This document shows, in pieces, positions 1-64,000 of a stretch of 64,000 nt of DNA (positions within the stretch are counted from its first letter, which is position 1; the number at the start of each line of letters is the position of its first letter). Source of the stretch: an uncultured bacterium (GTDB lineage Bacteria > Verrucomicrobiota > Kiritimatiellia > RFP12 > UBA1067); the NCBI GenBank assembly GCA_902761035.1, contig CACWIW010000004.1, forward strand, positions 3,981 through 67,980, in the 5' to 3' direction. Under the pieces are notes generated by a model, which saw nothing but the letters and a program-made list of their open reading frames with translations, was not told the DNA's origin and did no database searches. Made by a program: the position numbers and the translations under genes.

Positions 1-1054
1 GCACGTATACTGCCGGTCCGGCGGTGAACGAGACGGATGTCACCTTCTCGCCCTCGGCGAACGGGAACACGCGCGTATCGCGCAGCGACGCGCCGTCCGC
101 GCGGCAGCGCTCGGCAAGCGCGGCGTCGACTGACACCACGGCCTTCCCGTTCCGCACGAGCGCCCACACGAGGTTCGTGCCGGCCGAGCGTCCGAACACG
201 ATCTGCTCCGTGCGGTCCGCCGCTCCGCGCACCGTCACGGAGAGCCCCGCGTCAAGTCCGTAAGGCACGAGGTCGTCCGCGCGGATGCCGCCCGCCGGCA
301 CGGACGGACGGGTTCGCGACGGGATCTCGAACGCCACGATCTGCGCGGCGGCGAGGCAGTCCACAAGGGCGCCCACCGCAGTTCCGTCTGCAGGAGCCAC
401 CGCAGGCGAAAGTATCGACCACCCGCCTTCCGCGCGCGCAAGGCGGACAGCCGGCTTGTCGGGAACGCGGATGTCTAGGCCGGAGATTTCCTCACGCGGA
501 CATTCAAGCATGCCGCGCTCGCGGAAGTCGTCCAAGTTGCGGGGGATCCTTTCAAATGCGTCCTTCGGCAAGGCGCAGATGCTGCGCGACCCCTCCACGT
601 GGGCGTAGACCTCGGTTCCGGACGGCGAAATGTTCCCGAATGTGACAGCCGTATGGCGTCCGCGTGAACTGAGCGTGACGGACAGTGAATTGGTATTTAT
701 CCCGAAGTCCGCGAACGTCTCGTTCATTTCAAGAATTTCTCCGTCGGACCGCATGTCCGAAATCGGCACGAGCGTAAGCGCATCGACGAGGCGGGCGACC
801 GCGGCAGAGTCCGCTACGACGGCGAAGGGCCGCACGAGGCGCCATGTGCCGTCCGCCCCGCGCGCAAGCTCGACCTCCCCCTGCCCCGCGTTCCGCACAA
901 CGCAGGCGTCCACGCGCTCAGGTCTGAACTCGCACAGGACGCGCGCGCGCGCTTCCGGAGCGGCACTGCGCGTCCGCGTCTCCATCCACACGAGCAGGCC
1001 GCCCAGTAGGAGGATGCCCACAATGAAAAACAGGATCGCGCGCATGTTGCTCAT
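1..1054 (-). CDS. DUF4340-like membrane-anchored protein, partial (3' end outside window)
   Basis: Missing from the ORF track because it has no stop in the window. Hand translation of the minus strand from ATG 1054-1052 (ATGA overlap with the stop of the upstream gene) gives MSNMRAILFFIVGILLLGGLLVWMETRTRSAAPEARARVLCEFRPERVDACVVRNAGQGEVELARGADGTW (N-terminal TM helix). The same frame is still open at position 2 (AEGEKVTSVSFTAGPAVYV). The family name is based on position after a gldG-type gene and on recall. Confidence 0.55.
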   Translation of the reverse strand, partial: MSNMRAILFFIVGILLLGGLLVWMETRTRSAAPEARARVLCEFRPERVDACVVRNAGQGEVELARGADGTWRLVRPFAVVADSAAVARLVDALTLVPISDMRSDGEILEMNETFADFGINTNSLSVTLSSRGRHTAVTFGNISPSGTEVYAHVEGSRSICALPKDAFERIPRNLDDFRERGMLECPREEISGLDIRVPDKPAVRLARAEGGWSILSPAVAPADGTAVGALVDCLAAAQIVAFEIPSRTRPSVPAGGIRADDLVPYGLDAGLSVTVRGAADRTEQIVFGRSAGTNLVWALVRNGKAVVSVDAALAERCRADGASLRDTRVFPFAEGEKVTSVSFTAGPAVYV

Positions 1055-3267
1055 GACCGCCTCCTTCTGCGAAACGCGGCAAGCAACCCCAACAGCAGCA
1101 CGCATGCGGCAGGGCCGCCGGCGGCCAGCACCCCGAAGCGAATCCACCGCGAGCGGTCCATGCCCGTGGCGACGACGTTTCCTGGCATACGGGAATCCGA
1201 GAATGCGTCAAGGCCCGCGAGCCACGCGACGGCGTTGAGGAGGAAGTCGCGGTTCGCGTTCGCGCGGCGGGCGAGCGCTCCGTTGAGGGCGAACGTGGCG
1301 TCGCCGACCACAACGATGCGCGTTGGGCGGAATGCAAGGTCCTTCGCAGCGCCGCCGCCACGTTCAAGCGCCGCAGCTAGCACGAGAGGTCCCTTGGGCT
1401 CAGTCGTGGGGTCGAACGCCCACGGACGCACCGCCGGCTCGGATTCACCCCAGCTCTTGGCGTCAGTTCGCGCGAGCGCCATGAACTCAGTGCGGTCCAC
1501 GGCCGCCGATTGCGTCGCATCTACCGCATTTGTTGCCGCCGCGGCCGTCGGCTGCAGTACGGCGGCACCCTCGAAGAGAAGCGTGCAGCCCGCGAGCGGA
1601 CGCGTCACCGCATGGTCGCCCAGGTCCGTCACCAGCACGTCGGCGCCGTTGAACGTGGACGACGGCGACACGGCCGTGCATGGTAGCTGCCGCACGCCCC
1701 AGTCCGAAAGAAGCGAACCGACGCCCGCGTTGGGCGAGGAGGCCGTCAGCACGAGCAGACGCCCCCCGCCGCGAAGGTACCCTTCCACGCGCTGCGTCTC
1801 CGTGCGTGAGAACGGTTCGCGCGCACCGGCGATCACGAGCACGGCGCAGTCTTCCGGCACGGTGGCGGTCTGCGCGAGGTCGATGGTCTTGATGCGGTAG
1901 CCGTTCTGACGGAACTCGCGCGCCATGTCGCTCATACCGTAGATTGCATCGTATGAGGCAGCCGACGACTCGCCGTGGCCGGTCGTCCAGTACAGCGTCC
2001 CGCGCCGTCCTGCCACGGACAGACGCTGCACCGCCGTGGCGCATGCGCTCTCGGCCTCGAAGAGGCCCTCGGTGGTGACGGCGAGCGTATCGTTCGTGAC
2101 GCCCGCGAAGAGGTCGTCCACCGGCACCGTCACCTTACGCCGTCCCTGTCGGAAGACGAGCGTCCCCTCCGGCACGCCGGCCTTCACGAGCCGTCCTGCC
2201 GCGCCAAGGTCCCAGCGCGGATCGACGTTCGCGACCTCCAGCTGCACGCCGGCCACGCCGCGCGCAGTGGTCTCAAGGCCGCGCAGGAGACGCCGGACCA
2301 CCCGGTAGGCGGGCGCGCGCTGCGATAGGAAACACGTCACGTACACCGGCTCGCCGCTCGTCTCGGCCAGAATCTGCCGCGTACGGTCCGACGCCGAATA
2401 CCCGCCGCGCATCGGAAGTTCGGCGGAGATGCTGAACCTGTCCACGAAGAGGAACGCGCATGCCGTGAATGCGAACGCGAGGAACACGGCGCATGCCGTG
2501 GAGAAACGCACGCCTAGCCAGCCGCGTCCACCGAACTGCAGCAGCGCAAGCGTCTTCGAGGCCGCGAACAGCGCGCACACTGCGAGGGCGAAATAGAGGA
2601 ACAGGGTGGAGAGCTGCAAGAGCCCCGTGGAAAGATCCACCAGGTGCGCTGTGAACGGCAATTCCGTGAAGTGTACGCGGAACGCGCGCCCCCAGATGAA
2701 GGCCGACTGGTAGGCCGCGGTTGGCAGCACTACGGTGAGCATAAGCGAGATGATGGCCGCGACGGCCGCGGAACGACAGCAGGCGCTCGCGAAAATTCCG
2801 CACGCGCACCAGAGTGCCGCCTGCATGAGCAGCGCGGCATACGCAGGGAGGAACAAGTCCCACGTGAGATGCTCAGCGAGAGCCGGCGCGCACGCGGGGA
2901 GCAACGCCAACGGCAACGCCAGGTAGACGGCAAGCGCAAGCGCTGCGTGCAGCCATGCGCCGAGGAACTTGCCGAGCACGACGTCGCGCGGACGCACCGG
3001 CGCGGAAAAAAGAAGATCCGCGCGGCCAGATGCACGATCGTCGGCCACCAGGCGCATTGTCAGGACAGCCGCCAATACGGGAAGCGTCGGTGCCGCTCCG
3101 AGCGCCCACAGCACGGCCACGGGAGTGAGTCCCCCCTCTCCGCCCAACAGCGCCCTTGCGAAGAGACCGCCAGACACGCCGAGGAACACCGCCACGGCGA
3201 TCGCAGTCGACATCGACCCCATCAGCGCGCCGAACGTGCGCAGCATGACAACGCGCACAGTCCTCAT
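1051..3267 (-). CDS. Fused ABC-2 type permease (GldF-like) / GldG-like ABC-transporter auxiliary protein
   Basis: 738-aa ORF. The N-terminal ~270 aa hold about six hydrophobic helices. A large soluble domain follows, ending in a C-terminal TM helix and basic tail (GVLAAGGPAACVLLLGLLAAFRRRRRS). The start overlaps the ATPase gene stop by 4 nt (3264-3267). Confidence 0.7.
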   Translation of the reverse strand: MRTVRVVMLRTFGALMGSMSTAIAVAVFLGVSGGLFARALLGGEGGLTPVAVLWALGAAPTLPVLAAVLTMRLVADDRASGRADLLFSAPVRPRDVVLGKFLGAWLHAALALAVYLALPLALLPACAPALAEHLTWDLFLPAYAALLMQAALWCACGIFASACCRSAAVAAIISLMLTVVLPTAAYQSAFIWGRAFRVHFTELPFTAHLVDLSTGLLQLSTLFLYFALAVCALFAASKTLALLQFGGRGWLGVRFSTACAVFLAFAFTACAFLFVDRFSISAELPMRGGYSASDRTRQILAETSGEPVYVTCFLSQRAPAYRVVRRLLRGLETTARGVAGVQLEVANVDPRWDLGAAGRLVKAGVPEGTLVFRQGRRKVTVPVDDLFAGVTNDTLAVTTEGLFEAESACATAVQRLSVAGRRGTLYWTTGHGESSAASYDAIYGMSDMAREFRQNGYRIKTIDLAQTATVPEDCAVLVIAGAREPFSRTETQRVEGYLRGGGRLLVLTASSPNAGVGSLLSDWGVRQLPCTAVSPSSTFNGADVLVTDLGDHAVTRPLAGCTLLFEGAAVLQPTAAAATNAVDATQSAAVDRTEFMALARTDAKSWGESEPAVRPWAFDPTTEPKGPLVLAAALERGGGAAKDLAFRPTRIVVVGDATFALNGALARRANANRDFLLNAVAWLAGLDAFSDSRMPGNVVATGMDRSRWIRFGVLAAGGPAACVLLLGLLAAFRRRRRS

Positions 3268-3962
3268 GCCACTACCTCCTCTCCGGCCTTCCCCGCGAAC
3301 AGGTTGCGCACGTCGTCCGCCGTATTCGCGATCTGCAGGCGTCCGCCCTTCAGCACGAGAAACTTGGTCGCAATGGACTCCAGCTCGTCAAGTTCATGTC
3401 CGGAGATTATAGTCGCCGCGAACGACGAAACCGACTTGAGGATGCGCCCCACGGAGAGACGCATCTCCGCGTCCAGCCCAGCAAGCAGGTCGTCGAGGAA
3501 CAGGAAACGCGGACGGAGGAGGATCGCCTCCGCCAACGCCACGCGCTTGCGTAGGCCCTGCGAAAGACAGTCCGCGCGCGTGTTCGCGCGCGCGGAAAGA
3601 CCGCACAGCTCCATCGCCTCGAGCACGCGGTGGCGGATTTTCTTCTGCACCTCTCCCTTGAGGTTCGCACGGTACTTCAGGTAATCCTTAACCGTCATGC
3701 CCGGCTCCACCGCCGCAGACTCGGGCAGGTAGCCCAGCAGCCGACGGTACCGCAAAGGCGAAAGGAGCATGTCCACCGCATCCGCAACCACGGTCCCGGC
3801 GGACGGCAGGCATGCACCGGCAAGGATGCGAAGGAGCGTTGTCTTGCCCGCCCCGTTCGCACCGACAAGCGCCACCGTCTCGCCCGGCGTGACGGTGAAG
3901 GAGACGTCTTCCAGCAGCGGTGAACGTCCCCATGAAAAGGATATGTGTTTGACCTCTAACAT
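3264..3962 (-). CDS. ABC transporter ATP-binding protein (GldA-like)
   Basis: Walker A VGANGAGKTT, signature LSQGLRKRV, Walker B LFLDDLLAGLD. The ORF track starts at a TTG (3983). I prefer the ATG at 3962 (MLEVKHISF) because an extended -10 (TGATACAAT) sits at 3974-3982. Confidence 0.85.
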   Translation of the reverse strand: MLEVKHISFSWGRSPLLEDVSFTVTPGETVALVGANGAGKTTLLRILAGACLPSAGTVVADAVDMLLSPLRYRRLLGYLPESAAVEPGMTVKDYLKYRANLKGEVQKKIRHRVLEAMELCGLSARANTRADCLSQGLRKRVALAEAILLRPRFLFLDDLLAGLDAEMRLSVGRILKSVSSFAATIISGHELDELESIATKFLVLKGGRLQIANTADDVRNLFAGKAGEEVVA

Positions 3963-3973
3963 TGAGTGCCGAT

Positions 3974-4002
3974 ATTGTATCAAAATTTGGCTCTTTCGTG
4001 AA
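3974..4002 (-). promoter_or_regulatory. Sigma70-like promoter for the ABC operon (TTCACG-17-TACAAT, TG-extended -10)
   Basis: The minus strand reads TTCACG (4002-3997), a 17-nt spacer, then TGATACAAT (3982-3974). The ATG at 3962 lies 11 nt after the -10, so the leader would be very short. Confidence 0.35.
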
Positions 4003-4016
4003 CTGGAAATTCCCCC

Positions 4017-4045
4017 TTGCGCGCGCGCCGGGAATCTGCTATACT
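4017..4045 (+). promoter_or_regulatory. Sigma70-like promoter for tRNA-Gln (TTGCGC-17-TATACT)
   Basis: TTGCGC at 4017-4022, a 17-nt spacer, TATACT at 4040-4045. The mature tRNA 5' end is at 4066. Confidence 0.4.
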
Positions 4046-4065
4046 ATGCGCCGTTTTCACCCCAT

Positions 4066-4139
4066 TGCCTCATGGTGTAATGGTAGCACCGCAGATTCTG
4101 AATCTGCTTGTTAAGGTTCGAGTCCTTATGAGGCAACCA
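4066..4139 (+). tRNA. tRNA-Gln (anticodon CTG), CCA encoded
   Basis: Hand-folded 74-nt cloverleaf: acceptor TGCCTCA/TGAGGCA, D stem GTGT/GCAC, anticodon stem GCAGA/TCTGC with loop TTCTGAA, 4-nt variable loop, T arm TAAGG-TTCGAGT-CCTTA, discriminator A, then CCA. Confidence 0.9.
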
Positions 4140-4542
4140 TTCCGCAAAACCTGCGGACTCTCGACGTTGGATGCGTCGGGCCGAGCACGCCACCGATGCA
4201 GTCAATGATTTCGCCGCCGGCCTTCTTGAAGTAACCTCCAATTATGGATTTCGATGATTCAGGAACGAGAATTGCTGGAAACAACCGGGCGAAAGTCGCG
4301 GATTATCTCGGGCAGCTTGAAGGCACACCACTGTGGGAGAAACGCATCAAACTTGCGGCGCAAGTATAAAATTGGTCTTTTAGGCTTCATGCGCTGATAT
4401 TATATCACTAATCTGCCACACTAGGCAACCCTCAAACATATTTTATGAGCGAACTTTCCATAGAATCTGCCATTTTTATGAGCGAAGTTCTCAGATTCCC
4501 ATTCGACGTTCTCCATTGGCGTAGGAATTGCGGTCACGCGCG

Positions 4543-5124
4543 CTATCGCTTCGCCGCCGCGACTCGCTTCACGATCTCGGCCACGGCCTTCCACTTCTTT
4601 CGGATGACGGACCGTTTCGCGAACTTGGCGGGAATCTTCCCCTTGTGCTTCACGAAGAGCATGAAGGTTTCGGCGAAGTCCTCCTGCGTGGCAGAAGTGG
4701 CGTATTCAGAGACATAGCGGGTTCCCCACCCCGCCGCGACGCACTCTTCCGCAGGATCTTCGCCGTAGGCGCCACCGAACGCGGCGCGGAACAATCCGCC
4801 CTTCTTCAGCGCGCCCGGATACAGGTCCGCGAGCGCGTGCCCGAACTCGTGACGAATCACGTCAAGCGCGTTCGCCTTCACGCCCAGGTCGCGCCAGAGA
4901 GCCGCGATTGGCAGATACATTGACGGGAATTCAATAGTCTTCTCCTTCTCCTGATAGCGTCCCATCGTCCCTGTAAATGTCATGCTCGGCGCAATCGTCA
5001 GGTACGTGCACCCGACCCCGTCCAGTTTTGATCCATCCCACAGGACGCCGAGACGCCAGAGTTCCATACGGACCTTGTTGTAGGCCCGATTCACTTCGTT
5101 GCGCGATGTGTAGATTTGGCCCAT
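4543..5124 (-). CDS. Putative zincin-like metallopeptidase (HEFGH motif)
   Basis: 193-aa ORF with IRHEFGHALAD (HExxH). An acidic EDFAETF segment lies ~55 aa downstream, where the third zinc ligand of gluzincins would sit. Last gene of the island operon. Confidence 0.55.
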   Translation of the reverse strand: MGQIYTSRNEVNRAYNKVRMELWRLGVLWDGSKLDGVGCTYLTIAPSMTFTGTMGRYQEKEKTIEFPSMYLPIAALWRDLGVKANALDVIRHEFGHALADLYPGALKKGGLFRAAFGGAYGEDPAEECVAAGWGTRYVSEYATSATQEDFAETFMLFVKHKGKIPAKFAKRSVIRKKWKAVAEIVKRVAAAKR

Positions 5125-5190
5125 GATGTTCTTTCATTACCCTGCTACGTACATTTCTCGTTGGGATTGCTTTCGAGTCCCAACAATCAC

Positions 5191-6177
5191 CTACCAGTTT
5201 AGCTTATCTTTCGGCTTCAGCTGCCTCAGCACTGTCATACCCTCGGCGTAGCCCTGCTTGATAAATCGCTTTGCGCACTCACCATTGAAGGCCAGAGTAC
5301 CAGACCAGATGCGAATCTGGCGAGAGAGAGCATCAACACTTTGTGTAAGTTTCCCTACAAATGGAACGTCGTTTAGGAAACCGAAACTTGGCAACAAGTC
5401 GCTTGCGACATCCAACAGTCCTCGCAGTGAGCTACGGGGACGCACCTCGACTAATGTTGTGCCGCGCGGGATGGTGGCATCAATCGCTTCCGGTTCGTCA
5501 GCGGCACAATTACACCGCACGACGATGATCGTACGGATGTCGGGCCGACGTTCGAGAATCTGGGAGACGGGGATGTTGTCCCCGCCCATTGCCTCCCAGG
5601 AACCATCGACATACCTCCTGCCGTTTAGATCCACCGGAGCAAATCCCCATGGGATGGCCGCAGAGGCAAGTAGCTGCTTGATTCTGTTGTCTGCGTTCAC
5701 TTCCTCGTTCAGAAAGAAACATTGTCTTTCATAGCAGTCCGAATCAAATGTGCTGAGCAATCCCCCTCGGCATTCAAGCGTAGTGGCGTAGACTTCCGGC
5801 GCCCCTTCTGGCCATATTCTAGGAAGCAGTCTAGAAAGAATCGTTTCCAGAGCGCTACGGTCAAGAAGCCCCTGGAACGGGAATGGTTTCCCCGACAACA
5901 CGTCTTTGAGGGCAACGATGAACTGACCCGGCACTAGATTTGAAAGATTTGGCGTGGCGATGTCACCGACTTTTGTGTGCCAGAACCGGCAAATCTTCTC
6001 CGGATCACGTAACGCAGCAAACGCCGCAGCGTTGATCGCTCCGGCGGAAGTGCCAGAAATCACGCTAACCCGATCGGCAAGACCGAGTTCGCACATCGCC
6101 TTCCAGACACCAGCCTGGAACGCCCCTTTCGCGCCGCCGCCAGAGAGGACGAGCCCAATTGAATCATCATTTCCCAT
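5191..6177 (-). CDS. Patatin-like phospholipase
   Basis: Oxyanion box LSGGGAKGAFQAG, nucleophile elbow GTSAGA (GxSxG), catalytic-Asp region YVDGS. 4 nt separate it from the M48 gene stop. Confidence 0.85.
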   Translation of the reverse strand: MGNDDSIGLVLSGGGAKGAFQAGVWKAMCELGLADRVSVISGTSAGAINAAAFAALRDPEKICRFWHTKVGDIATPNLSNLVPGQFIVALKDVLSGKPFPFQGLLDRSALETILSRLLPRIWPEGAPEVYATTLECRGGLLSTFDSDCYERQCFFLNEEVNADNRIKQLLASAAIPWGFAPVDLNGRRYVDGSWEAMGGDNIPVSQILERRPDIRTIIVVRCNCAADEPEAIDATIPRGTTLVEVRPRSSLRGLLDVASDLLPSFGFLNDVPFVGKLTQSVDALSRQIRIWSGTLAFNGECAKRFIKQGYAEGMTVLRQLKPKDKLNW

Positions 6178-6180
6178 ATT

Positions 6181-7017
6181 CTACCAACTCAGTTTTGCTT
6201 TTCCAATCGTTTCGCCGAGCGTAACGGCTGGACGATATCCTGCGAACCACTTCTTCACCTCTGCGGCACGGACGGCAGGATACGGATGCGAAGCATCCTT
6301 TATCATCCAGTTCTGCAGAAACTTACTCTTGCCAGAATCCTTCATGAACTTCTGGTATTCGGCGGCTTGTTGGACGAACTGCTCCATGTCCACGCGTTCG
6401 GTGATGCGCGTTCCACCTCCGGCAAGACGCATCATCGTGCGAGCGACGACATCAGCGTCATTTGTCACGTATGCCGCCACACGGTCAGCGGAAAACTCAC
6501 TCCGGCGAATCCAGTACATGAGCGCCCACTGCAGCGGCTCGGAGATGATGCCGAGACCAAACAATCCTCCAATGCCGCCCCCTGCGGAAACGAGCAGACT
6601 TGCAAGGGAATGGTAGAGAACATGTCGGCAGAGGATATGCCCGCATTCGTGCGCGATGACAGCCCTCAACTCTTCCTTGGAAAGTAAGTCGATGATACCT
6701 GAGTTCACGACGACGAACGGCTTGGTGTCACCGTATGTGTAGGCATTCGGGATCGGATCCATTTCAAGGAACATTTCCGGTTCCGGTATCTGAAGCGTTT
6801 CGCAAGTATCCTTCAGAATCGCATAAAGTTCGGGAAGTTGCGACGGCCCGAGCTTGATCTTTGAAGCCATGTTGATACCGTGCATCATGTCCTCGGTGAC
6901 AGACTGCATGAATTTCTTCATGAGCGTGTCAAGCCCCGGGATTGCCTGTAGCTTGTTCAACGCATCCCGATCTTCGGGGTGAATGAATGGTTTGTAGTCG
7001 ATGGGCATAGTGAACAT
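6181..7017 (-). CDS. M48-family zinc metallopeptidase
   Basis: AHECGHILCRH (HExxH) followed by hydrophobic segments and SEFSADR, typical of M48/HtpX-like peptidases. 278 aa. Confidence 0.8.
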   Translation of the reverse strand: MFTMPIDYKPFIHPEDRDALNKLQAIPGLDTLMKKFMQSVTEDMMHGINMASKIKLGPSQLPELYAILKDTCETLQIPEPEMFLEMDPIPNAYTYGDTKPFVVVNSGIIDLLSKEELRAVIAHECGHILCRHVLYHSLASLLVSAGGGIGGLFGLGIISEPLQWALMYWIRRSEFSADRVAAYVTNDADVVARTMMRLAGGGTRITERVDMEQFVQQAAEYQKFMKDSGKSKFLQNWMIKDASHPYPAVRAAEVKKWFAGYRPAVTLGETIGKAKLSW

Positions 7018-7050
7018 TCCTCTCTTTGAATGACATTGGATGAAAAATTA

Positions 7051-7791
7051 CTACTTTCCTTTCGAAAAAATCTTTCGGAAAAATCCGCTGCACCTTGTAC
7101 GAATCTCAGAAAACCACTTTCGCTTCGGCGGATGAAGTAACACATCAACATCTTTACGACAAGTTTCGAGCTCCTTGCGAAGCTCAGTTACTTCTTCTTT
7201 GAGAAGCTTATTTTCGTCTCTAGCACAATTGAGATTTGCCTTGGCGTCGTCAATAAGTCGCTGCAATTCTGCGACCTTGTCCGGCACTGCCTGAAACTGC
7301 TTCTCGGCACTTTCCACACGAACACGACAGCGCTCAACCTCATTAGAGAGAGTGTCTGTCTTACTCTTGAGCTCGCCGTTGTCTTTCAAGATACTGTCGA
7401 GATTCGTTATGACCGAGTTGACTAATGTTGTAAGTTCGGCACGGACTGCCTCACGCACAGCCTCGCGCACAGCATCAGGGATTACGTTGAGGCGCTGATC
7501 TAAGGCGTCTAAGCGTTTGCCGGCGACTTCAATACACTTCCACGCCGTCCACTCGCCTTTCGGAAGCGGTCCATTGAGCTGCTTGTATGCGGTAAACGCT
7601 TTATCACGCAATGATCGGAGTTCGGAGTATATGTCCTCTCCTGGATTGAGCTTGAGTTCATTGATAGCCCTCCAAAGCGCCTCCTTGTTCTCGTTTTCTT
7701 TATGAAAGGCATTCAAATGGTCTTGAAAATCATCCCAAGACGGAACATAGACATCACCTCCAAATACTCCTTGCGACACTCTTACCGACAT
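7051..7791 (-). CDS. Coiled-coil protein, unknown function
   Basis: 246-aa ORF. The C-terminal half has heptad-like, charge-rich sequence (ELKSKTDTLSNEVERCRVRVESAEKQFQAVPDKVAELQRLIDDAKANLNCARDENKLLKEEVTELRKELE). No motif I recognise. Confidence 0.6.
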   Translation of the reverse strand: MSVRVSQGVFGGDVYVPSWDDFQDHLNAFHKENENKEALWRAINELKLNPGEDIYSELRSLRDKAFTAYKQLNGPLPKGEWTAWKCIEVAGKRLDALDQRLNVIPDAVREAVREAVRAELTTLVNSVITNLDSILKDNGELKSKTDTLSNEVERCRVRVESAEKQFQAVPDKVAELQRLIDDAKANLNCARDENKLLKEEVTELRKELETCRKDVDVLLHPPKRKWFSEIRTRCSGFFRKIFSKGK

Positions 7792-7804
7792 AATGCGGCA
7801 CCTT

Positions 7805-8278
7805 TCATTTCGCCTTCCTCGACGAAGTCGGTCTCTTCTTAGCTATATTTCGTTTTGCCGTAACCGGCCTAGTACTGGATGACATTACAGTTTTCTTACG
7901 CACTGCGGACTTGCGTGTCTTTCCAATCTTCTGCTTCGCCTTCTCCATCGGCAATTCGACCCCAAGATGCTGTGCCAGCAAGCGGTAGTGGGGCGCAAGC
8001 AGTTCCTTGATCACCCCTTGGAATGTTTCACGCGCCGTCTCGACAATCTTCTCGATTTCTTTTTGTGCTACGGCGGCGATCTTTGCCGCAGAAGCTGCCT
8101 GAACAGACATCTTGGCAAGCTTGCGCTCCTGCGCTTCCATTTTACTGTCAATGTCGCCAATTTCCAGTCCGATTACTTCTGCCACAATATTCTTAACGTC
8201 GGCCCGCGTCAAGATATCGACCGTTCTAGTCTCGTCGCCGGTCAAGTGGCTTACAGTCACGAAAGTATGTCTAGCCAT
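7805..8278 (-). CDS. Small protein with Lys/Arg-rich C-terminal tail, unknown function
   Basis: The ORF track starts at 8305. I prefer the ATG at 8278 (MARHTFVTV), which follows GGAGGA by 5 nt and lies just after the upstream stop (8290). The tail is KAKQKIGKTRKSAVRKKTVMSSSTRPVTAKRNIAKKRPTSSRKAK. Confidence 0.55.
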   Translation of the reverse strand: MARHTFVTVSHLTGDETRTVDILTRADVKNIVAEVIGLEIGDIDSKMEAQERKLAKMSVQAASAAKIAAVAQKEIEKIVETARETFQGVIKELLAPHYRLLAQHLGVELPMEKAKQKIGKTRKSAVRKKTVMSSSTRPVTAKRNIAKKRPTSSRKAK

Positions 8279-8289
8279 AACCATCCTCC

Positions 8290-9045
8290 CTATGCGGCAT
8301 TCCACCGCTTTTTGAATTCCACCACGAAACGATCCACGATCCTATTGATCTCACGTTCCGGATTCGCTACCGCGTGTTTGAGCAACTCAAGCGGAAGATT
8401 CCTCAGGAAGTCACGAACGGGAATGAATCCGCTACGGACGAGCATCTCGTTGCGAAGAGCGTCATCAACTGCGGAGATACCAAGATCATCTTCCGCGTAC
8501 GAACGTATCTTCCGAATGTCTCTCGTGTCACCCTGAGAAACGGAATCTATCAAACCGAGGCCAAACCGCGCCCAAAGAATGTTAAGCGGAATGACGAAGT
8601 GGCCGTCCAGCGGGATTATCAAGGACTTCAACCCCTTGTTTTCCAGCTCAGCTTCGATCGTCTCAACGATGTCACCGTTTTCTTCAGGCGACCACTTCTC
8701 GGAATTCCTACAGTTCAGGAGAAAGATCATTTGCTTCCCCTGTTCTCGGACTCGTTTGAAAACATCTGCACAGGTTTCCCCTAGCGACTTGCTTTCATGG
8801 ACATAAATCACCACGTTCGACATGTCGATGGCAGATGCAGCCGTACCGTCATCCTCGCCATTCGCATCGAATCCCGGTGTGTCGATGATGGAAACGGCCG
8901 GTGACAGCGAATAAATGACGTTCTCATGCGTGGTAGAAAGTCCCCGCCCCATTTCGGCGACATTGCGACCAACAAGCGCATTTACCAATGATGATTTTCC
9001 GCGCTGAAATCCACCGACAATGGAGATTGTCAAGACTGTGCTCAT
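8290..9045 (-). CDS. Small dynamin-type GTPase (paralog of 11983-13074)
   Basis: G1 VGGFQRGKSSLVNAL, G3 IIDTPG. Shares the blocks FLLNCxNxExWSP and IEAELxNxG with the 363-aa paralog. ATGA overlap with the upstream 966-aa gene. Confidence 0.75.
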   Translation of the reverse strand: MSTVLTISIVGGFQRGKSSLVNALVGRNVAEMGRGLSTTHENVIYSLSPAVSIIDTPGFDANGEDDGTAASAIDMSNVVIYVHESKSLGETCADVFKRVREQGKQMIFLLNCRNSEKWSPEENGDIVETIEAELENKGLKSLIIPLDGHFVIPLNILWARFGLGLIDSVSQGDTRDIRKIRSYAEDDLGISAVDDALRNEMLVRSGFIPVRDFLRNLPLELLKHAVANPEREINRIVDRFVVEFKKRWNAA

Positions 9046-11942
9046 CCGGCCAACTCCTTTGTGACGGTTGAGGCAAAAGCCTCGATCCGCTTACGCAACG
9101 GTTCAATGACATTAATGCGTTCGGCCCTGTTTGCCTCGGCGATGCGCTTGCGCTCTTCAAGGGATTTGCCAAACTGTGTTTCAGGTTCCCTTACACGCTC
9201 TGCCTCAAAGTCGGTCTTTAGTGAACCAAGACGCGAAATGAGTTTTTGTCGTATTCCCTCAAGACCTTGTCTAAGCTGATCTTCCAGAGGCTGTCTGATT
9301 TTGTCTTGAAATCGGATATCATTGACAGAATCCTCTATATTCTTGCGGAATTTGCTCGCCGTCTCCACAATCAAAGCATTGCGCCGCTGTTCCTTGGCAA
9401 TTTTGTTTCTTTCTGGCGCAGATGGGTCAATACCTCCTATCTTTGCCAATTCAGCAAAGAGCCAAAGCAAAAAGTCCAACAGGTTTTTGAAATTATTCAG
9501 CAAAAAAGTCTTGATATCTGTCGCACCGTGGACGATGTCAATCACCTGCCGGTTTTCCAATAGGACATTGGACAGATTATCGCATAACTCGCCGACGTCT
9601 TCCTCGGGGACGCTGGGAGGCTCAAATCCATCCAACATTTCGCTCTCGTTGATCTTCCGTTCCTTCCAAAGTTCGTGGATGTCACTGCAGACAAAAGCCA
9701 ACGATTTTCGAAGCCGTCCAACACCATCGCCTTGACGCCACTGCTCCAGTGCGCGGCTCATGGCACCCTTCAAAGCCCCCGCAAATTTCGGGGTTATGTC
9801 ACGCTTGATAGCTTGAGCCAGCTTCTCGGCGCTCCAGAAGAATCCGGCATTCACGGTTGATTCGGCCAAATGATAGGAAAGGTCAGTCACCAATCGATTC
9901 CCGATGGCAAGCTCAAGAATTGATCGAGCCAAACTATTTACCATTGAGTCAAGGCCCTCTCCCAAAACAGATCTTTCAACTTTCCCATTGGCGCGATCTA
10001 CAAAATCAGCTAATTGCCTTTTCGCATCTTCGACCTTGACCTTCCATTCTGCCTCTTTTTCCTCCGCAGCCTTCTCGGAGGCTCTAAGAACACCTTCGTA
10101 GGCGCTGAGCGCCTTGGCCGCACGGTCGCTGCCGCGATTCACGAGAATGCTTTCGGCCTTAAGCGGAATGATGTCATTGTTTAACTTGGAGATGATTACA
10201 TCCAATTGGCTCGCCTGCCGAGCAATTTCTACGGATGCCGACGTTAATTCATCGATACTTGCGAGATTATCATCTTCAATCATAGTGCCGACTTTATGAA
10301 CCATCTTCACCCACATGGAAGACAACGAAGAAGCTCCGTCCTTGACTTTAGCGTCACGGCGCATATTTGCCTCATCCAAATCGCTGAACAAGTCGTGGTG
10401 TTTCAAGAGCAATTCACCCTGCGTGGAAAGGAAAGCCAAGCGCGCGCTGTAAGGGACAACATCCAAAGATCGTCCCATATTGGCGAGCAAGCTTTTCGTC
10501 ACATCTAGAATCTCCGTTGATTTGACATCCCATTCTGACCAAATATTGGCCGTGGTCTGGATTTTTCCATCAAGTCCCCAATTGGCGATCCGCTGAATGG
10601 CCCTCTTGTCATGATCACCCAACTGCTTGTCGCCATAAATTAGATACCAGACAGCGTCGGCATGGCGAATCGCTCTCTCCGCCACACAGGTGTCAAAGGC
10701 ATTGGCAAAGAGGCCGGGGCAGTCCGTAATGCGGCAGCCCAGCCGTTGGAGATTTTCGGAATGGAGTCGAACCAAAACGGAACGAACAAATACAAATGCA
10801 ACCTCATCAAACTCAAAATGGGCGTTGCAGCCATCCCGCCACCGTGTCTCCCAGTCTTTTGGGAAAGCGACTAGTTTTTGAAATTGATTGATGGGCAGCG
10901 TAGCGTTCTCAACCAGTTCCTTTTGCCCATCCGTTCCGAAAAAACGGAGCTGGAGCGTGGCGATGCGCAATTGGTCGAGGCGATCTCGCTCCCAGTTTGC
11001 CTTGTCAGATTCCCACTTTCGCCACAGACCATCTGCGGTACTGCGAAGAAGGTTCATTATTTCCGGTCTTCGCAAATCGGCCAACTTAGGAAACCCGTCA
11101 TCGGTATCGATAGCATCTTCATATTCTTCGTCGGAGAGATTTGAGTTTAAGCTCCGCAATTCTTTTGAAGCCATCAGCTCTCCACGAAGGATGGTTGAAA
11201 TTCCCAGGGAAAGTTCATCTGGGGACTTATAACTTACCTCTGCCCATTCGGCAAGGCCGTCCTTCGTCTCGTTTCCCGAAATATTCTGGGCTGTGACAAC
11301 GGCAGCGCTCGTCTTAATGCCACTGCCGCGCGGGGAGATGTCGCGACCATCGCAGAGTGCGTTGAAAGTGGTGGACTTCCCGCCCTGATACTCGCTGACG
11401 AGGGCGATTTCAAAGGCATCCTCCTGACACTTACACGTTGTCAGGCGAAGTTCATCGGCGTATTTCTTTGGCACGTTCAGAGCGGAAGCTTCCTTCAAGA
11501 GGGCAAGCAATTCGTTGCGGCGGAATTCATACCATCTCGCACGGTCTTTGATATTGACGATCCGTGTTTCATCAGTTTTCGCCGTCCAGATGATATCGCC
11601 GTTTTCAAAATGTGAGATTCGGTCGTTCGGATCGCTGTCGCCATCGTAGGCTTCCTCGTCAGAAATCGGATGCCCGAGTGAACCTCGTTTGCCTGAAATG
11701 TCGAAAGCCCCCCACTCCTTGTACCAGCGCCTACCAATCGTACCATGGATTTCATGGGGTTCGGTCTCGCCGGGGCGTATCACAATCGCGCACCAATCCT
11801 GGTAGTTACACTGCCATCCACCGTCGAGGGTACGATAGATTCCAGGTTCTATTGGTTCGCCAACATAATATCCGCGTTGCTTCATCCAGTCGTATTTGGC
11901 CTGGAATTTGGAAAGGACATCAGCTGGGATGTTAGCGTTCAC
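9042..11942 (-). CDS. Large dynamin-like protein with N-terminal LGFP-like repeats (paralog of 13083-15650)
   Basis: G1 SEYQGGKSTTFNAL (aa 183-191), G3 ITDCPG (aa ~405-410), then ~550 aa of helical stalk-like sequence. It aligns by eye along its whole length with the 855-aa ORF. The extra ~128 N-terminal aa resemble LGFP repeats. Confidence 0.8.
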   Translation of the reverse strand: MNANIPADVLSKFQAKYDWMKQRGYYVGEPIEPGIYRTLDGGWQCNYQDWCAIVIRPGETEPHEIHGTIGRRWYKEWGAFDISGKRGSLGHPISDEEAYDGDSDPNDRISHFENGDIIWTAKTDETRIVNIKDRARWYEFRRNELLALLKEASALNVPKKYADELRLTTCKCQEDAFEIALVSEYQGGKSTTFNALCDGRDISPRGSGIKTSAAVVTAQNISGNETKDGLAEWAEVSYKSPDELSLGISTILRGELMASKELRSLNSNLSDEEYEDAIDTDDGFPKLADLRRPEIMNLLRSTADGLWRKWESDKANWERDRLDQLRIATLQLRFFGTDGQKELVENATLPINQFQKLVAFPKDWETRWRDGCNAHFEFDEVAFVFVRSVLVRLHSENLQRLGCRITDCPGLFANAFDTCVAERAIRHADAVWYLIYGDKQLGDHDKRAIQRIANWGLDGKIQTTANIWSEWDVKSTEILDVTKSLLANMGRSLDVVPYSARLAFLSTQGELLLKHHDLFSDLDEANMRRDAKVKDGASSLSSMWVKMVHKVGTMIEDDNLASIDELTSASVEIARQASQLDVIISKLNNDIIPLKAESILVNRGSDRAAKALSAYEGVLRASEKAAEEKEAEWKVKVEDAKRQLADFVDRANGKVERSVLGEGLDSMVNSLARSILELAIGNRLVTDLSYHLAESTVNAGFFWSAEKLAQAIKRDITPKFAGALKGAMSRALEQWRQGDGVGRLRKSLAFVCSDIHELWKERKINESEMLDGFEPPSVPEEDVGELCDNLSNVLLENRQVIDIVHGATDIKTFLLNNFKNLLDFLLWLFAELAKIGGIDPSAPERNKIAKEQRRNALIVETASKFRKNIEDSVNDIRFQDKIRQPLEDQLRQGLEGIRQKLISRLGSLKTDFEAERVREPETQFGKSLEERKRIAEANRAERINVIEPLRKRIEAFASTVTKELAG

Positions 11943-11982
11943 GGATTAACTCCTTTGCGATGAATGTTGGGTTGGGTGATGG

Positions 11983-13074
11983 CTAGTGCTTGCCGAAATT
12001 GGCGAGAAATGCCCGCAGTGCGACCTTTGCTTTTTCCGTGGCTTGTATTACGGTTGGCGCGATGGTGCCGCGAAACACAGTAGTCGTTGCAGCAGCGGCC
12101 GAGTTGAGTGCATTACCGGCCTTGGTTGCTGCGACTTTGGTTTCTCTCGCAACTGCGTTGGCCGCGTTCGCCACCACCGGCGCGACCCTTTCATAGATTG
12201 CGCCGACACGTCTCCTCGCCTCATCAAGCCAAGACGCCATGCCGTCCTTCTTTCCGAGTTCGGCTAATTTCTGGCGAAGAGCGGGGAAACCGCATCGCGC
12301 CATGATGGCAGAAGGTGAGGGATCGTCAATGCCGAGTTCGTCTTTGGCATAGCACCTGATTCGCTTTTCGACACGCTCGGCGTCACGCCTAACCCGCTCA
12401 TCGGGGGAATCCTTGTCGCGCGACAGTTGGCCTGTAGCATACCAAGCCCAAAGCGCATTGACTGGATGGACAAGACGTTCCCCTACGCGCAGGAAAAGAT
12501 TCGCTACGCCCATATTTGCCAGTTCAGCCTCGATAGCCGAGCCGATTTCGGCATTCTGCGGATCGTCCGGCGACCAGCATTCTGGATTGGTACAATTGAG
12601 CAGGAACAAGCAGCGTTTCCCTGGGACACAGGCTTCGTGGACAATCTTCCGGCAGACATCACCCATGGCTTTCGCCTCTTGGACGATCACGACGACCGAC
12701 GAGGCCTTGATTGCAACCGACGCGGATTTGTCATCGGTATCCTGCGCGTTGTAGCCAGGAGTGTCGACGACATCTATGTACTGCAGGAGAGGCTTGTAGG
12801 CGGATATGCGGAACCAATCGTCGGGGCCGACCTCGCGGGATGGGTCGAAAACATCCTGACGGCGGGCGAGACGCTCGCCGTCAGGGTTGGTGCCGTGGAA
12901 GAGCCAGACTTCCTCGGCCTCCCCGTAGCGAAAGAGCGTCGAGGCGGCCGTGGTGCGCAACCCCTTGCCGGTTGGGGCGTAGCGGTCATCTAGCAGACAG
13001 TTGACAAGCGTCGATTTGCCTATTTGGAAGCCGCCCACGATAGCGACCACAGGTTTTTCGCTGTGGAAGTCCAT
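11983..13074 (-). CDS. Small dynamin-type GTPase with Ala-rich C-terminal extension
   Basis: G1 VGGFQIGKSTLVNCL, G3 VVDTPG. Paralogous to 8290-9045. Alanine-rich amphipathic tail (VVANAANAVARETKVAATKAGNALNSAAAATT). Starts 8 nt after the stop of the 855-aa gene. Confidence 0.75.
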   Translation of the reverse strand: MDFHSEKPVVAIVGGFQIGKSTLVNCLLDDRYAPTGKGLRTTAASTLFRYGEAEEVWLFHGTNPDGERLARRQDVFDPSREVGPDDWFRISAYKPLLQYIDVVDTPGYNAQDTDDKSASVAIKASSVVVIVQEAKAMGDVCRKIVHEACVPGKRCLFLLNCTNPECWSPDDPQNAEIGSAIEAELANMGVANLFLRVGERLVHPVNALWAWYATGQLSRDKDSPDERVRRDAERVEKRIRCYAKDELGIDDPSPSAIMARCGFPALRQKLAELGKKDGMASWLDEARRRVGAIYERVAPVVANAANAVARETKVAATKAGNALNSAAAATTTVFRGTIAPTVIQATEKAKVALRAFLANFGKH

Positions 13075-13082
13075 TGCTGCAC

Positions 13083-15650
13083 CTAAGCCGAAAGATCGAC
13101 AATGACCGCGTCCTTGAACGCATCGATCCGCTTGCGCAGCGGCTCGATGGTCTGAGTACGAATGGCATGGATTTCGGCGGCAATCTTCTTGCGCTCTTCG
13201 ACAGACTGTCCGAACATCTTGTCCGGTTCGGCGACACGCTCTTTCTCAAAGTCTTTCTTGAGATCTTCAAGCCTGTTACGCAGAATATCCTCGATTTTCT
13301 GCACCGAACCTACAAGTTCTTCGTTCAGCGGTTTGACAATGCCGTTGCGGAAGGTAGAATCAGATACGGCCTTTGCAATCTCAGGACGGACTTTACCGAA
13401 GATTCTATCTATTTCCCGTTTCAGTCTCTCAATCTCCGCTCGTTCACGCTCCTCCTCACTGCGAGTCAAATCCCAGATGGCCTTTCCGATGAAGACAGCA
13501 GCTGTAAGTGGGAAACAGACAATTCCTCCAATGAACCCAAGAAGCATTGGCCAGATAACCTCCCAGATAACCGTGAAAATGCCTCTCCGCCCTTTCTCTG
13601 CTATTTCGCTGATATTTGTGCCACCCATGACTTTTTCAGAAAGATTTCCGCAAACACCCGTTATGTCTTCCAGAGAAACAGTTGGCGTTGAAAAACCACG
13701 AAGCATCTCAACGTCGCTTAACTGACGATCTGCCCACAAATCATGAATCTCGTCACATACATTAGACAACGAACGACGAAGGCGATCAAGGGAATTGCTA
13801 CCTGATTTAGCCTTCCATTCTTCGATTGCGCAAGTCAATGCGTCTTTGAAGTCCTCCGCCAAGACAGGTGTCATTCGAGCGACAAGATCCCGTTCCATGG
13901 CTTTCCGCGTCATGTAGAATTCGCGGCTGGTAATCCTAAGTATGGCTGCGATGTCATTTGCGAGGATATCAATGAATTGATCGCCTAAGGCCATGTCAAC
14001 AATCTCCGTTGCCATAACCTTGGCGAGCATGTCTTTCGATCCCGCGAAAGACGAACGATCGATTGTTGTATTGGCCCTTTCGACAAAATCCGCCAGCTGC
14101 CTGCGGGCGTCTTCAACCTTGGCGCGCCATTCTTCTTCCTTTGCCAGAGCGGCGTCTTCAGTTGCCTTCAGAACGCCTTCGTAGGCGAGAAGCGCCTTGG
14201 AGGCGCGGTCGCTGCCGCGGTCAACGAGGATACTTTGCGCCTTCTGGGGAATTATCTCGTTTTCAAGACGGGAGAGAATACCGTCGAGCAGACTTTCGCG
14301 GCGCACGACGGCAATGGATTCAGCATCAAGTTCCTGGATGTCCTCAACATTCTCGAGCTCAGTTGACCCTCCGACACGTCGTACCATCTTAGCCCACATG
14401 GTTTCCGGCGCAGGATCACCTTCCTTGACCTTTGCGTCGATGCGCATGTTGGCTTTGTCGAGACTGGAGAAAAGCGATGCACGGTTGAGAAGCAGGTCGC
14501 CCTGCATGGCGAGGAACGCGAGGCGGGCGTTGTAAGGAAATACCTCAACGGCATGTCCTGCATTGGCGAGGGCGGCCTTTGTGGCGGGAATGATCTCGGC
14601 TATCTTCTGCTCATGCGGCCCCTTGAGGTTACTCGTGGCCTCGATTTTCCCGAGCATCCCCATCGCGGCGATGGCGCGGATGATTTCAAGATCCTTCTGC
14701 CCAATCTGCTTCTCGCCGTTTATAAGATACCAGACGGCATCGGCGTTGAGGATTGTGCGCCGCGCCACACTGGTGTCGTATGCGTTGGCAAAGAGGCCGG
14801 GACAGTCCGTTATGCGGCAGCCGAGCCGCCGGAGATTCTCCGAGTGTATACGCACGAGGACAGACTGCACAAATACAAAGGCCACTTCGTCAAGCGTGAA
14901 CTGCGAGTCCGGCCCGTTCATCCAGCGGACCATCCAGTCTTTAGGGAAGGCGATCAGCTTCTGGAACTTGTCGATGGGCAAAACAGCCTGCGAAACCATC
15001 TTATGGTATTCTGCGCTATTGTAGAAACGCAATTGCAGCGTGGCAATGCGCAATTCGTCCAGCTCGTCGTCAGAAAGCGACGTCTTGTCGTTGCGCCACT
15101 TGCTCCAGAGCACGTTAGTTGCACTCTTTAGCGCGGTGCGGCATTCGTCGTTGTCAAGATCGACAAGGCCAGGAAAGCCATCGTCCGTCGCGATTGCCTC
15201 CGCATATTGCTCGTCGGACAACTTGGAGTTGAACCTGCGGAGAGCCTCGGAATCGATAAGCGGACGGCGGAGGATTGTGGAAAGGCTGAGCGCTATAGCA
15301 CCAGGTGTCTTGAAGGTCACTTCCGCCCATTCCGGCAAGCCGTCTTTCGTTTCGTCACCGGCGATATTCTGCGCCGAAATGACTGCGGCGCTCGTCTTGA
15401 TGCCGCCACCGCCGAGCCCGCGCGGGGAGATGTCGCGACCGTCGCAGAGCGCGTTGAATGTCGTGGATTTGCCGCCTTGGAACTCACCAACGAGGGCAAT
15501 CTCAAAGGAGTCCTCCTGGCACTTGCGCGAGGTTTGACGGAGTTCGTCCGCGTACTTTTCGGGAAGATCTAACGCCGTGGCCTCCCGAAGGAGTTCGAGG
15601 AGTTCGTTTCGACGTGTTTCGTACCACTTGGCTGTGTTGTCGTTAGTCAT
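13083..15650 (-). CDS. Large dynamin-like protein with hydrophobic hairpin
   Basis: G1 GEFQGGKSTTFNAL (aa 55-63), G3 ITDCPG (aa ~280-285), helical stalk. Hydrophobic hairpin GIFTVIWEVIWPMLLGFIGGIVCFPLTAAVFIGKAIW near the C-terminal third, at a BDLP paddle-like position. Confidence 0.8.
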   Translation of the reverse strand: MTNDNTAKWYETRRNELLELLREATALDLPEKYADELRQTSRKCQEDSFEIALVGEFQGGKSTTFNALCDGRDISPRGLGGGGIKTSAAVISAQNIAGDETKDGLPEWAEVTFKTPGAIALSLSTILRRPLIDSEALRRFNSKLSDEQYAEAIATDDGFPGLVDLDNDECRTALKSATNVLWSKWRNDKTSLSDDELDELRIATLQLRFYNSAEYHKMVSQAVLPIDKFQKLIAFPKDWMVRWMNGPDSQFTLDEVAFVFVQSVLVRIHSENLRRLGCRITDCPGLFANAYDTSVARRTILNADAVWYLINGEKQIGQKDLEIIRAIAAMGMLGKIEATSNLKGPHEQKIAEIIPATKAALANAGHAVEVFPYNARLAFLAMQGDLLLNRASLFSSLDKANMRIDAKVKEGDPAPETMWAKMVRRVGGSTELENVEDIQELDAESIAVVRRESLLDGILSRLENEIIPQKAQSILVDRGSDRASKALLAYEGVLKATEDAALAKEEEWRAKVEDARRQLADFVERANTTIDRSSFAGSKDMLAKVMATEIVDMALGDQFIDILANDIAAILRITSREFYMTRKAMERDLVARMTPVLAEDFKDALTCAIEEWKAKSGSNSLDRLRRSLSNVCDEIHDLWADRQLSDVEMLRGFSTPTVSLEDITGVCGNLSEKVMGGTNISEIAEKGRRGIFTVIWEVIWPMLLGFIGGIVCFPLTAAVFIGKAIWDLTRSEEERERAEIERLKREIDRIFGKVRPEIAKAVSDSTFRNGIVKPLNEELVGSVQKIEDILRNRLEDLKKDFEKERVAEPDKMFGQSVEERKKIAAEIHAIRTQTIEPLRKRIDAFKDAVIVDLSA

Positions 15651-15671
15651 TTTTCATTCACTTTTGTCTTC

Positions 15672-15695
15672 CCCACCCGTCTTGCGACGGGTGGG
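15672..15695 (-). other. Intercistronic GC-rich hairpin (10-bp perfect stem, 4-nt loop)
   Basis: CCCACCCGTC-TTGC-GACGGGTGGG, between the stop at 15707 and the start at 15650. No U-tract follows on the transcribed (minus) strand. Confidence 0.5.
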
Positions 15696-15706
15696 ATTAA
15701 GGGTAT

Positions 15707-18016
15707 TCAGAATGTCTTAGTAAGTGCAGCTAGGGCACCAGCGGCGGCATTGGTGAGGCGTGTCTTCTCGTCTGGAGCGGGCGTGAGTTCGTCACGCCAA
15801 TTGGCGACGATGATGCGGAATGCTTCATCAGAGTTCTTAGATCGGATGAAAGCGTCAAAAAATGTTTCCACGACGGCCGCGAAGATGCGGTTGGGACAGA
15901 AGCTCTGGGCGGAACCCATCGATTGCTCCAGCATCGCAATCACGTCGGCGCGAACCGAGGCGTCCGGGATTGCCTTTTCAAAGAGCCTCTTCTTACGCTC
16001 CAACGCGGCGGTATTTCCGGTGCCGGACTTGCGCATGGCCGTTGAATACGCTTCGGCCGCTTCCTTCAATTTCGCGTCGAGCGCAGCTAGGGTTTCCTGC
16101 ACGGCGTTCGCGTCGGACTCGGACACGTCCGGAAATCGCTTAGGTTCAAGGGAATCCGTTGCCGCATGGAGCAACGGTTCCAGATGGAAACGGAACTGGA
16201 GGTCGAATTCCGCAATCCTCCGAAGCGGAGCGGAAAGCTCTCGCAGGATTGCCGCATCCCCGGGATACTTCGTGCGTTCGTCGATTCGGTCGGCCAGGGC
16301 GACGATTTGGGCCCTGACGGCAGCCAGCCGTGCGGAGGGGCTGTCCGAGGCCGGGGTTGCTTTCGCAGGAACGAACCCATTCAAGTACCGGTTGGCCCGG
16401 AGCGAATCCATGACATCCGACAACAGCCGCGCGATCCGGTCGGTCAGATGCAGGTCCATCGTCTCCCATTGGTCGCGGAATTTCACGCGGAAATCGTTGA
16501 TGAAGAGCTGCGGCCGCCCGTGTTCCTTCGTAATCGCGCTCTTGACGACCCGACGCAATTCTTCGGGCGAACCGTATCCGAATCCTTCTGCTCCCCAGCG
16601 GAGAACTTGTTCCTTGACGTTGGAAACGGCGTCGTTCCACTCCTTGTCCTCTCCGCGCGTCTTTTCCACGGCGGAATCCCGCTGGCGTTCCAGAATGTCC
16701 TGGGTTTCGTTGTGGAGCATTGCCGCGAACACATTGGGATTCACGGAATCCAGACCGAGCGCAGGGACCTTGGTTCGGGCAGACTCCACTGCATTTCGAG
16801 CGGAGGCAAGGGCCGCTTCCGCTTTTGCGTTTTGGCGGGACAGGATGGCCGCGTCGATGACGGGGAGGTTTTTCGCGAGGAAATCCAGAATGCGCGGCAT
16901 CGCAACTTGATTCACCTTGTCCTTGCAGTGGGCGTCGCATTCAATTGTCTCGAACGGACGATCAACCTTCGCCCGGAAGTTCTCTACACAACTTTGTAAC
17001 CGATCCGGCGTCGAAGCATCATTAAAGAGAACTAACGTGAATTTCGTCTGATCCTCAACATCTGGAACGACTCTCTGCATCGCATCCAGCGCGGTAGTGT
17101 CGGCCTTCAACCATTCGACACGGCCATCTATCGGCACCTTTTTCACAAGTATCGTGATGTCGCAGCTGTTCCGAAGATTTTCAGTCTGAGCTTTCGCCAG
17201 ATTTATGCCCGCCTCGCCTATGCCAGGGAGATCGACAACACGGAGTTTGGCGAAGTCAGTGGCCGGGAACGGAGCCTTAACCACGAGGTTCGCGACAGCT
17301 AGAAACGGACCTGCTTTCGTCTTTCCATCCTCAGGGTATGCCACAAACTGACGTAGTTCCGGCAGTGAGATTGAGACGGCCCTTCGTCCTGTAAGATAGG
17401 ACTCGTATCCCGTCAGATGTAATTTTGCGTGCTCCAGTCTCTTTATAATATCGAGGTTGTTCTGGTTCTCCTCAACGCCCTGCGGAAGTTCCACGTGTAG
17501 GTCACGGAAGGCTGCCATGCTGGTCGGCGCGGGGATTCCGATCTCACTGCACAAAGGTGCGATAACCTCGGAGAGGAATGATTCAGGCGAGTGAAAGTCC
17601 GCGATTGCGGCCTTTTCGTCCAGACTGTTCTCAATCAGACTTCGGACGGCCGTGGTACAGTATAGGTCGCCAGTAGGGATTTCGTTTTCTGAGAGCCCTG
17701 TTGCGGATTGGATGAATGTGCTTTTCCCCATACCCGCCGTACCGCCGATGCCGATGCACAGAGTTTCCCGTGCGAAACGGACACGGACAAGGGCATAGTC
17801 AGCGAGAACGCCTCGCACGGCTTCCGCAGCCGAACGAAGCTGGACGGACGCTCCGTGCAGGTCGGAATTGGCGCATTCGGCGGCTTCCGTTTTAGCGATG
17901 ACTCCCTCCAGCGCGATTTCACGAGATTTCCACGCGGCAATGGCCGCGTCAATATCTTTCAGGTGCGCTGCGCGTGTGGCGAGGATAGCATCAAGTTGGG
18001 CTGAGATGTTGCTCAT
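15707..18016 (-). CDS. Divergent P-loop GTPase, dynamin-like (LeoA/HP0731-type by recall)
   Basis: 769-aa ORF. G1 GIGGTAGMGKSTF (aa 88-100), G3 VVDLPGIGEAG (aa 260-270), a long helical C-terminus. No obvious hydrophobic hairpin. Confidence 0.65.
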   Translation of the reverse strand: MSNISAQLDAILATRAAHLKDIDAAIAAWKSREIALEGVIAKTEAAECANSDLHGASVQLRSAAEAVRGVLADYALVRVRFARETLCIGIGGTAGMGKSTFIQSATGLSENEIPTGDLYCTTAVRSLIENSLDEKAAIADFHSPESFLSEVIAPLCSEIGIPAPTSMAAFRDLHVELPQGVEENQNNLDIIKRLEHAKLHLTGYESYLTGRRAVSISLPELRQFVAYPEDGKTKAGPFLAVANLVVKAPFPATDFAKLRVVDLPGIGEAGINLAKAQTENLRNSCDITILVKKVPIDGRVEWLKADTTALDAMQRVVPDVEDQTKFTLVLFNDASTPDRLQSCVENFRAKVDRPFETIECDAHCKDKVNQVAMPRILDFLAKNLPVIDAAILSRQNAKAEAALASARNAVESARTKVPALGLDSVNPNVFAAMLHNETQDILERQRDSAVEKTRGEDKEWNDAVSNVKEQVLRWGAEGFGYGSPEELRRVVKSAITKEHGRPQLFINDFRVKFRDQWETMDLHLTDRIARLLSDVMDSLRANRYLNGFVPAKATPASDSPSARLAAVRAQIVALADRIDERTKYPGDAAILRELSAPLRRIAEFDLQFRFHLEPLLHAATDSLEPKRFPDVSESDANAVQETLAALDAKLKEAAEAYSTAMRKSGTGNTAALERKKRLFEKAIPDASVRADVIAMLEQSMGSAQSFCPNRIFAAVVETFFDAFIRSKNSDEAFRIIVANWRDELTPAPDEKTRLTNAAAGALAALTKTF

Positions 18017-18053
18017 TGGAACTGTTCCTGTTTGGGTTGATTGGTAAAATCGA

Positions 18054-18073
18054 CGGGGACGCTAGCGTCCCCG
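18054..18073 (-). other. Intercistronic 20-nt perfect palindrome / hairpin
   Basis: CGGGGACGCTAGCGTCCCCG between the stop at 18082 and the start at 18016. On the minus-strand RNA it is followed by UCGAUUUUA, so it could be a weak attenuator. Confidence 0.45.
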
Positions 18074-18081
18074 CCTGTGGA

Positions 18082-19800
18082 TTAAAGAGCGGCAAGTGCC
18101 GATTCGAGATCAGCCTTGGCGCTTTCAAGTGCGGCGCGGTCAGCAGATTCTGCGGGAGACGCGGCAAGAGCAGAACGGATGGCTTCGACTTGTGCCTTGT
18201 TATAGACCTCCATTGCCGCCTTGACATCGACAAATGTCTTTTCTATGCCATCATTTACCTGCTTCATCACCTGCGTAGACACATTCGGCTTCGCTTCCTC
18301 AAGTCCTTTCTTAACCTGCGAAAGGATCAACTTCTTCACACCCCATTCCGCAGGCGAAAAGTTCTCGCCGAGTAACATCTTTGCGATGATAGCCGTAATC
18401 CACCCAAAAGGCAGGATCACATTGAGGAGAGCTACTTCTATGGCCTTGATGACGAGCGTTGGGACTTTTGCCGCAATCGGCTTCTCGATTTTCAATTCAT
18501 CCGAAATGAAAACATTCCACGGCTTCCGACATTCATCCATATTCTTCGCATAGCGATCAATCAGGCGATTGACATCGGACTTGAGCTTGAGCGCAATGAT
18601 GGAAACCTTGTCCTGCAGATCAGACCTGAGTGTCGTACTCGCCCTCTCAAGGACCTTCTTCATCGCATCAACATCCTCCTTCTCGGAGAATTCCGCATAG
18701 AACTTGTCAAACACTGCATCGACTGCGAGATTGACATCGCGTTTGATGTCGTCGTTCAGCGCGCTCACTTCATCCTGGAACCGCTCGAACGCCAGTTCGG
18801 CCTGCTCCTTGAAGCGGGCGACTTCGGTTTCAACTCTGGCGGCAAGTGCTGCGCGCTCGGCATCGGATTTACCTGCTGTCGCAAGTTTGGTAGCAATGCC
18901 AGCGAGGTCTTTCTCAAGTTCAACTCGAAGGAGATTCGCAATCTTCTCCTCGCGACCGGGAAGTGCGTTATCCGCAAGGAACTGGCGGATAGTCATGCGG
19001 ATTTCGGCGACATCTGACATGATGTCCTCAACCGACGAATCAAAGCAGTACATCTCGACGGGGATGTTGTCGCGGCCCATGTTAGTGAGATCGGCCTTAA
19101 TCGTGCGAAGAATATCCTTGCGCTCTTCCTGATCCTGATTCATTGTCTTTGGATTGAATGAAGCGAGAACCATTAGGCGGGAGATACCGTTTCTGCCCAT
19201 GATTTCCTTGCGCAGAAGACCACGTTCTCTGTCTCCTAGCGTCTTATCGCCGCGGACAACGAGGAGTGCCACATCTGCAGTGGGGATTATGCGCCAGGTT
19301 GTATCAAGCAGGAGTTCCTGATTAGGATCGTCGAGTCCAGGCGTATCCACAACTGTGAAACCGCGAAGTGCTTCATTCGGAACTTTCACGGCAACACGGG
19401 CACGCTTCTTTGCGAGCTCGGCACGCGTTTCCATTGCACTGGAAACCGTTACATCATTCACATCATCCTCAGTCGGGTTCGGTATCGTCTTCGCGAGCGT
19501 CTCGCCAGTTCGGCTGGTATCAGTCCAGTCATAAACTTCAAGTATCGGTGACGAAGCGTATTCGATGTCGGTGGCGACAGCCGTCGTGCAAAGCCCCCGC
19601 CCTTCGGAGAGGAGCGGTTTGTCGCCGAGAAAAACGCGATTGATTAGCGTCGATTTGCCGACCTGGTATTCGCCGACGACAGCGACGCGGTACTGGGGAT
19701 TCTCCAATCCGGCAATCTGCTTCTCGAGATCGACGGGGAGTGTGAGGCCGTGCGCCTTAACAGCGCGTGCGGCGTTGCGGATGGCTTCCTGTTTGCTCAT
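18082..19800 (-). CDS. Bacterial dynamin-like protein (BDLP/LeoA-like)
   Basis: 572 aa. G1 VVGEYQVGKSTLINRV (aa ~42-57), G3 VVDTPGLDD (~aa 150), helical stalk. Hydrophobic hairpin PTLVIKAIEVALLNVILPFGWITAIIAKMLL. Confidence 0.8.
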   Translation of the reverse strand: MSKQEAIRNAARAVKAHGLTLPVDLEKQIAGLENPQYRVAVVGEYQVGKSTLINRVFLGDKPLLSEGRGLCTTAVATDIEYASSPILEVYDWTDTSRTGETLAKTIPNPTEDDVNDVTVSSAMETRAELAKKRARVAVKVPNEALRGFTVVDTPGLDDPNQELLLDTTWRIIPTADVALLVVRGDKTLGDRERGLLRKEIMGRNGISRLMVLASFNPKTMNQDQEERKDILRTIKADLTNMGRDNIPVEMYCFDSSVEDIMSDVAEIRMTIRQFLADNALPGREEKIANLLRVELEKDLAGIATKLATAGKSDAERAALAARVETEVARFKEQAELAFERFQDEVSALNDDIKRDVNLAVDAVFDKFYAEFSEKEDVDAMKKVLERASTTLRSDLQDKVSIIALKLKSDVNRLIDRYAKNMDECRKPWNVFISDELKIEKPIAAKVPTLVIKAIEVALLNVILPFGWITAIIAKMLLGENFSPAEWGVKKLILSQVKKGLEEAKPNVSTQVMKQVNDGIEKTFVDVKAAMEVYNKAQVEAIRSALAASPAESADRAALESAKADLESALAAL

Positions 19801-19950
19801 GTTGTTTCTTTTCCTTTCACGATTCTTGTCTTCCTGATGGCTTGCGCCCTTTCAGACATCGGCGGGGGCGGAAAACGGAAAACTCCTCCGATGCATCGCA
19901 AGAGATGAAGTCACTTGCGACGCTTCCCATGGCCGCAGGGGCGGCGGTCG

Positions 19951-20420
19951 CGGGGCGACCGCCCTACCGTTCGGTCACGCGGGACGCGTGACCCTACCAG
20001 TTGGTCGTAACAAGCGCAACCCTCCCGCGCGGGAAATCTGTTGCCGAGGCGATTTGGGGCTCGCCCCTTCTCGTATTGGCGGAAATAGTATACCAAAAAT
20101 CAGACCCGCGAGCGGGATAACTTGGTAGAAAATTACTCCCGCCAAACCTCGCGCCCGCAGCCTGTTCGGAAATTCATTGTCCTATCCCCCGCCTGTTCAT
20201 AAGTCGGGCTCTGGGGGCCCAGATGTGTGTAGTCGGACATAGGTAACACTTAGGCAAAGGACATGGGTATTTGCGGCGGCTCGGCGGGACGCCTCGCCCC
20301 ACCATGCGGCGCGCTCGGTGATCGCGCCCTACCATGCGAACCGGTAGGGGCCGACCACCGGGCGGCCCGGAGGTGGGGCGAACCCTCCGGGTGAGCCGTG
20401 GCGGCTCGGCGGGACGCCTC
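19951..20420. repeat. GC-rich REP-like repeat block
   Basis: The identical 21-mer GGCGGCTCGGCGGGACGCCTC occurs at 20275-20295 and 20400-20420, 125 bp apart. CCCTACC-type motifs occur at 19962-19968, 19992-19998 and 20327-20333, with an inverted GGTAGGG at 20343-20349. Further short GC hairpins are present. Confidence 0.6.
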
Positions 20421-21870
20421 ATTCAGACTTAGCGGCCACCGCCGCGTGGGCGAGCGAGCGGAGGTAGAACGGCGGCAGCGGGAAGCCGAAGTCGTTTTTC
20501 AGCCTACCATGCCCGTTCCAGTTCCACAGATAGCGCACCTGCTTCGGATCGGCCACGCCGGCGGCGCGAAGCTCAACCGCCCCTTTGAGGTATTTGGCGG
20601 TGGCGGGCTTGAAGACGCCGTCCGAGCCGGCGATCTCGAACGGCGCGGGGTCAAGGCCGTGCATCACCCATTTCTGCACATGGTCGAACGCAAGTGTCAC
20701 CACGTCGCCCTTCACGGTCCAGGACTTGACGGTGGGGTTGTCACACGGCACGTCCTTGCGTCCGTACGTGCGGTTGAGCGCGAGCGCGGCGAGGCGCAGC
20801 GCCACCGTGCGCTTGTCGCCGGGGTGGATGTTGTCGCGTTCGCCCACATCAACGATCGTGGCCATGCCGGCGTATGGATTTTCCTTCGCGAACTTCTCCT
20901 CCGCCTCCCAGATGTCGCATGAGGAGGCTTCGGGATTTTCCGGTTTCAGCCCGTAGCTAAACGGCGCGATCTGCACCAGGTAGAACGGCATCTCGGGGTT
21001 TTCAAACGCCTTCGACCAGCCGTTCCAGAGCGCGTGCAGACAGTCCTTGTAGCCCAGGCCCTGCTTGCGGTTGCTCTCGCCCTGGTACCACAGCGCGCCG
21101 CGGAACGTAAATGGAACGAGCGGATGGATCATCCCGTTCCAGAGCGCGCGCGGCTGCTGGTGCGGACGTTTTCCCTTCGTGTTGATCGGACGGTCTGCCG
21201 AGGCCGCGAGCTTCTGCACGGACCGGTAGCCGTCCGGCGAGATCCACGGCTCGATGTACGTGCCGCCCCAAGCCGAGACGACGACGCCTACCGGCACTTT
21301 CAGCGTACGGTGGAGGATCAGCCCATAGTGGAACGCGAGGGCGGAGAACGACTTCTGCCGACCCGGCGCCAAACGATCCCACTTGAGCGGCGCGGACAAC
21401 TCCTTCGGCTGCGCGCTCCACACGCTCGGCACGGTGCAGGCGCGCACGAGCGGCTCATCGACGATCATCGCGTCCAGGTAGCCGTTGTTCTCGCGGTTTC
21501 CGTGCTGCCGCACGTATGGATCCGACCACATCACCATCGTCATGTTGCTCTGCCCGGAACAGAGCCACACCTCGCCCACGAGGACGTCCTTCACCGACGC
21601 GCCGTTCGCCATGAGCACGCGCCCCTCGCCCGACGCCTTCATCGGCGCGAGACGCACGATCCAGCGCCCGTCCGCGCCGGCCGTCGTGGAGACCGACTGC
21701 CCGGCGAACAACACGGTCACCTTCTCGCCCGCCGCCGCCGTGCCCCACACCGCGACCGGCTTTTCACGCTGCAGCACCATGCCGTCGTTGAACGGCGCCG
21801 CGAGCTTCACATCGGCCCGCACGCCACACGCGGCAACCGCCGCAACAACCATCAGATACATCTTTTTCAT
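20419..21870 (-). CDS. Sialate O-acetylesterase-like SGNH hydrolase, secreted
   Basis: Signal peptide MKKMYLMVVAAVAACGVRA, the CSGQSNM serine motif, 483 aa. Confidence 0.75.
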   Translation of the reverse strand: MKKMYLMVVAAVAACGVRADVKLAAPFNDGMVLQREKPVAVWGTAAAGEKVTVLFAGQSVSTTAGADGRWIVRLAPMKASGEGRVLMANGASVKDVLVGEVWLCSGQSNMTMVMWSDPYVRQHGNRENNGYLDAMIVDEPLVRACTVPSVWSAQPKELSAPLKWDRLAPGRQKSFSALAFHYGLILHRTLKVPVGVVVSAWGGTYIEPWISPDGYRSVQKLAASADRPINTKGKRPHQQPRALWNGMIHPLVPFTFRGALWYQGESNRKQGLGYKDCLHALWNGWSKAFENPEMPFYLVQIAPFSYGLKPENPEASSCDIWEAEEKFAKENPYAGMATIVDVGERDNIHPGDKRTVALRLAALALNRTYGRKDVPCDNPTVKSWTVKGDVVTLAFDHVQKWVMHGLDPAPFEIAGSDGVFKPATAKYLKGAVELRAAGVADPKQVRYLWNWNGHGRLKNDFGFPLPPFYLRSLAHAAVAAKSE

Positions 21871-21910
21871 TTTTTAGTTCTCCTTTAACATGTTTAACCG
21901 TCATTCGACC

Positions 21911-24900
21911 TTACCGCACGTAGAGCGTCATGCCTGTAAGGATGTAGACGCCGTCATCGCGCTTCTGCACGGTGTAGCCACGCGGATCGGAAGGATCGCG
22001 CACGAACGAGAGCGTTTCGTAGGTGGACGGCTTCGTCTCCTCGGTCCACGCGATGACCTTTCCGCCCTTCTCGCCCTTCCTCACCTTGATCGTCGCGCCG
22101 TCCGCGAACTCCAGGTCCTTCTTGCCGGTGTCGGTGAACGTCGAGACCATCGGCAGCGGCGTGGTGCGGTTTGCCAGGTCGATTGTCGAGCCGTCCAGCA
22201 GCGTGCAGCCGTAGAAGAAGTCATGCGCGGCGGGCTTGAACACGCCGTGCACGTTCATCTTGCCCGATCCCTTGTGCGTGGTAGCGCCCGACCAGTCCGG
22301 CTCGTAGCCGCCCACGTCGAACTGCGCGTCGATCTGCATGGCGCTGTTCACCTTGAAGTCCACGGTCGATGCGTCCGTCGCAGTGACGACGTGTAGCCAG
22401 CCCGTCGTCCCCGTCTCGATCCGCCCGTTGGCAAAAGAGGTGTTGCGGATGTGCCACGACTTCCCGGAGGCGATCGTGACCGTGAGCGTGTGTCCGCCCA
22501 GGTCGCACGCCCCGCCCTGGAACACGATCGAACGCGGGACGTCGAGCGAGGAATTCGCCGTCAGCGCGCCGATGCCGGAGCCCCCGTTCGAGGTCACGCC
22601 CATATCGTGCGGACCGCTGCTCGCGAACGTGCCGCCGTCAAGCCGCAGGAACAGCCCGCTGTCCGAACGGACGCCGTAGTACGCATAGTTCGCCCGCACG
22701 TCGAACACGGCGCCGTTCGTGACGGCGACAATGCCCGGACCGAATGCCTTGATTCTGTCGCCGCAGTATGTGATGTCAGTATCGCTCGGCGCGTCATGCG
22801 GCCGCGCCGTTCCCTCGGCGACGAGCGTGCCGCCCACGTACGTCTGGGCGATGGTCGAGACGAGCGTGCCACGTCCAGTCTTCACCAGCTTCACGCCGCC
22901 GGTGATGTTCACCGTGCCCGCCGTGAGCGTCTGCCCCTCCGGCACTTCAACGATCAACTCTCCCGCGGCAAGATCCGCGTCGTACTTCAAGGCGCCGTCG
23001 GTGAACGTGCCGGAGCCCGCATTGGCGCGGAACTGCTTGCCGATCTTGTCGTACAGGCCCAGTGCCCCGTCCGAGAGCCGCTTCGCAGGCACGAAGTCGC
23101 ACACGACCTCGCCGTTCTCCGAGAACGTGAGATAGTAGAGACGCATCCTCGCACATCTATTGGCATCCCAGACGCCGTTGCCCTGCTTGAGGTTGAAGAT
23201 GTAGGCGGGGCCGGCGGTGGACGTGCCTGCGGTGGCCGTGCCAAGCGTCGCATTGGTAAGCGAACCGCCCGTGATGGTGCAAGGGCCATGCCCGGACTTG
23301 TCGAGGTGGAAGGTGTAGTCCGTGTTCAGGGCCACCACGCCAAGATCGGTCACTTTGACGTCCTGTCCGCTCATGGTCTTCCAGAAGTAAGCGGTGCCCT
23401 TGCTTTTATAGTCGCTGACGAACACGCAGAGGGCAGCCTTTTCGGTACTGGTGCCGCGCATGCCGAACACGCCGTGCCAGTGGTTGTCGGTTGGCGTGGC
23501 CGTGAACTGCGCCTTGAAGTCCGCCGTGCCGGAGTTCATCGTGTAGCCGGTGTTGATGTATTGCGTGCCGGTGCCCTGGATGTATTGCAGCGCCACATAG
23601 CCCTTCGACGTGTCGGTAATGGTACCGGTGCCGGGCAGTGCGGAGACCTTGAGCTTGTGTCCGTTCAAGTCGATCGTGCCGTTGAACGCGGCGGCGGAAC
23701 CGAAGCCGCGCCAGTCGCAGTCCTCCGTGAGCGTGCAGTTGCAGACCACAAGCGTGCGGTTCGCGATCGTCTGTCCCGGCGGAACCTGGAGCGCCACGTC
23801 GCCCGTGATGCGCACGTCGGCAAGCGAACCCGGCAGCGCGTCCGCTATGACGCGCCCCGCCGCGTTTGAACAGGCCCAGTTGTCTGTATTGGAGATGTCT
23901 CCGTCGCCCGCCGCGCCCGTCCACCATGCGCTGTCCACCACCTGCGAGTCCGGGTCGGCGCCGTAGTAGATGCCGTCCGACGCGACAACGATCGGAACGT
24001 CGCCGGCCGCCGTGGCGGCGTCGAACTGGAAGGTGACGCCTTCAGGACGCACCGGCCATGCGACGAGCTTTTCGTACAGCTGCGGCGTGCGGCCGCTGAT
24101 GTCCACCGTGACCGTCGCACCGCTCTCGAACGTCAGCGTGCCGTTCACCTTCGAGCTGCTGAAATAGCATGGCGTGACGAGCGTGCCGAAGAGCTGGTTG
24201 AGGTCGAGCGTGGACCCGTTCTTCATCAGCGTGCTGTGGAACAGCGCCGTGTACGGCCTGAAGCATCCCGTCACCTCTATCAGCGCGCTCCCCTTGTCGT
24301 AGTTCTGCGCACACTTGCTCTCGTACGTGCCTGCGGACGTCGTCGCCAATGCGTTCACCGCCGCGCCGCGTATGTCGAGCGTCACGCCGTCGGCGAACGT
24401 GCAGTATTTGCTGTACGAGCCGAGGTCGATCCAACCGCCCGTGTTCGCCACCACGCGGCCGCCTCCGGTGAAGGTCGTGTTGGCCACGTAGAACTCCTTG
24501 CCGGGAGTGACGTCGATCGTAAGCGTGTATCCCCCCAGGTTGACCGTCATCGCCGCCGAGCTGCCATGGACGAATCCGTAGGCGTCGCCCGAAATTTTCG
24601 AATTCGCCGTCAGGCGCAGATTGCTGAGCCAGGCGTACCCCGACATGCCGTGGTCGTGCGCGCTCCGGATCTCGCCGCCCGCCAGCACGAATTTCATCGT
24701 GTGCTGGTTGCCGTTGCCGTCGAAGTCCAGCACCGCACCATCCTCAATCGTCACCTCGCTGCCGCTCGCGCCGTAGAAGTAGTCGTTGTTGCAGCTGGCA
24801 CAGTGGAATTCGCCCTCCTCCACAACCGTGCCGCCGACGTAGAACTGATTGCGCTTCGCCGCGATGAACGATCCGTCGCCGCTTTTGACGAGCTTGACGT

Positions 24901-26692
24901 TGCCGATGACGGAAACGCCCTTGTTCTCGCACTCCTTGCCCGCCGGAACATCCACATGCAGTTCGCCCAACACGGAACTGGCGGCGGCATTCGTCACGGT
25001 GCCCGCCGTGAAGGCGCCGCTGCCGCTGTTCGCGTAGAACCGGTGGCCAATCGTGTCGTACAGGCCCACCGCGCTGTCCGTGGTGCGACGCGCGGGAACG
25101 AAATTGCGCGTGATTGTGCCGTTCTCGGCGAACGTGAGATAGTAGAGGCGCATTTTCGCACAGTAGCTTGCGTTCCAGACACTTCCGTTCTGGTTGAGAT
25201 TGAATATGTAGGCTGGGCCGGAGCACGTGCCGGCGAGCGCCGTGCCGAGCGTGGCATTGTCGAGCGAGCCGCCGGTGATGGTGCAGGGGCCGGTACCGGT
25301 CTTGTCGATGTGGAACGTGTAGTCTGTTCCGGTGGCGACTGCGCCGAGTTCCGGCACGTTGACGTCCCCGTTGAGCGTCTTCCAAAAATACGGGACGTTG
25401 CCAGTTGTGTAGAGGAACACGCAGGCGGCCACCTTGTCACCGCCGCCGCCGTTGCGCTGTCCGAAAACGCCATTCCAGAGGCCATTTCCCGGCGTGCTCT
25501 GGAACTGTGCCTTGAAGTCGGCGGTGGTACCGGAGCCCATCGTGTAGCCGGTGTTGATGTACTGCGTGCCGGAGCCCTGGATGTAGTCGAGATACTCGTA
25601 GGCGGATTCGTCGGTGACGGTGCCGGCGCCGTCGATGCCGGACACCTTGAGCGCATGACCGCCGAGATCGAGGACATCGCCCGCCGTGGTGAACACGGTA
25701 CCCAGCGCGCGCCAGTCGGCATCCGCGGCGAACGTGCCGCCGTCCGCCACCACGGCGACGTTCGGCGCGACCTTGATCTGCGCGCAATCCCAGGCGCCCG
25801 CGCCCGCCGACGCGGCAAGATGGAGCTCGCCTGTCGCGAGGGCGCGTTCGGCGCGTTCGGGTCCGCCCGTGAACGTACCCGAGCCGGCGTTCGTCTTGAA
25901 TTCGCCCGTCGTGCAGTCGTACATGCCCAGCACGCCGTCCGAAAGACGCTTCGCCGGCACGAAGTCGTGGACGGTCGTGCCGTTCTCGGCGAAGCGGCAG
26001 TAGTAGAGACGCTGCCCGGCGCCGCTGCTCGTCCCGTTCCAGGGCGATCCGTTCTGGTTCATGGCAAAGAGCAGCGCGGGATAGGAGCAGTTGCCGGAAA
26101 GACCGCTGCCGAAGTCCCTTCCGTTGATCTGGCTGGTGCCGTCCTTGTCCAGCTTCAGATAGTAGTCAACGCCCGTGGCCACAACGCCGTTTCCGGTGAC
26201 GACATGATCATCGTCTCCCCTGAGCGACTTCCAGAAATAGACGTTGCCACTCTGCTTGTAGAGAAAGACGCCGAACCAGGTATTATTTGCCCCCGTCTTG
26301 CGCGTGCCGAAGACAGTCTTCCAATTCCCGTTGTTCGCAGGCAGATTGCCAGTGAAACGCAGACGAAGTTCGGCGGTCGTGGCCGACACCGGCGTGTAAC
26401 CGGTGTTGATGTAGGATGCACCGCCGCTCTCCAGATATTCGAGGCGGCGATAGACCGCGGCGACGGAACTCGTCACCGTGCCTGCGCCGGCGAGGCCCGC
26501 GACGGTGAGCTTGTGCCCGGCGAGATCGACCGTCGCGCCGGCCTCAATGGTCAGGACGCCGTCCACCGTCTCGTCGGCGGTGAGCGCGTAGTCCGAGCTG
26601 ATCGTGCGGTCCGCCGCATACGACGGCGATGCCGCCGTCATGCACAATGCCACAGTGAACGTTGAGAGCAGTAGCGTTGTTTTCATATGCAT
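21911..26692 (-). CDS. Giant secreted repeat protein (three ~200-aa lectin-like repeats plus beta-strand-repeat modules)
   Basis: 1593-aa ORF with signal peptide MHMKTTLLLSTFTVALCMTAASPSYA. Three internal repeats fall at aa ~80-277, ~364-563 and ~1031-1232, sharing Y(L/I)(E/Q)xxGxxYINTGYT...VFG...YFWK...RLYY..F.ENG....FVPA.R..D...G.YD......F.N.GSG.FT.G. VKLVK(S/T)G.G segments recall autotransporter-associated beta-strand repeats. Confidence 0.75.
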   Translation of the reverse strand: MHMKTTLLLSTFTVALCMTAASPSYAADRTISSDYALTADETVDGVLTIEAGATVDLAGHKLTVAGLAGAGTVTSSVAAVYRRLEYLESGGASYINTGYTPVSATTAELRLRFTGNLPANNGNWKTVFGTRKTGANNTWFGVFLYKQSGNVYFWKSLRGDDDHVVTGNGVVATGVDYYLKLDKDGTSQINGRDFGSGLSGNCSYPALLFAMNQNGSPWNGTSSGAGQRLYYCRFAENGTTVHDFVPAKRLSDGVLGMYDCTTGEFKTNAGSGTFTGGPERAERALATGELHLAASAGAGAWDCAQIKVAPNVAVVADGGTFAADADWRALGTVFTTAGDVLDLGGHALKVSGIDGAGTVTDESAYEYLDYIQGSGTQYINTGYTMGSGTTADFKAQFQSTPGNGLWNGVFGQRNGGGGDKVAACVFLYTTGNVPYFWKTLNGDVNVPELGAVATGTDYTFHIDKTGTGPCTITGGSLDNATLGTALAGTCSGPAYIFNLNQNGSVWNASYCAKMRLYYLTFAENGTITRNFVPARRTTDSAVGLYDTIGHRFYANSGSGAFTAGTVTNAAASSVLGELHVDVPAGKECENKGVSVIGNVKLVKSGDGSFIAAKRNQFYVGGTVVEEGEFHCASCNNDYFYGASGSEVTIEDGAVLDFDGNGNQHTMKFVLAGGEIRSAHDHGMSGYAWLSNLRLTANSKISGDAYGFVHGSSAAMTVNLGGYTLTIDVTPGKEFYVANTTFTGGGRVVANTGGWIDLGSYSKYCTFADGVTLDIRGAAVNALATTSAGTYESKCAQNYDKGSALIEVTGCFRPYTALFHSTLMKNGSTLDLNQLFGTLVTPCYFSSSKVNGTLTFESGATVTVDISGRTPQLYEKLVAWPVRPEGVTFQFDAATAAGDVPIVVASDGIYYGADPDSQVVDSAWWTGAAGDGDISNTDNWACSNAAGRVIADALPGSLADVRITGDVALQVPPGQTIANRTLVVCNCTLTEDCDWRGFGSAAAFNGTIDLNGHKLKVSALPGTGTITDTSKGYVALQYIQGTGTQYINTGYTMNSGTADFKAQFTATPTDNHWHGVFGMRGTSTEKAALCVFVSDYKSKGTAYFWKTMSGQDVKVTDLGVVALNTDYTFHLDKSGHGPCTITGGSLTNATLGTATAGTSTAGPAYIFNLKQGNGVWDANRCARMRLYYLTFSENGEVVCDFVPAKRLSDGALGLYDKIGKQFRANAGSGTFTDGALKYDADLAAGELIVEVPEGQTLTAGTVNITGGVKLVKTGRGTLVSTIAQTYVGGTLVAEGTARPHDAPSDTDITYCGDRIKAFGPGIVAVTNGAVFDVRANYAYYGVRSDSGLFLRLDGGTFASSGPHDMGVTSNGGSGIGALTANSSLDVPRSIVFQGGACDLGGHTLTVTIASGKSWHIRNTSFANGRIETGTTGWLHVVTATDASTVDFKVNSAMQIDAQFDVGGYEPDWSGATTHKGSGKMNVHGVFKPAAHDFFYGCTLLDGSTIDLANRTTPLPMVSTFTDTGKKDLEFADGATIKVRKGEKGGKVIAWTEETKPSTYETLSFVRDPSDPRGYTVQKRDDGVYILTGMTLYVR

Positions 26693-26733
26693 TTTTCCTT
26701 CCCCGCCCGAGGCACACCGCCCCGAACAGCGAT

Positions 26734-26762
26734 ATTTTATAACATCCTCGGCGCACTGTCAA
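26734..26762 (-). promoter_or_regulatory. Sigma70-like promoter for the giant gene (TTGACA-17-TAAAAT)
   Basis: The minus strand has TTGACA (26762-26757), a 17-nt spacer and TAAAAT (26739-26734). GGAAGGA lies upstream of the ATG. Confidence 0.45.
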
Positions 26763-26805
26763 TAGTGCCGAGAAATCCACGCAGTCCTCCGGGCATTCCT
26801 ACCCT

Positions 26806-27837
26806 TCAAGGACGCTGGAGGAACTTGAAAACCTGATGCGAGAGTTCGCAGCGGTCGTCGGACAGAAACTCGACGCCCTTCAGCTCGGTCTCGACGATCC
26901 TCTTCAGAATTCCGTTCATCGCCATTCCGAACACAGCAAGGCGTCCTGGCACGCATCCGAGTTTCAGGAGCGTGTCGAGCACGAATTTCAGGACGGGCGA
27001 CCAGTCGAACCCGCCTTCGTCCGGCGACTCGAAGATGTCCATCCCCAGCGGCGCGCCGCGGTCCCTGTCCACGATCAGTACGAAGCGCGACATCTTGCCC
27101 CGTCCCTGTGGCGTGCGTCCCATGGGAACGACAAACGAGGCGACTTCAATGCCAAGCTTCTTCTTGATCGGCAGCGCAGCGACCCTCCGCATCTGTCTGC
27201 CGTCAAGGTTGAAGGCGATCGGCATGAGCCAGGAGAACTCGTTTTCGCCTCGAACCCACGACCCGTCGGGGAGTTCCGTCCAGGTCGTGAGCAGTTGCAT
27301 CGGAGCGTCCTTGAGCGCGATGGCGTCGGGTCCGTGCGCATCGAGGAACGCCAGCAGCGCGCGGATCGACGCGAGGGCGTCCTCAAGCTCCGCCGCTCCC
27401 ATGCGGTCACGTGCAAGCCCCGCGAAATACGACATGAAGGACGGCATTCTCCTGCGGTCGAACCTGACGCCGCTTTCGAGCACCTGCTCCATTTCCCCTT
27501 CGAGGAGGAAGTCCGCCGAGTCGAACGCCAACATCAGCTGATTGGTCGAGAAGAAACCGTCCGTTGCATCTTCGTGGTCTTTTCCGTCGACCGCCTTCAT
27601 CCGGTGGAAGTCGGCGTATGTCATGTAGACGGAGATGCCGCAGGTGCCGCCGCCTCGGCCCATTACCGAGACGAAGCGCTCACGTCCGTCAGCGAACCTG
27701 ACGGCCAGCACCTGACTGTCGTGCAGGCACTTCCACGGCGCGCGGTCCGCAACCTCGCGCGCGAGCCCGTACGCCTCGCGCAGTTGTTCGCGTGTCGGCC
27801 TCGTCAGATCAGGCTTCCTGGTTTTTACGTCTTTCAT
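26806..27837 (-). CDS. Hypothetical protein (343 aa), host-like GC
   Basis: A long ORF with GC-rich codon usage. I recognise no motif. Confidence 0.6.
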   Translation of the reverse strand: MKDVKTRKPDLTRPTREQLREAYGLAREVADRAPWKCLHDSQVLAVRFADGRERFVSVMGRGGGTCGISVYMTYADFHRMKAVDGKDHEDATDGFFSTNQLMLAFDSADFLLEGEMEQVLESGVRFDRRRMPSFMSYFAGLARDRMGAAELEDALASIRALLAFLDAHGPDAIALKDAPMQLLTTWTELPDGSWVRGENEFSWLMPIAFNLDGRQMRRVAALPIKKKLGIEVASFVVPMGRTPQGRGKMSRFVLIVDRDRGAPLGMDIFESPDEGGFDWSPVLKFVLDTLLKLGCVPGRLAVFGMAMNGILKRIVETELKGVEFLSDDRCELSHQVFKFLQRP

Positions 27838-28222
27838 TTGTCATTTTTGCCACGGCCGCAGCCGGTCGATATGATAATTCCGCCATTTCCTCTAGTTGTG
27901 CTATCGGGGCGGGCATGATCTGCCAAGTGAATCTGCATCCATCATTTGAAATATATTTCACCCGCCCGTTCATTGCCAGCTCCGCACGTAAATCTCTTTG
28001 CAAGAAGGCATCTAGCACATCATCTGTGGCAAACTCCCCTCTGTGCCAGTGTGCGAGAACGGACACGCGATCCAACACCTCACTGATTGCATCTTCCTCT
28101 GTCGGATAGAAATCGACAACCGTCTCGTCGGCAAAGTCGGACAACGCGCCCTCAAAGTTGTCGATGAGCAGATATGTACCTTTCGGCACGCCACGGCGAC
28201 TCAATGATTTCCTATGCGCCAT
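27809..28222 (-). CDS. Hypothetical small protein (137 aa) downstream of the restriction gene
   Basis: The ORF track extends it to 28447, inside the REase gene. I prefer the ATG at 28222 (MAHRKSLSRRGVPKGTYLLIDNFEG). It overlaps the REase stop by 11 nt and the start of the next gene by 29 nt. Low GC. Confidence 0.45.
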   Translation of the reverse strand: MAHRKSLSRRGVPKGTYLLIDNFEGALSDFADETVVDFYPTEEDAISEVLDRVSVLAHWHRGEFATDDVLDAFLQRDLRAELAMNGRVKYISNDGCRFTWQIMPAPIAQLEEMAELSYRPAAAVAKMTNERRKNQEA

Positions 28223-29129
28223 AGAGACTTCTCCTGATGGCGTCGCCGTACACATTACCTTCTGGAAGACTGACGGCGGAAAATGCCTCTTGTATCTTGT
28301 ACACGGTCGTACAATGCTCTTCAACCACATCAAGCGACGCGATCTCACCTTGTTCCACCGCATCAAGATTCTCGGCATAATCGTATGCAATGAAATGAAT
28401 CGCCGCCGGCTGCGTCGGAAACGCCGGAATCTTCTCCTTTCCTCCAAGTCTTGCTATCACTCGAGAATATATTGGCATTGGGCATACGAAATACAGTCCA
28501 GTCTTGCAAAGTTCTTCGCGTTGCAAGACCTGCCCTTTGTAGATTATCTGGGGTATTATCCTTTTTGAAACGTTCTCCCAGTTCAATCCTACCGTATCGG
28601 GAACGATTGAACGGCCATTCGCCAAGGCCTTTTGAGCATCGCTGTATTTGCCGGTAGTGTCGATTGTTTGCACTTCAACGGCAGTAAAATCAACGAGACT
28701 GCCGTCTCCGTCTAACCTGGCAAGGACCCAATCGACAAAATAGGAGCCAACCCCGTCTCGTTTGGGAAGTCGCAACTCGCCGCCCCATCCATGTCCAAAC
28801 ACGGCAATAGCACCTCCCAATGCCTTGGCCTTCTCCACTGCCGTTCGTCCTGCGAACAAAGGCAGCTCCTCGTGAAAAGCCCTACGTGCGACTATGCGCA
28901 GCATCTTGTAGTCTTCCGCATACATTCTGTTGGGGCAACAGATCACGGAAGGCGAACCCGGCTTTTTCTGCCGTATTGAGCAAACACCGGATATCGTCCT
29001 TGTTCGCCCAAGGAGTTTCGTGCAGGCCGATCCAAGAAACGGACAGCGCTTGTCTGCCGCCATCTTACGCGCCGCCAATGACTCGTCCGCGGCACGATAG
29101 CCGAAGAATTCTGAAATTGTTCCGGCCAT
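28212..29129 (-). CDS. NotI-family type II restriction endonuclease
   Basis: From the ATG at 29129 (TAATG overlap with the MTase stop) it reads MAGTISEFFGYR...CPFLGSACTK...GVCSIR...VICCPNRMY, followed by GGELRLPK, VDWVLARL, VEVQTIDTTGKY and NVSKRIIPQIIYKG. These match my recollection of NotI (EFFGHR, CPFL, C.K, GVC, CPNR Cys4 metal site, LEIQTMDFHGSY). Confidence 0.7.
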   Translation of the reverse strand: MAGTISEFFGYRAADESLAARKMAADKRCPFLGSACTKLLGRTRTISGVCSIRQKKPGSPSVICCPNRMYAEDYKMLRIVARRAFHEELPLFAGRTAVEKAKALGGAIAVFGHGWGGELRLPKRDGVGSYFVDWVLARLDGDGSLVDFTAVEVQTIDTTGKYSDAQKALANGRSIVPDTVGLNWENVSKRIIPQIIYKGQVLQREELCKTGLYFVCPMPIYSRVIARLGGKEKIPAFPTQPAAIHFIAYDYAENLDAVEQGEIASLDVVEEHCTTVYKIQEAFSAVSLPEGNVYGDAIRRSLYGA

Positions 29130-30877
29130 TATTTTTCCTCCTCGTCTAAAACCGCTTTGATTGCCACGCCCACCGCTTTTGCCAACATTGGAGGCACAGC
29201 GTTTCCGACTTGCGCGAACTGTTCCTGCTGCGATCCGTAGAAGATGTAATGGTCGGGGAACGACTGGCATCTTGCCGCCTCTCGCACCGTAAGCGAACGA
29301 TCTTGAGCGTAATGGAAATAGGCTCCCCAATGCGGATCGCACTTTGTGAGAATTGTAGAGGCGAGTCCATCTGGCGTCAAACGCCCATAGCGTTTCGTGT
29401 GGTCGGACTTCCTCGCCAACTTCATGCCTCTTGGCAGAAGGTCATATGGTATGTCCGTCCAGTTTCCGCCGGGTTTGATGTGTTTGAGGCGTTGCAGGTT
29501 AATTGGCGACAGTTTCGGCGCTTCATGGTTGTATATTCCCGGACTTCCTCGCCGTACGGAGCGCTGAAATGGACATGACGGCTTGAACAGATACTGCTTG
29601 CAATCCTCTCCCCTCTCTCCGGCCTTCAATGGGGGAAGGTCGCCGATTGCCTCCTCGACGGAAACAAAGTTTCCGGGGATATCCGCTGCTGGGGTCTTAA
29701 TAAGAGAATGTCCGTCGAAGGTGGCAGTGAAATTCGGCCTTATTGGCGCGTGGCATACGGGTTCGGGAAACGCATACCTCGGCAGTTCCTTCCCACGTAG
29801 TCCAAGGATTATTGTTCGCCACCGCATCTGCGGAACACCATAATAGGCGGCACCGAGAATCCGAACATCTGCCCCATATCCCAATTCGCCAAGCGCCTTT
29901 AGTATTGCATGAAGGGTGTCGCCATCTTCAAAAGACACCAATCCAGGCACATTTTCAATAAGAACAGCCCTTGGCTGGAATGCATCCACAAAACGGAGAT
30001 ACTCCTTGAACAAATGGTTCCGCTGGTCAAGAATGCTACGGACGGGGGCGTTGATTGAGAACCCCTGGCAAGGGGGACCGCCTGCAATCAATGCAAGTTG
30101 TCCCTTTTTGATGCCAAGATCCCGGCGTAACTTCTCGGCATCAAGCGTACGAACATCTGCCGTCGCCACAACTGTCCCCAAATGATTGCGCCGATATGTT
30201 TCGGCATATTGCGGAACGATCTCTGACGCGAACACACCGTGAAATCCCGCCTCTTCCAACCCTTCTGACAAACCTCCCGCACCCGCAAAGAGGTCGATCA
30301 AAGAATATTTCATTCCATCGCCAATACTTTTCACGGAACTAGATGTGCGACCATCACCAACACCAAGCGCCTCGAAGAAATCCATCTGCACGGGGTTGAA
30401 CGCACGCGCCGCGCGGCACTTGCCGAAGAATGGCCGTATGCGCTCGAAGATGTTGGGCACGGACTTGCCGCCGCACTGCGGCAGGGGGCGCGTGAAGAAG
30501 TCCGCGTCAATCTTGCCAGTCCAGCGCGTGGAGCAGACGAACACATCCGCGCCTGGCATCCCATAGAGCGACGCCTCGGCGACCGCTCGGCCCAGCTCGA
30601 AAAGCGCGTACTTCTCACCGTGCGGCTTCGGCGAGACCTTATAGCCGTTGGCGGCAAGCCATTGGCCGTCCACTTCGCGGACGTACTTCGCGCGGTAGGC
30701 GAGTGCTGGCATGTCAAGGGCATACACGACAAGGTGCGTAACGGGCGCATAGCTATCGCCTTTGCCGTCCTTCGGCAATGGTAGATTGTAAAGGTGCTTC
30801 TCCCTGATCCAGCCGTAGTTCTCGACCCTACAGGTGCAGGCGATCACGGTTTGCGTTTTTTCATCTTTTTTCGTCAT
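29129..30877 (-). CDS. DNA (cytosine-5)-methyltransferase with ~190-aa unknown N-terminal domain
   Basis: Motif I LIDLFAGAGGLSEG, motif IV GGPPCQGFS, motif VI LIENVPG, QSFPD, motif X GNAVPPMLA. The N-terminal aa 1-190 have no motif I recognise. Confidence 0.9.
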   Translation of the reverse strand: MTKKDEKTQTVIACTCRVENYGWIREKHLYNLPLPKDGKGDSYAPVTHLVVYALDMPALAYRAKYVREVDGQWLAANGYKVSPKPHGEKYALFELGRAVAEASLYGMPGADVFVCSTRWTGKIDADFFTRPLPQCGGKSVPNIFERIRPFFGKCRAARAFNPVQMDFFEALGVGDGRTSSSVKSIGDGMKYSLIDLFAGAGGLSEGLEEAGFHGVFASEIVPQYAETYRRNHLGTVVATADVRTLDAEKLRRDLGIKKGQLALIAGGPPCQGFSINAPVRSILDQRNHLFKEYLRFVDAFQPRAVLIENVPGLVSFEDGDTLHAILKALGELGYGADVRILGAAYYGVPQMRWRTIILGLRGKELPRYAFPEPVCHAPIRPNFTATFDGHSLIKTPAADIPGNFVSVEEAIGDLPPLKAGERGEDCKQYLFKPSCPFQRSVRRGSPGIYNHEAPKLSPINLQRLKHIKPGGNWTDIPYDLLPRGMKLARKSDHTKRYGRLTPDGLASTILTKCDPHWGAYFHYAQDRSLTVREAARCQSFPDHYIFYGSQQEQFAQVGNAVPPMLAKAVGVAIKAVLDEEEK

Positions 30878-30884
30878 CGCGTGT

Positions 30885-30893
30885 ATTATACCA
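30885..30893 (-). promoter_or_regulatory. Extended -10 (TGGTATAAT) 7 nt upstream of the MTase ATG (leaderless candidate)
   Basis: The minus strand reads TGGTATAAT-ACACGCG-ATG (ATG at 30877-30875). Confidence 0.35.
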
Positions 30894-30965
30894 CAAAACG
30901 AATACGCCGTGAGGAACTGGCTTAAAGTTTGAAGTTTGAAATTTCACATCCACACTGCGTGGCTA

Positions 30966-32267
30966 TCAGTCTTTGAGCGAGTCGCAGAAGTCCATCAGCC
31001 ACGTCCAGTCGTGCGCGGAGTAGCCGTGCCCCTCCGTGCGGCGCACGAAGGCGAGGTCTTCGCCCATGCAGTCGGTGGAGTAGTCGGCCGGATACGGCAC
31101 GTCGGGAAGTCCCTTCTTGCCAAGGAACGTCCACGCCGGCGATGCCGCCTTGCACGCAAGATACTCGCCTTCCGGGTCGAACCACTGCACGTCGTACCCC
31201 TGCACGAAAAGCTTGCGCGGCGCAATCGAGGCAAGGAGGAGATGCTGGTCGAATGTAAGCAGTTTCGCGGGGTCCTTCTCGTACTTCTTGTACGCAGGAC
31301 AGTACCAGTGGCGGAAGCTGCGCATCTCGGTGGCCACGTTCTCGCCCCAGTCGCGCTTGGCGAGCGGACACCCTCCGCCGCCCGTCTGGTTGGGCACGCA
31401 CGCCGCGAAGCGCTCGTCGCGTGCGGCGGCGAGCAGAGCGGTCTTGCCGAGACGGGAGTAGCCGGCGGCGATCGCCTTCTTCGCGTCAAGCTCGGGAATC
31501 TTGTAGGCGAGGTCGAGTCCGCGCGAAAGTGCCCACGCCCACGCGCCGATGGAGGTGGTGTTGTCGTCGCGCGCGGGATCGCGCTTCGGCCAGAGGTCGA
31601 ACACGCCCGACCATGGAGACGGATTTCCGCCCGGGTTCACGTCGGGCGAAACCTGCGCGTAGCACGCCGTGACGAGTGCGTATCCGCGCGCGAGGATCAT
31701 GTGCGCGGGGAACACGAACTCCACGCTGTTCATGTTCTCGTACCGGCCGCGCAGCTCCTCCACGCACTTGTGCGCAGGACGGAGCGCGATCCACATGTCG
31801 GGCGTGACCACCTGCTTGTCGCGGATAAGCTCGTAGTTGCCGCCGTAGTTGAGGAAGATGATGGGCAGGGCTGGCTTCTTCGCCCAACGCGGCAGCAGCA
31901 CCAGCCAGTCGATCGCGGGGCCGCTCTTGTCCGCCTTGAACCACATACGGTACTGTCGGCGGATTCCGAAACCGGCGAGCGTCACGCCCTCCTCCACCTT
32001 CTCGACCACGACCGCCTCCGGCGCGGGCGGCTCCTGTCCGAACATCTCCTTCGCGAAGATGCCCAGAATCTCGCGGCGGCGGCGCGCCCAGTCCGCAGGC
32101 GACGCCACCTTCGTGCCGTCCACGAACGTGAGCGGATCCTCAAGCGTGTACGGCGCGATCTTTGATTTGTCGTAGTTGGGCTTCCAATAGTCGGGACGCG
32201 CCGCCAGCACGCTCGCCGCGGCGAATACCCCAATCAGACACACTCCAAGTAGAACTCTTTTTTTCAT
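30966..32267 (-). CDS. Glucuronoyl esterase-like (CE15) alpha/beta hydrolase, secreted
   Basis: I prefer the start MKKRVLLGVCLIGVFAAASVLA (32267) over the ORF-track 32366. The GYSRLGK nucleophile motif is typical of CE15. Confidence 0.6.
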   Translation of the reverse strand: MKKRVLLGVCLIGVFAAASVLAARPDYWKPNYDKSKIAPYTLEDPLTFVDGTKVASPADWARRRREILGIFAKEMFGQEPPAPEAVVVEKVEEGVTLAGFGIRRQYRMWFKADKSGPAIDWLVLLPRWAKKPALPIIFLNYGGNYELIRDKQVVTPDMWIALRPAHKCVEELRGRYENMNSVEFVFPAHMILARGYALVTACYAQVSPDVNPGGNPSPWSGVFDLWPKRDPARDDNTTSIGAWAWALSRGLDLAYKIPELDAKKAIAAGYSRLGKTALLAAARDERFAACVPNQTGGGGCPLAKRDWGENVATEMRSFRHWYCPAYKKYEKDPAKLLTFDQHLLLASIAPRKLFVQGYDVQWFDPEGEYLACKAASPAWTFLGKKGLPDVPYPADYSTDCMGEDLAFVRRTEGHGYSAHDWTWLMDFCDSLKD

Positions 32268-32269
32268 CT

Positions 32270-34243
32270 TTATTTTCTCCTTTCCTGACCGAAAGCTCCG
32301 TATGCACGCACGTAGTCGACCTCCATGAACGTGCCGTCGATGGCGTCGCCCACAGGCCCCGCCCACTTTAAAATCGCCTCAGAAAGGAGAAGCGCGCATT
32401 CCGAATGGCACACTTCGTTCTTGACGCGCCGGATTTCCTTCCCGTCAAAGTAGAACACGAGCTCGTCCGCCGTCCACAGAAAACCATAGACATGGAACTC
32501 CTTGGACAAATCGACCGAACGTCCAAGATTGAATGCCTTCGCGTTGACCTTGTGGCTCTTCTTGCCGTCCTTGTAGAAAACCTTCTCGTAATCGTGGATA
32601 TTGGTGTTGATCTCAGACGGATAATGTCCTTCATTGACGTCGATCTCGAATCCCTCGTCCACCCCATGCGGGAGCGTCACGAACCAGAAGGAATTGTTCG
32701 TGCCCGTGGCGGCGGCATAGCGATACCGGCATTCGAAATACCCGTACTTGAAACGGGCCTTCGTCCAGACCGACGCCGACGTCCACTCCTTGCCGCCGCG
32801 CTTTTCCTTTCTGTTGCAAAGCCGCAGCATGCCGTTTGTGACGACGACGTTCTCCCGCCATCTGCTGCAGAGGATGTGGGTTGGGGACGCATTCTCCGAA
32901 ACCCACTTTTCTTCGAGCCTGGAATCTGCATAGTCGAACTCGTCCGACCACAGCAGTTTCCATCCCCTTTCCGCACACACGGGCGGAACATTGGTCGTTG
33001 CCACAGTGTCGACGGATGGCGGCACGTAGCCTTCCAGCTTCATGAACGACGGGTCGAGCTTGACGTTCTCCCTCCCCTTCACGTTGCAGTTCCGGAACAC
33101 GACATCCACCGCGCGCGTCTCTTGCTTGCCAACGCCATCCGGAAGGTTGTACCACTGCGTCCACGGACGCATCCGCATCGTGTCGCGACACCATCCCCTG
33201 ACGTTCTCCACGAGAATGTGTTCGTAGAGCTGTTTCGTGTCGGGACGCGACTTGAGGTTGAGAAGCGCCCCGCATCCCCTCACCTCGCTGTTCCGCAGGA
33301 TCAGGTTACGGCAGTGGAACGCATCGGAACCACAGGTGAACGCATGGTGGCAGACAGGCCCGAACACGCAGTCCTCCACGAGAATATTGAAGTTGGCTCC
33401 GTTGTCCGGCAGCGTCTCGCACTTGTAGCCCCAGCCGCCCTTCACCACCACCGCGTCGTCATTCACGTCCATGTACGAACCCCACACGTGAGCGTCCTTC
33501 ACGGCGTCAAGGTCGATTGCGTCCGAACTGGGTGCGGCCGGCGGGGTCTTGTGCCCCGGCGCCGTGATGCGCACGTGGTCCACCTTCACACGCTCGCACT
33601 TGTAGAACTGCACCGTCCAGAAATGGGAGTCCTTGATGGTCACGCCGGATATCCTGACGTCGCGGGAATTGGATACATAGATGTTCCGTGGACGGGGGAT
33701 GTCCCAGTCCTTGAACCCCTTGACAGTCTTGCGCTTTTTCCAGAAATCGATCCACGACTTCTTCCCGTTGCCGTCGATCGTGCCCTCGCCATAGATGGTG
33801 AAGCCGTTGCAGGCATCGGCGTTGATGAGCGCAAGCGTATAGACGAAGGAATGCCCGACGAAGTGCGTCATGCCGCGGGGTACCACAGAGCCGTCTTCTG
33901 GTCCGCGCAACACGGCGCCCTTCTCAAGCTTGAGATGTACGCCAGGCTTGAAGAAGAGCGCGGACGTGTTCCACACACCCGGCCCGAGAACGAGCACGCC
34001 GCCGCCCTGTGACGCAATCCAGTCAATGGTGAGCTGAAGCGGCTTGGTTTGAAGTTCGGGGACGTTGGCCTTCGCCCCCAGCATCTGCGAGGCGAAATAC
34101 TGCCGTCCGAGCTTCGCTTCATCGACCGGCGACTTGTCCGCAAACCACGCATCCATCGCGGACCCGTCCGGCCAAATCCCGGTCGCGCCCGCCACAGCGA
34201 ACATGCCGAGCAAGCATACGCCTGCCAGTATTTTGTTTTTCAT
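32270..34243 (-). CDS. GH28-like beta-helix / GH16 fusion glycoside hydrolase, secreted
   Basis: Signal peptide MKNKILAGVCLLGMFAVAGA. The N-terminal beta-helix part has SSDAIDLD and VNDDAVVVKGG. The C-terminal part has WSDEFD and the EIDVNEG (ExDxxE) GH16 catalytic motif. Confidence 0.7.
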   Translation of the reverse strand: MKNKILAGVCLLGMFAVAGATGIWPDGSAMDAWFADKSPVDEAKLGRQYFASQMLGAKANVPELQTKPLQLTIDWIASQGGGVLVLGPGVWNTSALFFKPGVHLKLEKGAVLRGPEDGSVVPRGMTHFVGHSFVYTLALINADACNGFTIYGEGTIDGNGKKSWIDFWKKRKTVKGFKDWDIPRPRNIYVSNSRDVRISGVTIKDSHFWTVQFYKCERVKVDHVRITAPGHKTPPAAPSSDAIDLDAVKDAHVWGSYMDVNDDAVVVKGGWGYKCETLPDNGANFNILVEDCVFGPVCHHAFTCGSDAFHCRNLILRNSEVRGCGALLNLKSRPDTKQLYEHILVENVRGWCRDTMRMRPWTQWYNLPDGVGKQETRAVDVVFRNCNVKGRENVKLDPSFMKLEGYVPPSVDTVATTNVPPVCAERGWKLLWSDEFDYADSRLEEKWVSENASPTHILCSRWRENVVVTNGMLRLCNRKEKRGGKEWTSASVWTKARFKYGYFECRYRYAAATGTNNSFWFVTLPHGVDEGFEIDVNEGHYPSEINTNIHDYEKVFYKDGKKSHKVNAKAFNLGRSVDLSKEFHVYGFLWTADELVFYFDGKEIRRVKNEVCHSECALLLSEAILKWAGPVGDAIDGTFMEVDYVRAYGAFGQERRK

Positions 34244-34287
34244 TCGTCACTCTTCCTCATCTATACCGATCTATCTGCCACCTGCGC

Positions 34288-35841
34288 CTACTCCTTGCGC
34301 AGCGGGACGGAAAGCCTGTCCGTGATCATCACGGGCGAATCCCACATAGGGATATTGCTAAGAACCGTGGAGTCATTCTCGAACTTCACGCTCTCCGCAG
34401 GAATCTCGAACACGCGGCCCGTGATCATGTCAACCCACACGGGGTCCACCACCTTCTTCCCCAGGAAGCTCACCGTAACTCGGTCAAATTCGAGGAGGGA
34501 CGACGGACGCGCGTCCGAGAACCAGAGGAAACGCAGCGTCTTACCCTCGCGTATGAAACTGATGGACGTTAGCGTGCGCTTGCGGTTGTCGCGCGGGTCG
34601 GCCCTCTTCGTCACCTTGAAGTCTGGATGTATCGAGATCTTCGTCGGACGCGCCTCGTCGTCGAGGAGGCCGAAGATGTTCTGCATCGCGAAGTACGACG
34701 GACGGCGGTACACGAACTCCTTGAGCGTGTTGGAGCGCACGAGCCCGAAGCTCTGGAGCATGAACGTGTACTGGAGGTCGATCATCGTGAACACGCTCGA
34801 CGGGATGTTGCGCGCCGCGTCGCCGATCGTGCGCCGCAGGAGCCACTTCGCCTGCGCGTACTCGCTCCACTCGATTTTGTTCAGCGCGTGGCCGAACTCC
34901 AGTTGCGCCGGACACCCCACTTCGCCCTGCATGATGTCGAACGTGTCGCTGTACGACTTCACGAGCTTACGCAGGTTCGGCACTGTCTTTTCGTATGTCT
35001 TGTCGGGATTCGGATCGTACGGATGGTAGATGAAGTACGAACCGAGATCGAGCGCGTTCTCCTTCTTCAGTTTCTCCAGGACGCACATGTAGTCCTTCCA
35101 CCTGACGGCCGTGCAATACAACTTCGCGTTGGGCTGGACGGCACGGATGGCCTTACCCGTGCGGTAGAACATCTCCGCGTATTCTGGGCCCTGCCCGAAC
35201 GGCTCGTTCCATATTTCCCATTCGTCAACCACGTCCTTGTAGCGCTCAACGCACGTAACACAGTACCTGATCCACGCATCGAACGCCTCGGGCTTGCCCG
35301 TGACCTGCTTCACCTTCATGCCGAGGCGAAAGTCGCTGCCGTAGACCGGGTTGCCGTACGCAAGGCAGATCCAGGGCTTCACGCCCATCGCCGCCATCTC
35401 GCGCACGTGCGGGTCGAACCACGAGAAGTCGTACTTGCCCTTCTCCTGCTCGGTCTTGGCCCAGCCGGAGAAGAGACGGCCGTGCTTCACGCCGAGCGGA
35501 CCGATGAGGTGCTTGTAGGCGTTCCAGTCCGCATAGTCGCGGTCCATCGTCTCGCAGCCGACGGACCACTTCGAGGACTTCACGTCCTTCGCGTCTCGCA
35601 CCGCGAGGCGGCCGATCTCCTTGAGACCGGGGTCGAGCTTGTTGAGCTTCGCCCATGTGACGCACCAGCGCTCCTTCTTCGGAACGGTCGCGTTCGTGGC
35701 GACGCCGGGCGGCGTCTTGTCGCCCCAGGCGTCCCAGCTCTTGATCTTCGCGGCGTCCTTGAACGACACGACTTCTCCGTCAAGCACGGAGGGCACTGCG
35801 GCGCAAAACGCCGCACCTAATAGGAATGCTGTTTTTTTCAT
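34288..35841 (-). CDS. Clan GH-A (TIM-barrel) glycoside hydrolase, secreted
   Basis: The real start is MKKTAFLLGAAFCAAVPS at 35841. The ORF-track start at 36657 is an artefact running into the upstream gene. It carries the WEIWNEP acid/base motif. Confidence 0.65.
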   Translation of the reverse strand: MKKTAFLLGAAFCAAVPSVLDGEVVSFKDAAKIKSWDAWGDKTPPGVATNATVPKKERWCVTWAKLNKLDPGLKEIGRLAVRDAKDVKSSKWSVGCETMDRDYADWNAYKHLIGPLGVKHGRLFSGWAKTEQEKGKYDFSWFDPHVREMAAMGVKPWICLAYGNPVYGSDFRLGMKVKQVTGKPEAFDAWIRYCVTCVERYKDVVDEWEIWNEPFGQGPEYAEMFYRTGKAIRAVQPNAKLYCTAVRWKDYMCVLEKLKKENALDLGSYFIYHPYDPNPDKTYEKTVPNLRKLVKSYSDTFDIMQGEVGCPAQLEFGHALNKIEWSEYAQAKWLLRRTIGDAARNIPSSVFTMIDLQYTFMLQSFGLVRSNTLKEFVYRRPSYFAMQNIFGLLDDEARPTKISIHPDFKVTKRADPRDNRKRTLTSISFIREGKTLRFLWFSDARPSSLLEFDRVTVSFLGKKVVDPVWVDMITGRVFEIPAESVKFENDSTVLSNIPMWDSPVMITDRLSVPLRKE

Positions 35842-35867
35842 GGGGGGAAATGGTATCAAAACCCCCG

Positions 35868-38800
35868 TCACATCGTCAAGCCGAAGTCCAGCCGCACAGT
35901 CTCGCCGCCGAACGTCAGTTCCGCCGCGTCGCCGAGCCACGGGATCTTGACGAACGGGCTCTTCACGCTCCAGTCGATCTTCTTCACGTATGGCTCGCCG
36001 TTGATCGTGCTGCCGTCGTCGGCGTTGAGCAGCATGTGGAAGCGTTGTCCGTAGATGCCGGTGTAGTCGAGCGCGGACGGCGTGAGCGCAAACACGGTCG
36101 CCTTGACCTTGGCGCGGAATGCCGCTTCGTCCTTGAAGTCGCACGCGCGCGCGGTCTCCACGATCACCGGCGTCCATTGGTCGTCGCACACGAGGAACTT
36201 CCCGGCACGCTCGCAGGGGATCTCGGACTTTTGCCCCGCCACCGCAAGGCGCGCGCCGCCCTTCGCCACGCGCACCGCGCTGTACGCGCCGCCGCATTTC
36301 GTGAACCACCAGTCGTCGTCCTTCTCCACATTGTCCACGCCCCCGGCGGCGGAGAACCACACGCGCATGCCGCCCGTGCGCGACGCGTACTTGTTCTTGC
36401 GCGTGAGGAGCGTGCCGCGCGCCTGCATCGACCAGAAGCTGTTGAAGGCCACGGAGGGAATGGTCGCGGTCTTCGTGTGCTTGCCGGTCGCCTCGGGAAT
36501 CGGCAGAAGCTGCGCGTCGTACGGACCGTACACGACGCCGTGGAACCGGTTCTGCGAGCTGATCATGCACCACTTGTCGCACGGCGCCTGCGGGAACATC
36601 TGCGTACCAACGATGAAGTCGGGCGTCGCGTAGGTGTAGCGGTAGATGTGGCCCCATTCGGGGTCGGGAAGGTAGTCAGGATACTTGTTTGTGGGAAGCG
36701 TCCAGCCGAGCGGACGCATCACGATCTCGTAAACGCCGCGTGCCGCCGCGTCGGACGCGATCTTGCCGATGATCGGGTGCGGACGGTACGCGCTGTCGAG
36801 GCAGACGTAGTCCATGCCGTTGGGGATGCGGTCCATAAACGCGTTCAGCCCGAAGTACCAGTACGCCCACACGGCCGCCTCGCTGAACGTGCCCCTGGCG
36901 CCGGTCGTGTAAACGCGCGACATGCCTCCGCCAGACGCACCGTCGATCTGTTCCTCGGCCCAAAGCGCCCAGAAGAGGTCGAGGAAGTTCTTGGCGAGGC
37001 GGCGGGTGGCGGGACGTCCGGAGAAATCGTACAGCGGATAGATGTTCTTGATGGTGTGGATGCCGTAGCCCCGGCTCTGCACCTCGATGAACATGGACCT
37101 CTTCGCCCGCTCGCGCATCCAGGTGCAGAAAAAGTCCTCCCACGCCTCGTAGTGTGCGCGCAACGTGCCGCCGTCGGCAAGTTTCCGCTCGCCGTACGCG
37201 GGATCGGCCTTCAACAGCACGTGCATGAGCTGCCAGAGCGCCGAGGCGCGCTGTACGTGGTGGTTCTCGCTCTCATACACGCGCCACGTCTTTACGCCGT
37301 CGCTGTCCGCGTCGTCAAGTTTCGAAATGTCGTGGCAATAGCCGAACGCCATTTCGCGGAATGCGGACTCTGCCTCGGGCGAGAGACGCCCCGGCGCGAT
37401 GTCGCCATTCGCGCCATAGTGCAGCACGGCGCGACAGAGTTCGCCGATGTTCCAGTAGAACGAGTCGCGGTCGTCGCGTACGTCGGTGTTCTCGATGTAG
37501 AAGCGGCAGTTCTCAACAATCTTCGCGTTCGCGAGCGCATACTTGTCCGCCTCGCCGTTGTGGAACACGCGCAGGGCGAAAGTGATGATGGAATGCGAGT
37601 AGGTGCGCGCGAAGCGAGGGTGTCCGTTGAACACCGGCGGCGCGACGGGACTCTCCCTGTACGGCTCGCCTCGACGACACTCCCACGCCGACGCGAAACG
37701 CTCGGCCCCCCCGTCCGCCGAAGACACCTCCTTATGGCGCGGCGTGGAAACCCACATCTTCCGCAGGGGCGACCGCGCCGAAAGAACCACTTTGTTGCCA
37801 CGAATCACCACGCCCTTCTCGCCAGGCTTGAGCCCCGCGTCTCCCCAAACGCACACTACCGCCGAATCGCTTGCAAGGCGCCTCGACGAGTTGGTGGAGA
37901 TGAACGTGTTGTCTTCCACGCGCGCATCCGACACGTTCGCGAGGCGCACGCCGCAATAGAGCGGGTTCACCACCACATTCCCCGCGAACACGAGTCCGTT
38001 GCAGGAACGCGCCCGGCCGTGGTGCCCAAGCGCGACGAGGTGCGGTCCCAGCCGTTCGCTCGGACCAAACCAGCAGCCGGTCACCGATACATTGCGGTTC
38101 GGGATGGAAATTTCCTTCGCGCATGAAATGGGCGAAGTCTCCGGATTGCCGAGCGCCCCGGGGCTCGTCTGCTCCACCTGGATCGTCTCGCGCGTCAGGC
38201 ACGTGTAAGCCCCCTTGAACACGTACCCCGCAAACAGGCAGTTCGTGACCACCACGTTCTCGCACCCGTCGATCTGTAGCGCATGGTTGTTCGGGATGTC
38301 CTTCACCACCGCGTTCTCGAAGCGGATGTTGCGCCCGCAGGCGAATGCGGCGGGCACGTAGCGCCCCTGGCAGTCGAACACGCCGCCGGACACCGCGACG
38401 TCGCTGAAGCCGTTCGTCGCATCGGTACGCGGCACGAGGTTATAGAGGAAGATCGACCAGTGCCCCTTGCGTTTCGCCGTCGAGCGGATGATGGCCGAGC
38501 GGGCGGGATCCATCGCGCGTGCGGCGACCTCGGGCGTCCAGCCGTCCGTCGCGCGTTCCACGCCCCCCGCCAACTCCAGGCGCACATGCGGACGCAGCGA
38601 AAGGTACAGGATGCGGTACACGCCCGGCGGAACAACCACAGTGCCCCCGCCCGCCGCCGACACGCGGTCGATACACTTCTGGATTGCAAGAGTGGAATCG
38701 GCACGCCCAGTCGGGTCTGCACCAGCCTTAGTCACAACCTCCCGCGCCAAAACCGTCCCGCATGGACTTCCCTGTTCCATACCTATGCTCGAACCTGTCG

Positions 38801-38882
38801 GCAAGGCCATCGCAGCAATCGGGAGTACCGCACTTGTCAAGGCTACTGCAATCGCCAGATGAAATTCTTGAGGCATGGGCAA
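35868..38882 (-). CDS. Large secreted polysaccharide-active protein (N-terminal pectate-lyase-fold beta-helix plus alpha/alpha-toroid-like C-terminal region)
   Basis: 1004 aa. The N-terminus reads ADSTLAIQKCIDRVSAAGGGTVVVPPGVYRI, like the Pectate_lyase_3 family. The helical middle and C-terminal region resemble heparinase II/III-type lyases. This is recall only. Confidence 0.55.
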   Translation of the reverse strand: MPMPQEFHLAIAVALTSAVLPIAAMALPTGSSIGMEQGSPCGTVLAREVVTKAGADPTGRADSTLAIQKCIDRVSAAGGGTVVVPPGVYRILYLSLRPHVRLELAGGVERATDGWTPEVAARAMDPARSAIIRSTAKRKGHWSIFLYNLVPRTDATNGFSDVAVSGGVFDCQGRYVPAAFACGRNIRFENAVVKDIPNNHALQIDGCENVVVTNCLFAGYVFKGAYTCLTRETIQVEQTSPGALGNPETSPISCAKEISIPNRNVSVTGCWFGPSERLGPHLVALGHHGRARSCNGLVFAGNVVVNPLYCGVRLANVSDARVEDNTFISTNSSRRLASDSAVVCVWGDAGLKPGEKGVVIRGNKVVLSARSPLRKMWVSTPRHKEVSSADGGAERFASAWECRRGEPYRESPVAPPVFNGHPRFARTYSHSIITFALRVFHNGEADKYALANAKIVENCRFYIENTDVRDDRDSFYWNIGELCRAVLHYGANGDIAPGRLSPEAESAFREMAFGYCHDISKLDDADSDGVKTWRVYESENHHVQRASALWQLMHVLLKADPAYGERKLADGGTLRAHYEAWEDFFCTWMRERAKRSMFIEVQSRGYGIHTIKNIYPLYDFSGRPATRRLAKNFLDLFWALWAEEQIDGASGGGMSRVYTTGARGTFSEAAVWAYWYFGLNAFMDRIPNGMDYVCLDSAYRPHPIIGKIASDAAARGVYEIVMRPLGWTLPTNKYPDYLPDPEWGHIYRYTYATPDFIVGTQMFPQAPCDKWCMISSQNRFHGVVYGPYDAQLLPIPEATGKHTKTATIPSVAFNSFWSMQARGTLLTRKNKYASRTGGMRVWFSAAGGVDNVEKDDDWWFTKCGGAYSAVRVAKGGARLAVAGQKSEIPCERAGKFLVCDDQWTPVIVETARACDFKDEAAFRAKVKATVFALTPSALDYTGIYGQRFHMLLNADDGSTINGEPYVKKIDWSVKSPFVKIPWLGDAAELTFGGETVRLDFGLTM

Positions 38883-40208
38883 TCAGCTCCAGCGGCGGTC
38901 GTTGGCCCATTCCCTGTCCCACTGTTCCGTAGAGGCCCACGCCTCCGGGAAGTCGGGATGGAGCTTCTCGCGGATGAGGTCCTCGTTCAGCGCCTCGATG
39001 CCGAGGCCGGGCGTATCGGGAACCTTCACGAAGCCGTCCTGGATGTTGAACGCGGGCACCACGAGGTCCTTCCACCACGGCACGTCCACGGAGTGGATCT
39101 CAAGCGACATGAAGTTACGCGTGGCCGCGGCCACGTGGACGGCCGCGAGCGCGGCGATCGGGCTCTCGGCCATGTGGATGTTCATCTGCACGCCGCGCTT
39201 CTCCGCGTAGTCGCCCACGCGCTTCGTCTCGCCGATACCGCCCGCCGTGAGAAGGTCGGGGTGGACCACCGCGAGCGCGCCCGAGTCGAGGAGCGGCTTG
39301 AAGTTGTCGAGGAGGTAAATGTCCTCGCCCGTGCCGAGCGGCGTGACGGTGGCGGCGTGGAGCTGCTTCCACATTTCGGTCTGCTGCCACGGGAGGGCGT
39401 CCTCCATCCACGCGAGGTTGTACTTCTCCAGACGCCGACCGAGGCGGATGCAGTCCTCGAGCGGGATGTGTCCGAGGTGGTCAATGGCGAGCGGGATCTC
39501 GTAGCCGACCGTCTCGCGGCACTCGCGCAGGTAGCCTTCCAGCCAGTCGAGTCCCTTCTCCGTGATGTGGATGCCGGTGAAGTGGTGCTCGGTGTTGAAG
39601 AGGTCGTACGCCTCGCCGCGCATCGCGCGCGGGTCGATGGAGCCGTGCGGCGTGGAGATGACGTGCTTCATCGCGCGCATGTACGCGAGGTAGCCCGTGG
39701 GCGCGGAGAGCGCGCCGGGAACGTCCATCAGGAGCTCGATGCCGAGGTCCATCTTGAGGAAGGTGTAGCCCTGCGCCACGCGCGCCTTGAGCGCCTCGCC
39801 CATGTCGCGGCCACCGCCCTCGGAGTCCGTGTCGCAATACACGCGCACGCGGTCGCGGAACCGGCCGCCCAGGAGCTGCCACACGGGCACGCCCCAGAAC
39901 TTGCCCGCGATGTCCCAGCAGGCGAGCTCGATCGCGCACACGCCGCCGGCCTGGCGCGAGTCGCCGCCGAACTGGCGGATGCGGCGGAACACCTTCTCCA
40001 CGTTGAGCGGGTTCTCGCCGAGGATGCGGCTCTTGAGCATGGCGGCGTACGTGCGCGAGCTCGCGTCGCGTACCTCGCCGTAGCCGACAAGGCCCTCCTG
40101 GTTCGTGTAGAGCTTGACGAGCGTGCAGCGCTTCGGCGCGCCGTCGATGTCCGCAAAGCGGATGTCGGTGATCTTGAGGTCTGCTGGGGTGATCTTGCTG
40201 TTGTTCAT
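38883..40208 (-). CDS. Enolase-superfamily (mandelate racemase/muconate lactonizing) sugar-acid dehydratase
   Basis: LVGYGEV...AIELACWDIAGKFWGVPVWQLLGG, with metal-ligand regions further downstream. 441 aa. Confidence 0.8.
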   Translation of the reverse strand: MNNSKITPADLKITDIRFADIDGAPKRCTLVKLYTNQEGLVGYGEVRDASSRTYAAMLKSRILGENPLNVEKVFRRIRQFGGDSRQAGGVCAIELACWDIAGKFWGVPVWQLLGGRFRDRVRVYCDTDSEGGGRDMGEALKARVAQGYTFLKMDLGIELLMDVPGALSAPTGYLAYMRAMKHVISTPHGSIDPRAMRGEAYDLFNTEHHFTGIHITEKGLDWLEGYLRECRETVGYEIPLAIDHLGHIPLEDCIRLGRRLEKYNLAWMEDALPWQQTEMWKQLHAATVTPLGTGEDIYLLDNFKPLLDSGALAVVHPDLLTAGGIGETKRVGDYAEKRGVQMNIHMAESPIAALAAVHVAAATRNFMSLEIHSVDVPWWKDLVVPAFNIQDGFVKVPDTPGLGIEALNEDLIREKLHPDFPEAWASTEQWDREWANDRRWS

Positions 40209-40284
40209 GGCGCAGTTATTTTACCACAATCTCGCGGCACTGGCTAGGGCTGGATGCCACCACAAAAAAATAAATCTCAAGGGC

Positions 40285-40313
40285 TTGCATAACGCCGTCC
40301 GTTATTCTATAAT
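40285..40313 (+). promoter_or_regulatory. Sigma70-like promoter TTGCAT-17-TATAAT directly abutting the mreB ATG
   Basis: TTGCAT at 40285-40290, a 17-nt spacer, TATAAT at 40308-40313, then ATAGGC and the ATG at 40320. Confidence 0.45.
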
Positions 40314-40319
40314 ATAGGC

Positions 40320-41351
40320 ATGTTTTCCAAATTCAAAGGATTCTTCTCTACCGATATCGGTATCGATCTCGGCACGGCAAACTCGCTCGTGCACGTGAAG
40401 GACCGCGGCATCGTGTTGCGCGAGCCCTCCGTGGTGGCGATTGAGGAAGGCTCTAAGCGCGTGCTGGCCGTCGGCGACGAGGCCAAGCGCATGCTTGGCC
40501 GCACGCCGGGGAACATCATGGCAATCCGTCCGATGAAGAGCGGCGTAATCGCCGACTTCGACATCACGGAGGCCATGTTGCGTTATTTCATCAACAAGGT
40601 CTGCCCGAAGCGCTTCTGGAGCAAGTACTTCAAGCCGCGCGTCGTGATCGCCGTCCCTGGCGGCATCACTGAAGTCGAAAAGCGCGCGGTCGAGGACGCG
40701 GCGCACGCCGCTGGCGTAGGGGAGGTCTTTCTGGTCGAGGAGCCGATGGCGGCGGCGATCGGGGTGGGGCTGCCAGTGTCGGAACCGGCCGGCAGCATGA
40801 TTGTAGACATCGGCGGCGGCACTTGCGAGGTGGCCATCATCTCGCTGGCCGGTATCGTGCACCAGCGCAGCGTCCACCAGGCGGGTGACGCAATGGACGC
40901 CTGCATCGTGAGCCACATGAGACGCGTTTACAATCTGCTGATTGGCGAACGCACTGCCGAATCTATTAAGATGACTATCGGGTCGGCATTCCCCACTGGT
41001 CAGGAACAGACCATGGAAGTGCGCGGCCGAGACATTGTGGCGGGACTGCCGAAGACTATGACCATCACTTCGGAGGAAATCCGCGACGCCCTTACCGAAC
41101 CGGTGTCGCGCATCGTTGAGGCGGTGCGCGACACGCTGGGGAACTGCGAACCAGAACTGGCCGCCGACCTTGTCGACCGTGGCATCGTCCTCTCAGGCGG
41201 AAGTTCGCTCCTGCGCGGCCTCGACAGGCTGATTTCCCAGGAGACGGGGTTGCCGGTGACATTGGCAGACGATCCCCTTTCTGCTGTGGCCGAAGGTACT
41301 GGCGTCGTGATGAACGAACTTGATTTCCTTTCGAAGAACAAGCGCACCTAG
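40320..41351 (+). CDS. mreB: Rod shape-determining protein MreB
   Basis: DIGIDLGTANSLV, actin-fold phosphate motifs (DIGGGT), 343 aa. It is followed by mreC, mreD, mrdA and rodA. Confidence 0.95.
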   Translation: MFSKFKGFFSTDIGIDLGTANSLVHVKDRGIVLREPSVVAIEEGSKRVLAVGDEAKRMLGRTPGNIMAIRPMKSGVIADFDITEAMLRYFINKVCPKRFWSKYFKPRVVIAVPGGITEVEKRAVEDAAHAAGVGEVFLVEEPMAAAIGVGLPVSEPAGSMIVDIGGGTCEVAIISLAGIVHQRSVHQAGDAMDACIVSHMRRVYNLLIGERTAESIKMTIGSAFPTGQEQTMEVRGRDIVAGLPKTMTITSEEIRDALTEPVSRIVEAVRDTLGNCEPELAADLVDRGIVLSGGSSLLRGLDRLISQETGLPVTLADDPLSAVAEGTGVVMNELDFLSKNKRT

Positions 41352-41383
41352 TCTGAGGCAGTCCTTCCAGACGAGGAAGGATT

Positions 41384-42229
41384 TTGACGAAGAAAATCAG
41401 CATATTAACTTTCTGCGGCGCGGTGCTCGCGCTGGTCTTGTGGTTTTTCTGCGGTTCATACGTGGCGGCAGAGGCCGTGTATCCCATTGAGAACGGCGCA
41501 AACTGGTTCTCGCGCCGTGTGGCGCGTCCAGTCAAGGCAATGTTCTCCTCCGGCTCCGCGCTTCTGGAGAACGACAGGCTCCGTTCCGAGGTGGCGAACC
41601 TTCGCATGGCCTGCGCCGAAGCCGACCGCACTGCGGCGGAGAACGCGCGGCTCAGGGGACTGCTGGGGCTTGACGCGCCCGATGCGTCCACGCGCTTCGG
41701 CACGAACGCATGGATCTGCGCTCCGATCATCTCTCGCGGCGCGGCTTCCGGCAACCCATGTGTCCTGCGCCTTGGGCGCGGGCTGCGCGCGGGCGTGCGG
41801 CCCGGCGCGGTCGTCGCCGTGCCGGAAGGCCTGGTGGGGCGCATCGGCAACGTCACGCCAAGCACAAGCGAGCTCAGGCTCATGACTGACCCCTCCATGC
41901 GCATCGCCTGCGACGTCGAACTCGACGACGGCTTCGCGCACGGCATACTTTCCGGTCGCGGACTCAGTCCAGTGGCCGCAACGGAGACTTCCCTTCTATA
42001 CGTCGTCCCACCTCTTCGCCTCCAAAGCGTCGCGCGGCAGTACGAACTGTCGCCACGTGCGAAAATCATTACCAGCGGCCTAGGGGGCGTGTTCCCCCGA
42101 GGGTTGCTTGTCGGCTTCCTCATTGACGGAGCGCACGAGGGCGAGGAGAACCTTGAACAGGAGGGCGACGTTGAGCCGGCCGTCGACTTCCTAGCCCTTG
42201 AAAACGTGTTCATCCGCCGTGCATACTAG
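41384..42229 (+). CDS. mreC: Rod shape-determining protein MreC
   Basis: N-terminal TM helix, a coiled-coil segment (ENDRLRSEVANLR) and position after mreB. TTG start. Confidence 0.8.
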   Translation: MTKKISILTFCGAVLALVLWFFCGSYVAAEAVYPIENGANWFSRRVARPVKAMFSSGSALLENDRLRSEVANLRMACAEADRTAAENARLRGLLGLDAPDASTRFGTNAWICAPIISRGAASGNPCVLRLGRGLRAGVRPGAVVAVPEGLVGRIGNVTPSTSELRLMTDPSMRIACDVELDDGFAHGILSGRGLSPVAATETSLLYVVPPLRLQSVARQYELSPRAKIITSGLGGVFPRGLLVGFLIDGAHEGEENLEQEGDVEPAVDFLALENVFIRRAY

Positions 42230-42725
42230 AGCAGTCCAGATTCTCTTCACGCTGATCTGCCTCGTCCTAGCCGCGGCGGCGCAGGAACTTGTGCCATCGT
42301 TCGGCGGCACCAAGGCGCCCGTGCTTCTTCTCTTCGCCCTTTACACGGCGTTCCGCCCGGCGCGGCGCTGGATGTTCGTGGCCCTGGTTGCGGGCGCGCT
42401 GGAGGACGCCCTGAACGCAAGCCCTGTCCCGTGCTGCACGTTTTTCGCTTTGCTCGCCGCCACTGGCGCGCACTTCCTGCGCCCGTTCGCGAACGATTTG
42501 TCGCCAGTCTGGACGGGCGTCTGCGCCGCGATGGTGGCCGCGCCAATCCACGAGTTGTGGATATCGACCTGGGGAGTGCTGCCGCCGGGGTGCTCTGTCA
42601 TCGTGCGCTTCTTCGCGAGCGCCCTGCCCGCCGCCGCAGCCGGGGCGCTGATCTTCGCCGTGTTGCCGTCGGCCGAGCGCAAGGCGGGGTATGAAGGTCC
42701 CATCCCGGAAAGGAGGCCGCGATGA
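42198..42725 (+). CDS. mreD: Rod shape-determining protein MreD (start uncertain)
   Basis: A small polytopic membrane ORF between mreC and mrdA. 4-nt overlap with mrdA. Confidence 0.6.
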   Translation: MKTCSSAVHTRAVQILFTLICLVLAAAAQELVPSFGGTKAPVLLLFALYTAFRPARRWMFVALVAGALEDALNASPVPCCTFFALLAATGAHFLRPFANDLSPVWTGVCAAMVAAPIHELWISTWGVLPPGCSVIVRFFASALPAAAAGALIFAVLPSAERKAGYEGPIPERRPR

Positions 42726-44602
42726 AGGTCTCCACGTGGTTCATCCTCTCGCTCGGCGCGGTCTACCTGCTCGGCTTCCTCGTGCTGTGCAGCGCGCTCT
42801 TCCGCCTGCAGTACGAGGACACGAGCGAATTCAAGGCCGATCTCGCCCTGCAGAACACGCGGCGCATCCGCGTGCCCGGACTGCGCGGGCGCATCCTCGA
42901 CCGCAACGGCGCCATCCTCGCGGAGTGCCGGCCCAGCCACTGCATTCAGTGCAACGTCGAGGAGTTCCAGCGTCGCGGCAGCGCCACCAACACCGTAGCG
43001 GCCGTGGAGGAGGCCGTGGACCGCCTTGCGAGCGAACTCAAGCTCGCGCGCCCCGCCAGCCTGACCCATGCCCGGATCGAGCGCCACGTGAAGCTGTCGT
43101 CCGCCATGCCGCTCATGCTGTGGGAGGACGTCTCGGACGAGACGTTCGCAAGGTTCGCAGAGCATTCCGACGAGTATCCGGGGTTCGACGTGTCCACACG
43201 GCCAGAGCGCATCTACCCTTGCGGACGCCTTGCCGCGCACATTCTCGGCTACACGGGCAGGAGCCGTCCCGACGACGCCGACAGCGCGCATTTCTTCGAG
43301 CACGACATGCGGGGACGCGAAGGCGTGGAGCGGTACTACAACAGGTTCCTCACGGGCGTCGCGGGCGAACGCCGGGTGCGAGTGGACGCGCGCGGGTTCC
43401 GTCCCACGAAGCAGCGCGAGGCGATGATGGAGGACGACATGGACGCGGACGTCGCGCCGTCCGCCGGACTCGACCTGCAGCTGACGATCGACAAGGACGT
43501 GCAGGCAGTCCTGGAGGCGCAGCTCGACGGACTGACGGGCGCGGGCGTGGTGCTCGACCCGCGCGACGGAGCCATCATCGCGATGGCGTCCGCGCCGACC
43601 TTCGACCCCAACGACTGCGTGCCGCGCCTCACGCGGGAAGTCTACGCCACGCTCACGAACGCACCGGCGAAACGACTACAGAACCGCGCCATCTCGGAAT
43701 CATACGCGCCGGGATCCACGTTCAAGCCCATCACGGCGCTCGCGGCGCTCGCGAACGGCTGGCTGCCCGACGACGAGTACTCATGTCAGGGCGTGTACAC
43801 GCTGGGTAACCTGCGTCTCCACTGTTGGGACCGCTGGGGACACGGTCCCATCACTCTCCGCACGGCCATCGAGAAGAGCTGCAACACCTTCTTCTGCAAC
43901 ATCGGCACGGCGATTGGCACGAACGCCGTAATCTCGGCCGCGCGCGCGTTCGGGCTCGGCTCCGTAACGGGCGTCGACCTGGGCGGGGAAACGCCGGGCG
44001 TCGTGCCGGACAACGAGTGGAAGTTCACGAACTTCAACGAGCGCTGGTACCCTGGCGACACGTGCCAGATGTCGATTGGACAGGGCATGCTGCTCGTAAC
44101 GCCCCTCCAGATGGCCGTCGTGGCCGCCGCACTCGCGAATGGCGGGAAGATATTCACGCCTTACCTATTCGCGCGCACGGAGGGCCAGCCGCCGCCAAAG
44201 CCCGTCCGGTCCGTCCCGTTCGCCAGCGAATACATCACGCTGGTGCGCGACGGCATGCGCGACGTGGCCGAACAGGGCACAGGGCGCCGCATCCGCACTC
44301 GCTGGGAGGAGGCCGAGACGGGTTCTTTCAAGAAGCGCAGGTTCAACCTGAACGTGACCTGCGCGGGCAAGACGGGCACGGCGGAACTCGGCCGCGGCAG
44401 CACCAAGCGCAAAAACACATGGGTGATCGCCTTCGCGCCGTTCGAGAAACCGACTGTCGCGATGGCGATGATCGTCGAGCGCGGCGAGTCAGGCGGCAGT
44501 ACCGTGGCCCCGCGCGTCCACGCGGTGTTGGCCCACATGTTCGGGGAAACGGAAGTCGCCGCCGCGCGTCCGCATGGCGGCATGCTGGAAAGGGGCGACT
44601 GA
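42722..44602 (+). CDS. mrdA: Penicillin-binding protein 2 (elongasome transpeptidase)
   Basis: SxxK (GSTFKP), SxN (KSCN) and KTG (GKTGTA) motifs, plus an N-terminal TM anchor. Confidence 0.9.
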   Translation: MKVSTWFILSLGAVYLLGFLVLCSALFRLQYEDTSEFKADLALQNTRRIRVPGLRGRILDRNGAILAECRPSHCIQCNVEEFQRRGSATNTVAAVEEAVDRLASELKLARPASLTHARIERHVKLSSAMPLMLWEDVSDETFARFAEHSDEYPGFDVSTRPERIYPCGRLAAHILGYTGRSRPDDADSAHFFEHDMRGREGVERYYNRFLTGVAGERRVRVDARGFRPTKQREAMMEDDMDADVAPSAGLDLQLTIDKDVQAVLEAQLDGLTGAGVVLDPRDGAIIAMASAPTFDPNDCVPRLTREVYATLTNAPAKRLQNRAISESYAPGSTFKPITALAALANGWLPDDEYSCQGVYTLGNLRLHCWDRWGHGPITLRTAIEKSCNTFFCNIGTAIGTNAVISAARAFGLGSVTGVDLGGETPGVVPDNEWKFTNFNERWYPGDTCQMSIGQGMLLVTPLQMAVVAAALANGGKIFTPYLFARTEGQPPPKPVRSVPFASEYITLVRDGMRDVAEQGTGRRIRTRWEEAETGSFKKRRFNLNVTCAGKTGTAELGRGSTKRKNTWVIAFAPFEKPTVAMAMIVERGESGGSTVAPRVHAVLAHMFGETEVAAARPHGGMLERGD

Positions 44603-44606
44603 CGGG

Positions 44607-45794
44607 ATGAAGGAATTTCTCTCCAAACTCCGGCGCATGGACTGGATCCTCTCCGCCTGCATGATGGCACTCATCGTGATGGGCGTGGTGTTCATCAACT
44701 CCGCAGGATCGGTCCGCCCCACCGACGCGCTGCGCAGCCTCTGGCGCGTACACGCCTCCACGGCCCTCTTCGGCCTTGCCGTGTACATGGCCTTCGCGGT
44801 CCTCGACTACCGGAAGCTGCTGGACTTGGGCGCCCTTCCCGTGTTCGCCCTCTCCTGCGCAATGCTCGTCCTCGTGCTCGTCGTAGGCACCGACCGCTTC
44901 GGGGGACGTCGCTGGCTGTGGTTCTTCCAGCCCAGCGAGATCGCGAAGCTCGCGGTGATCCTCTTCGCCGCGCACGTGTTCGCCGCGCCGGGCCGCAACG
45001 ATTTCCGCTCTTTCCTCGCAGGCGCGGCCATACTGGGCGGCCCGGCCGTGCTCGTGCTGGCCGAACCGGACCTAGGTACCGCGCTCGTGCTGGTGCCGTC
45101 CGTCCTCGCAATCCTCCTCGCCGCGCGCGTGTGGCTCAAGGGACTCGTCACGCTGCTCGCCGTGGGACTGCTCGCCGCCGGTCTCGTGCTGTGGGCCGTG
45201 GACCGCGCGGAGCGCGAGCCCGATCCCGACGCCCGCGCGAAGATATACCGCTTCGTGCCGCTCCGCGAACACCAGATCAAGCGCCTGCGCGTGTTCCTGT
45301 TCCCGGAGTCCGACCGTACGGGAGACGGCTACACCCTGCGGCAGGCGCAGATCGCCGTCGGTTCCGGAGGCATCTGGGGCAAGGGTCTGAAGAAGGGATC
45401 GCAGAAGCTCCTCGGATACCTGCCTTCCACGGTCTCGATGAACGACTTCATCTTCGCCGTCCTCGCAGAGGAGTCCGGCTTCATGGGAGTGCTGCTCATG
45501 CTGGCGCTCTTCATGGGCATCCTCGGGCCGGGGCTGCGCATCGCGATACGGTGTCCGGACGACCGCGGCCGCCTCGTGGTGATCGGCATCCTCACGCTGA
45601 TCTTCTGCCACCTGTACGTGAACGTGGCGATGTCCCTGGGGCTCGTGCCGATCACCGGCCTGCCGCTGCCCTTCATCAGCGCCGGACGCACGTTCCTCAT
45701 CGTCCTCATGGCCGCTCTCGGCATCGTGCAGAGCGTGGCTATCCACCACGCGGAGCTGCCCGACGACGACCGGGACGTGGAGCAACCAACTTGA
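44607..45794 (+). CDS. rodA: Peptidoglycan glycosyltransferase RodA (SEDS family)
   Basis: A polytopic FtsW/RodA/SpoVE-type sequence directly after mrdA. I prefer the ATG at 44607 (MKEFLSKLRRMDW), after the mrdA stop, over 44574. Confidence 0.85.
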   Translation: MKEFLSKLRRMDWILSACMMALIVMGVVFINSAGSVRPTDALRSLWRVHASTALFGLAVYMAFAVLDYRKLLDLGALPVFALSCAMLVLVLVVGTDRFGGRRWLWFFQPSEIAKLAVILFAAHVFAAPGRNDFRSFLAGAAILGGPAVLVLAEPDLGTALVLVPSVLAILLAARVWLKGLVTLLAVGLLAAGLVLWAVDRAEREPDPDARAKIYRFVPLREHQIKRLRVFLFPESDRTGDGYTLRQAQIAVGSGGIWGKGLKKGSQKLLGYLPSTVSMNDFIFAVLAEESGFMGVLLMLALFMGILGPGLRIAIRCPDDRGRLVVIGILTLIFCHLYVNVAMSLGLVPITGLPLPFISAGRTFLIVLMAALGIVQSVAIHHAELPDDDRDVEQPT

Positions 45795-45829
45795 AAACCG
45801 ATCTAAAAACATTCCAACAAGGAGAAACA

Positions 45830-47482
45830 ATGCCATCAATCATACAAGCCGTTGTCGATAAGGTCGTGGGCTTCTTCAGGAAGAAGAAGGTCAAGCGCGA
45901 AATCATCGTCAACATCGAGAAACTCGAGACCCGCGTGGCCGTCCTGGAAAACGGGCGCCTCGAGGAGTACATGATCGAACACCCAGACGAGGAGCGCCTC
46001 GTGGGCAGCATCTTCCGCGGCCGCATACAGAACCTGGAGGACGACCTCCAGGCCGCGTTCGTGGACATCGGCCTCAAGAAGAACGCCTTCCTCCACTACT
46101 GGGACATGACGCCCGACTTCGAGCAGTTCCTGGACGAGACGGAGGACGACGACGACAAGGCCAAGAACGGCAAGGGTAAGCGCAAGCGCAACAAGCCTGC
46201 AAAGCTCTCAAAAGAGGAAATCCACAAGCGCTTCGCCCCCGGCACCGAAATCACGGTCCAGGTCACGAAAGGCCCCATCTCCACGAAGGGTCCGCGCGTG
46301 ACCACGAACCTCTCCATCCCCGGACGCTACCTCGTCCTGATGGCGCCCGACAAGGACAACACGCGCGGCGTGAGCCGCAAGATCGGCGACGCCGAGGAGC
46401 GCAAGCGCCTCAAGCGCCTCGTCGACCGCCTGCCCATCCCCGAGGACGTCGGCATCATCGCCCGCACCGCAGGTCTGGGTGCCAAGGGCAGCTCCTTCGC
46501 GCAGGACCTCCGCAACCTCATCGCGTCCTGGAACGAGCTCCAGAACAACGTCAAGACGCGCCGCGCACCATGCTGCGTATACCAGGAGCCCGGCCTCGTG
46601 GAGCGCGTCGTGCGCGACTGGCTCACCGAGGAGATCGACAGCGTCATCATCGACGACGAGAAGGCATTTGAGGAACTGCGCGAGGTCACGTCCAAGGTAT
46701 CCCGCCGCGCCCGCAACAAGCTGCGCCGCTATGACGGCCCAGTGAACGTGTTCGAGTACCTCGGCATCGAGAAGCAGCTCCGCGACGCCTTCAACCGCCA
46801 AGTGCGTCTGAAGTCCGGCGGCTACCTCGTGATCGACGAGACCGAGGCGCTCATCGCAGTCGACGTGAACACCGGCCACCACAAGGGCAAGGGATCGCAG
46901 GAGGACGCCATCCTCGAAGTCAACCTCGAGGCCGTCGACGAGGTGGCGCGCCAGCTGCGCCTCCGCAACATCGGCGGGCTCGTCGTGCTCGACCTCATCG
47001 ACATGAAGAGCCGCAAGCACCAGAAGCAGGTCTACCGCGCACTCAAGGAGGCACTGCGCCGCGACCGCGCCCGCACGAACGTGCTGGAGATCTCGGAGCT
47101 CGGCCTCCTTGAAATGAGCCGCCAGCGCCACGAGCAGTCGATCCTCTCACTGCTCAGCTCCACATGTCCCTGCTGCAGCGGACACGGCGTGATCAAGAGC
47201 CCGCTCGCAATCTCCATCGAGATACAGCGCCAGCTCACCAACCTGCTCAGAAAATCCGAGTCCGAAAACAAGCCGTTCGAGCCCAAGATCGTCATCGCCC
47301 CGGCCGTCCTGCAACGTCTCCGCATGGAAGACGCCGACATCCTCAAGGAGATGCAGGACACCTTCAAGACTCCGCTCACGTTCGTCGCCGAACTCCACCG
47401 CCATCCAGAGTCGTTCGCCATCCTCGACAAGCAGTCGGGACAGGTCCTCTACTCCGCCGGCGGCAACCGTCCCACGGTCTAG
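45830..47482 (+). CDS. rng: Ribonuclease G/E family (Rng-like)
   Basis: The real start is the ATG at 45830, after AAGGAG. The ORF-track start at 44918 is a GC-rich read-through artefact. It has an S1-like N-terminus (RVAVLENGRLEEYMIE...GSIFRGRIQN) and the catalytic-core motifs IAVDVNTG and GGLVVLDLIDM. Confidence 0.85.
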   Translation: MPSIIQAVVDKVVGFFRKKKVKREIIVNIEKLETRVAVLENGRLEEYMIEHPDEERLVGSIFRGRIQNLEDDLQAAFVDIGLKKNAFLHYWDMTPDFEQFLDETEDDDDKAKNGKGKRKRNKPAKLSKEEIHKRFAPGTEITVQVTKGPISTKGPRVTTNLSIPGRYLVLMAPDKDNTRGVSRKIGDAEERKRLKRLVDRLPIPEDVGIIARTAGLGAKGSSFAQDLRNLIASWNELQNNVKTRRAPCCVYQEPGLVERVVRDWLTEEIDSVIIDDEKAFEELREVTSKVSRRARNKLRRYDGPVNVFEYLGIEKQLRDAFNRQVRLKSGGYLVIDETEALIAVDVNTGHHKGKGSQEDAILEVNLEAVDEVARQLRLRNIGGLVVLDLIDMKSRKHQKQVYRALKEALRRDRARTNVLEISELGLLEMSRQRHEQSILSLLSSTCPCCSGHGVIKSPLAISIEIQRQLTNLLRKSESENKPFEPKIVIAPAVLQRLRMEDADILKEMQDTFKTPLTFVAELHRHPESFAILDKQSGQVLYSAGGNRPTV

Positions 47483-47501
47483 CAAAACGAGGAAAACCAC
47501 A

Positions 47502-49721
47502 ATGAACAAACTCCACGCAATCCTCCTCGCCACCGCCTGCGCGGGCGCAGCCCAGGCTCAGTTCCTTCAAAGCTTCATGCCGCCAGAGAAATCCGACGTC
47601 CAGAATGTCGGCGACATCAAGATCGAGGCGAAGCACCTTTCCGCCAACAGGCAGACCGGCGTCCTCGTGGCCACGGGCAATGTTGTGGCCGTCGCCGCGC
47701 CCTACCGTCTCCACACGGACGCCGCGCAGCGCGCCGCAGACGGGCACTACGCCTTCGCGCCCGGCACGATGATGACAACCTGCTCGAACGACGTGGACCA
47801 CCTGCACTGGCGGCTTACCGGCGAGTTCCACTACCTCGAGAACCGTGCCGCAATCGTCCGCGACGCCTGGGTGACTCTTTTCGACGTGCCTGTTCTCTGG
47901 GTACCGTACTGGTACTATCCGCTAAACACCGACTACGGCCTGCGCGTCATGCCCGGCTATACATCCAAGTGGGGCGGCTACCTGCTCACCGGCTACGTCT
48001 ACGATATCTGGAACGAAGGCAAGGGCGAAGGCCCGTCGCTAGGCGGCTCCACTTACGCCGACTTTCGCACCCGGAACGGCGTCGCGCTCGGCCAGACAAT
48101 CCGCTGGGACCTCGCCGACTACGGCAAGGGCAAGTTCAAGGTCTACCATGCGTGGGACATCGACTATGACCGCTACGAAGACCACTGGAGCGACCACAAG
48201 CGCAACTACCGCAACTGGGGCAGCGACGTGGACCGCGAGCGCTACGGACTCAAGCTCGAGCACTACGCCGACATCACCGAGCGCGACACGCTCCGCGCAC
48301 AGGCCACCTACTACTCCGACTCCTGGTTCCGTCGCGACTTCTACCGCAACGAGGAGCGCGGAGAGTCCATCCCTATTAACGAAGTCTCATACGAGCACCG
48401 CGAGCTGAGCTGGGCATCAGGGGTATCCGCCTCCGGTCCGCTCAACGACTTCTACGGCGGCGTGGCGCGACTCCCCGAAGGCTGGATTTCCGTAAGCCCG
48501 CAGCCCATCTGGGACCTGCCCGTCAACTACGAGTCGCAGACACGCGCCGGATACCTTAACAGAAACTACGCCGAATACCGCGGCGCCTCTGAAGACATGT
48601 TCCGCTACGTGCCCTACATCGGACCTGACGGCCGCGCGGCCGACTACCAGACTTTCCGCGCCGACACGTCCCACCGCATCACCGCGCCCTTCAAGCTCTG
48701 GGACGTCCTGGCCGTTGCGCCGCGCGCCACGTACCACGGAACGTTCTGGAGCGACTCCGGCAGCCGTGCCGCTCTTGCCGAAGGCCGCTCCAAGGCAAGC
48801 GGCGACGACATCTACCGCAACATCGCAGAGTTCGGCCTCACCGCCTCCGCGCGTGGTAGCGCCTGGTTGAGCGACGCCTGGCGCCACACCGTGGAGCCAT
48901 ATCTCGACTACTCCTACCAGGTCGTCGACACCACATCCACCCGCAAGCGCCGCGCTTACGTGTTCGACGGCTACGACGGCGCCACGGAGTGGCTCGACCA
49001 GTTCGGCTTCGAGGGACGCGGACTGCCGTACAACTGGCACGGCATTCGCCCCGGCATCCGCAACATCTTCCAGCGCGCGGACGAGCACGGCGTCCCCCGC
49101 ACGGTGTTCGACGCAGACCTATACGCCGCCATCCCCTTCGCCTCATACAGCCGCTACACGCGCGGCAGCTGGATGAACGGCTACGCGAAGGACAGTGACG
49201 ACCCTCACTACTCGCACCGGGACGACGTCGTGCCAGGCTTGCGTCTGCGCTATGCGCCCACGAAGCGCGTCACCTTCCTCGCGCGCAGCGAATACGACGC
49301 CCGTAACGACAAGGCCGCCTACTCCGACCTCTTCATGCGCCACCGCATCACCGACAACTTCAGCTGGCATTTGGGCTACATCGGCCGCGACCACCGCACA
49401 TGGGAGTACGTGCCCTCGATCTACGATCGTTTCAACTGGGCAAAGTCCAGCATCGCACGTATCGGCTTCGAACACGGCATCTGCGACTGGCTAGCCTGGG
49501 GTCCGTACCTCCGCTACGACTGCCGCCACGGTGAAGTGGACGAAATCGGCGCCTGGGTGGACTTCATGACGGACTGCCTGGCCTTGCGAGTGCAGCTTGA
49601 ATACGAGAACGACTACCGCCGCATCGACGGCTCCCACCACGATGACGACGTGCGAGTGGTGCTCTTCATCTACCTCCGCGCGTTCGGTCCTAACTCCATG
49701 CTCGACCTCGCCCGCTTCTAA
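47502..49721 (+). CDS. LptD/OstA-like outer-membrane beta-barrel protein
   Basis: Signal peptide MNKLHAILLATACAGAAQA and an OstA-like N-terminal segment. The sequence is long and aromatic-rich (beta-barrel-like) and ends in F. The assignment is tentative. Confidence 0.5.
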   Translation: MNKLHAILLATACAGAAQAQFLQSFMPPEKSDVQNVGDIKIEAKHLSANRQTGVLVATGNVVAVAAPYRLHTDAAQRAADGHYAFAPGTMMTTCSNDVDHLHWRLTGEFHYLENRAAIVRDAWVTLFDVPVLWVPYWYYPLNTDYGLRVMPGYTSKWGGYLLTGYVYDIWNEGKGEGPSLGGSTYADFRTRNGVALGQTIRWDLADYGKGKFKVYHAWDIDYDRYEDHWSDHKRNYRNWGSDVDRERYGLKLEHYADITERDTLRAQATYYSDSWFRRDFYRNEERGESIPINEVSYEHRELSWASGVSASGPLNDFYGGVARLPEGWISVSPQPIWDLPVNYESQTRAGYLNRNYAEYRGASEDMFRYVPYIGPDGRAADYQTFRADTSHRITAPFKLWDVLAVAPRATYHGTFWSDSGSRAALAEGRSKASGDDIYRNIAEFGLTASARGSAWLSDAWRHTVEPYLDYSYQVVDTTSTRKRRAYVFDGYDGATEWLDQFGFEGRGLPYNWHGIRPGIRNIFQRADEHGVPRTVFDADLYAAIPFASYSRYTRGSWMNGYAKDSDDPHYSHRDDVVPGLRLRYAPTKRVTFLARSEYDARNDKAAYSDLFMRHRITDNFSWHLGYIGRDHRTWEYVPSIYDRFNWAKSSIARIGFEHGICDWLAWGPYLRYDCRHGEVDEIGAWVDFMTDCLALRVQLEYENDYRRIDGSHHDDDVRVVLFIYLRAFGPNSMLDLARF

Positions 49722-49724
49722 GCA

Positions 49725-50744
49725 ATGCTCGTCTCGTTCGTCATACCCGTCCTGAACTCAGAGAAAACGCTCGTGGAGTGCCTCAACGCCATCCGCGCGC
49801 AGACGCTCCCGCCGGGGATTGAACGCGAGATCGTGATCGCGGATGCAGGATCCTCCGACCGCACGCTCGACATCGCGCGAGATTACGGTGCGGACGTGAT
49901 CACCGACAATCCCCTCAAGACCGGCGAGGCCGGCAAGACCGCCGGAATCAAGGCCGCACACGGCGATATCATCGCGCTCGTGGACAGCGACAACATCCTC
50001 CCCGACCCCGACTGGCTCGCGCGCATGACGGCCCCATTCGCCGATTCCGAGGTCGTCGCCACGGAACCGATCGCCTACACGGTGCGTCCGCAGGACCCCG
50101 CCCCCACGCGCTACTTCGCCCTTCTCGGAATGAACGACCCCATCTGCCTCTTCACGCGCAACTACGACCGCACGTGCGGCGTCACCGGCACGTGGACCGG
50201 CCTAAAGGTCCCGACAGAGGACAAGGGCGACTGGCTCAAGCTCACACTTACTGCGGACGCCCTTCCCACCATCGGCGCAAATGGTTTCGTGTTCTGCCGT
50301 TCGCTCCTCGACGGCACGAACTGGGATCCCTACCTCTTCGACATCGACATCCTCTACGAGCGCATCCGTCGCGATGGCGCCGTACATGTGGCGAAAGTCA
50401 AGACGGGCATCGTACACCTCTACTGTGCGCGCCTCGCCGATTTCGTCCGCAAGCAACGCCGCCGCATCCGCGACTTCCTCTACTTCGCGCAGGAGAAGCA
50501 GCGTTCCTATCCATGGGACCGCCAGCGCAAGACGGGCATCATCCTCTTCTGCCTCTCCACGGTCACGCTCATCCCCCTGCTCGTGCAGATGCTCATCGGC
50601 TTCTGCCGCAAGCCCGACCGCGCGTGGCTCTACCACATACCCGTCTGCTGGATCACGCTCTGGGTATACGGCTGGGGCGCGCTTGCAAAACTTTTCGGCC
50701 GCAAGCAGTCAATCGCCGACCGCACCACCTGGCAGAAAAACTAA
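49725..50744 (+). CDS. Family 2 glycosyltransferase with C-terminal TM segments
   Basis: VSFVIPVLNSEKTL, the DSDN (DxD) motif and C-terminal hydrophobic helices. Confidence 0.8.
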   Translation: MLVSFVIPVLNSEKTLVECLNAIRAQTLPPGIEREIVIADAGSSDRTLDIARDYGADVITDNPLKTGEAGKTAGIKAAHGDIIALVDSDNILPDPDWLARMTAPFADSEVVATEPIAYTVRPQDPAPTRYFALLGMNDPICLFTRNYDRTCGVTGTWTGLKVPTEDKGDWLKLTLTADALPTIGANGFVFCRSLLDGTNWDPYLFDIDILYERIRRDGAVHVAKVKTGIVHLYCARLADFVRKQRRRIRDFLYFAQEKQRSYPWDRQRKTGIILFCLSTVTLIPLLVQMLIGFCRKPDRAWLYHIPVCWITLWVYGWGALAKLFGRKQSIADRTTWQKN

Positions 50745-50759
50745 CACAGGACTGGCTTT

Positions 50760-51893
50760 TCATGCGGCGAGGTGCCATGCCAGCGCAATGAGAAGTATCA
50801 AAATCAGCCCCGTCGCCACCCAAAACATCCGCTGGAGGAATCGCTTGTGCCGAAGCTGGGTCAAGAACTCCTGGACGTCTTCATCTTGTGTCTCAAGCGT
50901 AAGGTCGTTAGATTTCCGCGGCGTCTTGACAAACTCAGGTATAAGATCCTGCACCATGCCGGATGACACCACGTCCTCCTCGGCTGCGAACTCCGTTTCG
51001 CCAGATGGCGAAAGGACGTAACCAATGCGGGCAAAGGCGGAAATGACATCCTGCGGCGAGGCGAGGCGGTCTTCCTTCTTCTTGGCGCACATGAGAGACA
51101 GCACAGTGGACACATTGGGCGAGACGTCTGGGTTAAAGGTGCGGATATCCGGAATAGGAGTCGGTTCGAGAAGTTGCTGCAAAACCTCCGGCGGCGATTT
51201 TCCCGTATACGGACGCTGGCCGCAGAGTAGTTCAAAGAGAATGACGCCCATGCTATAGACGTCGGCGCGCGTATCAACGGTGCTGGAATCCGTAGCCTGT
51301 TCAGGAGAGATGTAGGCAGGGGTACCGAACACCGAATTCGCGCTTGTCTTCAGGGAGTCGATCCCTTCAGCAATCTTCGCAATTCCAAGGTCAAGCAGCT
51401 TGGCGTTGCCCTCCGGAGTCAACATGATGTTCTCCGGCTTAAGGTCGCGGTGTACCATGCCGAAACGCTGGGCAGCCGCCAACACGTCGGCGATCTGAAG
51501 GATGATGTGTATGGCGTCCTTCTCCGCGTGTACACCAGTAAACGCAATGGCCGCGCGCAGCGTATCGCCCTTGACGTAGTCCATCACGAGGAAGTAGACT
51601 CCCCTCGTCTCGTCGTATCCTGCGTCATGAACCCTCACGAGATTAGGATGGCGGATTCGGGTCGCAAGCCTAGCCTCGCGCACAAAGCGTTTCACGTAGT
51701 CGGGCTGCTGCTCTGCAATCTCTGGATCGAGGATCTTGATCGCGAAGAGCGTGTCGAGCATCTGGTGCCGTGCAAGCCACACGGACCCCAGCCCGCCTTC
51801 GCCCAGAAGTCGTTCCACTAAATAACCGCGAAAGTTCTCCCCCGGCTGCAATACCGGTCCGTCCCCAAAGGCCAACGTATGTAGACTGCTCAT
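50760..51893 (-). CDS. Ser/Thr protein kinase, C-terminally membrane-anchored
   Basis: GEGGLGSVW...[23 protein letters not shown], and the C-terminal TM helix [16 protein letters not shown]. Confidence 0.85.
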
Positions 51894-51899
51894 GAAAGT

Positions 51900-53153
51900 T
51901 TACCTTTCATCTGCTTTTGATAAAGTCCTGGCGGCGGCACGGGCGGCGGCGATGATTTCCCCTTCGCCCGGTATTACGCCCCCTTCCATCAACACGCGTC
52001 CGTCGCACACCACCGTGTCAACGCACGACGGATCCGCCGCGTAAACAAGGTCGCTCGTGCGGTTGAATCCCGGCACCAGCGGCAAACGGTCCGGATCGAG
52101 TATCACGAAATCTGCCGCCGCGCCCACGCGGATTTCGCCCGCGTCGATGCCAAACGCCTGCGCGCCGCCCCGCGTTGCAAGGCTGTATACCGTCTTGGCC
52201 GGGGCGCACGTGGGATCGCCGCTCTCTATCTTCGCCGCAAGCGCCGCGCACTTCATTTCCGCGAACATCGAGAGGGTGTTGTTCGAAGAGGCGCCGTCCG
52301 TGCCGATTGAAGCGCGGCATCCGCCCTTCTCGACCGCGCGCTTGAACGGGAAGAGCCCCGATACGAGCTTCATGTTCGACTGCTGGTTCTCGCAGATCAC
52401 CGCGCCTGTGTCCGCGATGATGCGGATGTCGTCGTCGGTCAGATGGACGCAATGCGCCATCACGGTCTTGGGGCCAAGCAGTCCAATGTCGTTCAGGTAG
52501 GCGACGGGCGTGCGTCCGCCGTGTTCCTGCATGCACGTCTCAACTTCAAAGCGCGTCTCCGCAACGTGTACGTGGATAAAGGTGTCCTCCGCCTTCGCGC
52601 GCGCGGCGATGTCGCGCAGGGACTGTTCGCACACGGTGTAGATCGCGTGCGGAGCGAGCGTCGCGAACACGCGGCTGGAAGCGTCGCGCGGCAAACCGGC
52701 GAGCGCTGCATTGGCGGCAATGTTCTTGGGGTCGTTGTGGCCTGGGCCTCCGGTCTCGATCGTCTGCATAGACACCGCACAGCGGATTCCTATCTCCTCG
52801 GCGGCGCGCGCCACGGCCGGAGCGTACCAGTACATGTCGTTCGCGAACACGGTGCCTGAGCGGATCAGTTCCAAAATCGCAAGACGCGTGCCGGCGTATA
52901 CGATCTCGTCCGTAAGGTGCGCCTCAGCCGGCCAGATGTGCTCCTGCAGCCACGGCATCAGCTCCAGATCGTCCGCGTAGCCGCGCAGAAGGCTCATCGC
53001 GAGATGGGTGTGGCAGTTGTAGAACGCAGGCACGACGGGACGCGCACGCGACTGCGACGGCTCTGACGGCGTGATGGACGCAATGCGTCCGTTCTCCACC
53101 GCGATATCCACTACCTTGCCGTCAAGTTCGAGATTCCTGAATGATGTCTGCAT
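51900..53153 (-). CDS. Amidohydrolase, MTA/SAH deaminase-like
   Basis: The HTHLAMSLLRGYADD metal-binding motif. Overall like the MtaD/guanine deaminase family. Confidence 0.7.
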   Translation of the reverse strand: MQTSFRNLELDGKVVDIAVENGRIASITPSEPSQSRARPVVPAFYNCHTHLAMSLLRGYADDLELMPWLQEHIWPAEAHLTDEIVYAGTRLAILELIRSGTVFANDMYWYAPAVARAAEEIGIRCAVSMQTIETGGPGHNDPKNIAANAALAGLPRDASSRVFATLAPHAIYTVCEQSLRDIAARAKAEDTFIHVHVAETRFEVETCMQEHGGRTPVAYLNDIGLLGPKTVMAHCVHLTDDDIRIIADTGAVICENQQSNMKLVSGLFPFKRAVEKGGCRASIGTDGASSNNTLSMFAEMKCAALAAKIESGDPTCAPAKTVYSLATRGGAQAFGIDAGEIRVGAAADFVILDPDRLPLVPGFNRTSDLVYAADPSCVDTVVCDGRVLMEGGVIPGEGEIIAAARAAARTLSKADER

Positions 53154-53171
53154 GAGCTGTATTCCTTCTGG

Positions 53172-54182
53172 TCATTCGAAAAACACCGTCTTCGTCGGGT
53201 CAGGGACGAGTGCGATATGGTCGCCGTGGCGCAGGCGAGAGTCGCCCGGAGCGCGCGCGACGACGTGCGTCTGGCGTCCGTCGAGGATTGCGTGTACAAG
53301 CGTCTCCGCGCCAAGCGGCTCAACGATGTCCACCGTCGCCGACAAGGCACCGTCCGGCGCGCCATCTGCGGGGAACAGGCGGATGTGCTCGGGACGTACC
53401 CCCGCCGTGCGGCTCAGGTCCAGCACGCCTGGCGGCAGAAGGTTCATCGGCGGCGTGCCGATGAATGACGCCACGAACTTGTTCGCTGGACGGTCGTAAA
53501 CCTCAAGCGGCGGCGCGGCCTGCTGTATGCGCCCGCCCTCCATCACCACGATGCGGTCGCCCATCGTCATCGCCTCGGTCTGGTCGTGCGTAACGTATAT
53601 CATCGTCGCGCCGAGGCGGTGGTGAAGGCGCACGATCTCCGCGCGCATCTCAACGCGCATTTTCGCGTCGAGGTTGGAAAGAGGTTCGTCGAAGAGGAAA
53701 ACCGCCGGCTCGCGCACTATCGCGCGCCCCACGGCCACGCGCTGGCGCTGTCCCCCGGAAAGCGCCTTGGGCAGGCGATCGAGGTACGCGCCGAGTCCTA
53801 AAGTCTCCGCCGCCGCGTCCACACGCCGCGCGATCTCGCCTTTCGGAACGTGGCGCAGGCGCAGCGCGAAGCTCATGTTCTCGCGCACGGTCATGTGCGG
53901 ATAGAGGGCGTAGTTCTGGAACACCATCGCGATGTCGCGGTCCTTCGGCGGAAGGTTCGTCACGTCGCGTCCGCCGATCTCGATGCGCCCCGACGTGGGA
54001 AGTTCAAGTCCAGCAACCATGCGGAGCGTGGTGGACTTGCCGCATCCGCTCGGCCCCACCAGCACAAGGAACTCGCCGGGACGCACCTCGAACGTGAAGT
54101 CGTCCACCGCGGGCTTTTGTCCCTTGGCGTAGATCTTGCAAACATGGGCGAACGAAACACCCGTCTGGCGAGACATCTCCAT
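53172..54182 (-). CDS. Sugar-type ABC transporter ATP-binding protein (MalK/UgpC-like)
   Basis: GPSGCGKSTTLRMVAGLE, LSGGQRQRVAVGRA, FLFDEPLSNLD and a C-terminal regulatory domain. Confidence 0.85.
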   Translation of the reverse strand: MEMSRQTGVSFAHVCKIYAKGQKPAVDDFTFEVRPGEFLVLVGPSGCGKSTTLRMVAGLELPTSGRIEIGGRDVTNLPPKDRDIAMVFQNYALYPHMTVRENMSFALRLRHVPKGEIARRVDAAAETLGLGAYLDRLPKALSGGQRQRVAVGRAIVREPAVFLFDEPLSNLDAKMRVEMRAEIVRLHHRLGATMIYVTHDQTEAMTMGDRIVVMEGGRIQQAAPPLEVYDRPANKFVASFIGTPPMNLLPPGVLDLSRTAGVRPEHIRLFPADGAPDGALSATVDIVEPLGAETLVHAILDGRQTHVVARAPGDSRLRHGDHIALVPDPTKTVFFE

Positions 54183-54200
54183 CGCTAAATGAAACTCAAA

Positions 54201-54803
54201 TCAGTTGAACACGGCGTGCCCCTGCGCGTCGATCGACACGAATCCGCGCGCCTCCATCTGATCCAGCATGGAGCGCGCATCGTCCATTGACATCTTGGGG
54301 TTGCGGCTCTTGAGCGTGTTCAGAATCCGCTTGCGCGAACGGCAGCGGTTCTTCTTCAGTATCGCGGCAGCGCAGGATATTTCGTCCGGCGCATCTGGGA
54401 AAAGAGTATCAGCCGACAACACAACCGCAGGCGCCGGCGCTTCCGCAGGAACCGATGCCGGTTCGGACTCTGGTTTCGGCTCCTCCACGGAGGCGGCAGG
54501 CTCTTCTGCCGATGGCGTTTCGGCAGGCGGTTCCGCCATGGACGCCTCTTCCGCCGGTGGCGTCTCTGTTTTCTTGCGGCGTCCGCGCGTTTTTGGCTTA
54601 GCAGGCTCTTCGGCTGGCTTAGACGCCGGAACCGGAGCCGCCTGACACAACGCAAGAATTGCAGCGGGCGTCTCGCGCACCTCGAAATCTCCATCCCCGG
54701 CCGCGGCCACGGCTGAACCCGTTTTCCACGACTCGATGCGCACTATGAACTCGGGATTCAGCCAAACTGGCGTTCCGTCGGATTTTGTGAGCTTTACAAA
54801 CAT
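54201..54803 (-). CDS. Hypothetical protein with Pro/Ala/Glu-rich linker
   Basis: 200-aa ORF with a small N-terminal domain (MFVKLTKSDGTPVWLNPEFIVRIES), a low-complexity PAE-rich middle and a small C-terminal domain. Confidence 0.5.
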   Translation of the reverse strand: MFVKLTKSDGTPVWLNPEFIVRIESWKTGSAVAAAGDGDFEVRETPAAILALCQAAPVPASKPAEEPAKPKTRGRRKKTETPPAEEASMAEPPAETPSAEEPAASVEEPKPESEPASVPAEAPAPAVVLSADTLFPDAPDEISCAAAILKKNRCRSRKRILNTLKSRNPKMSMDDARSMLDQMEARGFVSIDAQGHAVFN

Positions 54804-54808
54804 CGTCT

Positions 54809-56317
54809 TTACGCGCCTCTCTTCCTGATTTCCTTGAGCGCCTCGATGGCGGAGAACTGCGGACGCATGAAGCAGTTGCGCAGGTTCTTCTCGTCAGAGG
54901 GGTCCTTGAACTTGCAGTTCACGGGATCCCACTCGATCGTGCGGCCCGGGTTGTTGAGCGCATGGTAGCCGAGGATGCACGAGATCGTGGAGGAGCAGGT
55001 GGCCTCCACGGGGATGTTCGTGTCCTTGCGCTCGCGCATACACACGAACCAGATGCGGTGGTGTCCCTTGAGCTCGTTGCGCGCCACGTGCGATTCGGGC
55101 GTCTCCTCGATGATGCCCTTCCTGTTCGCCTCGCACCTGCGCCAGATGTCGGCCTTCGGCTTGTAGGCGGTGTCGACTCGGTCCTTCTCCGGAATGTGGG
55201 AGACGAAGCGGTTGGCGTAGATCCAGTCGCCGTTCTCGCCGATGAACCTCACGCCGATCTTGAAGTTAGAGGCGCGCGGCGTGCCGAGCTTCATCTCCAC
55301 GCCGTTCGCGTACTTGTAGGTGACGAGGCAGTGGTCGTGTACGTTGAAGAGGCGTCCGTGCATGAAGTTGGCGATGTCGGCCTTCACGGATATCGGCATC
55401 GCCTCGTCCATCGGCCACTGCGCGGAGTCGATCATGTGCGTGCCCCAGCCGGAAACGTTTCCGGTGCAGTAGTCCTGTATCTGGAGCCAGCCGACGTTCT
55501 GCCCAGGCACGAACGCGGGGCCGCGGGAGATGGTGCGTCCGCCGCCCGGGCGCGCCGCCGCGCTGCGCCAGTGCGTGCGGAGCTGCGAGTAGCGCACGTC
55601 GTCGCGCGCCGGGCCGAGCCACATGTCGAAGTCGAAGTCGCGCTTGTCGGGCGTCTCCTCCATCGACGGCACGTCCCACTCCTTCGCTGGGCTGTTGTCG
55701 ATGATACCCGTCTCGATGCGCACGAGCTTCCCGATGCGTCCGCTCTTGATGCAGTCCGTCGCCCAGCGGAAGCCGTTGCCGCAGAAGTGTTCGCTGCGCT
55801 GCTGCGTGCCAGTGTAGAATATGCGCTTCGTGCGCCGCACGGCCTCCTTGATGGCGAGGCTCTCCTCGATGGAAAAGGCGATCGGCTTCTGCACGTAGAT
55901 GTCCTTGCCCTTCAGACACGCCTCCACGGCCATGCGCGCGTGCCAGTGGTCGGGCGTGCAGATCATCACGCCGTCCACGCCGGGGTCGTCCAGCACCTTG
56001 CGGTAGTCGCGCTCCAGCTTGAGGTGGTCCATCTTGTGGCGGTAGTACGCCTCGGCGGTGACCTTCATGCTGGCGAGGCGCGCGGCATCGACGTCGCACA
56101 CCGTGGTGAGCATCGCGATGTCCTCGTTCTGCGCCATTCCCGCGATGTCCATCGTCGTGCCGATGCGTCCGCACCCGATGATGGCGATCTGCACCTTGTT
56201 GCTGGGGGCCGTCGCGCCGAACACGCTCGCCGGCACGACCACCGGCGCCGCTCCGGCGGCAAGTACGCCCTTCAGGAATCCTCTTCTCTCTATCCGCATC
56301 CTCTTCTCCTTCAGCAT
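54809..56317 (-). CDS. Gfo/Idh/MocA-family oxidoreductase with Tat-like signal
   Basis: RRGFLKGVLAAGAAPVVVPA twin-arginine leader and IAIIGCGRIG Rossmann motif. The start may be the MRIERRGF codon at 56299. Confidence 0.8.
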   Translation of the reverse strand: MLKEKRMRIERRGFLKGVLAAGAAPVVVPASVFGATAPSNKVQIAIIGCGRIGTTMDIAGMAQNEDIAMLTTVCDVDAARLASMKVTAEAYYRHKMDHLKLERDYRKVLDDPGVDGVMICTPDHWHARMAVEACLKGKDIYVQKPIAFSIEESLAIKEAVRRTKRIFYTGTQQRSEHFCGNGFRWATDCIKSGRIGKLVRIETGIIDNSPAKEWDVPSMEETPDKRDFDFDMWLGPARDDVRYSQLRTHWRSAAARPGGGRTISRGPAFVPGQNVGWLQIQDYCTGNVSGWGTHMIDSAQWPMDEAMPISVKADIANFMHGRLFNVHDHCLVTYKYANGVEMKLGTPRASNFKIGVRFIGENGDWIYANRFVSHIPEKDRVDTAYKPKADIWRRCEANRKGIIEETPESHVARNELKGHHRIWFVCMRERKDTNIPVEATCSSTISCILGYHALNNPGRTIEWDPVNCKFKDPSDEKNLRNCFMRPQFSAIEALKEIRKRGA

Positions 56318-56477
56318 GTTGCCCCAAAGGCAGACAATGTTCTGTTTTTCATGGGCGCTATTATATCAAATGCCCGCCCCGCTGAAAAGACAGAATCCAG
56401 ACGGCATCCAACGAAAACCTCCGCCGCAGACGGCGTATTTTTGCTATACTAATGTCCGCAACAGGAAAGGAACGCAA

Positions 56478-57392
56478 ATGAAACCAACACTCGTAGTTCT
56501 GGCCGCAGGAATGGGATCCCGTTATGGCGGCCTCAAGCAGGTAGATCCCGTGGGCCCTTCGGGCGAGGCCATTCTCGACTATTCCGTCTTTGACGCACAC
56601 CGCGCCGGATTCGGCAAGGTCGTGTTCATCATCCGCAAGGACATCGAGGAGGTCTTCCGCCGCCAGGTGGGCGCGAAGTACGAGGGCCTCCTGCCCGTCG
56701 ACTACGCATTCCAGGACATCAACGACCTCCCCGCCCCCTACACCGTCCCCGCTGGACGCACGAAACCGTGGGGTACCGCCCACGCGATCCGCGCCGCGCG
56801 CAACGTGGTGGGCGAGCCATTCGCCGCAATCAACGCGGACGACTTCTATGGCCGCGACGCCTTCGCGCGTCTCTCGTCCTTCCTCACCGGCGTCGACGCC
56901 GCCACGCGTCCTCTCCAGTTCGCGATGGTCGGCTACAAGCTCGACCTCACGCTCTCCGACCATGGTTCCGTCGCGCGCGGCATCTGCCAGGTGACTCCTG
57001 AAGGGAAACTCACCGGCGTCACTGAGATGACGAAGCTCGTGCGCACGCCCGAGGGCGCGGAGAACCAAGAGAATCCCGCCGCCCCCGTGAAGCTCACCGG
57101 CAAGGAGCGCGTCTCCATGAACCTCTGGGGCTTCACGCCCGCGCTCTTCGACGCGCTTGAGTCACGCTTCCCCGCATGGCTCGCCCAACGCGGCGCGGAG
57201 GAGAAGAGCGAGTGGTACATTCCCTTCGTCGTGGACGAGATGATCCACGAGGGCGCCGCCACCGTCGACGTGCTGCCCACCGAGTCCGCCTGGTTCGGCG
57301 TCACGTACCGCGAGGACAAGCCGCTCGTCACGGACGCGATCCGCGCCCTCGTCGATGCCGGCGAATACCCCGCGTCGCTGTTCGGGAAGTGA
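56478..57392 (+). CDS. Sugar-phosphate nucleotidyltransferase family protein
   Basis: The real start is the ATG at 56478 (MKPTLVVLAAGMGSRYGGLKQ). The ORF-track start at 56058 is an artefact. Confidence 0.75.
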   Translation: MKPTLVVLAAGMGSRYGGLKQVDPVGPSGEAILDYSVFDAHRAGFGKVVFIIRKDIEEVFRRQVGAKYEGLLPVDYAFQDINDLPAPYTVPAGRTKPWGTAHAIRAARNVVGEPFAAINADDFYGRDAFARLSSFLTGVDAATRPLQFAMVGYKLDLTLSDHGSVARGICQVTPEGKLTGVTEMTKLVRTPEGAENQENPAAPVKLTGKERVSMNLWGFTPALFDALESRFPAWLAQRGAEEKSEWYIPFVVDEMIHEGAATVDVLPTESAWFGVTYREDKPLVTDAIRALVDAGEYPASLFGK

Positions 57393-57394
57393 GT

Positions 57395-58141
57395 ATGTCG
57401 GGTCGAGCGGGCAAGTTCCTGGACGCCGTCCTCGACCGCGTCTGGCCGCGCGTCTGCGCGGTGAAGACGTGCGCACGCCCGTCCGACCGCCCCGGCCGAC
57501 ACCTCTGCTCCGCCTGCTTCGCGGGACTCCCCTTCCACGAAGCGGACGGCTGCTGCCGCATCTGCGGCACCATCATCGCCTCGAAAGTCACGCACGATTT
57601 CGTCTGCGAAGCCTGCGCCAAGGACAAGCCCGCCTACGAACGCGCGCGTAGCGCCGTCGTGTACGAGGCACCCGTCGACCAGCTCGTGAACGACTTCAAG
57701 TTCGGCGCCGCCGTGTGGCTCGCGGAGGACCTCGCGGACCTGCTCGAGGGAGCCGTACGCGCCAAGCTACAACCCGCCGACGTGGACGTGATCGTGCCCG
57801 TGCCCCTCCACCCCAACCGCCTGCGCACGCGCGGCTACAACCAGAGCGCCCTCCTCGCACGCGCGCTTGGGCGCCGCATCAACCGCCGCGTCGACGAACG
57901 CTCGTTCACGCGCATCAAAGATACGGAACACCAGTCGCGTCTCTCCGGCGACGAGCGCCGCACAAACCTCATCGGTGCCTTCGCCGTTGCAGACGCGCGC
58001 GGCATCCGCGGACGCACCGTGCTTCTCATCGACGACGTGATGACTTCCGGCAACACCTTCGCGCACTGCGCCAAGGCACTCCTCGACGGCGGCGCCTTCC
58101 GCGTCTGGTGCGCCTCCGTGGCCCGCCGCCTGAAAGATTAA
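57395..58141 (+). CDS. ComF/GntX-family phosphoribosyltransferase-domain protein
   Basis: N-terminal Cys-rich zinc-finger-like region (CSACF...CCRICG...CEAC) and the PRPP motif VLLIDDVMTSGNT. I prefer the start at 57395. Confidence 0.8.
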   Translation: MSGRAGKFLDAVLDRVWPRVCAVKTCARPSDRPGRHLCSACFAGLPFHEADGCCRICGTIIASKVTHDFVCEACAKDKPAYERARSAVVYEAPVDQLVNDFKFGAAVWLAEDLADLLEGAVRAKLQPADVDVIVPVPLHPNRLRTRGYNQSALLARALGRRINRRVDERSFTRIKDTEHQSRLSGDERRTNLIGAFAVADARGIRGRTVLLIDDVMTSGNTFAHCAKALLDGGAFRVWCASVARRLKD

Positions 58142-58185
58142 AGAATGTCCAAAGTCCTTAATTCTTTGCCCTGATTTAAACGCGC

Positions 58186-58358
58186 AAGGCGTGAGTACAG
58201 GACGGCGAAAGACCATACGCCTCGTCAACGAGCGCGTCGAGGTGCGCGTGGGCCTTCACCAAGTCGGGCGGCATCGTGAGCGGATCGTAGAGGTCGGCAA
58301 GAGTCGCGTTGGGGTACGCGGCGTGGGCGTCGAGAATGGCCTACGCGGCAGCGGCGAT
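58186..58358 (-). pseudogene. C-terminal remnant of a MmeI-like type IIG/IIL DNA methyltransferase-endonuclease
   Basis: The minus strand reads IAAAA*AILDAHAAYPNATLADLYDPLTMPPDLVKAHAHLDALVDEAYGLSPSCTHALRV*. This matches the conserved tail I recall for this family (ILDxRxxYPxxSLADLYDPxxMPxxLxKAHxxLDxxVxxxYG). There is an in-frame TAG at 58343-58341 and no upstream gene body. Confidence 0.6.
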
Positions 58359-58361
58359 CAA

Positions 58362-58455
58362 TGTTGCCATTATGGGAGTGTTGCCAGTTCCAATGTTGCC
58401 AGTTCCCAATTGGGCGTTGGCATTGGGTATTGGCAACATTTTTACATTGGCAACA
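58362..58455. repeat. ~95-bp composite imperfect palindrome (3x TGTTGCCA / CCCAATTGGG centre / 3x TGGCA(ACA))
   Basis: TGTTGCCA at 58362, 58379 and 58394. A perfect 10-bp palindrome CCCAATTGGG at 58405-58414. TGGCA at 58418, and TGGCAACA at 58431 and 58448. The arms are mirror-placed to within 2 nt. Confidence 0.65.
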
Positions 58456-58478
58456 TTCTCCACCTCCGGCGTTCCCAG

Positions 58479-59831
58479 TCAGACAAGTGGGAGCATATAG
58501 TGGGGAAGATAGGTTATGCCATCTTCCATGCGGACATCCTTGTCCGAGAACAGGAAGGCTTCACCGCACCACTCCGCGTATTTGTTCCTGAACTTGTCGA
58601 GGGATGCATGCGTAATGTTTGCGCCACACTTGATCTCGATCGGCATGACATTGTGTCGACGGGCCAATTTCGACTTCGAGACAACAAAGTCGATTTCCAT
58701 CCGCTCTTTCGCGTTGTCGGAACTGGACTCGGAATGGAAGTAGAGCTTATGGCCCGAAGCGACCAGCATCTGCGCCGCAAGGTTCTCCACGAGCATTCCC
58801 TTGTTCACCTCGATCCTGTCGAGCAGCAGCCGACGATGTATCTCCTCCCGGGCAAGCTCGTTCTCGTCAAACGCATGGCTCACAAGAAGCCCCGTGTCGG
58901 CAAGATAGCACTTCATGGACTTCCGATCCAGATTCATCTTGAGTCCGACGTTCGGGTCGGTGGAGTTCCAGCACAAGTTGGCGAACATGGCGGATTCAAG
59001 CCAATGAAACGCATCAGACCAGTCGCGCATCCTCGCCTTGGCCTCAAGGCTGCCGACTCGGAAGTTCTTCTCGTGGCGGGACAACTGATCGGGTATCTCG
59101 TCGAATATGCGTTCCACCTTCGGGGCCAATGCGCCGGCGTGCTTCCAGATGTCGGCCCTGTAAAGGTCGAGAATCGCGCGCTTCTGTCCGTCAACCTCGG
59201 CAAGATCGTGCGAACGCACGAACTCCGAAACCACCTGAGGCATCCCACCCACGACGAGATACTGCCGATACGCCTCCATGATTCGCCGGTGTACTGCCTG
59301 CCCAAGTGGCTTGCGCTCTGAAAAGAACTTCCTGACGGCGTCCATGGCCGATTCCCGCCCTGTCGCCCAGAGGAACTCCTCTAAGTCCATCGGATACATC
59401 TTCAGATGAAGCTCTTCGGAAGGTATCACGATGTTTGCCGTGTTTTTCTTTACCGATATGAGAGATCCTGTCTCAAGATAATGGTATCGCCCATCGGCGA
59501 CCAATGTCTTTATGGCTTCGCGGGCGCGGGGGAACTCCTGCACCTCGTCGAAAACGACCAATGCGTTGCCACGAACAAGCCGAACGCCCGTCTCCGCCTC
59601 AAGCAGCATGAAGAACGTGTCGAGATCTCCGAGGTTCTCCTCGAATATTGTGCGTATGCCGCGCGATGCCTTGCTGAAGTCTATCAGCAGATAGCTGGCG
59701 TACTCAGACTTCGCGAACTCCTCGGCAATCCAGCTCTTGCCTACGCGCCGCGCACCATCAATCAGCAGCGCAAAGCGGTCGGCCCGCTTTGACTTCCATT
59801 CCTTCAGCGTTTCGTAGAACTTGCGTTTCAT
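58479..59831 (-). CDS. AAA-family ATPase (AAA_14 / DUF4143 type)
   Basis: Walker A GARRVGKS, Walker B VVFDEVQ, a C-terminal DUF4143-like region. 450 aa, low GC. Confidence 0.8.
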   Translation of the reverse strand: MKRKFYETLKEWKSKRADRFALLIDGARRVGKSWIAEEFAKSEYASYLLIDFSKASRGIRTIFEENLGDLDTFFMLLEAETGVRLVRGNALVVFDEVQEFPRAREAIKTLVADGRYHYLETGSLISVKKNTANIVIPSEELHLKMYPMDLEEFLWATGRESAMDAVRKFFSERKPLGQAVHRRIMEAYRQYLVVGGMPQVVSEFVRSHDLAEVDGQKRAILDLYRADIWKHAGALAPKVERIFDEIPDQLSRHEKNFRVGSLEAKARMRDWSDAFHWLESAMFANLCWNSTDPNVGLKMNLDRKSMKCYLADTGLLVSHAFDENELAREEIHRRLLLDRIEVNKGMLVENLAAQMLVASGHKLYFHSESSSDNAKERMEIDFVVSKSKLARRHNVMPIEIKCGANITHASLDKFRNKYAEWCGEAFLFSDKDVRMEDGITYLPHYMLPLV

Positions 59832-60439
59832 GCCTTTTTAGCCTCCATTTTGGCGTTGCGACGAGTAGTATACACCAGATTTAGATTTTCTACAATGCGG
59901 AATCTACACCAAATGCAGATTTTTGGAAGTGGCGAAAATACACAATTTAGTGATTTTCCACACCATACGGGTCCAGGGGATATTCAAGTCTTCGGGGACG
60001 AAAATCGTCGCGGCGCCGGAGGAGTAGTCGATGTCCGCGGAGGGGATCGCCTTCGGCGCGAGCGTGACGGGTGACGCCCCCGCCGCGAGCGAGAGGATGC
60101 CGTTGACACGCGAAAGATCCACGGGCGCGCCGCCCGCCGCGGCGGCCACCCTGATCCGCACGCCGCGCCGCTTCCCCGATGGTGTGTCTTCCAATATCAG
60201 TTTTTGGAGGGATACAGGTGAGTGACCGGTTACAGGAAGTTCTTTACCCCTATTGCCTTCTTAATCAGGATGTGATACACTACCATCCGAACCCCGCGAT
60301 GGGTTACATCCACCCGCTGATGCACTGCCAATGCGGCGCAAGGCCGAGAGCAATCCCGGTCTTAGCATTTCAAAGGAATGACCATTACCAAAACGATTTT
60401 TTACAACCTCGCCGCGCGAACAGGGTCCTCAAAATAAAA

Positions 60440-61093
60440 ATGAAAACTGAAGCGAAAATAAACCCTACCCTTATCTGGGACTGGAACGGCACGCTGCTCG
60501 ACGACGTCGATGCGGCCGTGGCCGCGTTGAGCCGCATGCTCGCCAAACACGGCCTTCCGCCCGTCACGCGCGAGTTCTACCGCGCCAACTTTGGTTTCCC
60601 CGTGCGCCCCTTCTACCAGCAGGTCGGTATCGACCTCGACCGCGTGGACTGGGACGAAATCTGCACCGACTTCCACGCCTTCATCGCCGCCGAGCCGCAA
60701 GGACTCCACCCCACCTCGCTCGAGGCCCTCGAAGCCGCCCGCGCCGGCGGCTTCAACCAGTGCATCCTCAGCGCCCTCCGCGAAGACCTTCTCCAACGCG
60801 ATACCGCACGCTTCGGCGTAGCCCCGTTCCTCACGCACATCTTCGGCGTCGACAACCTCGACGGCGCCACAAAGCTTTCGCGCGGACACGACCTCGTCGC
60901 CGCCCTTCCCACGCAGACGAAGCTCTACTTTATTGGCGACACGCTCCACGACGCCGAAGTCGGTACTGCCATCGGCGCGGAAGTGATTCTCGTCGATTGC
61001 GGACACCAGACCGCCGAGCGTCTGCGCGCCACCGGATGCCCTGTCGTCCCCACGCCGCTCGCCGCCGTCCAGTACATCCAAACTGAAGGATAA
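60440..61093 (+). CDS. HAD-superfamily hydrolase (phosphoglycolate phosphatase-like)
   Basis: I prefer the ATG at 60440 (MKTEAKINPTLIWDWNGTLLDD, which is HAD motif I). GDTLHD is motif IV. Confidence 0.75.
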   Translation: MKTEAKINPTLIWDWNGTLLDDVDAAVAALSRMLAKHGLPPVTREFYRANFGFPVRPFYQQVGIDLDRVDWDEICTDFHAFIAAEPQGLHPTSLEALEAARAGGFNQCILSALREDLLQRDTARFGVAPFLTHIFGVDNLDGATKLSRGHDLVAALPTQTKLYFIGDTLHDAEVGTAIGAEVILVDCGHQTAERLRATGCPVVPTPLAAVQYIQTEG

Positions 61094-61097
61094 TGCC

Positions 61098-63113
61098 ATG
61101 AGAATTGTTCTTGGAATTGCCGTGGCAGTAGTTGCCGCACATGCACTGGCGGCGGAATGCGCACTGGCGGCGGATTGCAAAGACGGAACCTGCCCGATGC
61201 CGGCATCAGGCAGCGAGGCAACGTACACGGTGCTGTCGCCCGTGCCAGAGTCCGCCGTAGAGCCGATCAAACCCGCAGCGCGCCTCAAGACGCTGGACGG
61301 CAAGACAATCGCGCTCGTAGGTGGCAGCTTCATGGCAAACGTCACGCATCCCGAACTGAAACGGCTCATACTCGCCGAATACCCGACGGCGAAAATCTAT
61401 CTGCTGAGCGAGATTGGTTCGGCAGGACCCTACCCGCGTCCGGGAGTAGTGCGCCACGAGAAGGAAGAGTTCCAGCGCAATCTGAAGGATTTCAAAATCG
61501 ACGCCGTCATCTCCGGCAACGGCGGATGCGGACTCTGCACGCCGAAGGAGACAGGCTCCTGCATCGCCGCCGAAGTGCTGGGGATTCCGTCCGTAATGAT
61601 CGCCGCGCCGGGGTTCGTGAAACAGGCGAAGAGCACCGCCCTCTCCGCCGGACTCGCCGAGCTGCGCATCGCGGAATACCCAGGCGCGTTCGCAAGCCAC
61701 ACGCGCGAGGAACTGCTGTCGAACACGCGCAAGGTCCTGTGGCCGCAGGTCAAGGCGGGACTCATGGGGGCCAAGGACATCCGCCCGACGGCAACCGACA
61801 GTCGGACGCCGGCTGCCGACAGCCAAATCTCCGGCACGCTCGCCGAAATCCAGCGCATCTTCCTCGACTCCGGCTGGACAGACGGCCTGCCCATCGTGCC
61901 GCCAACGGAACAAACCGTTTCCGAGTTCCTGCGCTTCACCGACCTGCCGCCCACCCACTCGCTCGGCGCAATCCCGCCCGCGCAGCGCGGCGTGACTGTC
62001 CGACACGTGGCCGTAAACGGCGCGATGGCGGGGTGTCCGCCCGAGTTCATGCCGCTGCTCCTCGCGTTCGTGGAGGCGATGAAGGATGGCGACTTCCGCC
62101 GTCCGCTCGCCTCGACCCACGCCTGGACGCCCTACTGCTGGCTGAACGGGCCCGTCGCCCGCCAGCTGGGCTTCGACTGCGGACAGGGCGAAACCTGCGA
62201 GCCGAAGAACGCCGTCCTCGGACGCTTCATCAACCTCGCCATGCTCAACCTCGGCGGCTACCGCGTAAAGGAGAACCGCATGGGCACGTTCGGTTACCTG
62301 ATGCCGTGGTGTCTCGTGGAGGATGAGGCCGCCGCGCTGAAAATCGGCTGGAAACCGTACCAGATGCAATGTGGCTACGCCATCGACGACTCCACGCTCA
62401 CCGCCGCCTCGTCGATCAACTGGGGCAACAACCTCGTGCCGGCCACGTCCGACGGTGCGCGCATCAAGGACATGATGGCGTGGGACGCCGTGGAGAAGTC
62501 GCAGATGGCCGTGGCGAGCGGCATGCCCTGCACCTACCGCGCGTTCTTCGTCACGGAGGGCGTCGCACGCGATCTGGCGAATACCTACCAGACGAAAAAA
62601 TCGCTCTGCAAGGCCATTGAGAAGACGGCGCGCATACCGCTCGGCGCACGCGCATTCGCAAACTACTGGGGCAACCCCGGCAGCGCGTTCAATCCCGAAC
62701 GATACCCGCTCTCCCGCCACGAGGACCGCATTGCCGATAGGGAAGGATCTTCCATGACAAAGACGCCGCCGTGGCTTGCCTGGACGGACAAGTCCGAGAT
62801 GGAGACCGTACCCGCGATGGCGTCCGGCAAGAGCGCGTTCATCGTAACGGGCGACCCTTCGCGCAACAAGACGCTCTGCGTTCCCGGCGGCGGGTTCGCG
62901 ACAATCAAGATCACGCTTCCGAAGGCATGGGACGCGCTCATGTCCGAACGCGGCTACAAGCCGCTCGCCGACTTCCGCCTCAAGACGGACCTCAAGCCTG
63001 ACACACCGCCCACCTCTTTCCGCGACCCCTCGCGCCGTCGGCCGCCCTCGCAGTCGGGCGCACGCGGCGACTTCGAGCGCGGCTATTATCCCCGCAGAAG
63101 GCGATTCCGCTGA
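61098..63113 (+). CDS. Secreted/periplasmic protein of unknown function with CGLC...GSC cysteine motif
   Basis: 671-aa ORF with signal peptide MRIVLGIAVAVVAAHALAA. The motif GNGGCGLCTPKETGSCIAAEVLGIPSV sits in a Rossmann-like context, possibly the UGSC-type (seleno)protein family (recall, uncertain). The second half contains GWTDGLPIVPPT. Confidence 0.6.
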   Translation: MRIVLGIAVAVVAAHALAAECALAADCKDGTCPMPASGSEATYTVLSPVPESAVEPIKPAARLKTLDGKTIALVGGSFMANVTHPELKRLILAEYPTAKIYLLSEIGSAGPYPRPGVVRHEKEEFQRNLKDFKIDAVISGNGGCGLCTPKETGSCIAAEVLGIPSVMIAAPGFVKQAKSTALSAGLAELRIAEYPGAFASHTREELLSNTRKVLWPQVKAGLMGAKDIRPTATDSRTPAADSQISGTLAEIQRIFLDSGWTDGLPIVPPTEQTVSEFLRFTDLPPTHSLGAIPPAQRGVTVRHVAVNGAMAGCPPEFMPLLLAFVEAMKDGDFRRPLASTHAWTPYCWLNGPVARQLGFDCGQGETCEPKNAVLGRFINLAMLNLGGYRVKENRMGTFGYLMPWCLVEDEAAALKIGWKPYQMQCGYAIDDSTLTAASSINWGNNLVPATSDGARIKDMMAWDAVEKSQMAVASGMPCTYRAFFVTEGVARDLANTYQTKKSLCKAIEKTARIPLGARAFANYWGNPGSAFNPERYPLSRHEDRIADREGSSMTKTPPWLAWTDKSEMETVPAMASGKSAFIVTGDPSRNKTLCVPGGGFATIKITLPKAWDALMSERGYKPLADFRLKTDLKPDTPPTSFRDPSRRRPPSQSGARGDFERGYYPRRRRFR

Positions 63114-64000
63114 ACGGCGATGAGCTCTGCTGCGCGCTCTAGGTCTGCGTCGCTCTTCCCCGCATCCACCGCTGCGCGCAGACGTGCCGCACCGCGCGCC
63201 ACCGTGGGATAGCGTATTGCGGGTACAAGTACGCCCTCGCGTTCCAACGCCGCCGAGACTTCGCACGCCATGCGCTCGTCGCCAATCAGTATGGGCACAA
63301 TGGCGCTCTGCGTGGAACATTCCACTCCTGCCGCGTTGAGCGCCGCTACGAAACGCGCCACCTTCGCGCGCAGCTCAGGCGCGCGCCATGGTTCCGCCTC
63401 CAGTACGGACAACGCGGCGTCGGCAGCCGCCATCGCGCCAGGATCGGGTGCCGTTGAGAAGATAAACGCCCGCGACCGATTCCGCAGGTAATCGCATACG
63501 GTGCGGCTTGCGCAGACGAATCCGCCCTCGCAACCAAGGGCCTTTGAAAGTGTGCCGAGTATGATGTCCGGCTTGCAGCCGAAATATTCCGTGAGACCGC
63601 GTCCCGTTGCGCCCACGACGCCAGTCGCATGCGCCTCGTCAATCATCGATACGGCACCTGCCCGACGGCACGTCGCAAGAAACGCCGGCAGGTCGAGCAA
63701 ATCGCCATCCATCGAAAAAACAGCATCGCTCACCACGAGCTTGCGCCGACGCGGTCCCGCAGCATCAAGCTGACGCGCGAGGTCGTCCATGTCCGCGTGA
63801 CGGTACACGAAAACGTCCGCACGCGAGAGACGACACCCGTCTATGATGCTCGCATGATTAAGCGCGTCGCTGAACACGGCATCGCCCTTCCCCACAAGCG
63901 CGGAGATGGTCCCTACGTTCGCCATGTAGCCCGTCGCCCACACTACGGCATCCTCCGTGCCTTTGAAGGAGGCGAGATGCCGCTCAAGGCGCACATGTTC
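63086..64000 (-). CDS. 8-amino-7-oxononanoate synthase / alpha-oxoamine synthase family, partial (5' end outside window)
   Basis: ATGYMANVG, SDALNHASIIDG, DEAHATG and the PLP lysine in TLSKALG. The frame is open to position 64000 (EH precedes the listed GTG). Confidence 0.8.
   Translation of the reverse strand, partial: EHVRLERHLASFKGTEDAVVWATGYMANVGTISALVGKGDAVFSDALNHASIIDGCRLSRADVFVYRHADMDDLARQLDAAGPRRRKLVVSDAVFSMDGDLLDLPAFLATCRRAGAVSMIDEAHATGVVGATGRGLTEYFGCKPDIILGTLSKALGCEGGFVCASRTVCDYLRNRSRAFIFSTAPDPGAMAAADAALSVLEAEPWRAPELRAKVARFVAALNAAGVECSTQSAIVPILIGDERMACEVSAALEREGVLVPAIRYPTVARGAARLRAAVDAGKSDADLERAAELIAVQRNRLLRG

Follow-up and report, generated by a model that had tools for sequence, protein, structure and literature searches.

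How did a GC-poor run of eleven genes come to lie just 3′ of a tRNA-Gln gene in a rumen Kiritimatiellae genome, and what might these genes do? A sequence-only reading had described the segment as an island without a mobility gene and had pointed to tRNA 3′ ends as classical sites of island integration. We analyzed it within a window of 64,000 nucleotides, the whole stretch of DNA under study, which belongs to a metagenome-assembled genome; positions are those of the window.

A GC-poor segment at a lineage-specific synteny breakpoint

The segment extends from 4181 to about 19,920, or to 20,441 if the repeat block on its right is counted, and its GC content is 0.533, compared with 0.597 for the genome (6.1 Mb) and 0.63-0.69 for the flanks. 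Measured in 1-kb steps, GC is 0.63-0.69 over positions 1-4000, 0.48-0.59 over 4.0-19.5 kb and 0.61-0.66 from 19.5 kb. Among the eleven island genes, g1 has a GC3 of 0.76 and the other ten have values of 0.50-0.65, compared with 0.77-0.86 in five flanking genes; since GC3 differs too, the composition shift is not an amino-acid effect. The tetranucleotide distance of the segment falls in the top 4% among 150 sampled genome windows. Equally low GC is found in just 7% of the genome's 15.7-kb windows, and because that part of the genome is as GC-poor, composition by itself is weak evidence: the segment is atypical in composition, not unique. With both GC3 and k-mers unlike the flanks, the proposed island survived the profiling, and GC, GC3 and absence from all 60 relatives searched together confirm it.

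The features at its two borders are as follows.

4066..4139, plus strand: tRNA-Gln(CTG) (ARAGORN; Rfam RF00005, 62.8 bits)
4140..4180: spacer of 41 nt containing two small hairpins (junction alignment, BLAST break points)
4181..4267: left end of the island, without match in relatives
4268..4390, minus strand: AAA_14/DUF4143 ATPase gene remnant (compared with the contig C53 copy by tblastn and blastn)
4399..4428, minus strand: promoter-like site TTGCCT-18-TATAAT with extended TG, upstream of the AAA_14 remnant
19801..19923: upstream region of the operon, between g11 and the repeat block
19924..20427: GC-rich REP-like hairpin repeat block with '...CCCTACC' units, the right border
20419..21870, minus strand: SASA-family carbohydrate esterase (Pfam), the first host-type gene on the right

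The tRNA-Gln(CTG) gene, present as a single copy in the genome (genome-wide ARAGORN), is the left anchor of the island. The spacer that follows it is still common to the sister species G021 and G024, in which homology ends at 4180; their flanks are 96% identical, and from 4181 onward they carry other DNA, with MoxR AAA_5, VWA and SAM-synthetase-like genes. In the AAA_14/DUF4143 remnant, an internal deletion joins the first 18 codons to the last ~21; an intact paralogue of 455 aa lies on contig C53, and a full-length AAA_14+DUF4143 family member at 58479-59831 matches the PADLOC candidate PDC-S01 (E=4e-108). The far border had been read as a block of GC-rich REP-like repeats, and such a block is indeed present, its hairpin units surrounding a unique 250-nt core. 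The hairpins are stable, each unit has 90-230 genome matches on 56-111 contigs, and metagenome depth over the repeats is about 1,300-8,500 in the two richest runs and 400-6,100 in the other two, compared with 4-37 in the flanks. The repeats are native ones, dispersed in every genus genome searched. No operon promoter was found in 19801-19923 by a sigma-70 scan, and 96% identity to G021 starts again at 20,442.

The marker gene g10 is absent from the 60 relatives searched, including all 32 other genomes of the genus, and the same eleven genes are not found at this locus in relatives. The esterase has different left neighbors in G021, G013 and G009. In more distant genus members the tRNA-Gln gene adjoins an NTP-transferase gene that here lies at 56,414, which indicates that the whole arrangement here is derived. 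Only in this lineage does the segment occupy a synteny breakpoint immediately 3′ of tRNA-Gln. Relatives about 4% divergent, from sheep and other cattle runs, have the same left junction and tail genes that are 90-97% identical; since the sheep lineages seem to share this junction, the island is not very recent. Variant islands are present in rumen runs X3 and X21, where they co-occur in the same samples. The neighbors in the window are mostly carbohydrate-active enzymes, and the nearest restriction-modification pair lies 8 kb off.

Searches with Pfam, NCBIfam, PADLOC and PHROGs found no integrase, transposase or phage gene in the segment, which bears out the reported lack of mobility genes. 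The tight, co-directional packing of the genes was also borne out: the eleven ORFs all lie on the minus strand, with gaps of at most 66 nt or overlaps. The segment is essentially a single promoter-to-terminator operon with a decayed neighbor gene; this stretch, from 4181 to about 19,920, was acquired horizontally as an accessory cassette and is unable to move by itself.

The operon and its relatives at other loci

The cargo genes, all on the minus strand, encode six dynamin-like GTPases, two zinc peptidases (M48 and Mx-type), a patatin lipase and two further proteins, one with a basic tail and one a coiled coil.

4543..5124, minus strand: g1, 193 aa, Mx-type zinc metallopeptidase (Pfam Peptidase_Mx, 31.9 bits, cut-off 27)
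5191..6177, minus strand: g2, 328 aa, patatin-like phospholipase (Pfam Patatin, E=1.7e-27)
6181..7017, minus strand: g3, 275-278 aa, M48 (HtpX-like) zinc peptidase (Pfam Peptidase_M48, E=1.1e-23)
7051..7791, minus strand: g4, 246 aa, coiled-coil protein (weak coiled-coil-type matches only)
7805..8278, minus strand: g5, 157 aa, small protein ending in a Lys/Arg-rich tail (gene called as in other assemblies)
8290..9045, minus strand: g6, 251 aa, small GTPase-only dynamin-family protein (Pfam Dynamin_N, 46 bits; MMR_HSR1)
9042..11942, minus strand: g7, 966 aa, large dynamin-like protein (Pfam LGFP, 29.1 bits; Dynamin_N, 28.9 bits)
11983..13074, minus strand: g8, 363 aa, small dynamin-family GTPase (Pfam Dynamin_N, 46 bits)
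13083..15650, minus strand: g9, 855 aa, large dynamin-like protein (AF2 model, Foldseek, PADLOC)
15707..18016, minus strand: g10, 769 aa, divergent dynamin-like protein, the operon-family marker (AF2 model, Foldseek)
18082..19800, minus strand: g11, 572 aa, BDLP/LeoA-like dynamin-like protein (Pfam Dynamin_N, 51 bits)

GKS and DxPG motifs are kept in all six GTPases, two of which (g9 and g10) were modelled by structure prediction; their sequence identity to solved dynamin-like proteins (DLPs) is under phmmer detection. The first gene of the operon, g11, has a hydrophobic paddle at 445-479 by hydropathy and matches PADLOC LeoBC (E=3e-21) and LeoA (E=4e-12). The g10 product, without a Pfam match, has conserved GxxxxGKST and DLPG motifs and 133 homologues at 39-82% identity; its AF2 model (pLDDT 84) is predicted to resemble BDLP (2j69, E=1.5e-11) best, and also SynDLP, IniA, mitofusins and LeoA by Foldseek. 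In g9, a ~215-aa insert separates G1 from G3 and a hydrophobic paddle-like segment lies at 690-728 (hydropathy); its AF2 model (pLDDT 83) gives SynDLP (E=9e-14), IniA and Cj-DLP1/2 as the best Foldseek matches, and PADLOC matches to LeoBC and LeoA are partial. The g7 product, 50% identical to g9, has an LGFP repeat region at its N-terminus, the coding DNA of which is 86% identical to that of L096, and a P-loop, SEYQGGKST. Of the small GTPases, g6 has GK S and DTPG motifs and matches PADLOC LeoBC in the GTPase part only (E=2.5e-19), and g8 is only 33% identical to it.

The smaller products are more varied. The g5 tail has 18 K/R among its last 50 residues; profile searches, Pfam, NCBIfam and PHROGs among them, gave no family match for g5, and its homologues hold the same operon position in L096, L098, L101, L111 and L112. 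Homologues of g4 occur in L096 and L098. The M48 peptidase g3 (HECGH motif) is the best-conserved gene in the operon family; g2 has GGGxxG, GTSAG and DG-dyad motifs and weakly matches phospholipase effectors in PADLOC and NCBIfam; and g1, the last operon gene, has an HEFGH (HExxH) motif and a 57% identical homologue in the same position in L096. Pfam found no YjcZ-like protein among the operon products.

Members of the operon family have so far come from gut Kiritimatiellia and Lentisphaeria; their contexts are unrelated, with gene order shared among L096, L098, L099, L101, L103 and L111-L116. The closest relative differs from gene to gene (g10, L101, 82%; g9 and g8, L102, 67% and 78%; g7 and g6, L111, 56% and 75%; g3, L096, 85% at the amino acid level), so the operon is a mosaic. 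The effector tails also differ among loci, with patatin, M48, Peptidase_Mx, DUF445 or TIR: DUF445 membrane proteins stand in place of the lipase in L099 and L103, and in the one copy that carries a TIR fusion, TIR replaces the LGFP module of g7. Operon GC was 5-10 points below that of the flanks in three of the four loci measured (L096, L099 and L103). As for what surrounds the family, the L098 operon adjoins PrimPol/D5, HTH_17, RecT-like and PDDEXK genes, a mobile-element-like context, and in L103 and L104 the operon is directly followed by genes for a sigma-70_r2 factor and a Ser/Thr kinase. PDC-S01-type AAA_14 genes adjoin the operon here and in L098. Across 69 flanking ORFs of 10 homologous loci, PADLOC found one IetA-like AAA protein and three generic Ser/Thr kinases only, a thin neighborhood link to defense genes.

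Possible function of the cargo

Judged by its genes, the operon looks like an undescribed membrane-acting defense-type system, and its function is probably in defense or conflict, distantly Eleos-like. Eleos (LeoA and LeoBC, formerly 'Dynamins') defends against jumbo phages and requires its P-loops (bioRxiv 10.1101/2022.05.11.491447). Like Eleos and the LeoABC genes of ETEC, the operon has adjacent dynamin-like GTPase genes on accessory DNA, all with intact P-loops; g11, g9 and g6 partially match the PADLOC LeoA/LeoBC models (E of 1e-12 to 3e-21), and the combination of a full-length DLP and a GTPase-only small protein recalls the split LeoB/LeoC. However, it has six GTPases rather than two or three, g10 has no Eleos counterpart, there are five additional genes (patatin, M48, Mx-type peptidase, coiled-coil and basic-tailed), and its NCBIfam LeoA-family scores, 21-29 bits, fall far short of the cut-off of 325.

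The predicted folds of g9 and g10 have their best structural matches among paired bacterial DLPs, a group that includes Nostoc BDLP, SynDLP, B. subtilis DynA, Campylobacter DLP1/DLP2 and mycobacterial IniA/IniC, and the paddle-like segments of g11 and g9 and the tandem genes are further points of likeness. Membrane damage elicits a response from both DynA and IniA, and phage lysis is delayed by DynA. One report (PMC12998192) describes defense by DynA through membrane binding. The paired DLPs, by contrast, are encoded at loci of one or two genes that have housekeeping or stress roles and no lipase or peptidase effector of their own, whereas the cluster described here is strain-specific, compositionally foreign, mosaic and multiplied.

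A role for the cargo as a GTPase scaffold with membrane remodelling and licensed effectors has, in our estimation, about an even chance of being correct. The six GTPases (g11, g10 and the large and small pairs g9/g8 and g7/g6) would form a GTP-driven scaffold on the inner membrane, which, upon perturbation of the envelope or membrane, for example by phage entry or lysis, would remodel or seal the membrane. The scaffold might also license the effectors encoded with it, namely the patatin lipase and both zinc peptidases, and the LGFP module of g7 may be a swappable sensor or effector head.

It is possible, if rather unlikely, that the operon is not a defense system but an accessory envelope-stress or membrane-repair module, comparable to IniBAC of mycobacteria or to DynA of B. 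subtilis in its housekeeping role; the M48 peptidase and lipase would then serve membrane quality control. The predicted folds of BDLP, IniA and SynDLP type and the paucity of PADLOC defense genes in the neighborhoods are consistent with this possibility, and an envelope-stress role fits the DUF445 proteins, the HtpX-like M48 peptidase and the sigma-factor and kinase pair at some loci equally well. The patchy, strain-specific distribution and foreign composition argue for defense or conflict instead, as do the swappable effectors, with the TIR fusion and patatin lipase typical of conflict systems, the adjoining PDC-S01-type genes and the mobile-element-like context of one copy.

Route of arrival

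The segment is a non-autonomous cargo cassette that recombines and lies at a synteny breakpoint, and it is probably not the result of tRNA-targeted integration, since the family occurs in unrelated contexts and never beside a tRNA (none near the 13 other loci). The mosaic operon, together with the variant islands in the same rumen samples, suggests that ongoing recombination between variants is the main mode of change. The cassette probably also arrived by recombination, which could have been homologous exchange via the conserved flanks, exchange via sequences present in many copies (on the left those of the AAA_14 gene, on the right the REP clusters) or, in the course of a rearrangement, illegitimate joining. 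Among the relatives compared, no donor, recombination joint or empty site was identified, and we therefore only infer the route.

Arrival by a tRNA-targeting integrase is unlikely. The segment resembles tRNA-associated genomic islands and integrative elements in its tRNA neighbor, atypical composition, sporadic distribution and accessory cargo, but differs from them in having no integrase, att direct repeat or displaced tRNA 3′ fragment, in its break point outside the tRNA, and in belonging to a cargo family that is not tRNA-associated elsewhere. As the sequence-only reading had noted, the far border has no copy of the tRNA 3′ end; neither this end nor the downstream spacer recurs in the 64-kb window over more than 10 nt, and there is no att repeat. 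The implied integration at the tRNA 3′ end itself was not supported: homology with the sister species breaks off 41 nt beyond the tRNA, the 3′ neighbors of tRNA-Gln in other genus members are housekeeping genes (with no integrase beside it in 13 of them), and no relative has an empty tRNA-Gln/esterase site, the junction being unique to this lineage.

We also consider it doubtful that an element integrated at or near tRNA-Gln and later lost its integrase, att sites and backbone genes, leaving the cargo. The adjoining tRNA, the internally deleted AAA_14 gene at the tRNA-proximal end, the different accessory module at exactly this point in the sister species, and the PrimPol/D5 replicase, HTH_17 excisionase-like gene and recombination genes near the L098 operon would suit such decay; however, integrase and att repeat are both without trace, the break is past the tRNA rather than within its 3′ part, neither the other family loci nor tRNA-Gln in the other genus members speak for such an integration, and the island has the same borders as the operon. 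Still less probable is an operon ancestral to the clade, lost or replaced in G021 and G024, with low GC as a family-specific bias rather than a sign of recent transfer. The left junction kept in the ~4% divergent relatives and the recurrent GC deficit of the family would fit, but the operon is missing from all other genus genomes, the arrangement is derived with respect to more distant members, the deficit extends to GC3 and so beyond amino-acid-driven positions, and each gene's closest relative is a different other organism.

It is scarcely credible that assembly or binning produced a chimera with joints at the conserved tRNA and the dispersed REP repeats: a metagenome-assembled genome with two repeat-like borders invites the suspicion, and assembly L106 switches within the REP block, near 20,314, to DNA of contig C111, but both junctions are crossed by several assemblies and single unitigs and are thus not an assembly artefact. 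In run X1, a single unitig covers 3000-4365 with 0 differences, reaching 185 nt into the island, and a second covers 4570-19887; the junctions are crossed in assemblies ERZ27279959, ERZ913629 and ERZ27279956, the island, REP block and esterase are joined in L105, L107 and L108 and the ABC gene, tRNA and island in L110, and a contig piece over 4138-4249 places the left junction in a sheep metagenome, from a different host and a separate study.

Taken as a whole, a recombined cassette with defense-type cargo is the best explanation, and we hold it with rather better than even confidence. The cargo is the more interesting part of the island.

Composition, assembly support and borders of the island

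The island between the tRNA-Gln(CTG) gene and the SASA esterase gene is real, and the sequence-only reading had described it accurately. The features to which we refer are the following.

4066-4139, plus strand: tRNA-Gln(CTG) (ARAGORN, Rfam), single copy in the whole 6.1-Mb assembly
4181 to about 19,920, minus strand: island with the eleven-gene operon, g11 to g1
4268-4390, minus strand: remnant of an AAA_14/DUF4143 ATPase gene
4541-4660, minus strand: last ~120 nt of g1
19,924-20,427: GC-rich hairpin repeat block (REP block)
20,419-21,870: SASA esterase gene
28,212-30,877: low-GC islet with restriction-modification genes
56,478: NTP-transferase gene
58,479-59,831: intact AAA_14/DUF4143 gene

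GC content per 1 kb was 0.63-0.69 to the left of the tRNA, 0.48-0.59 over 4.0-19.5 kb and 0.61-0.66 from 19.5 kb. With a GC of 0.533 against 0.597 for the genome, the island falls within the lowest 7% of 15.7-kb genome windows, and by tetranucleotide distance it ranks among the top 4% of 150 sampled windows; ten of its 11 genes have a GC3 of 0.50-0.65, compared to 0.77-0.86 in five flanking genes. The composition shift previously noted directly 3′ of tRNA-Gln is thus confirmed by all three measures, as is the arrangement of eleven co-directional genes, all of which lie on the minus strand with overlaps or with gaps of at most 66 nt. Since about 7% of the genome is equally GC-poor, the island is atypical, not unique.

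The possibility of an assembly chimera was rejected, since the junctions are crossed in independent sequences. An identical protein from g10, the family marker, is encoded on eight contigs from several assemblies; three loci on other assemblies (L105, L107 and L108) span the island, the REP block and the esterase gene, and a fourth (L110) spans the ABC transporter, the tRNA and the island, all at an identity of at least 99.95%. In metagenome run X1, one unitig covers 3000-4365 with 0 differences and another covers 4570-19,887, and a contig piece from a sheep metagenome of a different study extends across 4138-4249. Locus L106 departs within the REP block near 20,314 (at its own positions 7703-7752) into DNA that lies on contig C111 of the source genome, where cytidylate kinase and M16/M18 peptidase genes take the place of the esterase; this switch is either a REP-mediated rearrangement in the population or a local assembly chimera.

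The flanking ABC-transporter gene places the host among uncultured rumen Kiritimatiellae (some records carry the label 'Lentisphaerae'), with RUG14821 (G021) and SRR12081301_bin.91 (G024) as the closest relatives, whose DNA is 95.7-96% identical to window positions 1-4180, that is, to 41 nt past the tRNA, and unrelated beyond. On the right side, 96% identity with G021 restarts at 20,442, at the end of the esterase gene. The far border had been read as a block of GC-rich REP-like repeats, and this is what was found: the repeat units have 90-230 matches each on 56-111 contigs of the source genome, and in metagenome unitig sets, where the flanks have a depth of 4-37, they reach ~1,300-8,500 in the two richest sets and 400-6,100 in the remaining two. 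They occur in every relative searched and are therefore native to the genus. By comparison, g10 was missing from the 60 relatives searched, so that presence at this site is sporadic.

After tRNA-Gln, the two sister genomes carry another accessory module. Its genes encode a MoxR-type AAA_5 ATPase, a 169-aa protein, a VWA protein and a divergent SAM-synthetase-like protein, and those for CesT and an ADP-ribosylglycohydrolase follow at a greater distance. The module starts 41 nt after the tRNA, at the same point as the island (4858-9701 of locus L001 on contig C45 of G021; L002 on contig C197 of G024), and has no PADLOC match; a copy with 84-89% identity lies on contig C25 of the source genome in a different context. 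The DNA that precedes the esterase gene corresponds in G021 to sequence on contig C18 of the source genome, and in G013 and G009 to DNA like that of contig C6. In five genus members that are more distantly related (G013, G009, G005, G017 and G016), a terminator, a 'TGCTATACT' promoter-like motif and the NTP-transferase gene come immediately after tRNA-Gln, and in four others of this kind (G008, G023, G020 and G018) a single gene for a 1093-aa tricorn/S41 protease stands between the tRNA and the same NTP-transferase gene. In the window this gene is located beyond a GFO/IDH/MocA oxidoreductase gene, an arrangement shared with both sisters, so two formerly adjacent features are now ~52 kb apart (4.2-56.4 kb). 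In L096, from a distant relative, the operon (8177-20,911) lies 5.8 kb downstream of an NTP-transferase orthologue (1437-2360; 68% nucleotide identity), which may be coincidence or may reflect a conserved accessory region.

Other genus members have GlnRS, TsaE, HydF or Sua5 at the 3′ flank of tRNA-Gln. In 13 genus members, those with the NTP-transferase or tricorn/S41 protease gene included, no integrase was found there, and their housekeeping neighbours led us to reject a general mobile-element hotspot; accessory modules beside this tRNA are restricted to the clade of the source genome and its two sisters. The varied neighbours indicate that the flank is a synteny breakpoint in a divergent genus. 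An empty tRNA-Gln/esterase site, which the sequence-only reading had proposed to look for, was not found, as none of the relatives joins the two genes, and in eight metagenome runs no contig skips the island, although contigs cannot reveal rare alleles. As an island, this is an ordinary case: the accessory DNA has no mobility genes and sits at a synteny breakpoint.

Route of arrival

Searches of the 11 proteins against Pfam, NCBIfam, PADLOC and PHROGs gave no match to any family of integrases, transposases, relaxases or phage proteins, and neither intergenic end of the island showed a mobility gene on inspection. When the last 75 nt of the tRNA and the 60 nt downstream were compared with the window and the genome for an att site or target duplication, nothing longer than 10 nt was found; a weak similarity ('AAAACCT.CG') between 4148-4158 and 56,424-56,434 was judged too short to count. 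The absence of an integrase, a transposase or a copy of the tRNA 3′ end at the far border, as first reported from the sequence, therefore stands. Rfam detected only the tRNA, and no other non-coding RNA, over 1-30 kb.

The left end of the island consists of sequences that are multi-copy in the genome, namely the ends of an AAA_14 gene and a 3′ fragment of g1. Within the 400-nt interval between the tRNA and g1, and preceded by a good promoter-like site, the first 18 and last ~21 residues of an AAA_14/DUF4143 ATPase are fused in frame, which amounts to an internal deletion of ~1.25 kb relative to an intact 455-aa paralogue on contig C53. This internally deleted gene indicates that the island is decaying at its tRNA-proximal end. 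The 3′ end of g1, encoding the conserved C-terminal 39 residues, has four copies with 81-94% identity beside AAA-type ATPase genes on the 5.9-kb contig C222, and a shorter piece (~55 nt) occurs on C53 in a 79.5%-identical stretch together with the intergenic region and the AAA_14 gene. The copies of the repeat share a sharp boundary at 4656, which is followed at the other sites by 'TGAGCCATTTTCAGA'; the repeat may be the scar of a recombination event or a small element that is dispersed in the genome. The right end of the island abuts the REP clusters.

For a cassette without machinery of its own, with a multi-copy left end and REP clusters on the right, recombination would be the likeliest route of arrival. 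It could have taken the form of homologous exchange, after uptake, through the conserved flanks or through the left and right repeats, or of delivery on an element like that of family locus L098, where the operon is bordered on one side by a PrimPol/D5_N/DUF5906 replicase gene and an HTH_17 gene and on the other by RecT-like, PDDEXK/DUF2800, DUF932 and AAA_14/DUF4143 genes; these surroundings resemble a mobile-element backbone. The main rival to recombination is a decayed integrative element, a reading to be weighed between the decay at the tRNA-proximal end and the lack of any mobility gene or att repeat.

Integration at the tRNA 3′ end, which the sequence-only reading had implied, is not supported as the mechanism. 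Composition and sporadic presence are those of a tRNA-integrated island, but there is neither a mobility gene nor an att repeat or break inside the tRNA; homology with the sisters runs 41 nt past it, and the contexts of the family loci are mutually unrelated, with a tRNA in 0 of 13. A plasmid origin was rejected because plasmid matches reach only 27-33% identity (Streptomyces, Nonomuraea and cyanobacteria); gene context differs at the Streptomyces locus, the only one inspected. A prophage origin was rejected for want of any PHROGs signal or phage-record match for g10. The island is thus a caution against taking 'next to a tRNA' to mean 'integrated by an integrase'.

The operon and its family

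The eleven genes encode six GTPases followed by five further proteins, which include two peptidases and a patatin.

Genes of the island operon in order of transcription, with the locus of the closest relative and protein identity where compared.
g11, 572 aa: Dynamin_N (51 bits), hydrophobic paddle-like segment at 445-479 (Pfam, hydropathy); L111, 73%
g10, 769 aa: no Pfam match; L101, 82%
g9, 855 aa: large dynamin-like protein; L102, 67%
g8, 363 aa: Dynamin_N; L102, 78%
g7, 966 aa: N-terminal LGFP repeat and Dynamin_N, 50% identical to g9; L111, 56%
g6, 251 aa: Dynamin_N/MMR_HSR1; L111, 75%
g5, 157 aa: Lys/Arg-rich tail
g4, 246 aa: coiled coil
g3, 275-278 aa: M48 peptidase, HECGH; L096, 85%
g2, 328 aa: patatin with oxyanion, GTSAG and DG motifs; L111, 72%
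g1, 193 aa: Peptidase_Mx, HEFGH

The G1 (GxxxxGKS/T) and G3 (DxxG) motifs are present in all six GTPases, with GKS and DxPG kept, the first glycine of G1 being a serine in g7. Pfam Dynamin_N scored above its gathering threshold for g11, g8, g6 and g7 and just below it for g9 (24.9 against 27), and did not match g10. As phmmer found no relative among solved structures, the folds of g10 and g9 were predicted instead. The AF2 models of these two GTPases, built from family alignments (pLDDT 84 and 83, respectively), had as top Foldseek matches BDLP, SynDLP, IniA, Campylobacter DLP1/2, mitofusins and LeoA, with E values of 1e-14 to 1e-7; TM-scores were low (0.2-0.47), as is expected for hinged multi-domain proteins, and the dynamin fold was called from the Foldseek probability together with the sequence motifs. 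Both proteins are accordingly predicted to comprise a GTPase domain followed by a helical neck/trunk (stalk). In addition to the paddle-like hydrophobic segment of g11, one was found at 690-728 of g9, at low pLDDT, and none above threshold in g7, g10, g8 or g6. None of the RNA runs searched contains this stretch.

The matches listed for g10 include 133 homologues of ~760 aa with 39-82% identity, all unannotated, and a profile search returned 1127 clusters at 50% identity, 558 of them with E values of 1e-30 or below. The named genomes in which close relatives occur are MAGs of Kiritimatiellia, Lentisphaeria and 'Verrucomicrobia', recovered from rumen, reindeer and human gut. In the family, genes for a 572-aa dynamin-like protein (DLP), a g10-like protein, a large DLP, a small GTPase and a ~200-aa protein come in this order, and the tail behind them varies, encoding a coiled-coil protein, M48, patatin and Peptidase_Mx, or DUF445 instead. 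At L102 (8942-11,995), a TIR domain occupies the N-terminus of the g9-like DLP, where g7 has LGFP; the L102 operon also has extra DLP copies and an adjoining Ser/Thr kinase. Operon GC lies 5-10 points below that of the flanks in three of the four loci compared (L096, L099 and L103), the fourth, L098, showing no deficit. Other clusters of two or three large g9-like DLP genes, 32-40% identical and without a g10 homologue, were seen in three relatives (G022:C5:116,397-123,709, G021:C128 and G053:C50), indicating that multi-dynamin clusters of several kinds are sporadic in the order.

To judge from protein identities, the operon is a mosaic in which the closest relative varies by gene. A simple tandem duplication of g7/g6 as the source of g9/g8 is not favoured: g8 is 78% identical to its L102 counterpart and only 33% identical to g6, which itself has its 75% match at L111. 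The second pair of large and small GTPases was thus more probably imported from another operon type. Variant islands were also found in runs X3 and X21 of the same study, with some genes matched at 95-97% and others missing. Within g7, the LGFP-coding DNA (11,542-11,911) is 86% identical to 12,396-12,765 of L096, compared to 66-70% for the rest of the gene (34% for the encoded amino acids), and g3 is unusually conserved with respect to the same locus, at 85% amino acid identity. The conservation of the LGFP region and the M48 peptidase points either to an exchange of modules or to a specific functional link between them.

Relation to Eleos and proposed function

Dynamin-like proteins are, to our knowledge, among the least understood parts of bacterial immunity; we know of no mechanism for Eleos and of no experimentally studied defence system in the Kiritimatiellia and Lentisphaeria of rumen and gut. 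Our literature search found no description of this operon architecture. PADLOC returned partial matches to LeoA and LeoBC for g11, g9 and g6, and the NCBIfam LeoA family NF041922 scored 28.6 and 20.9 bits against a cut-off of 325, missing it by an order of magnitude. Eleos, about 60% of whose loci adjoin known systems, consists of two genes, LeoA and LeoBC, whereas the island operon has eleven genes and six GTPases, and on the sequence features tested it falls outside Eleos. Among bacterial dynamin-like gene clusters, a known kind of system, the cargo represents a new and expanded architecture whose nearest named relative is Eleos. Protection against jumbo phages by the Eleos dynamin pair requires the P-loops (bioRxiv 10.1101/2022.05.11.491447), which are intact in the sequences of the operon GTPases, and phage defence by DynA depends on membrane binding (PMC12998192).

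The AAA_14/DUF4143 family, whose remnant lies inside the island, matches the PADLOC 'phage defence candidate' PDC-S01 (E=4e-108 for the intact copy in the window); that copy is situated in a low-GC patch (0.54-0.57) just past the NTP-transferase gene, the ancestral neighbour of tRNA-Gln. At a distance of 8 kb from the island, the low-GC islet encodes a NotI-like restriction-modification pair, made up of an m5C DNA methyltransferase and a restriction endonuclease of the NotI family (Pfam NotI). The remaining neighbours in the window are carbohydrate-active enzyme genes.

If Eleos, DynA and IniA are taken as analogues, the six GTPases could assemble into a GTP-driven, membrane-bound complex that reacts to damage of the membrane or envelope, a proposal for which we regard the chances as evenly balanced. 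A conflict system is favoured over housekeeping repair by the dedicated lipase and peptidases, by the swappable heads (LGFP and TIR) and by a distribution that is patchy and prone to transfer; the same features weigh against a role in envelope stress. Such a role, which we consider less likely but still a live reading, is favoured by the HtpX-like M48 peptidase, by DUF445 and by the sigma-factor and kinase genes that adjoin some loci; the flanks of the homologous loci, moreover, gave weak PADLOC signals only.

Returning to a conflict system, we tentatively propose, while rating the reading as a whole as less likely than not, that the island carries one representative of an undescribed 'poly-dynamin' immune system, seen up to now mainly in Kiritimatiellia and Lentisphaeria. 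In this system, four to six BDLP-class GTPases would assemble into a hetero-oligomeric, GTP-driven machine on the inner membrane and would sense a phage breach of the envelope, possibly via the N-terminal head of the large subunit (LGFP here, TIR in a relative). Exchangeable effectors (patatin lipase, M48 and Mx-type peptidases, or DUF445) would then be deployed. Spreading as a cassette without mobility genes, the system would diversify by swaps of subunit pairs between variants.

The cargo outweighs the island status in importance, and the operon is worth following up as a dynamin-based candidate defence system. It ties four to six dynamins, in what would be a large conserved assembly, to recognisable enzymatic effectors and swappable N-terminal heads, and the P-loops, the lipase and peptidase active sites and the LGFP/TIR heads offer concrete handles on the signals that bacterial dynamins sense and on how they act on membranes.

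Follow-up and report, generated by a model that had tools for sequence, protein, structure and literature searches.

Four distinct families of dynamin-like protein (DLP), here called G1, G2, G3 and G4, travel together as a conserved core across Kiritimatiellia, Lentisphaeria, Verrucomicrobia, Planctomycetes, Desulfobacterales, Bacteroidales and other lineages. In the chromosome of an uncultured gut Kiritimatiellia bacterium, within the 64,000-nucleotide stretch of DNA that we analysed (the window), this core is part of a strain-variable island of eleven genes (~16 kb; Table 1). The large-plus-small module G3-G4 occurs there twice, its second copy being the LGFP-tagged pair G5-G6, so that a four-family core with a duplicated module gives the window its six GTPases. 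The original prediction of a six-GTPase architecture was right as to number, but that number reflects the duplication, specific to this lineage, of a large DLP and a small GTPase within the four-family core. We consider it about evenly probable that the cluster is one conserved multi-component DLP conflict system, triggered by invaders and related to Eleos but distinct from it.

Table 1. Position of the island, its genes and the neighbouring tRNA gene in the window
Feature	Coordinates	Strand	Evidence
Strain-variable low-GC island, eleven genes	4181..20314		GC profile; empty-site and junction alignments
tRNA-Gln(CTG)	4066..4139	+	ARAGORN; junction mapping
G1, 572-aa membrane-anchored dynamin-like GTPase	18082..19800	-	Dynamin_N; hairpin; motifs; position in loci
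G2, 769-aa soluble divergent dynamin-like GTPase	15707..18016	-	AlphaFold/Foldseek; invariant motifs; position
G3, 855-aa large dynamin-like GTPase	13083..15650	-	AlphaFold/Foldseek; LeoBC/LeoA profiles
G4, 363-aa small GTPase	11983..13074	-	Dynamin_N; Cj-DLP match; position after large DLP
G5, 966-aa G3 paralog with N-terminal LGFP-repeat domain	9042..11942	-	BLASTP; Pfam
G6, 251-aa stand-alone dynamin-type G domain	8290..9045	-	Dynamin_N; MMR_HSR1; BLASTP against G4
X7, small protein, 157-166 aa	7805..8278	-	Translation; positional homologs
X8, 246-aa coiled-coil protein, basic amphipathic C-terminus	7051..7791	-	Pfam; positional homologs
X9, M48 zinc metallopeptidase	6181..7017	-	Peptidase_M48 E=1e-23
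X10, patatin-like phospholipase	5191..6177	-	Patatin E=2e-27
X11, HEFGH zincin of 193 aa (Peptidase_Mx), final island gene	4543..5124	-	PF15887 E=1.2e-7, above cutoff

The island is horizontally acquired and varies between strains. Its GC content is 50-57% versus ~65% in the GC profile, and conspecific contigs lack it: the alignment of two empty-site contigs (L062 and L063) to the window stops at 4180. In a further contig (L002) the island is 99.99% identical but has a different left flank, and homology there stops at 20314. The eleven genes had been proposed to form one unit, and they behave as one, since the block is 99.99% identical in two genomic contexts and missing from a third, and its parts co-occur in many genomes. 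All eleven minus-strand reading frames (4543-19800) lie where they were predicted and are tightly packed, with -16 to +66 nt between neighbours; promoter and terminator scans of these genes scored no better than shuffles. The tRNA-Gln(CTG) gene lies 41 nt off the island's right end and is kept in the empty sites, and neither an integrase nor a tRNA-derived direct repeat was found for the island. Next to relatives of the cluster, a transposase of the ISL3 type or a toxin-antitoxin pair (PIN/HTH) is seen.

All six GTPases belong to the dynamin superfamily, as profile and structure searches agree, and every P-loop/DxPG motif pair quoted in the original prediction is present. Four of the six pass the Pfam Dynamin_N gathering score (G1, 2e-13; G4, 8e-12; G5, 1.3e-6; G6, 7e-12, which also matches MMR_HSR1 at 8e-12), and G3 falls slightly below it (24.9 bits, cutoff 27). 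G2 has no match in Pfam, PADLOC, NCBIfam or PDB sequences; its AlphaFold model (pLDDT 82.9) matches SynDLP (1e-11) and BDLP (1e-10) in Foldseek, as well as IniA and mitofusin/Fzo1. The G3 model (pLDDT 81.1), which we also count as support for G5, matches SynDLP (4e-12), IniA, BDLP and the Campylobacter protein Cj-DLP. Across all four core families the P-loop, switch-I Thr and DxPG are at least 90% conserved. With Dynamin_N in four of six proteins and clusters, both identical and related ones, on many independent contigs, the six-GTPase pattern is far beyond chance.

The GTPases differ in build. G1, which opens the cluster in most related loci, has its P-loop (GEYQVGKST) at residue 43, DTPG at 152 and a hydrophobic hairpin at residues 450-478; the 90% motif conservation holds among its 22 homologs. 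G2 combines an N-terminal helical hairpin, a G domain at ~86-360 and a long helical stalk, with no hydrophobic segment; its motifs are GGTAGMGKST and DLPG, the pattern GGxxxxGKST, TT and DLPG is invariant in 31 homologs, and the family comprises 1129 clusters at 50% identity. In G3 (291 homologs) the P-loop (GEFQGGKST, residue 55) and DCPG (282) lie ~225 residues apart, and a second hairpin (694-725) and a C-terminal coiled coil follow. Both hairpins had been predicted and are real (Kyte-Doolittle >1.6); no other GTPase of the six has one, G5 lacking a strong one. They suggest, from sequence, that G1 and G3 are anchored in the inner membrane from the cytoplasm. G4, the partner of G3, is a dynamin-type G domain (GGFQIGKST, DTPG, conserved among homologs) with an Ala-rich helical tail, and stands after the large DLP in most loci. 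G5 is 50% identical to G3 across 850 aa (BLASTP) and carries the LGFP domain (Pfam 1.3e-6, above cutoff, as is its Dynamin_N match); in its motifs (SEYQGGKST, DCPG) the first P-loop Gly is Ser, a position that varies between G, A and S across the G3/G5 family, and the proteins P0040-P0048 are homologs of the LGFP type. G6 (GGFQRGKSS, DTPG) is a paralog of G4 (33% identity, BLASTP 7e-42) and overlaps its partner G5 by 4 nt.

These genes co-occur well beyond the window. The order G1-G2-G3-G4 recurs amid unrelated flanks (L007-L015, L018, L148-L150), with G2 between G1 and G3 in all loci with sufficiently long flanks, and G1-M48-G3-G4 is found in L033, L039, L040 and L044. Closer relatives keep an eight-gene unit, G1-G2-G3-G4-X7-X8-M48-patatin, and L011, L068, L148 and L149 carry it with G3 or G5 and G4 or G6 in the module positions. 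Module duplications are seen in several lineages, and the N-terminus of the G3 family is swapped between none, LGFP, TIR (the fusions keep the TIR Glu motif) and Hsp70-like domains. In keeping with the original reading, which knew of no such architecture, we found none described in the literature that we searched or in PADLOC v2; models for G2, X7 and X9 are all missing from PADLOC v2.

The five downstream genes are as originally described, with Pfam agreeing for the enzymes, and gene callers bring minor corrections to the starts of X7 (8278, 157 aa) and X9 (7008, 275 aa). X7 has a short conserved motif near its N-terminus, is helical in the middle and ends in a polybasic tail; it matches no family in Pfam, PADLOC or NCBIfam, and has homologs in the same position in L011, L068, L148 and L149. 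X8, with positional homologs in L011, L068 and L148, has only coiled-coil-type Pfam matches, all below cutoff; its positional analogues in other clades have a TM or amphipathic tail, and their homology is not significant. X9 has HECGH at residue 123, a Gly-rich hydrophobic segment (140-158) and Glu174 downstream, and its active-site residues are invariant in 8 cluster-associated homologs; homologs lie inside DLP clusters at 11 other loci and adjoin a patatin on two truncated contigs. In its M48 subfamily, 76/80 loci have no DLP neighbour and 2 more have only a weak (22-24-bit) G1 match several kb off, so the family as a whole does not share a dedicated partnership of DLP and protease. X10 keeps its GGGAKG oxyanion loop, GTSAG serine and DGS aspartate, is weakly similar to CBASS and anti-phage lipases, and occurs together with M48 in L011, L068, L069, L148 and L149. 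An X11-type zincin also ends the related cluster in L148. The predicted lipase and protease partners are present, but the lipase and the Mx zincin are accessories that belong to a single clade and not to the family at large.

Eleos, a two-gene LeoA/LeoBC system, protects against jumbo phages, for which both P-loops are required (Millman et al. 2022, bioRxiv 10.1101/2022.05.11.491447). Both it and the cluster are accessory, carried on islands, and contain neighbouring dynamin-like GTPase genes, with a membrane-anchored GTPase among the products; the split ETEC form likewise has a stand-alone G-domain gene. PADLOC LeoBC models match G1 (3e-21), G3 (1.5e-16) and the G-domain region of G6 (2.5e-19), and LeoA models match G1 (4e-12) and G3 (4.5e-14). 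If the locus were an ordinary Eleos beside unrelated GTPase, protease and lipase genes, these matches (E 1e-12 to 1e-21) would be its support; however, they are modest and span only portions of the Leo models, G2 matches none, LeoA (4aur) is undetected by sequence from G1 or from the G3 profile and ranks 36th-38th among G2/G3 fold matches, after SynDLP, IniA, BDLP, mitofusins and the Campylobacter DLP pair, and a block of at least four DLP families keeps its order and content across phyla. We regard that explanation as largely refuted and very improbable. Eleos has two DLPs versus four co-conserved families with coiled-coil, protease and lipase genes, and its phage phenotype is demonstrated, whereas the cluster is known from genes and models. 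The cluster is related to Eleos yet distinct, and the suggested membership as an "expanded Eleos" is not supported.

The cluster also resembles paired bacterial DLPs. DynA of B. subtilis is a two-DLP fusion, and DynA and mycobacterial IniA/IniC are characterised bacterial DLPs that work in membrane repair and stress. Like DynA, IniA/IniC (6j72) and Campylobacter jejuni DLP1/DLP2 (5owv), the cluster has a BDLP/mitofusin-class fold and paralogous DLP genes side by side, and the known pairs are hetero-oligomers on membranes; IniA is a top fold match of G2 and G3, and the only PDB sequence match of G4 is Cj-DLP (5owv_C, weak, 6.5e-6). The fold alignments, however, have ~10-14% sequence identity, and there are two DLPs in the known systems versus four families and six copies in the window, where a subunit made up of a G domain alone, small tailed coiled-coil proteins and partner hydrolases come in addition. 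By description, G1 further resembles the MfnL family of dynamin-superfamily proteins, which comprises TbMfnL from Trypanosoma brucei and homologs in bacteria, chiefly PVC (bioRxiv 10.1101/2023.06.28.546890). The architecture described for that family is shared by G1: a size of ~62 kDa, a G domain at the N-terminus, coiled coils, and near the C-terminus a pair of neighbouring TM segments that face matrix or cytoplasm. Proteins of Kiritimatiellae and Lentisphaerae, hosts of the cluster, are among the bacterial members listed, but that paper handles them singly, with "operon" occurring 0 times. In mitochondria, the stress-activated M48 protease OMA1 and the rhomboid Pcp1 turn long anchored OPA1 and Mgm1 into short forms; here an anchored dynamin is encoded with an M48 peptidase in PVC clusters, including the window, and with a catalytically intact rhomboid in eight Desulfobacterales clusters. 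The likeness is one of protease class and gene association, whereas cleavage was seen in mitochondria, and X9, whose subfamily is mostly found without DLPs, matches only HtpX models in NCBIfam; convergence or coincidence may account for the parallel.

These comparisons feed a serious rival to a defence role, possible though on the unlikely side, in which a DLP hetero-oligomer would sense and reseal or remodel damaged inner membrane, as modelled on DynA and IniA/IniC. The M48 enzyme would be an HtpX/OMA1-type stress-activated protease, serving quality control or turning anchored DLPs into soluble forms, and the patatin would remodel lipids where repair occurs. The nearest folds of G2 and G3 (SynDLP, IniA and BDLP rather than LeoA), the M48 or rhomboid genes of OPA1- and Mgm1-processing classes, the HtpX matches of X9, a DUF445 membrane protein recurring in nine loci and the housekeeping flanks of many clusters (e.g., mreBCD, AP endonuclease, IF-2/RbfA) all favour it, and Hsp70-like fusions with a GrpE-like neighbour hint at a part in the homeostasis of proteins or membranes. 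Yet the island is dispensable, low in GC and strain-variable, TIR-fused variants and a patatin effector are what one typically finds in conflict systems, module duplication and N-terminal swapping are unusually frequent for housekeeping machinery, and the X9 subfamily is not confined to DLP clusters. An improbable alternative follows the first proposal for ETEC LeoABC, with DLPs, lipase and proteases aiding the formation of outer-membrane vesicles or releasing cargo, for instance enzymes that degrade polysaccharides: the host Kiritimatiellia is rich in glycoside hydrolases, a SASA esterase gene flanks the island, L148 has a cellulase gene within its cluster, and LeoABC was first tied to virulence by its pathogenicity-island location, according to work cited within bioRxiv 10.1101/2022.05.11.491447. 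But no evident signal peptide or feature of the outer membrane is seen in any of the eleven proteins, the hairpins suggest anchoring on the cytoplasmic side of the inner membrane, glycan genes are not conserved partners across related loci, and the TIR fusions are left unexplained.

For the invader-triggered conflict system, TIR-fused homologs, the patatin and island mobility make a defence role plausible; domain swapping in the G3 family, module duplications and the likeness of X10 to anti-phage lipases point the same way, some neighbours are DpdF, IetA, DrmC, MkoA or type II MTases, and Eleos provides a precedent. Against it stand weak defence-gene enrichment (at most 2 matches per family among 148 neighbours, as raw counts), the housekeeping flanks, the absence of relatives among viral contigs, and the repair and stress work of DynA and IniA/IniC, which fits membrane maintenance equally well. 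If the cluster is such a system, anchored G1 and G3 and soluble G2, G4, G5 and G6 would assemble into hetero-oligomers at the inner membrane, on the side of the cytoplasm, and their G domains would mediate the pairing as in Campylobacter DLP1/2, DynA and LeoA/LeoBC, and the X7 and X8 tails would bind membrane or polyanions. Attack by a phage or other invader would perturb the membrane, and GTP hydrolysis would then power membrane tethering or remodelling; the M48 protease would act as a stress-responsive regulator, possibly cleaving an anchored DLP, and the patatin lipase would be the output aimed at the membrane.

The minus strand carries 11 co-directional ORFs at 4543-19800, separated by gaps of −16 to +66 nt, in agreement with the 11-gene block of the original prediction. 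Six encode dynamin-like GTPases (G1 to G6), and each of these has a GxxxxGK[ST] P-loop, a switch-I Thr, and a DxxG switch II. The P-loop and DxPG strings quoted in the original prediction are all present in the six proteins, with the P-loop of G5 starting with Ser, not Gly; across the family this first position is G, A, or S. Within the G1, G2, G3, and G4/G6 families, the P-loop, switch-I Thr, and DxPG are ≥90% conserved. The anticipated match to Pfam Dynamin_N (PF00350) holds above the gathering score for G1 (51 bits), G4 (46), G5 (28.9), and G6 (46), but G3 scores just below the cutoff (24.9 bits vs. 27) and G2 has no match, and precomputed PF00350 matches exist on many G3 homologs and on two G2 homologs. 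G2 was also unmatched elsewhere in Pfam, in PADLOC and NCBIfam, and by profile search of PDB sequences. Searches of PDB sequences with the G2 profile, the G3 profile, and G1 found nothing, and the only match of G4 was a weak one to Cj-DLP.

Predicted structures place G2 and G3 among bacterial dynamin-like proteins (DLPs), as the original prediction had envisaged, and mitofusins. The AlphaFold model of G2 (31 homologs in the input, pLDDT 82.9) matched SynDLP (E = 1e-11), BDLP, IniA, Fzo1/mitofusins, and the Campylobacter DLP pair in Foldseek, and the G3 model (pLDDT 81.1) gave the same match list. Against SynDLP, BDLP, IniA, Cj-DLP, and mitofusin, E-values for the two models range from 1e-12 to 1e-6, and both models show the G domain and helical neck/stalk (BSE plus trunk) of the BDLP/mitofusin fold. 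Given these models, the profile matches, and the conserved motifs, all six GTPases belong to the dynamin superfamily, BDLP/mitofusin class. G4 and G6 are G-domain-only subunits. Hydrophobic hairpins are seen only in G1 (450-478) and G3 (694-725), the two proteins for which they had been claimed. The large DLPs G3 and G5 share 50% identity over 850 residues and the small proteins G4 and G6 share 33%, and this paralogy means that the window carries two modules of a large DLP plus a small G-domain protein, both downstream of G1 and G2. G5 has an LGFP domain added at its N-terminus.

Genes of the dynamin cluster and the adjacent tRNA
Feature	Coordinates	Strand	Product
G1	18082-19800	-	dynamin-like GTPase, 572 aa
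G2	15707-18016	-	dynamin-like GTPase, 769 aa
G3	13083-15650	-	dynamin-like GTPase, 855 aa
G4	11983-13074	-	dynamin-like GTPase, 363 aa
G5	9042-11942	-	dynamin-like GTPase, 966 aa
G6	8290-9045	-	dynamin-like GTPase, 251 aa
X7	7805-8278/8305	-	small helical protein, polybasic tail
X8	7051-7791	-	coiled-coil protein, amphipathic tail
X9	6181-7017	-	M48 peptidase
X10	5191-6177	-	patatin lipase
X11	4543-5124	-	Peptidase_Mx zincin
tRNA-Gln	4066-4139		tRNA-Gln

Homologs of these dynamins recur in several conserved layouts. We found 291 matches for G3 and 133 for G2, both sets unannotated, and a G2 profile search of 1.84 billion representatives returned 1129 clusters at 50% identity (558 at E ≤ 1e-30). 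Lentisphaeria, Kiritimatiellia, and gut metagenomes show the order G1-G2-G3-G4 between unrelated flanking regions, and G2 lies between G1 and G3 in every locus with long enough flanks. Lentisphaeraceae, Thermoguttaceae, and Phycisphaerales have the layout G1-M48-G3-G4. In Desulfobacterales, G1-G3-rhomboid comes after a weak G2-like gene, and Bacteroidales and Akkermansia pair a long G3 with G4. The layout nearest to that of the window, G1-G2-(G3|G5)-(G4|G6)-X7-X8-M48-patatin, is found in four loci (L011, L068, L148, and L149), one of which (L148) additionally carries Peptidase_Mx, and module multiplication is also seen in L033, L050, L054, and L150. G3-type genes, the 855/966-aa family singled out for a neighborhood analysis, recur with the other core DLPs across loci, and the block that had been proposed as one functional unit recurs as a conserved gene neighborhood. 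Judged by gene order, it is a functional unit whose conserved core consists of four DLP families, the lipase and the Mx zincin being clade-specific additions. Promoter and terminator scans of the cluster gave counts equal to those of shuffles and hence no evidence for an operon.

Variants differ mainly in fused domains and neighboring genes. The N-terminus of G3-family proteins carries no extra domain, an LGFP domain, a TIR domain, an Hsp70-like ATPase, or a ~460-residue extension without assignment, and the TIR-fused homologs keep the conserved TIR Glu motif. The small GTPase G4 has C-terminal TPRs (710-716 aa) in Desulfosarcina cetonica JCM 12296 (L026) and Methanosarcina sp. UBA7 (L029), respectively a cultured sulfate reducer and an archaeal MAG. 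Recurrent neighbors include DUF445 (nine loci), a GrpE-like protein, and the Pfam "Double-GTPase" (DO-GTPase2). The Hsp70-like fusion (L023:952-4611, E = 8e-28), a GrpE-like gene in one cluster, and a Double-GTPase gene in another (L056:4897-5862, L040:6668-7633) hint that some variants are regulated by a chaperone-type layer.

The enzymes downstream of the dynamins were assigned as expected. X9 matches Peptidase family M48 (PF01435) with 84.5 bits (cutoff 20.3), and its HECGH motif and downstream Glu (E174) are invariant across the alignment; X10 matches Patatin (PF01734) with 97.3 bits and has complete catalytic motifs (GGGAKG at 13, GTSAG at 42, and DGS at ~190). Bacteroidales/Akkermansia clusters encode a HECAH protein that is a candidate divergent M48. 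Neither X7 nor X8 matched a family; both are small, helical or coiled-coil, and have a polybasic or amphipathic tail. In most clades, G4 is followed by small coiled-coil proteins that end in a basic or amphipathic tail or in a TM, and hhalign comparison of X7 and X8 with these showed no significant homology, the best probability (55%) being that between X7 and X8 themselves.

An M48 or rhomboid protease is recurrent next to the anchored dynamins. The rhomboid is found in eight Desulfobacterales loci (L019, L021, L022, L028, L032, L036, L052, and L055), where it directly follows the G3-type dynamin, is ~322 aa long with a weak DnaJ_C-like tail, and is catalytically intact (GASG, AHVGG). In mitochondria, the stress-activated M48 peptidase OMA1 cleaves L-OPA1, and Mgm1 is a substrate of the rhomboid Pcp1; the bacterial gene arrangement recalls these pairs, a suggestive parallel. 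We also scanned metagenome contigs from the protease side (80 loci). X9-like M48 genes (43-51% identity to X9) have no DLP neighbor in 76/80 loci, which led us to reject the X9 subfamily as a dedicated DLP-processing protease. In 2/80 loci there is only a weak 22-24-bit G1 match several kb away, and DLP or patatin neighbors are confined to two nearly identical islands. The protease was therefore recruited rather than co-evolved as an obligate partner, and M48 recruitment to DLP clusters possibly happened more than once. The stand-alone genes (L070-L147) have a conserved operon of their own, with an ECF-sigma-like 190-aa protein, 217-aa and 85-aa proteins, and a 175-aa membrane protein with a terminal zinc ribbon, which may form a module for regulated proteolysis that is common among bacteria of the gut.

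Known bacterial DLPs occur singly, in pairs, or as the split LeoABC triplet, and what most of them do in the cell is unclear. Cj-DLP1/2, DynA, and IniA/IniC resemble the proteins described here in fold, but here four families occur together with extra enzymes. The original prediction labeled the cluster a candidate expanded Eleos/LeoABC-like system. Eleos is a two-gene anti-phage system of LeoA and LeoBC that guards against jumbo phages, needs both P-loops, and lies near defense systems ~60% of the time (bioRxiv 10.1101/2022.05.11.491447). The dynamin superfamily and the idea of paired DLPs are indeed common to both, but the two-gene (or split three-gene) architecture is replaced here by four DLP families and further conserved genes. 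PADLOC LeoBC/LeoA models match G1 (residues 273-545 to LeoBC 280-536), G6 (to LeoBC 78-263), and G3 (residues 3-70 to LeoA 7-79) only partially, G4 and G5 more weakly, and G2 not at all. With G1, G4, and the G3 profile as queries, phmmer/hmmsearch of PDB sequences did not find LeoA (PDB 4aur), and it ranked 38th for G2 and 36th for G3 in Foldseek. Because both architecture and LeoA similarity fail to agree, we do not class the cluster as Eleos; the genes and motifs of the original prediction are confirmed, and its expanded-Eleos label is right only in part. A further family for comparison is MfnL, a new dynamin-superfamily family with Trypanosoma brucei TbMfnL (UniProt Q57XN3; ~62 kDa, two C-proximal TMs, matrix-facing) as type member and bacterial homologs "mainly in the PVC group," including Kiritimatiellae and Lentisphaerae (bacterial MfnLs include MBO7223041.1, NLB69313.1, MBV8881356.1, and WP_093253540.1); the preprint does not discuss operons (bioRxiv 10.1101/2023.06.28.546890). 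G1, a candidate homolog, agrees with MfnL in architecture and taxonomy. Our literature search found no paper that connects operons of bacterial DLPs with an M48 protease, a rhomboid, or a patatin, and the original prediction likewise named no described architecture with six GTPases and these partners. The multi-dynamin system is real, conserved, and apparently undescribed.

In the window, the cluster lies on an island with a GC content of 50-57% vs. ~65% in the flanks. Two contigs from near-identical strains (L062, L063) have the identical flanking ABC ATPase without the island, their alignment to the window ending at 4180, and a third (L002) has a 99.99% identical island with another left flank, homology stopping at 20314; the island therefore spans ~4181-20314 (16.1 kb). 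It is strain-variable and located in a recombination hotspot. Adjacency to a tRNA, low GC, and presence/absence polymorphism are all as in tRNA-associated islands; we found no integrase gene among island and flanking ORFs and no direct repeats from the tRNA 3′ end or att-like repeats at the island ends. The hotspot (4066-4180, 20250-20420) has at least three configurations among near-identical strains: the island with a SASA esterase flank (window, L001), the island with a cytidylate-kinase flank (L002), and an island-free site where metK adjoins the tRNA directly (L062, L063). The left end of the island (20275-20420) holds a GC-rich palindromic element of ~125 bp (inverted repeat 20277-20303 / 20372-20398), flanked on each side by a perfect copy of a 21-nt direct repeat (GGCGGCTCGGCGGGACGCCTC; 20275 and 20400). 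We rejected the repeat as a tRNA-derived att, as it is part of this small element, which may be a REP/MITE-like recombination substrate. Upstream of metK, the empty-site strains (L062:2138-8327, L063:801-7029) encode a MoxR-type AAA_5 ATPase, a 154-aa protein, a VWA protein, a CesT-like chaperone, and a 628-aa protein, which may be another variable module of the hotspot.

The contigs derive from rumen and gut metagenomes, with the island present in ERR3211443, ERR3211439, and the STEW19 assemblies. The host is an uncultured Kiritimatiellia, and the window outside the island is a glycan-degrader chromosome, with an RNase E/G 69-75% identical to named Kiritimatiellae MAG proteins. The RNase E/G ORF (44918-47482, 854 aa) is probably too long at its N-terminus, its homologs all being ~550 aa and covering 64% of it. 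A 1593-aa minus-strand ORF (21911-26692) has no Pfam or PADLOC match and contains an internal repeat of ~600-660 nt with ~71% identity (about 22987-23654 vs. 24994-25652). A second low-GC patch (28000-30900, 52%) holds a C5 cytosine DNA methyltransferase (29129-30877) with strong type II MTase matches and a ~190-aa N-terminal extension, as well as small ORFs without assignment (28158-28568, 28820-29149); it is possibly an orphan MTase or what is left of an RM system or a prophage. An ATPase with AAA_14 and DUF4143 (58479-59831, minus strand) also lies within a low-GC patch (55%). Positive AT skew (0.10-0.22) at 1-4000 and 46000-50000 is unusually strong relative to the rest.

What the system does can be read in several ways. 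We favor a heteromeric membrane-bound DLP machine used in defense, a reading with about an even chance of being correct, for which we infer complex formation, trigger, and hydrolase roles alike. Island mobility, the TIR and patatin modules, domain swapping, module duplication, and occasional DpdF, IetA, DrmC, MkoA, toxin-antitoxin, and ISL3 neighbors all point to conflict or defense, and the Eleos precedent would support it by analogy. The main rival, a role in membrane stress or maintenance, seems less probable to us but is a serious candidate. Several observations count against defense or are neutral: DynA and IniA have membrane-repair roles, housekeeping flanks are frequent, defense matches were sparse in a PADLOC census of 148 neighbors (raw counts, no baseline), and none of the viral contigs searched carried relatives of the cluster.

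A further reading, which we regard as unlikely, is that the clusters are the native context of bacterial relatives of the mitochondrial MfnL dynamins, with G1 of MfnL type, working as protease-gated dynamin machines. By analogy, a membrane-stress-activated M48 (PVC) or rhomboid (Desulfobacterales) would clip the hairpin-anchored DLP, and clipping would switch the DLP assembly between anchored and soluble states with the logic of OMA1/OPA1 and Pcp1/Mgm1. If true, dynamin switching by protease would have been invented in bacteria, or would be a remarkable case of convergence, coupled here to lipase or TIR outputs for immunity.

The cluster may represent a new anti-phage or membrane-surveillance system of gut and sediment bacteria, and the TIR, Hsp70, and LGFP tags of its variants suggest that sensing or output is modular. 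The system is widespread and unannotated, with ~560-1100 clusters at 50% identity for the G2 marker family alone. It offers a concrete heteromeric dynamin machine for reconstitution, and experiments are feasible because a related cluster occurs in the cultured D. cetonica. Four distinct dynamin families are co-inherited, frequently together with a membrane protease and, in one clade, a phospholipase. The system is a possible bacterial counterpart to the protease-regulated mitochondrial dynamins and the MfnL family.

Follow-up and report, generated by a model that had tools for sequence, protein, structure and literature searches.

The question raised by this locus is what a lipase, two metallopeptidases and two small proteins are doing at the end of an operon of dynamin-like GTPases. 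The first-pass annotation of the window (the whole stretch of 64,000 nucleotides that was analysed) took these five genes for an effector set of the abortive-infection style, and a defence function of this kind is what we infer as well. However, the five do not form a single unit: the last gene, coding for a zincin, is set apart from the other four.

Layout of the operon and the small proteins

In the ORF list of the window the last GTPase gene (8290-9045) is directly followed by all five tail genes on the minus strand, as had been claimed; all features below are on this strand unless stated otherwise. The complete order is six GTPase-type genes (19800-8290), then g07, g08, the M48 peptidase (g09), the patatin (g10) and the zincin (g11), with intergenic gaps of -4 to 66 nt. 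The core consists of g01, a Dynamin_N protein of 572 aa (18082-19800), g02, which is 769 aa long, contains a P-loop motif (GxxGxGKS) and has no Pfam match (15707-18016), a dynamin-like protein (DLP) of 855 aa (13083-15650) with a small GTPase of 363 aa (11983-13074), and a tandem duplication of this pair, i.e. a DLP of 966 aa (9042-11942) and a small GTPase of 251 aa (8290-9045). Paddle-like hydrophobic segments are present in g01 (residues 441-479) and g03 (residues 689-728), and the LeoBC/LeoA models of PADLOC match g06 (2.5e-19) and g03 (1.5e-16).

The first tail gene, g07 (7805-8278), codes for a polybasic-tail protein of 157 aa. The ATG at 8278 is preceded by a Shine-Dalgarno-like GGGAGGA motif and leaves a gap of 11 nt to the GTPase gene, in line with other loci; an alternative GTG start at 8305 would give 166 aa. 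The Lys/Arg/Ser tail of about 45 residues is indeed there, since the final 45 residues (113-157, 7808-7942) contain 18 K/R, 11 S/T and no D/E, and in 18 of the 27 representatives of the family the last 45 residues carry a net charge of +8 or more. Calling the protein "histone-tail-like" is a statement of composition only; acidic lipid or nucleic acid is a putative ligand of the tail. The N-terminal, helical core is conserved (TFVT.SH..., VETARETF..VIKELLAPHYRLLAQHLGVELP), no match to g07 was found in Pfam, PADLOC or NCBIfam, and the family is tiny (the 27 representatives come from 1.84 billion proteins).

The second small protein, g08 (7051-7791, 246 aa), is the expected coiled-coil protein, with weak matches to many coiled-coil families of Pfam over residues 85-220 approximately. 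Its N-terminal part is conserved (VPSW..F, NGP.P.G.WT.W.CI, IPDAVREAVREAVRAEL), and the C-terminal end is basic-aromatic (LLHPPKRKWFSEIRTRCSGFFRKIFSKGK). Homologs of g08 are found in all type-A loci that have the M48 gene. In these relatives the coiled coil ranges from 0 to 200 aa in length and the C-terminal end consists of a TM helix or of an amphipathic motif, NPPKK.GFF; the same type of ending also occurs on distant g07-type proteins. The best explanation is that g07 and g08 belong to a single family of small adaptor-like proteins with one to three members per operon. Membrane association is suggested by these amphipathic or TM endings, as well as by the hydrophobic segments of g01, g03 and the M48 peptidase.

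The enzymes and their C-terminal peptide

The M48 zinc metallopeptidase (g09, 6181-7008; PF01435, E 1e-23) carries the predicted HECGH motif (residues 120-124, 6637-6651) and a SEFSAD motif (residues 170-175, 6484-6501). The protein had been read as 278 aa from position 7017, but the ATG that agrees with the MPIDYK start of the homologs gives 275 aa. A Gly-rich hydrophobic segment follows the HExxH helix (residues 134-156, Kyte-Doolittle scan). The AF2 model has a pLDDT of 84 (below 50 for residues 262-275), and its Foldseek matches are Ste24p, ZMPSTE24, BepA, BlaR1 and HtpX. With HtpX, Ste24 and BepA it has in common the HExxH...E active site, the fold and the position of the hydrophobic segment, but it lacks their N-terminal TM helices, scores at most 69 bits against HtpX equivalog models with cut-offs of at least 245 and falls into a separate clade.

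The spacer to the next gene is 3 nt rather than the 4 nt given earlier. This gene, g10 (5191-6177), codes for a patatin-like phospholipase of 328 aa (PF01734, E 1.7e-27) in which the GGGAKG (residues 13-18, 6124-6141), GTSAG (residues 42-46 with Ser44, 6040-6054) and VDGS (residues 190-193 with Asp191, 5599-5610) motifs were rightly recognised; they are invariant in 10 sequences. The zincin (g11, 4543-5124, 193 aa) is Peptidase_Mx-like, above the cut-off (PF15887, 31.9 bits, cut-off 27), and has the HEFGH (residues 92-96, 4837-4851) and EDFAE (residues 148-152, 4669-4683) motifs attributed to it. H92, E93, H96, E148 and E152 are invariant in 302 homologs, the basic C-terminal helix is conserved, and the AF2 model (pLDDT 79) has a weak Foldseek match, the catalytic domain of anthrax lethal factor. 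The catalytic residues of all three enzymes are thus intact and invariant in the relatives.

The M48 peptidase and the patatin are unrelated enzymes, yet both end in the same type of peptide, K/R-L-x-W: K-L-S-W in g09 (6184-6195) and K-L-N-W in g10 (5194-5205). When stop-to-stop ORFs of at least 80 aa were scanned in the window and the fetched loci, the pattern [KRQ][LIVM][NSDEQT]W-COOH was found in M48 and patatin genes only, among 5189 ORFs. In the M48 model the peptide sits at the end of the flexible, low-confidence tail. It is kept in M48 homologs down to about 58% identity; distant members of the clade carry a C-terminal Zn-ribbon, while near members end in K-L-x-W. A variant, L-E-W, is common to both enzymes in locus L095. 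On these grounds we regard K/R-L-x-W as a putative docking-type peptide.

Sister loci and exchange of cassettes

The same GTPase core was found in ten other distinct loci, in assemblies of Verrucomicrobia, Kiritimatiellae and Lentisphaeria. The M48 gene is present in 9 of them and the M48-patatin pair in 8, with g07/g08-type proteins immediately before. The order g01, g02, DLP, small GTPase, small proteins, M48, patatin is seen in L008/L090, L024 and L091 to L096, and g07 homologs occupy the equivalent position in L008/L090, L024, L091 and L093 to L096; L097 has the M48 gene without the patatin, and L009, the most divergent locus, is alone in lacking both. The assignments are backed by strong Pfam E-values and by a gene order that is repeated in eight to nine independent loci. 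The expectation that homologs of the tail genes travel with dynamin-like genes therefore holds for g07, g08, M48 and patatin, and the comparison supports a functional tie of these four to the GTPases; it does not hold for the zincin, which is also found with other cores or nearly alone.

The fixed parts of the system are the GTPase core, the small adaptor-like proteins, the M48 peptidase and the patatin. Around them there is considerable variation: one to three pairs of DLP and small GTPase per operon, and an operon end that holds a zincin with a Zn-ribbon protein, an ADP-ribosylglycohydrolase or other genes. The operon ends in a slot whose modules are exchangeable, and here it is occupied by the LF/Peptidase_Mx-like zincin, a promiscuous and swappable terminal add-on. 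Both the patatin and the zincin also occur with two other GTPase/HSP70 cores. The patatin of L091 is 93% identical to that of a different core in L005, and between L008 and L094 the M48 peptidases share 97% identity, as against 61% for the patatins. Between loci the small proteins (23-50% identity) and the DLPs (29-70%) diverge strongly, whereas g09 shares 79-89% identity with the M48 peptidases of 8 sister loci and is the most conserved component.

In every locus the flanking genes are different and GC3 is below that of the host flanks. In the window a low-GC island of about 16 kb (approximately 4140-20000) adjoins a tRNA-Gln(CTG) gene (4066-4139, plus strand); no direct repeat of the tRNA end (att) was found within 3900-21000 and no integrase among the Pfam-scanned ORFs in or beside the island. 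Low GC3, the tRNA neighbour, variable flanks, fast-evolving small proteins and DLPs, and cassette exchange would all be hallmarks of a conflict system. Among the sister loci only L094 has a clear defence context, with AbiEi/AbiEii and another dynamin pair as neighbours. The defence genes closest to the operon in the window, a NotI-like restriction-modification pair, are 8 kb off and behind ordinary genes, and all matches to named defence families are far below the curated cut-offs. IMG/VR contained no relatives of the M48 peptidase or the DLPs, which is neutral with respect to defence.

Comparison with known systems and competing explanations

It is instructive to compare the locus with the known dynamin operons, where the combination had, correctly, not been recognised. 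The characterised defence system is the two-gene LeoA/LeoBC, called Eleos or "Dynamins", which is anti-phage and P-loop-dependent (Millman et al. 2022, bioRxiv 10.1101/2022.05.11.491447). Like the present locus, Eleos/LeoABC has consecutive dynamin-like GTPase genes on an island. It contains only two genes (three in ETEC) and no enzymatic accessory genes, as opposed to four core GTPase-type genes (six in the window), adaptors, M48, patatin and a variable end, and the NCBIfam LeoA model gives 28.6 bits here against a cut-off of 325. The GTPase-centric conflict systems (PMC7159879, Kaur, Burroughs, Iyer & Aravind 2020) have a GTPase core, sometimes HSP70, and exchangeable effector modules. This is similar to a zincin and a patatin that are common to three GTPase/HSP70 cores, and some neighbours have weak DO-GTPase2 matches below the gathering score. 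However, dynamin, patatin and M48 are absent from that paper, and neither a dynamin-like core nor an M48-patatin pair with a common C-terminal peptide is described there. PADLOC has no model for M48, zincin, g02 or g07. The GTPase system with an M48-patatin tail, absent from PADLOC and from the literature searched, is undescribed.

Patatin lipases are established defence effectors. CBASS CapV and other anti-phage patatins share with g10 the patatin fold, the Gly-rich oxyanion loop, the GxSxG serine and the DG aspartate, and g10 is likewise a cytoplasmic protein whose gene is in the effector position of a multi-gene system. Its matches to CBASS-type and anti-phage lipase models of PADLOC and NCBIfam are weak and below cut-off (31 bits for NF041079, cut-off 200), and it differs from CapV in the K-L-N-W ending common with the neighbouring M48 peptidase. 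Since the locus has no cyclase or other nucleotide-signalling gene, the GTPase assembly or the M48 peptidase would have to activate the patatin.

Two of the competing explanations concern the limits of the operon. That the five genes are unrelated neighbours with transcription units of their own is extremely improbable: weak promoter-like matches do occur in g07 and at the M48/patatin junction, but their number is not above that of shuffled sequence (14 versus 9.3 +/- 3.4), the gaps are -4 to 42 nt including the 3-nt spacer, both enzymes have the C-terminal motif, and the order is kept even where the DLPs share only 29-34% identity between loci. For g07, g08, M48 and patatin the comparative data contradict fortuitous adjacency. 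The zincin is a different matter, as it might be a gene that was already resident or was acquired on its own and just adjoins the tRNA-Gln end of the island, with the system ending at the patatin. We consider this doubtful, but not far-fetched. The gene is preceded by the 66-nt spacer noted earlier (5125-5190), with a GTTGGGA...TCCCAAC hairpin that lies at 5160-5166/5178-5184 and not at about 5140-5165, its 7-bp stem extending to 9 bp. At 0.76, GC3 of the zincin gene is close to that of the host flanks (0.77-0.86), whereas the other island genes have 0.50-0.65, and its closest relatives (81-95%) are in other contexts, including a near-solo pair of DUF445 and zincin; these features make participation of the zincin uncertain here. 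It is also missing from most sister loci (L008/L090, L091, L095), and its usual partner, the Zn-ribbon protein, is absent in the window. On the other hand, a zincin takes the very same place in L093 and L024, 5 nt behind the patatin; the spacer is not conserved in L024, where the junctions on both sides of the zincin gene have 0-5 nt. A zincin fragment ends L094, HExxH proteins of other kinds are found at the end of L097 and with L098, and close homologs occur repeatedly in GTPase/HSP70 operons. Furthermore, the hairpin is not a canonical terminator, because a U-run is lacking and the surrounding 86 nt (5115-5200) fold with z = -2.1 compared to shuffles, and a search of the gap gave neither a terminator-like nor a strong promoter-like site.

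Membrane quality control and repair, a housekeeping task, is also served by M48 peptidases and dynamin-like proteins. The operon could work in the same way, with DLPs sealing or reshaping damaged membrane, M48 acting as a dedicated stress protease for the processing of the GTPases or the removal of damaged membrane proteins, as in OMA1-OPA1 or HtpX, and patatin removing or remodelling damaged lipid; we find this rather unlikely, though it accounts for several observations. The M48 peptidase resembles HtpX/Ste24 in fold and contains a hydrophobic segment, and it is beside dynamin-like genes in every context examined, including L098, where relatives of a second subgroup are found in a different architecture. 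A membrane protein, DUF445, is a frequent neighbour, and B. subtilis DynA is reported to act by maintaining membrane integrity. OMA1, an M48 enzyme, is reported to cleave the dynamin-like OPA1 on mitochondrial dysfunction (PMC2806285). There, as here, an M48 peptidase with a membrane segment is coupled to a dynamin-like GTPase, in our case as strict gene linkage; we take the resemblance as a lead based on established knowledge and claim no membership. The narrow distribution (only 83 clusters of the small GTPase and the 27 representatives of g07), the island composition with non-syntenic flanks, the varying number of GTPase pairs, the fast small proteins and the swapping of patatin and terminal modules point the other way; such patchiness, composition and cassette exchange are unexpected for a core maintenance function. 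Export of the enzymes as virulence or competition factors, i.e. of an ExoU-like patatin toxin and of proteases that hit other cells, with dynamins aiding release, is very improbable. Patatin toxins such as ExoU exist (PMC8241856), and LeoABC, for which dynamin-aided release was first proposed, was initially linked to a pathogenicity island. However, the five proteins have no hydrophobic N-terminal segment in a Kyte-Doolittle scan and no obvious signal peptide on reading the N-termini, the scanned ORFs of the operon and its flanks include no secretion-system gene, and the internal hydrophobic segment of the M48 peptidase is typical of inner-membrane M48 enzymes.

Our preferred reading, to which we give a probability of about 0.5, is that a horizontally acquired island carries a membrane-associated GTPase system of several genes, of which the tail forms the accessory half. 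The GTPases would assemble on the cytoplasmic membrane, tethered or scaffolded by the small proteins, and the K/R-L-x-W peptide would recruit the M48 peptidase and the patatin to one common receptor, where both are kept inactive. We speculate that the enzymes are freed by a GTP-dependent rearrangement in response to a trigger, for which infection by a phage or injury to the membrane is most plausible; the patatin would then hydrolyse membrane phospholipid with a suicidal or containment outcome, as CBASS CapV does, and M48 cleavage of a membrane or GTPase substrate might be the activation step. The zincin could be an optional extra protease of many GTPase/HSP70-centred systems. Killing need not be the task of the two metallopeptidases: given that the M48 peptidase is the most conserved component and always linked to dynamin-like genes, a processing or regulatory role fits at least as well, and by analogy with OMA1 and OPA1 it may process the dynamins rather than act as a toxin. 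The most likely picture is that of a GTPase-based conflict system, bound to the membrane, whose enzymes are docked and can be exchanged, and this GTPase system of Kiritimatiellae-type bacteria is probably a membrane-attacking immune module.

Layout and setting of the operon

The operon lies on the minus strand and begins with six GTPase-type genes. The first is g01 (18082-19800, 572 aa, Dynamin_N), which is followed by g02 (15707-18016, 769 aa), a protein that belongs to no Pfam family and carries a GxxGxGKS P-loop motif. Then come the dynamin-like protein (DLP) g03 (13083-15650, 855 aa), the small GTPase g04 (11983-13074, 363 aa), the DLP g05 (9042-11942, 966 aa, with an LGFP repeat at the N-terminus) and the small GTPase g06 (8290-9045, 251 aa). 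The pair of DLP and small GTPase is duplicated in tandem (9042-15650), with protein identities of 51% and 33% and DNA repeats of 70-73%. Two DLPs are also present in the related locus L024, and another, L091, has two full DLPs and a 428-aa partial DLP-like gene.

Five tail genes follow: g07 (7805-8278, 157 aa, basic tail), g08 (7051-7791, 246 aa, coiled coil), g09 (6181-7008, 275 aa, M48 peptidase, PF01435, E = 1e-23), g10 (5191-6177, 328 aa, patatin, PF01734, E = 1.7e-27) and the zincin g11 (4543-5124, 193 aa), which is barely over the gathering score of Peptidase_Mx (PF15887). The gaps from g06 through to g11 are 11, 13, 42, 3 and 66 nt. Every active-site motif quoted in the first-pass annotation was found in the predicted proteins, and two of its measurements need correction: the spacer between M48 and patatin is 3 nt, not 4 nt, and the hairpin in the last gap lies at 5160-5184, not at ~5140-5165. 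The 86-nt stretch around this hairpin has a folding z of -2.1, and we do not regard it as a clear terminator because a U-tract is absent and its stability is only modest. No terminator-like sites were found on the minus strand of the tail region, and the number of promoter-like matches was not above the level of shuffled sequences. Just downstream of the zincin stop there are two copies, 33 nt apart, of a 16-nt direct repeat, TTTTATGAGCGAA[C/G]TT (4441-4489), and a promoter-like site on the minus strand (4428-4399).

The block of ~4.1-20 kb has 50-57% GC and a GC3 of 0.50-0.65, as compared with a GC3 of 0.77-0.86 in the ABC-transporter and esterase genes on its flanks, and it adjoins a tRNA-Gln gene (4066-4139). 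Given this low GC and GC3 beside a tRNA gene, the operon is a horizontally acquired island within a high-GC genome. Direct repeats of the tRNA-Gln end, of the att type, were not found in 3900-21000, nor was an integrase found among the ORFs scanned against Pfam. Upstream of g01 there is a GC-rich region of ~600 nt (19830-20420) with several units of 'GGTAGGG' plus palindrome and, at positions 20275 and 20400, identical direct copies of a 21-nt sequence, GGCGGCTCGGCGGGACGCCTC; it looks similar to REP-type elements and lies at the island boundary. Beyond it are a 1593-aa ORF without a Pfam family (21911-26692) and a DUF7309/DUF6930 protein (26806-27837), both of host-like GC. The remainder of the window contains carbohydrate-active enzymes, MreB and PBP2. 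It also has a second, small patch of low GC (52%), in which a gene for a NotI-like restriction endonuclease overlaps one for a C5 cytosine methylase (28212-30877); this restriction-modification islet is separate from the operon, at a distance of 8 kb.

Conservation and exchange of the tail genes

Loci were gathered from several starting points (the DLPs, the last small GTPase, M48 and the zincin), and the window proteins were mapped onto them by tblastn. A genome scan with the DLP alignment gave only 2 loci because the chosen patterns were very specific; further loci were recovered via the small GTPase and M48. The sample comprises eleven loci including the window, all from one bacterial lineage, and the nearest named relatives are Verrucomicrobia bacterium UBA6982, Lentisphaeria bacterium UBA4640 and Kiritimatiellae MAGs. 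The core g01-g02-DLP-small GTPase is common to ten distinct sister loci, and in eight of these (L008/L090, L024 and L091-L096) it is followed, in this order, by one to three small g07/g08-type proteins, an M48 (273-275 aa) and a patatin (315-331 aa), counts that should be read with the reservation that contexts selected by homology to the window are biased toward similar architectures. Sister locus L097 has the M48 and lacks the patatin, and in L009 (Lentisphaeria), the most divergent one, a coiled-coil protein, a DUF445 protein and a Ser/Thr kinase stand in place of M48 and patatin. A second M48 subgroup with 60% identity, found in L098, is again located among dynamin-like genes; its neighbours are DUF445, a different HExxH protein and an HSP70-like/dynamin-like gene pair.

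The first-pass guess that the tail belongs with the GTPases is thus borne out for g07, g08, M48 and patatin, whose order recurs in 8 of the 10 sister loci. In other words, four of the five genes travel with dynamin-like genes, and the zincin also occurs in other settings. From this recurrence it follows that these four belong integrally to the GTPase system.

Identity to the window proteins differs strikingly between components: it is 79-89% for M48, 56-72% for g01, 56-65% for g02, 52-72% for patatin, 40-82% for the small GTPase, 29-70% for the DLP, 34-46% for g07 and 23-50% for g08. The patatins of L091, which has the same system, and of L005, which has a different core, are 93% identical, and between L008 and L094 the M48s are 97% identical, the patatins merely 61%; modules move between cores. 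Relatives of M48 and of the DLPs are absent from viral contigs (IMG/VR), and this collection gave no sign of a phage-borne version of the system.

Two further kinds of genes are found in the neighbourhood. A gene for a DUF445 membrane protein is often found nearby in several architectures, either immediately upstream of g01 or next to the zincin or M48 (L090 955-2316, L095 683-2044, L097 1-1302, L009 8473-9792, L001 8197-9558, L005 4427-5734, L098 10840-12191); a literature search returned no paper tying DUF445 to dynamins. Ser/Thr protein kinase genes are found beside three sister loci (L009 10516-12102, L092 1258-2343, L096 620-1831), one with TPR repeats and one followed by a sigma-70-like gene.

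The operon end after the patatin is a variable slot. It is occupied by the zincin in the window, by the zincin and a Zn-ribbon protein in L024 and L093, by a 139-aa protein and an ADP-ribosylglycohydrolase (ARH) in L008/L090, by ARH and a Zn-ribbon protein in L091, by a GH5/GH16 protein, ARH and a zincin fragment in L094, and by other genes in L095. ARH recurs as an alternative end module adjoining patatin or zincin, often with the conserved 139-aa protein ahead of it (L008 16897-18147, L090 13988-15238, L091 13597-14406, L094 16162-16959, L005 11683-12498, L036 7743-7982).

The zincin belongs to a large and well conserved family (302 matches). It is found nearly alone, beside DUF445, in L001, and elsewhere it adjoins a TerB-DnaJ protein, a GrpE-like protein or a DO-GTPase2-like protein. 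A different operon with the same zincin (70% identity), L004 415-11258 (= L016, partial in L015), encodes a 137-aa protein, Peptidase_C39_2, two Dynamin_N GTPases (635 and 537 aa) and two HSP70-like proteins (777 and 783 aa), followed by the zincin and a 221-aa Zn-ribbon protein, and looks like an undescribed dynamin and HSP70 system. A third core carrying both zincin and patatin (L005 4427-14255; also L023, L033 and L044) has DUF445 and a 428-aa protein related to g02 (26% identity, with a weak match to Dynamin_N), of which L023 has two copies. Three proteins of 313, 304 and 316 aa are next, the second of which matches DO-GTPase2 weakly, and then come the zincin, patatin, the 139-aa protein, ARH and proteins of 326 and 197 aa. 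On the short contig L020 (263-2605) a gene of the '326-aa' family lies between two zincin copies (59% and 61% identity to that of the window). Distant relatives of the zincin catalytic region (28-41% identity) are found in the viral contigs L099, L106, L107, L108 and L112 (IMG/VR, 116-297 kb).

The zincin of the window has a host-like GC3 of 0.76, and its closest relatives (81-95%) are in other settings. Its usual Zn-ribbon partner is missing: a degraded copy was sought by tblastn in the interval from the tRNA to the zincin (4140-4543), and none was found. We dropped GC3 as decisive evidence against the zincin being native to the operon, because all loci are compositionally mosaic, e.g. M48 is always GC3-richer than its neighbours (0.64 versus 0.50-0.58 in the window, 6181-7008; 0.89 in L090, 11934-12761; 0.75 in L093, 12515-13342). 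Membership of the window zincin in the system is plausible but not secure.

Features of the tail proteins

The last 45 residues of g07 contain 18 K/R, 11 S/T and no acidic residue. Its core (residues 1-112) has 27 representatives among 1.84 billion proteins, nearly all of 147-209 aa, and a strongly basic tail is present in 18 of the 27. These tails are unrelated in sequence between members, which argues that the polybasic tail is selected as a property. Relatives of g08 keep the N-terminal region, and their coiled coil ranges from none to ~200 residues; at the C-end they have a basic-aromatic amphipathic segment or a TM helix. The alignment of the g07 and g08 families by hhalign has a probability of 28% (E 6e-4), and a g08-type 'NPPKRK-FF' end is found on a few distant g07-type proteins. 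This is suggestive of a common origin, and g07 and g08 are probably diverged paralogs, having one N-terminal module with alternative ends predicted to bind membranes or polyanions. The 'KPC[PR]KK' end of g07 homologs was considered as a lipidation-like motif and rejected: it is encoded by a 16-nt overlap, in another reading frame, with the 'MPEKVI' start of the next gene (L090 11367-11382, equivalent junctions in L091, L093, L094 and L096), and its conservation is a by-product of this overlap.

The M48 peptidase scores 84.5 bits against PF01435 (cut-off 20.3), and its predicted structure has an M48-type fold matching Ste24p, ZMPSTE24, BepA and HtpX. It is not an HtpX equivalog, as the best NCBIfam match, NF002669, reaches 68.7 bits against a cut-off of 341. 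HtpX has N-terminal transmembrane helices, whereas the window M48 has a single internal hydrophobic segment (134-156). The patatin scores 97.3 bits against PF01734 (cut-off 27.7). It fails the curated models of the CBASS and anti-phage lipase equivalogs, including that of the cGAMP-activated CBASS phospholipase CapV (NF041079, 31.1 bits, cut-off 200), and the domain scan found no CD-NTase/cyclase domain in the operon. The zincin match to PF15887 is marginal (31.9 bits, cut-off 27) and covers residues 90-158 only; its structure matches are weak (E 0.09), and the similarity to PDB 9urd (E 7e-4) is in the active-site region only. Assignment to the zinc metallohydrolase lipoproteins associated with substrate import (TIGR04549; PDB 9urd) was rejected at 25.4 bits against a cut-off of 75. 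For the zincin the hydropathy scan found no hydrophobic N-terminal segment and MGQIYTSRNE... contains no lipobox, and Sus genes are absent from the zincin contexts examined for a SusCD/TonB neighbourhood.

The first-pass annotation had asked for the conservation of the catalytic residues, and the active sites proved invariant in all three alignments. These are H120, E121, H124 and E171 in 38 M48 sequences (the HExxH zinc site and a downstream Glu ligand), SGGGAKG, GTSxG and VDG in 10 patatin sequences (oxyanion loop, serine and aspartate), and HEFxH and EDFAE in 19 zincin sequences (H92, E93, H96, E148 and E152). Paddle-like hydrophobic segments are present in g01, g03 and M48. A Kyte-Doolittle scan found no hydrophobic N-terminal segment in the five tail proteins, and no signal peptide was obvious when their N-termini were read by eye; most likely they act from the cytoplasmic side.

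M48 (...GKAKLSW) and patatin (...PKDKLNW) end in a common four-residue peptide in every locus of the enzyme alignment, and in L095 both enzymes carry an L-E-W variant. When [KRQ][LIVM][NSDEQT]W was searched at the C-termini of 5189 ORFs (stop-to-stop, at least 80 aa, from the window and 98 loci), the matches were confined to the M48 and patatin families, and none of the terminal-slot proteins has a K/R-L-x-W-type end. The motif is kept in M48 homologs down to ~58% identity; a further M48 subgroup ends in ...ADAPxKxxW, and more distant relatives have a Zn-ribbon instead. In the AlphaFold model of M48 (pLDDT 84) the last 14 residues are of low confidence, i.e. a flexible tail. The same, presumably exposed, peptide on two unrelated enzymes is as expected for a common docking or recognition site.

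Relation to known systems and possible role

Dynamin-like proteins are known to protect bacteria from phage. The dynamin defence system that has been characterised consists of two genes in an operon and includes no enzymes (Millman et al. 2022, bioRxiv 10.1101/2022.05.11.491447), and phage protection dependent on GTPase P-loops is known for the B. vietnamensis system only. Eleos/LeoABC is a two- or three-gene LeoA and LeoB/C operon, whereas the systems described here have 8-11 genes. The likeness of the window GTPases to LeoA/LeoBC is at the domain level only, as the PADLOC matches are partial and cover the GTPase domain or the stalk; membership in the LeoA/HP0731 family (NF041922) was rejected at 28.6 bits against a cut-off of 325. 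PADLOC has no model matching g02, g07, M48 or the zincin, and full-text literature searches for dynamin and patatin (with M48, defence or DUF445) returned nothing relevant. The two-gene known system and these negative results support the earlier remark that the combination is not one recognised from known dynamin operons.

The GTPase-centric conflict systems and our loci have a common grammar: a GTPase core, with or without HSP70, and exchangeable effector genes (Kaur et al. 2020, PMC7159879). Zincin and patatin are common to three cores and the end modules vary. DO-GTPase2 matches are weak (18-21 bits, cut-off 27) and belong to neighbours in the type-C and L025 loci; the window GTPases match Dynamin_N, not DO-GTPase2, and dynamin, patatin and M48 are unmentioned in that work. 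Considering the failed curated models, the missing counterparts in PADLOC and the literature, and the common grammar, we class the system as a putative GTPase-centred conflict system built on dynamin-like proteins, to which its enzymatic partners are hard-wired.

The operon is island-borne and consists of a dynamin-like GTPase core, system-specific small proteins and exchangeable terminal modules; judged from sequence, it contains two enzymes whose active sites are intact and which have a C-terminal peptide in common. In the mechanism that we consider most likely, the GTPases would assemble at the inner membrane in the manner of BDLP, DynA and Leo proteins, g07 and g08 would tether or scaffold this assembly, and M48 and patatin would dock to it via K-L-x-W and be kept inactive. 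A trigger, such as phage or envelope damage, would bring about a GTP-dependent rearrangement, upon which the patatin would degrade membrane phospholipid, as CBASS CapV does, and M48 would cleave a membrane or GTPase substrate.

For the system we infer a role in conflict or defence, to which we give a probability of about 0.5. It is favoured by the fast evolution of the GTPases and adaptors as opposed to the conserved, cassette-exchanged enzymes, by the island composition, and by the AbiE and dynamin genes that neighbour L094. The main rival reading, which we consider rather unlikely, is that the module has no immune role and would repair or remodel membranes, with M48 as a stress protease for the dynamins. 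It is supported by the strict linkage of M48 to dynamins and by the precedent of OMA1-OPA1 (PMC2806285), where the M48 peptidase OMA1 cleaves the dynamin-like OPA1 on mitochondrial dysfunction; in the bacterial loci the M48-dynamin couple is seen as gene linkage. Improbable as a whole is the composite proposal that M48 might be a dedicated partner of dynamin-like GTPase assemblies, a prokaryotic counterpart of OMA1-OPA1, that M48 and patatin might be recruited by a common K/R-L-x-W docking peptide, and that together they might form an unrecognised membrane-centred immune or suicide machine whose effectors are cassette-exchanged between GTPase/HSP70 cores.

A conserved system in which a lipase and a membrane protease are hard-wired to GTPases would offer a testable read-out of bacterial dynamin action in conflict. 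The known dynamin defence system has no enzymatic effector, and the enzymes found here could supply the killing step; the common K-L-x-W peptide is an experimental handle on the receptor. The strict M48-dynamin linkage raises the possibility that control of dynamins by a protease, of the OMA1-OPA1 type, is older than mitochondria or arose twice. Finally, the zincin/patatin cassettes in three GTPase/HSP70 cores open a guilt-by-association path to undescribed systems in the little-studied Verrucomicrobiota and Kiritimatiellae.
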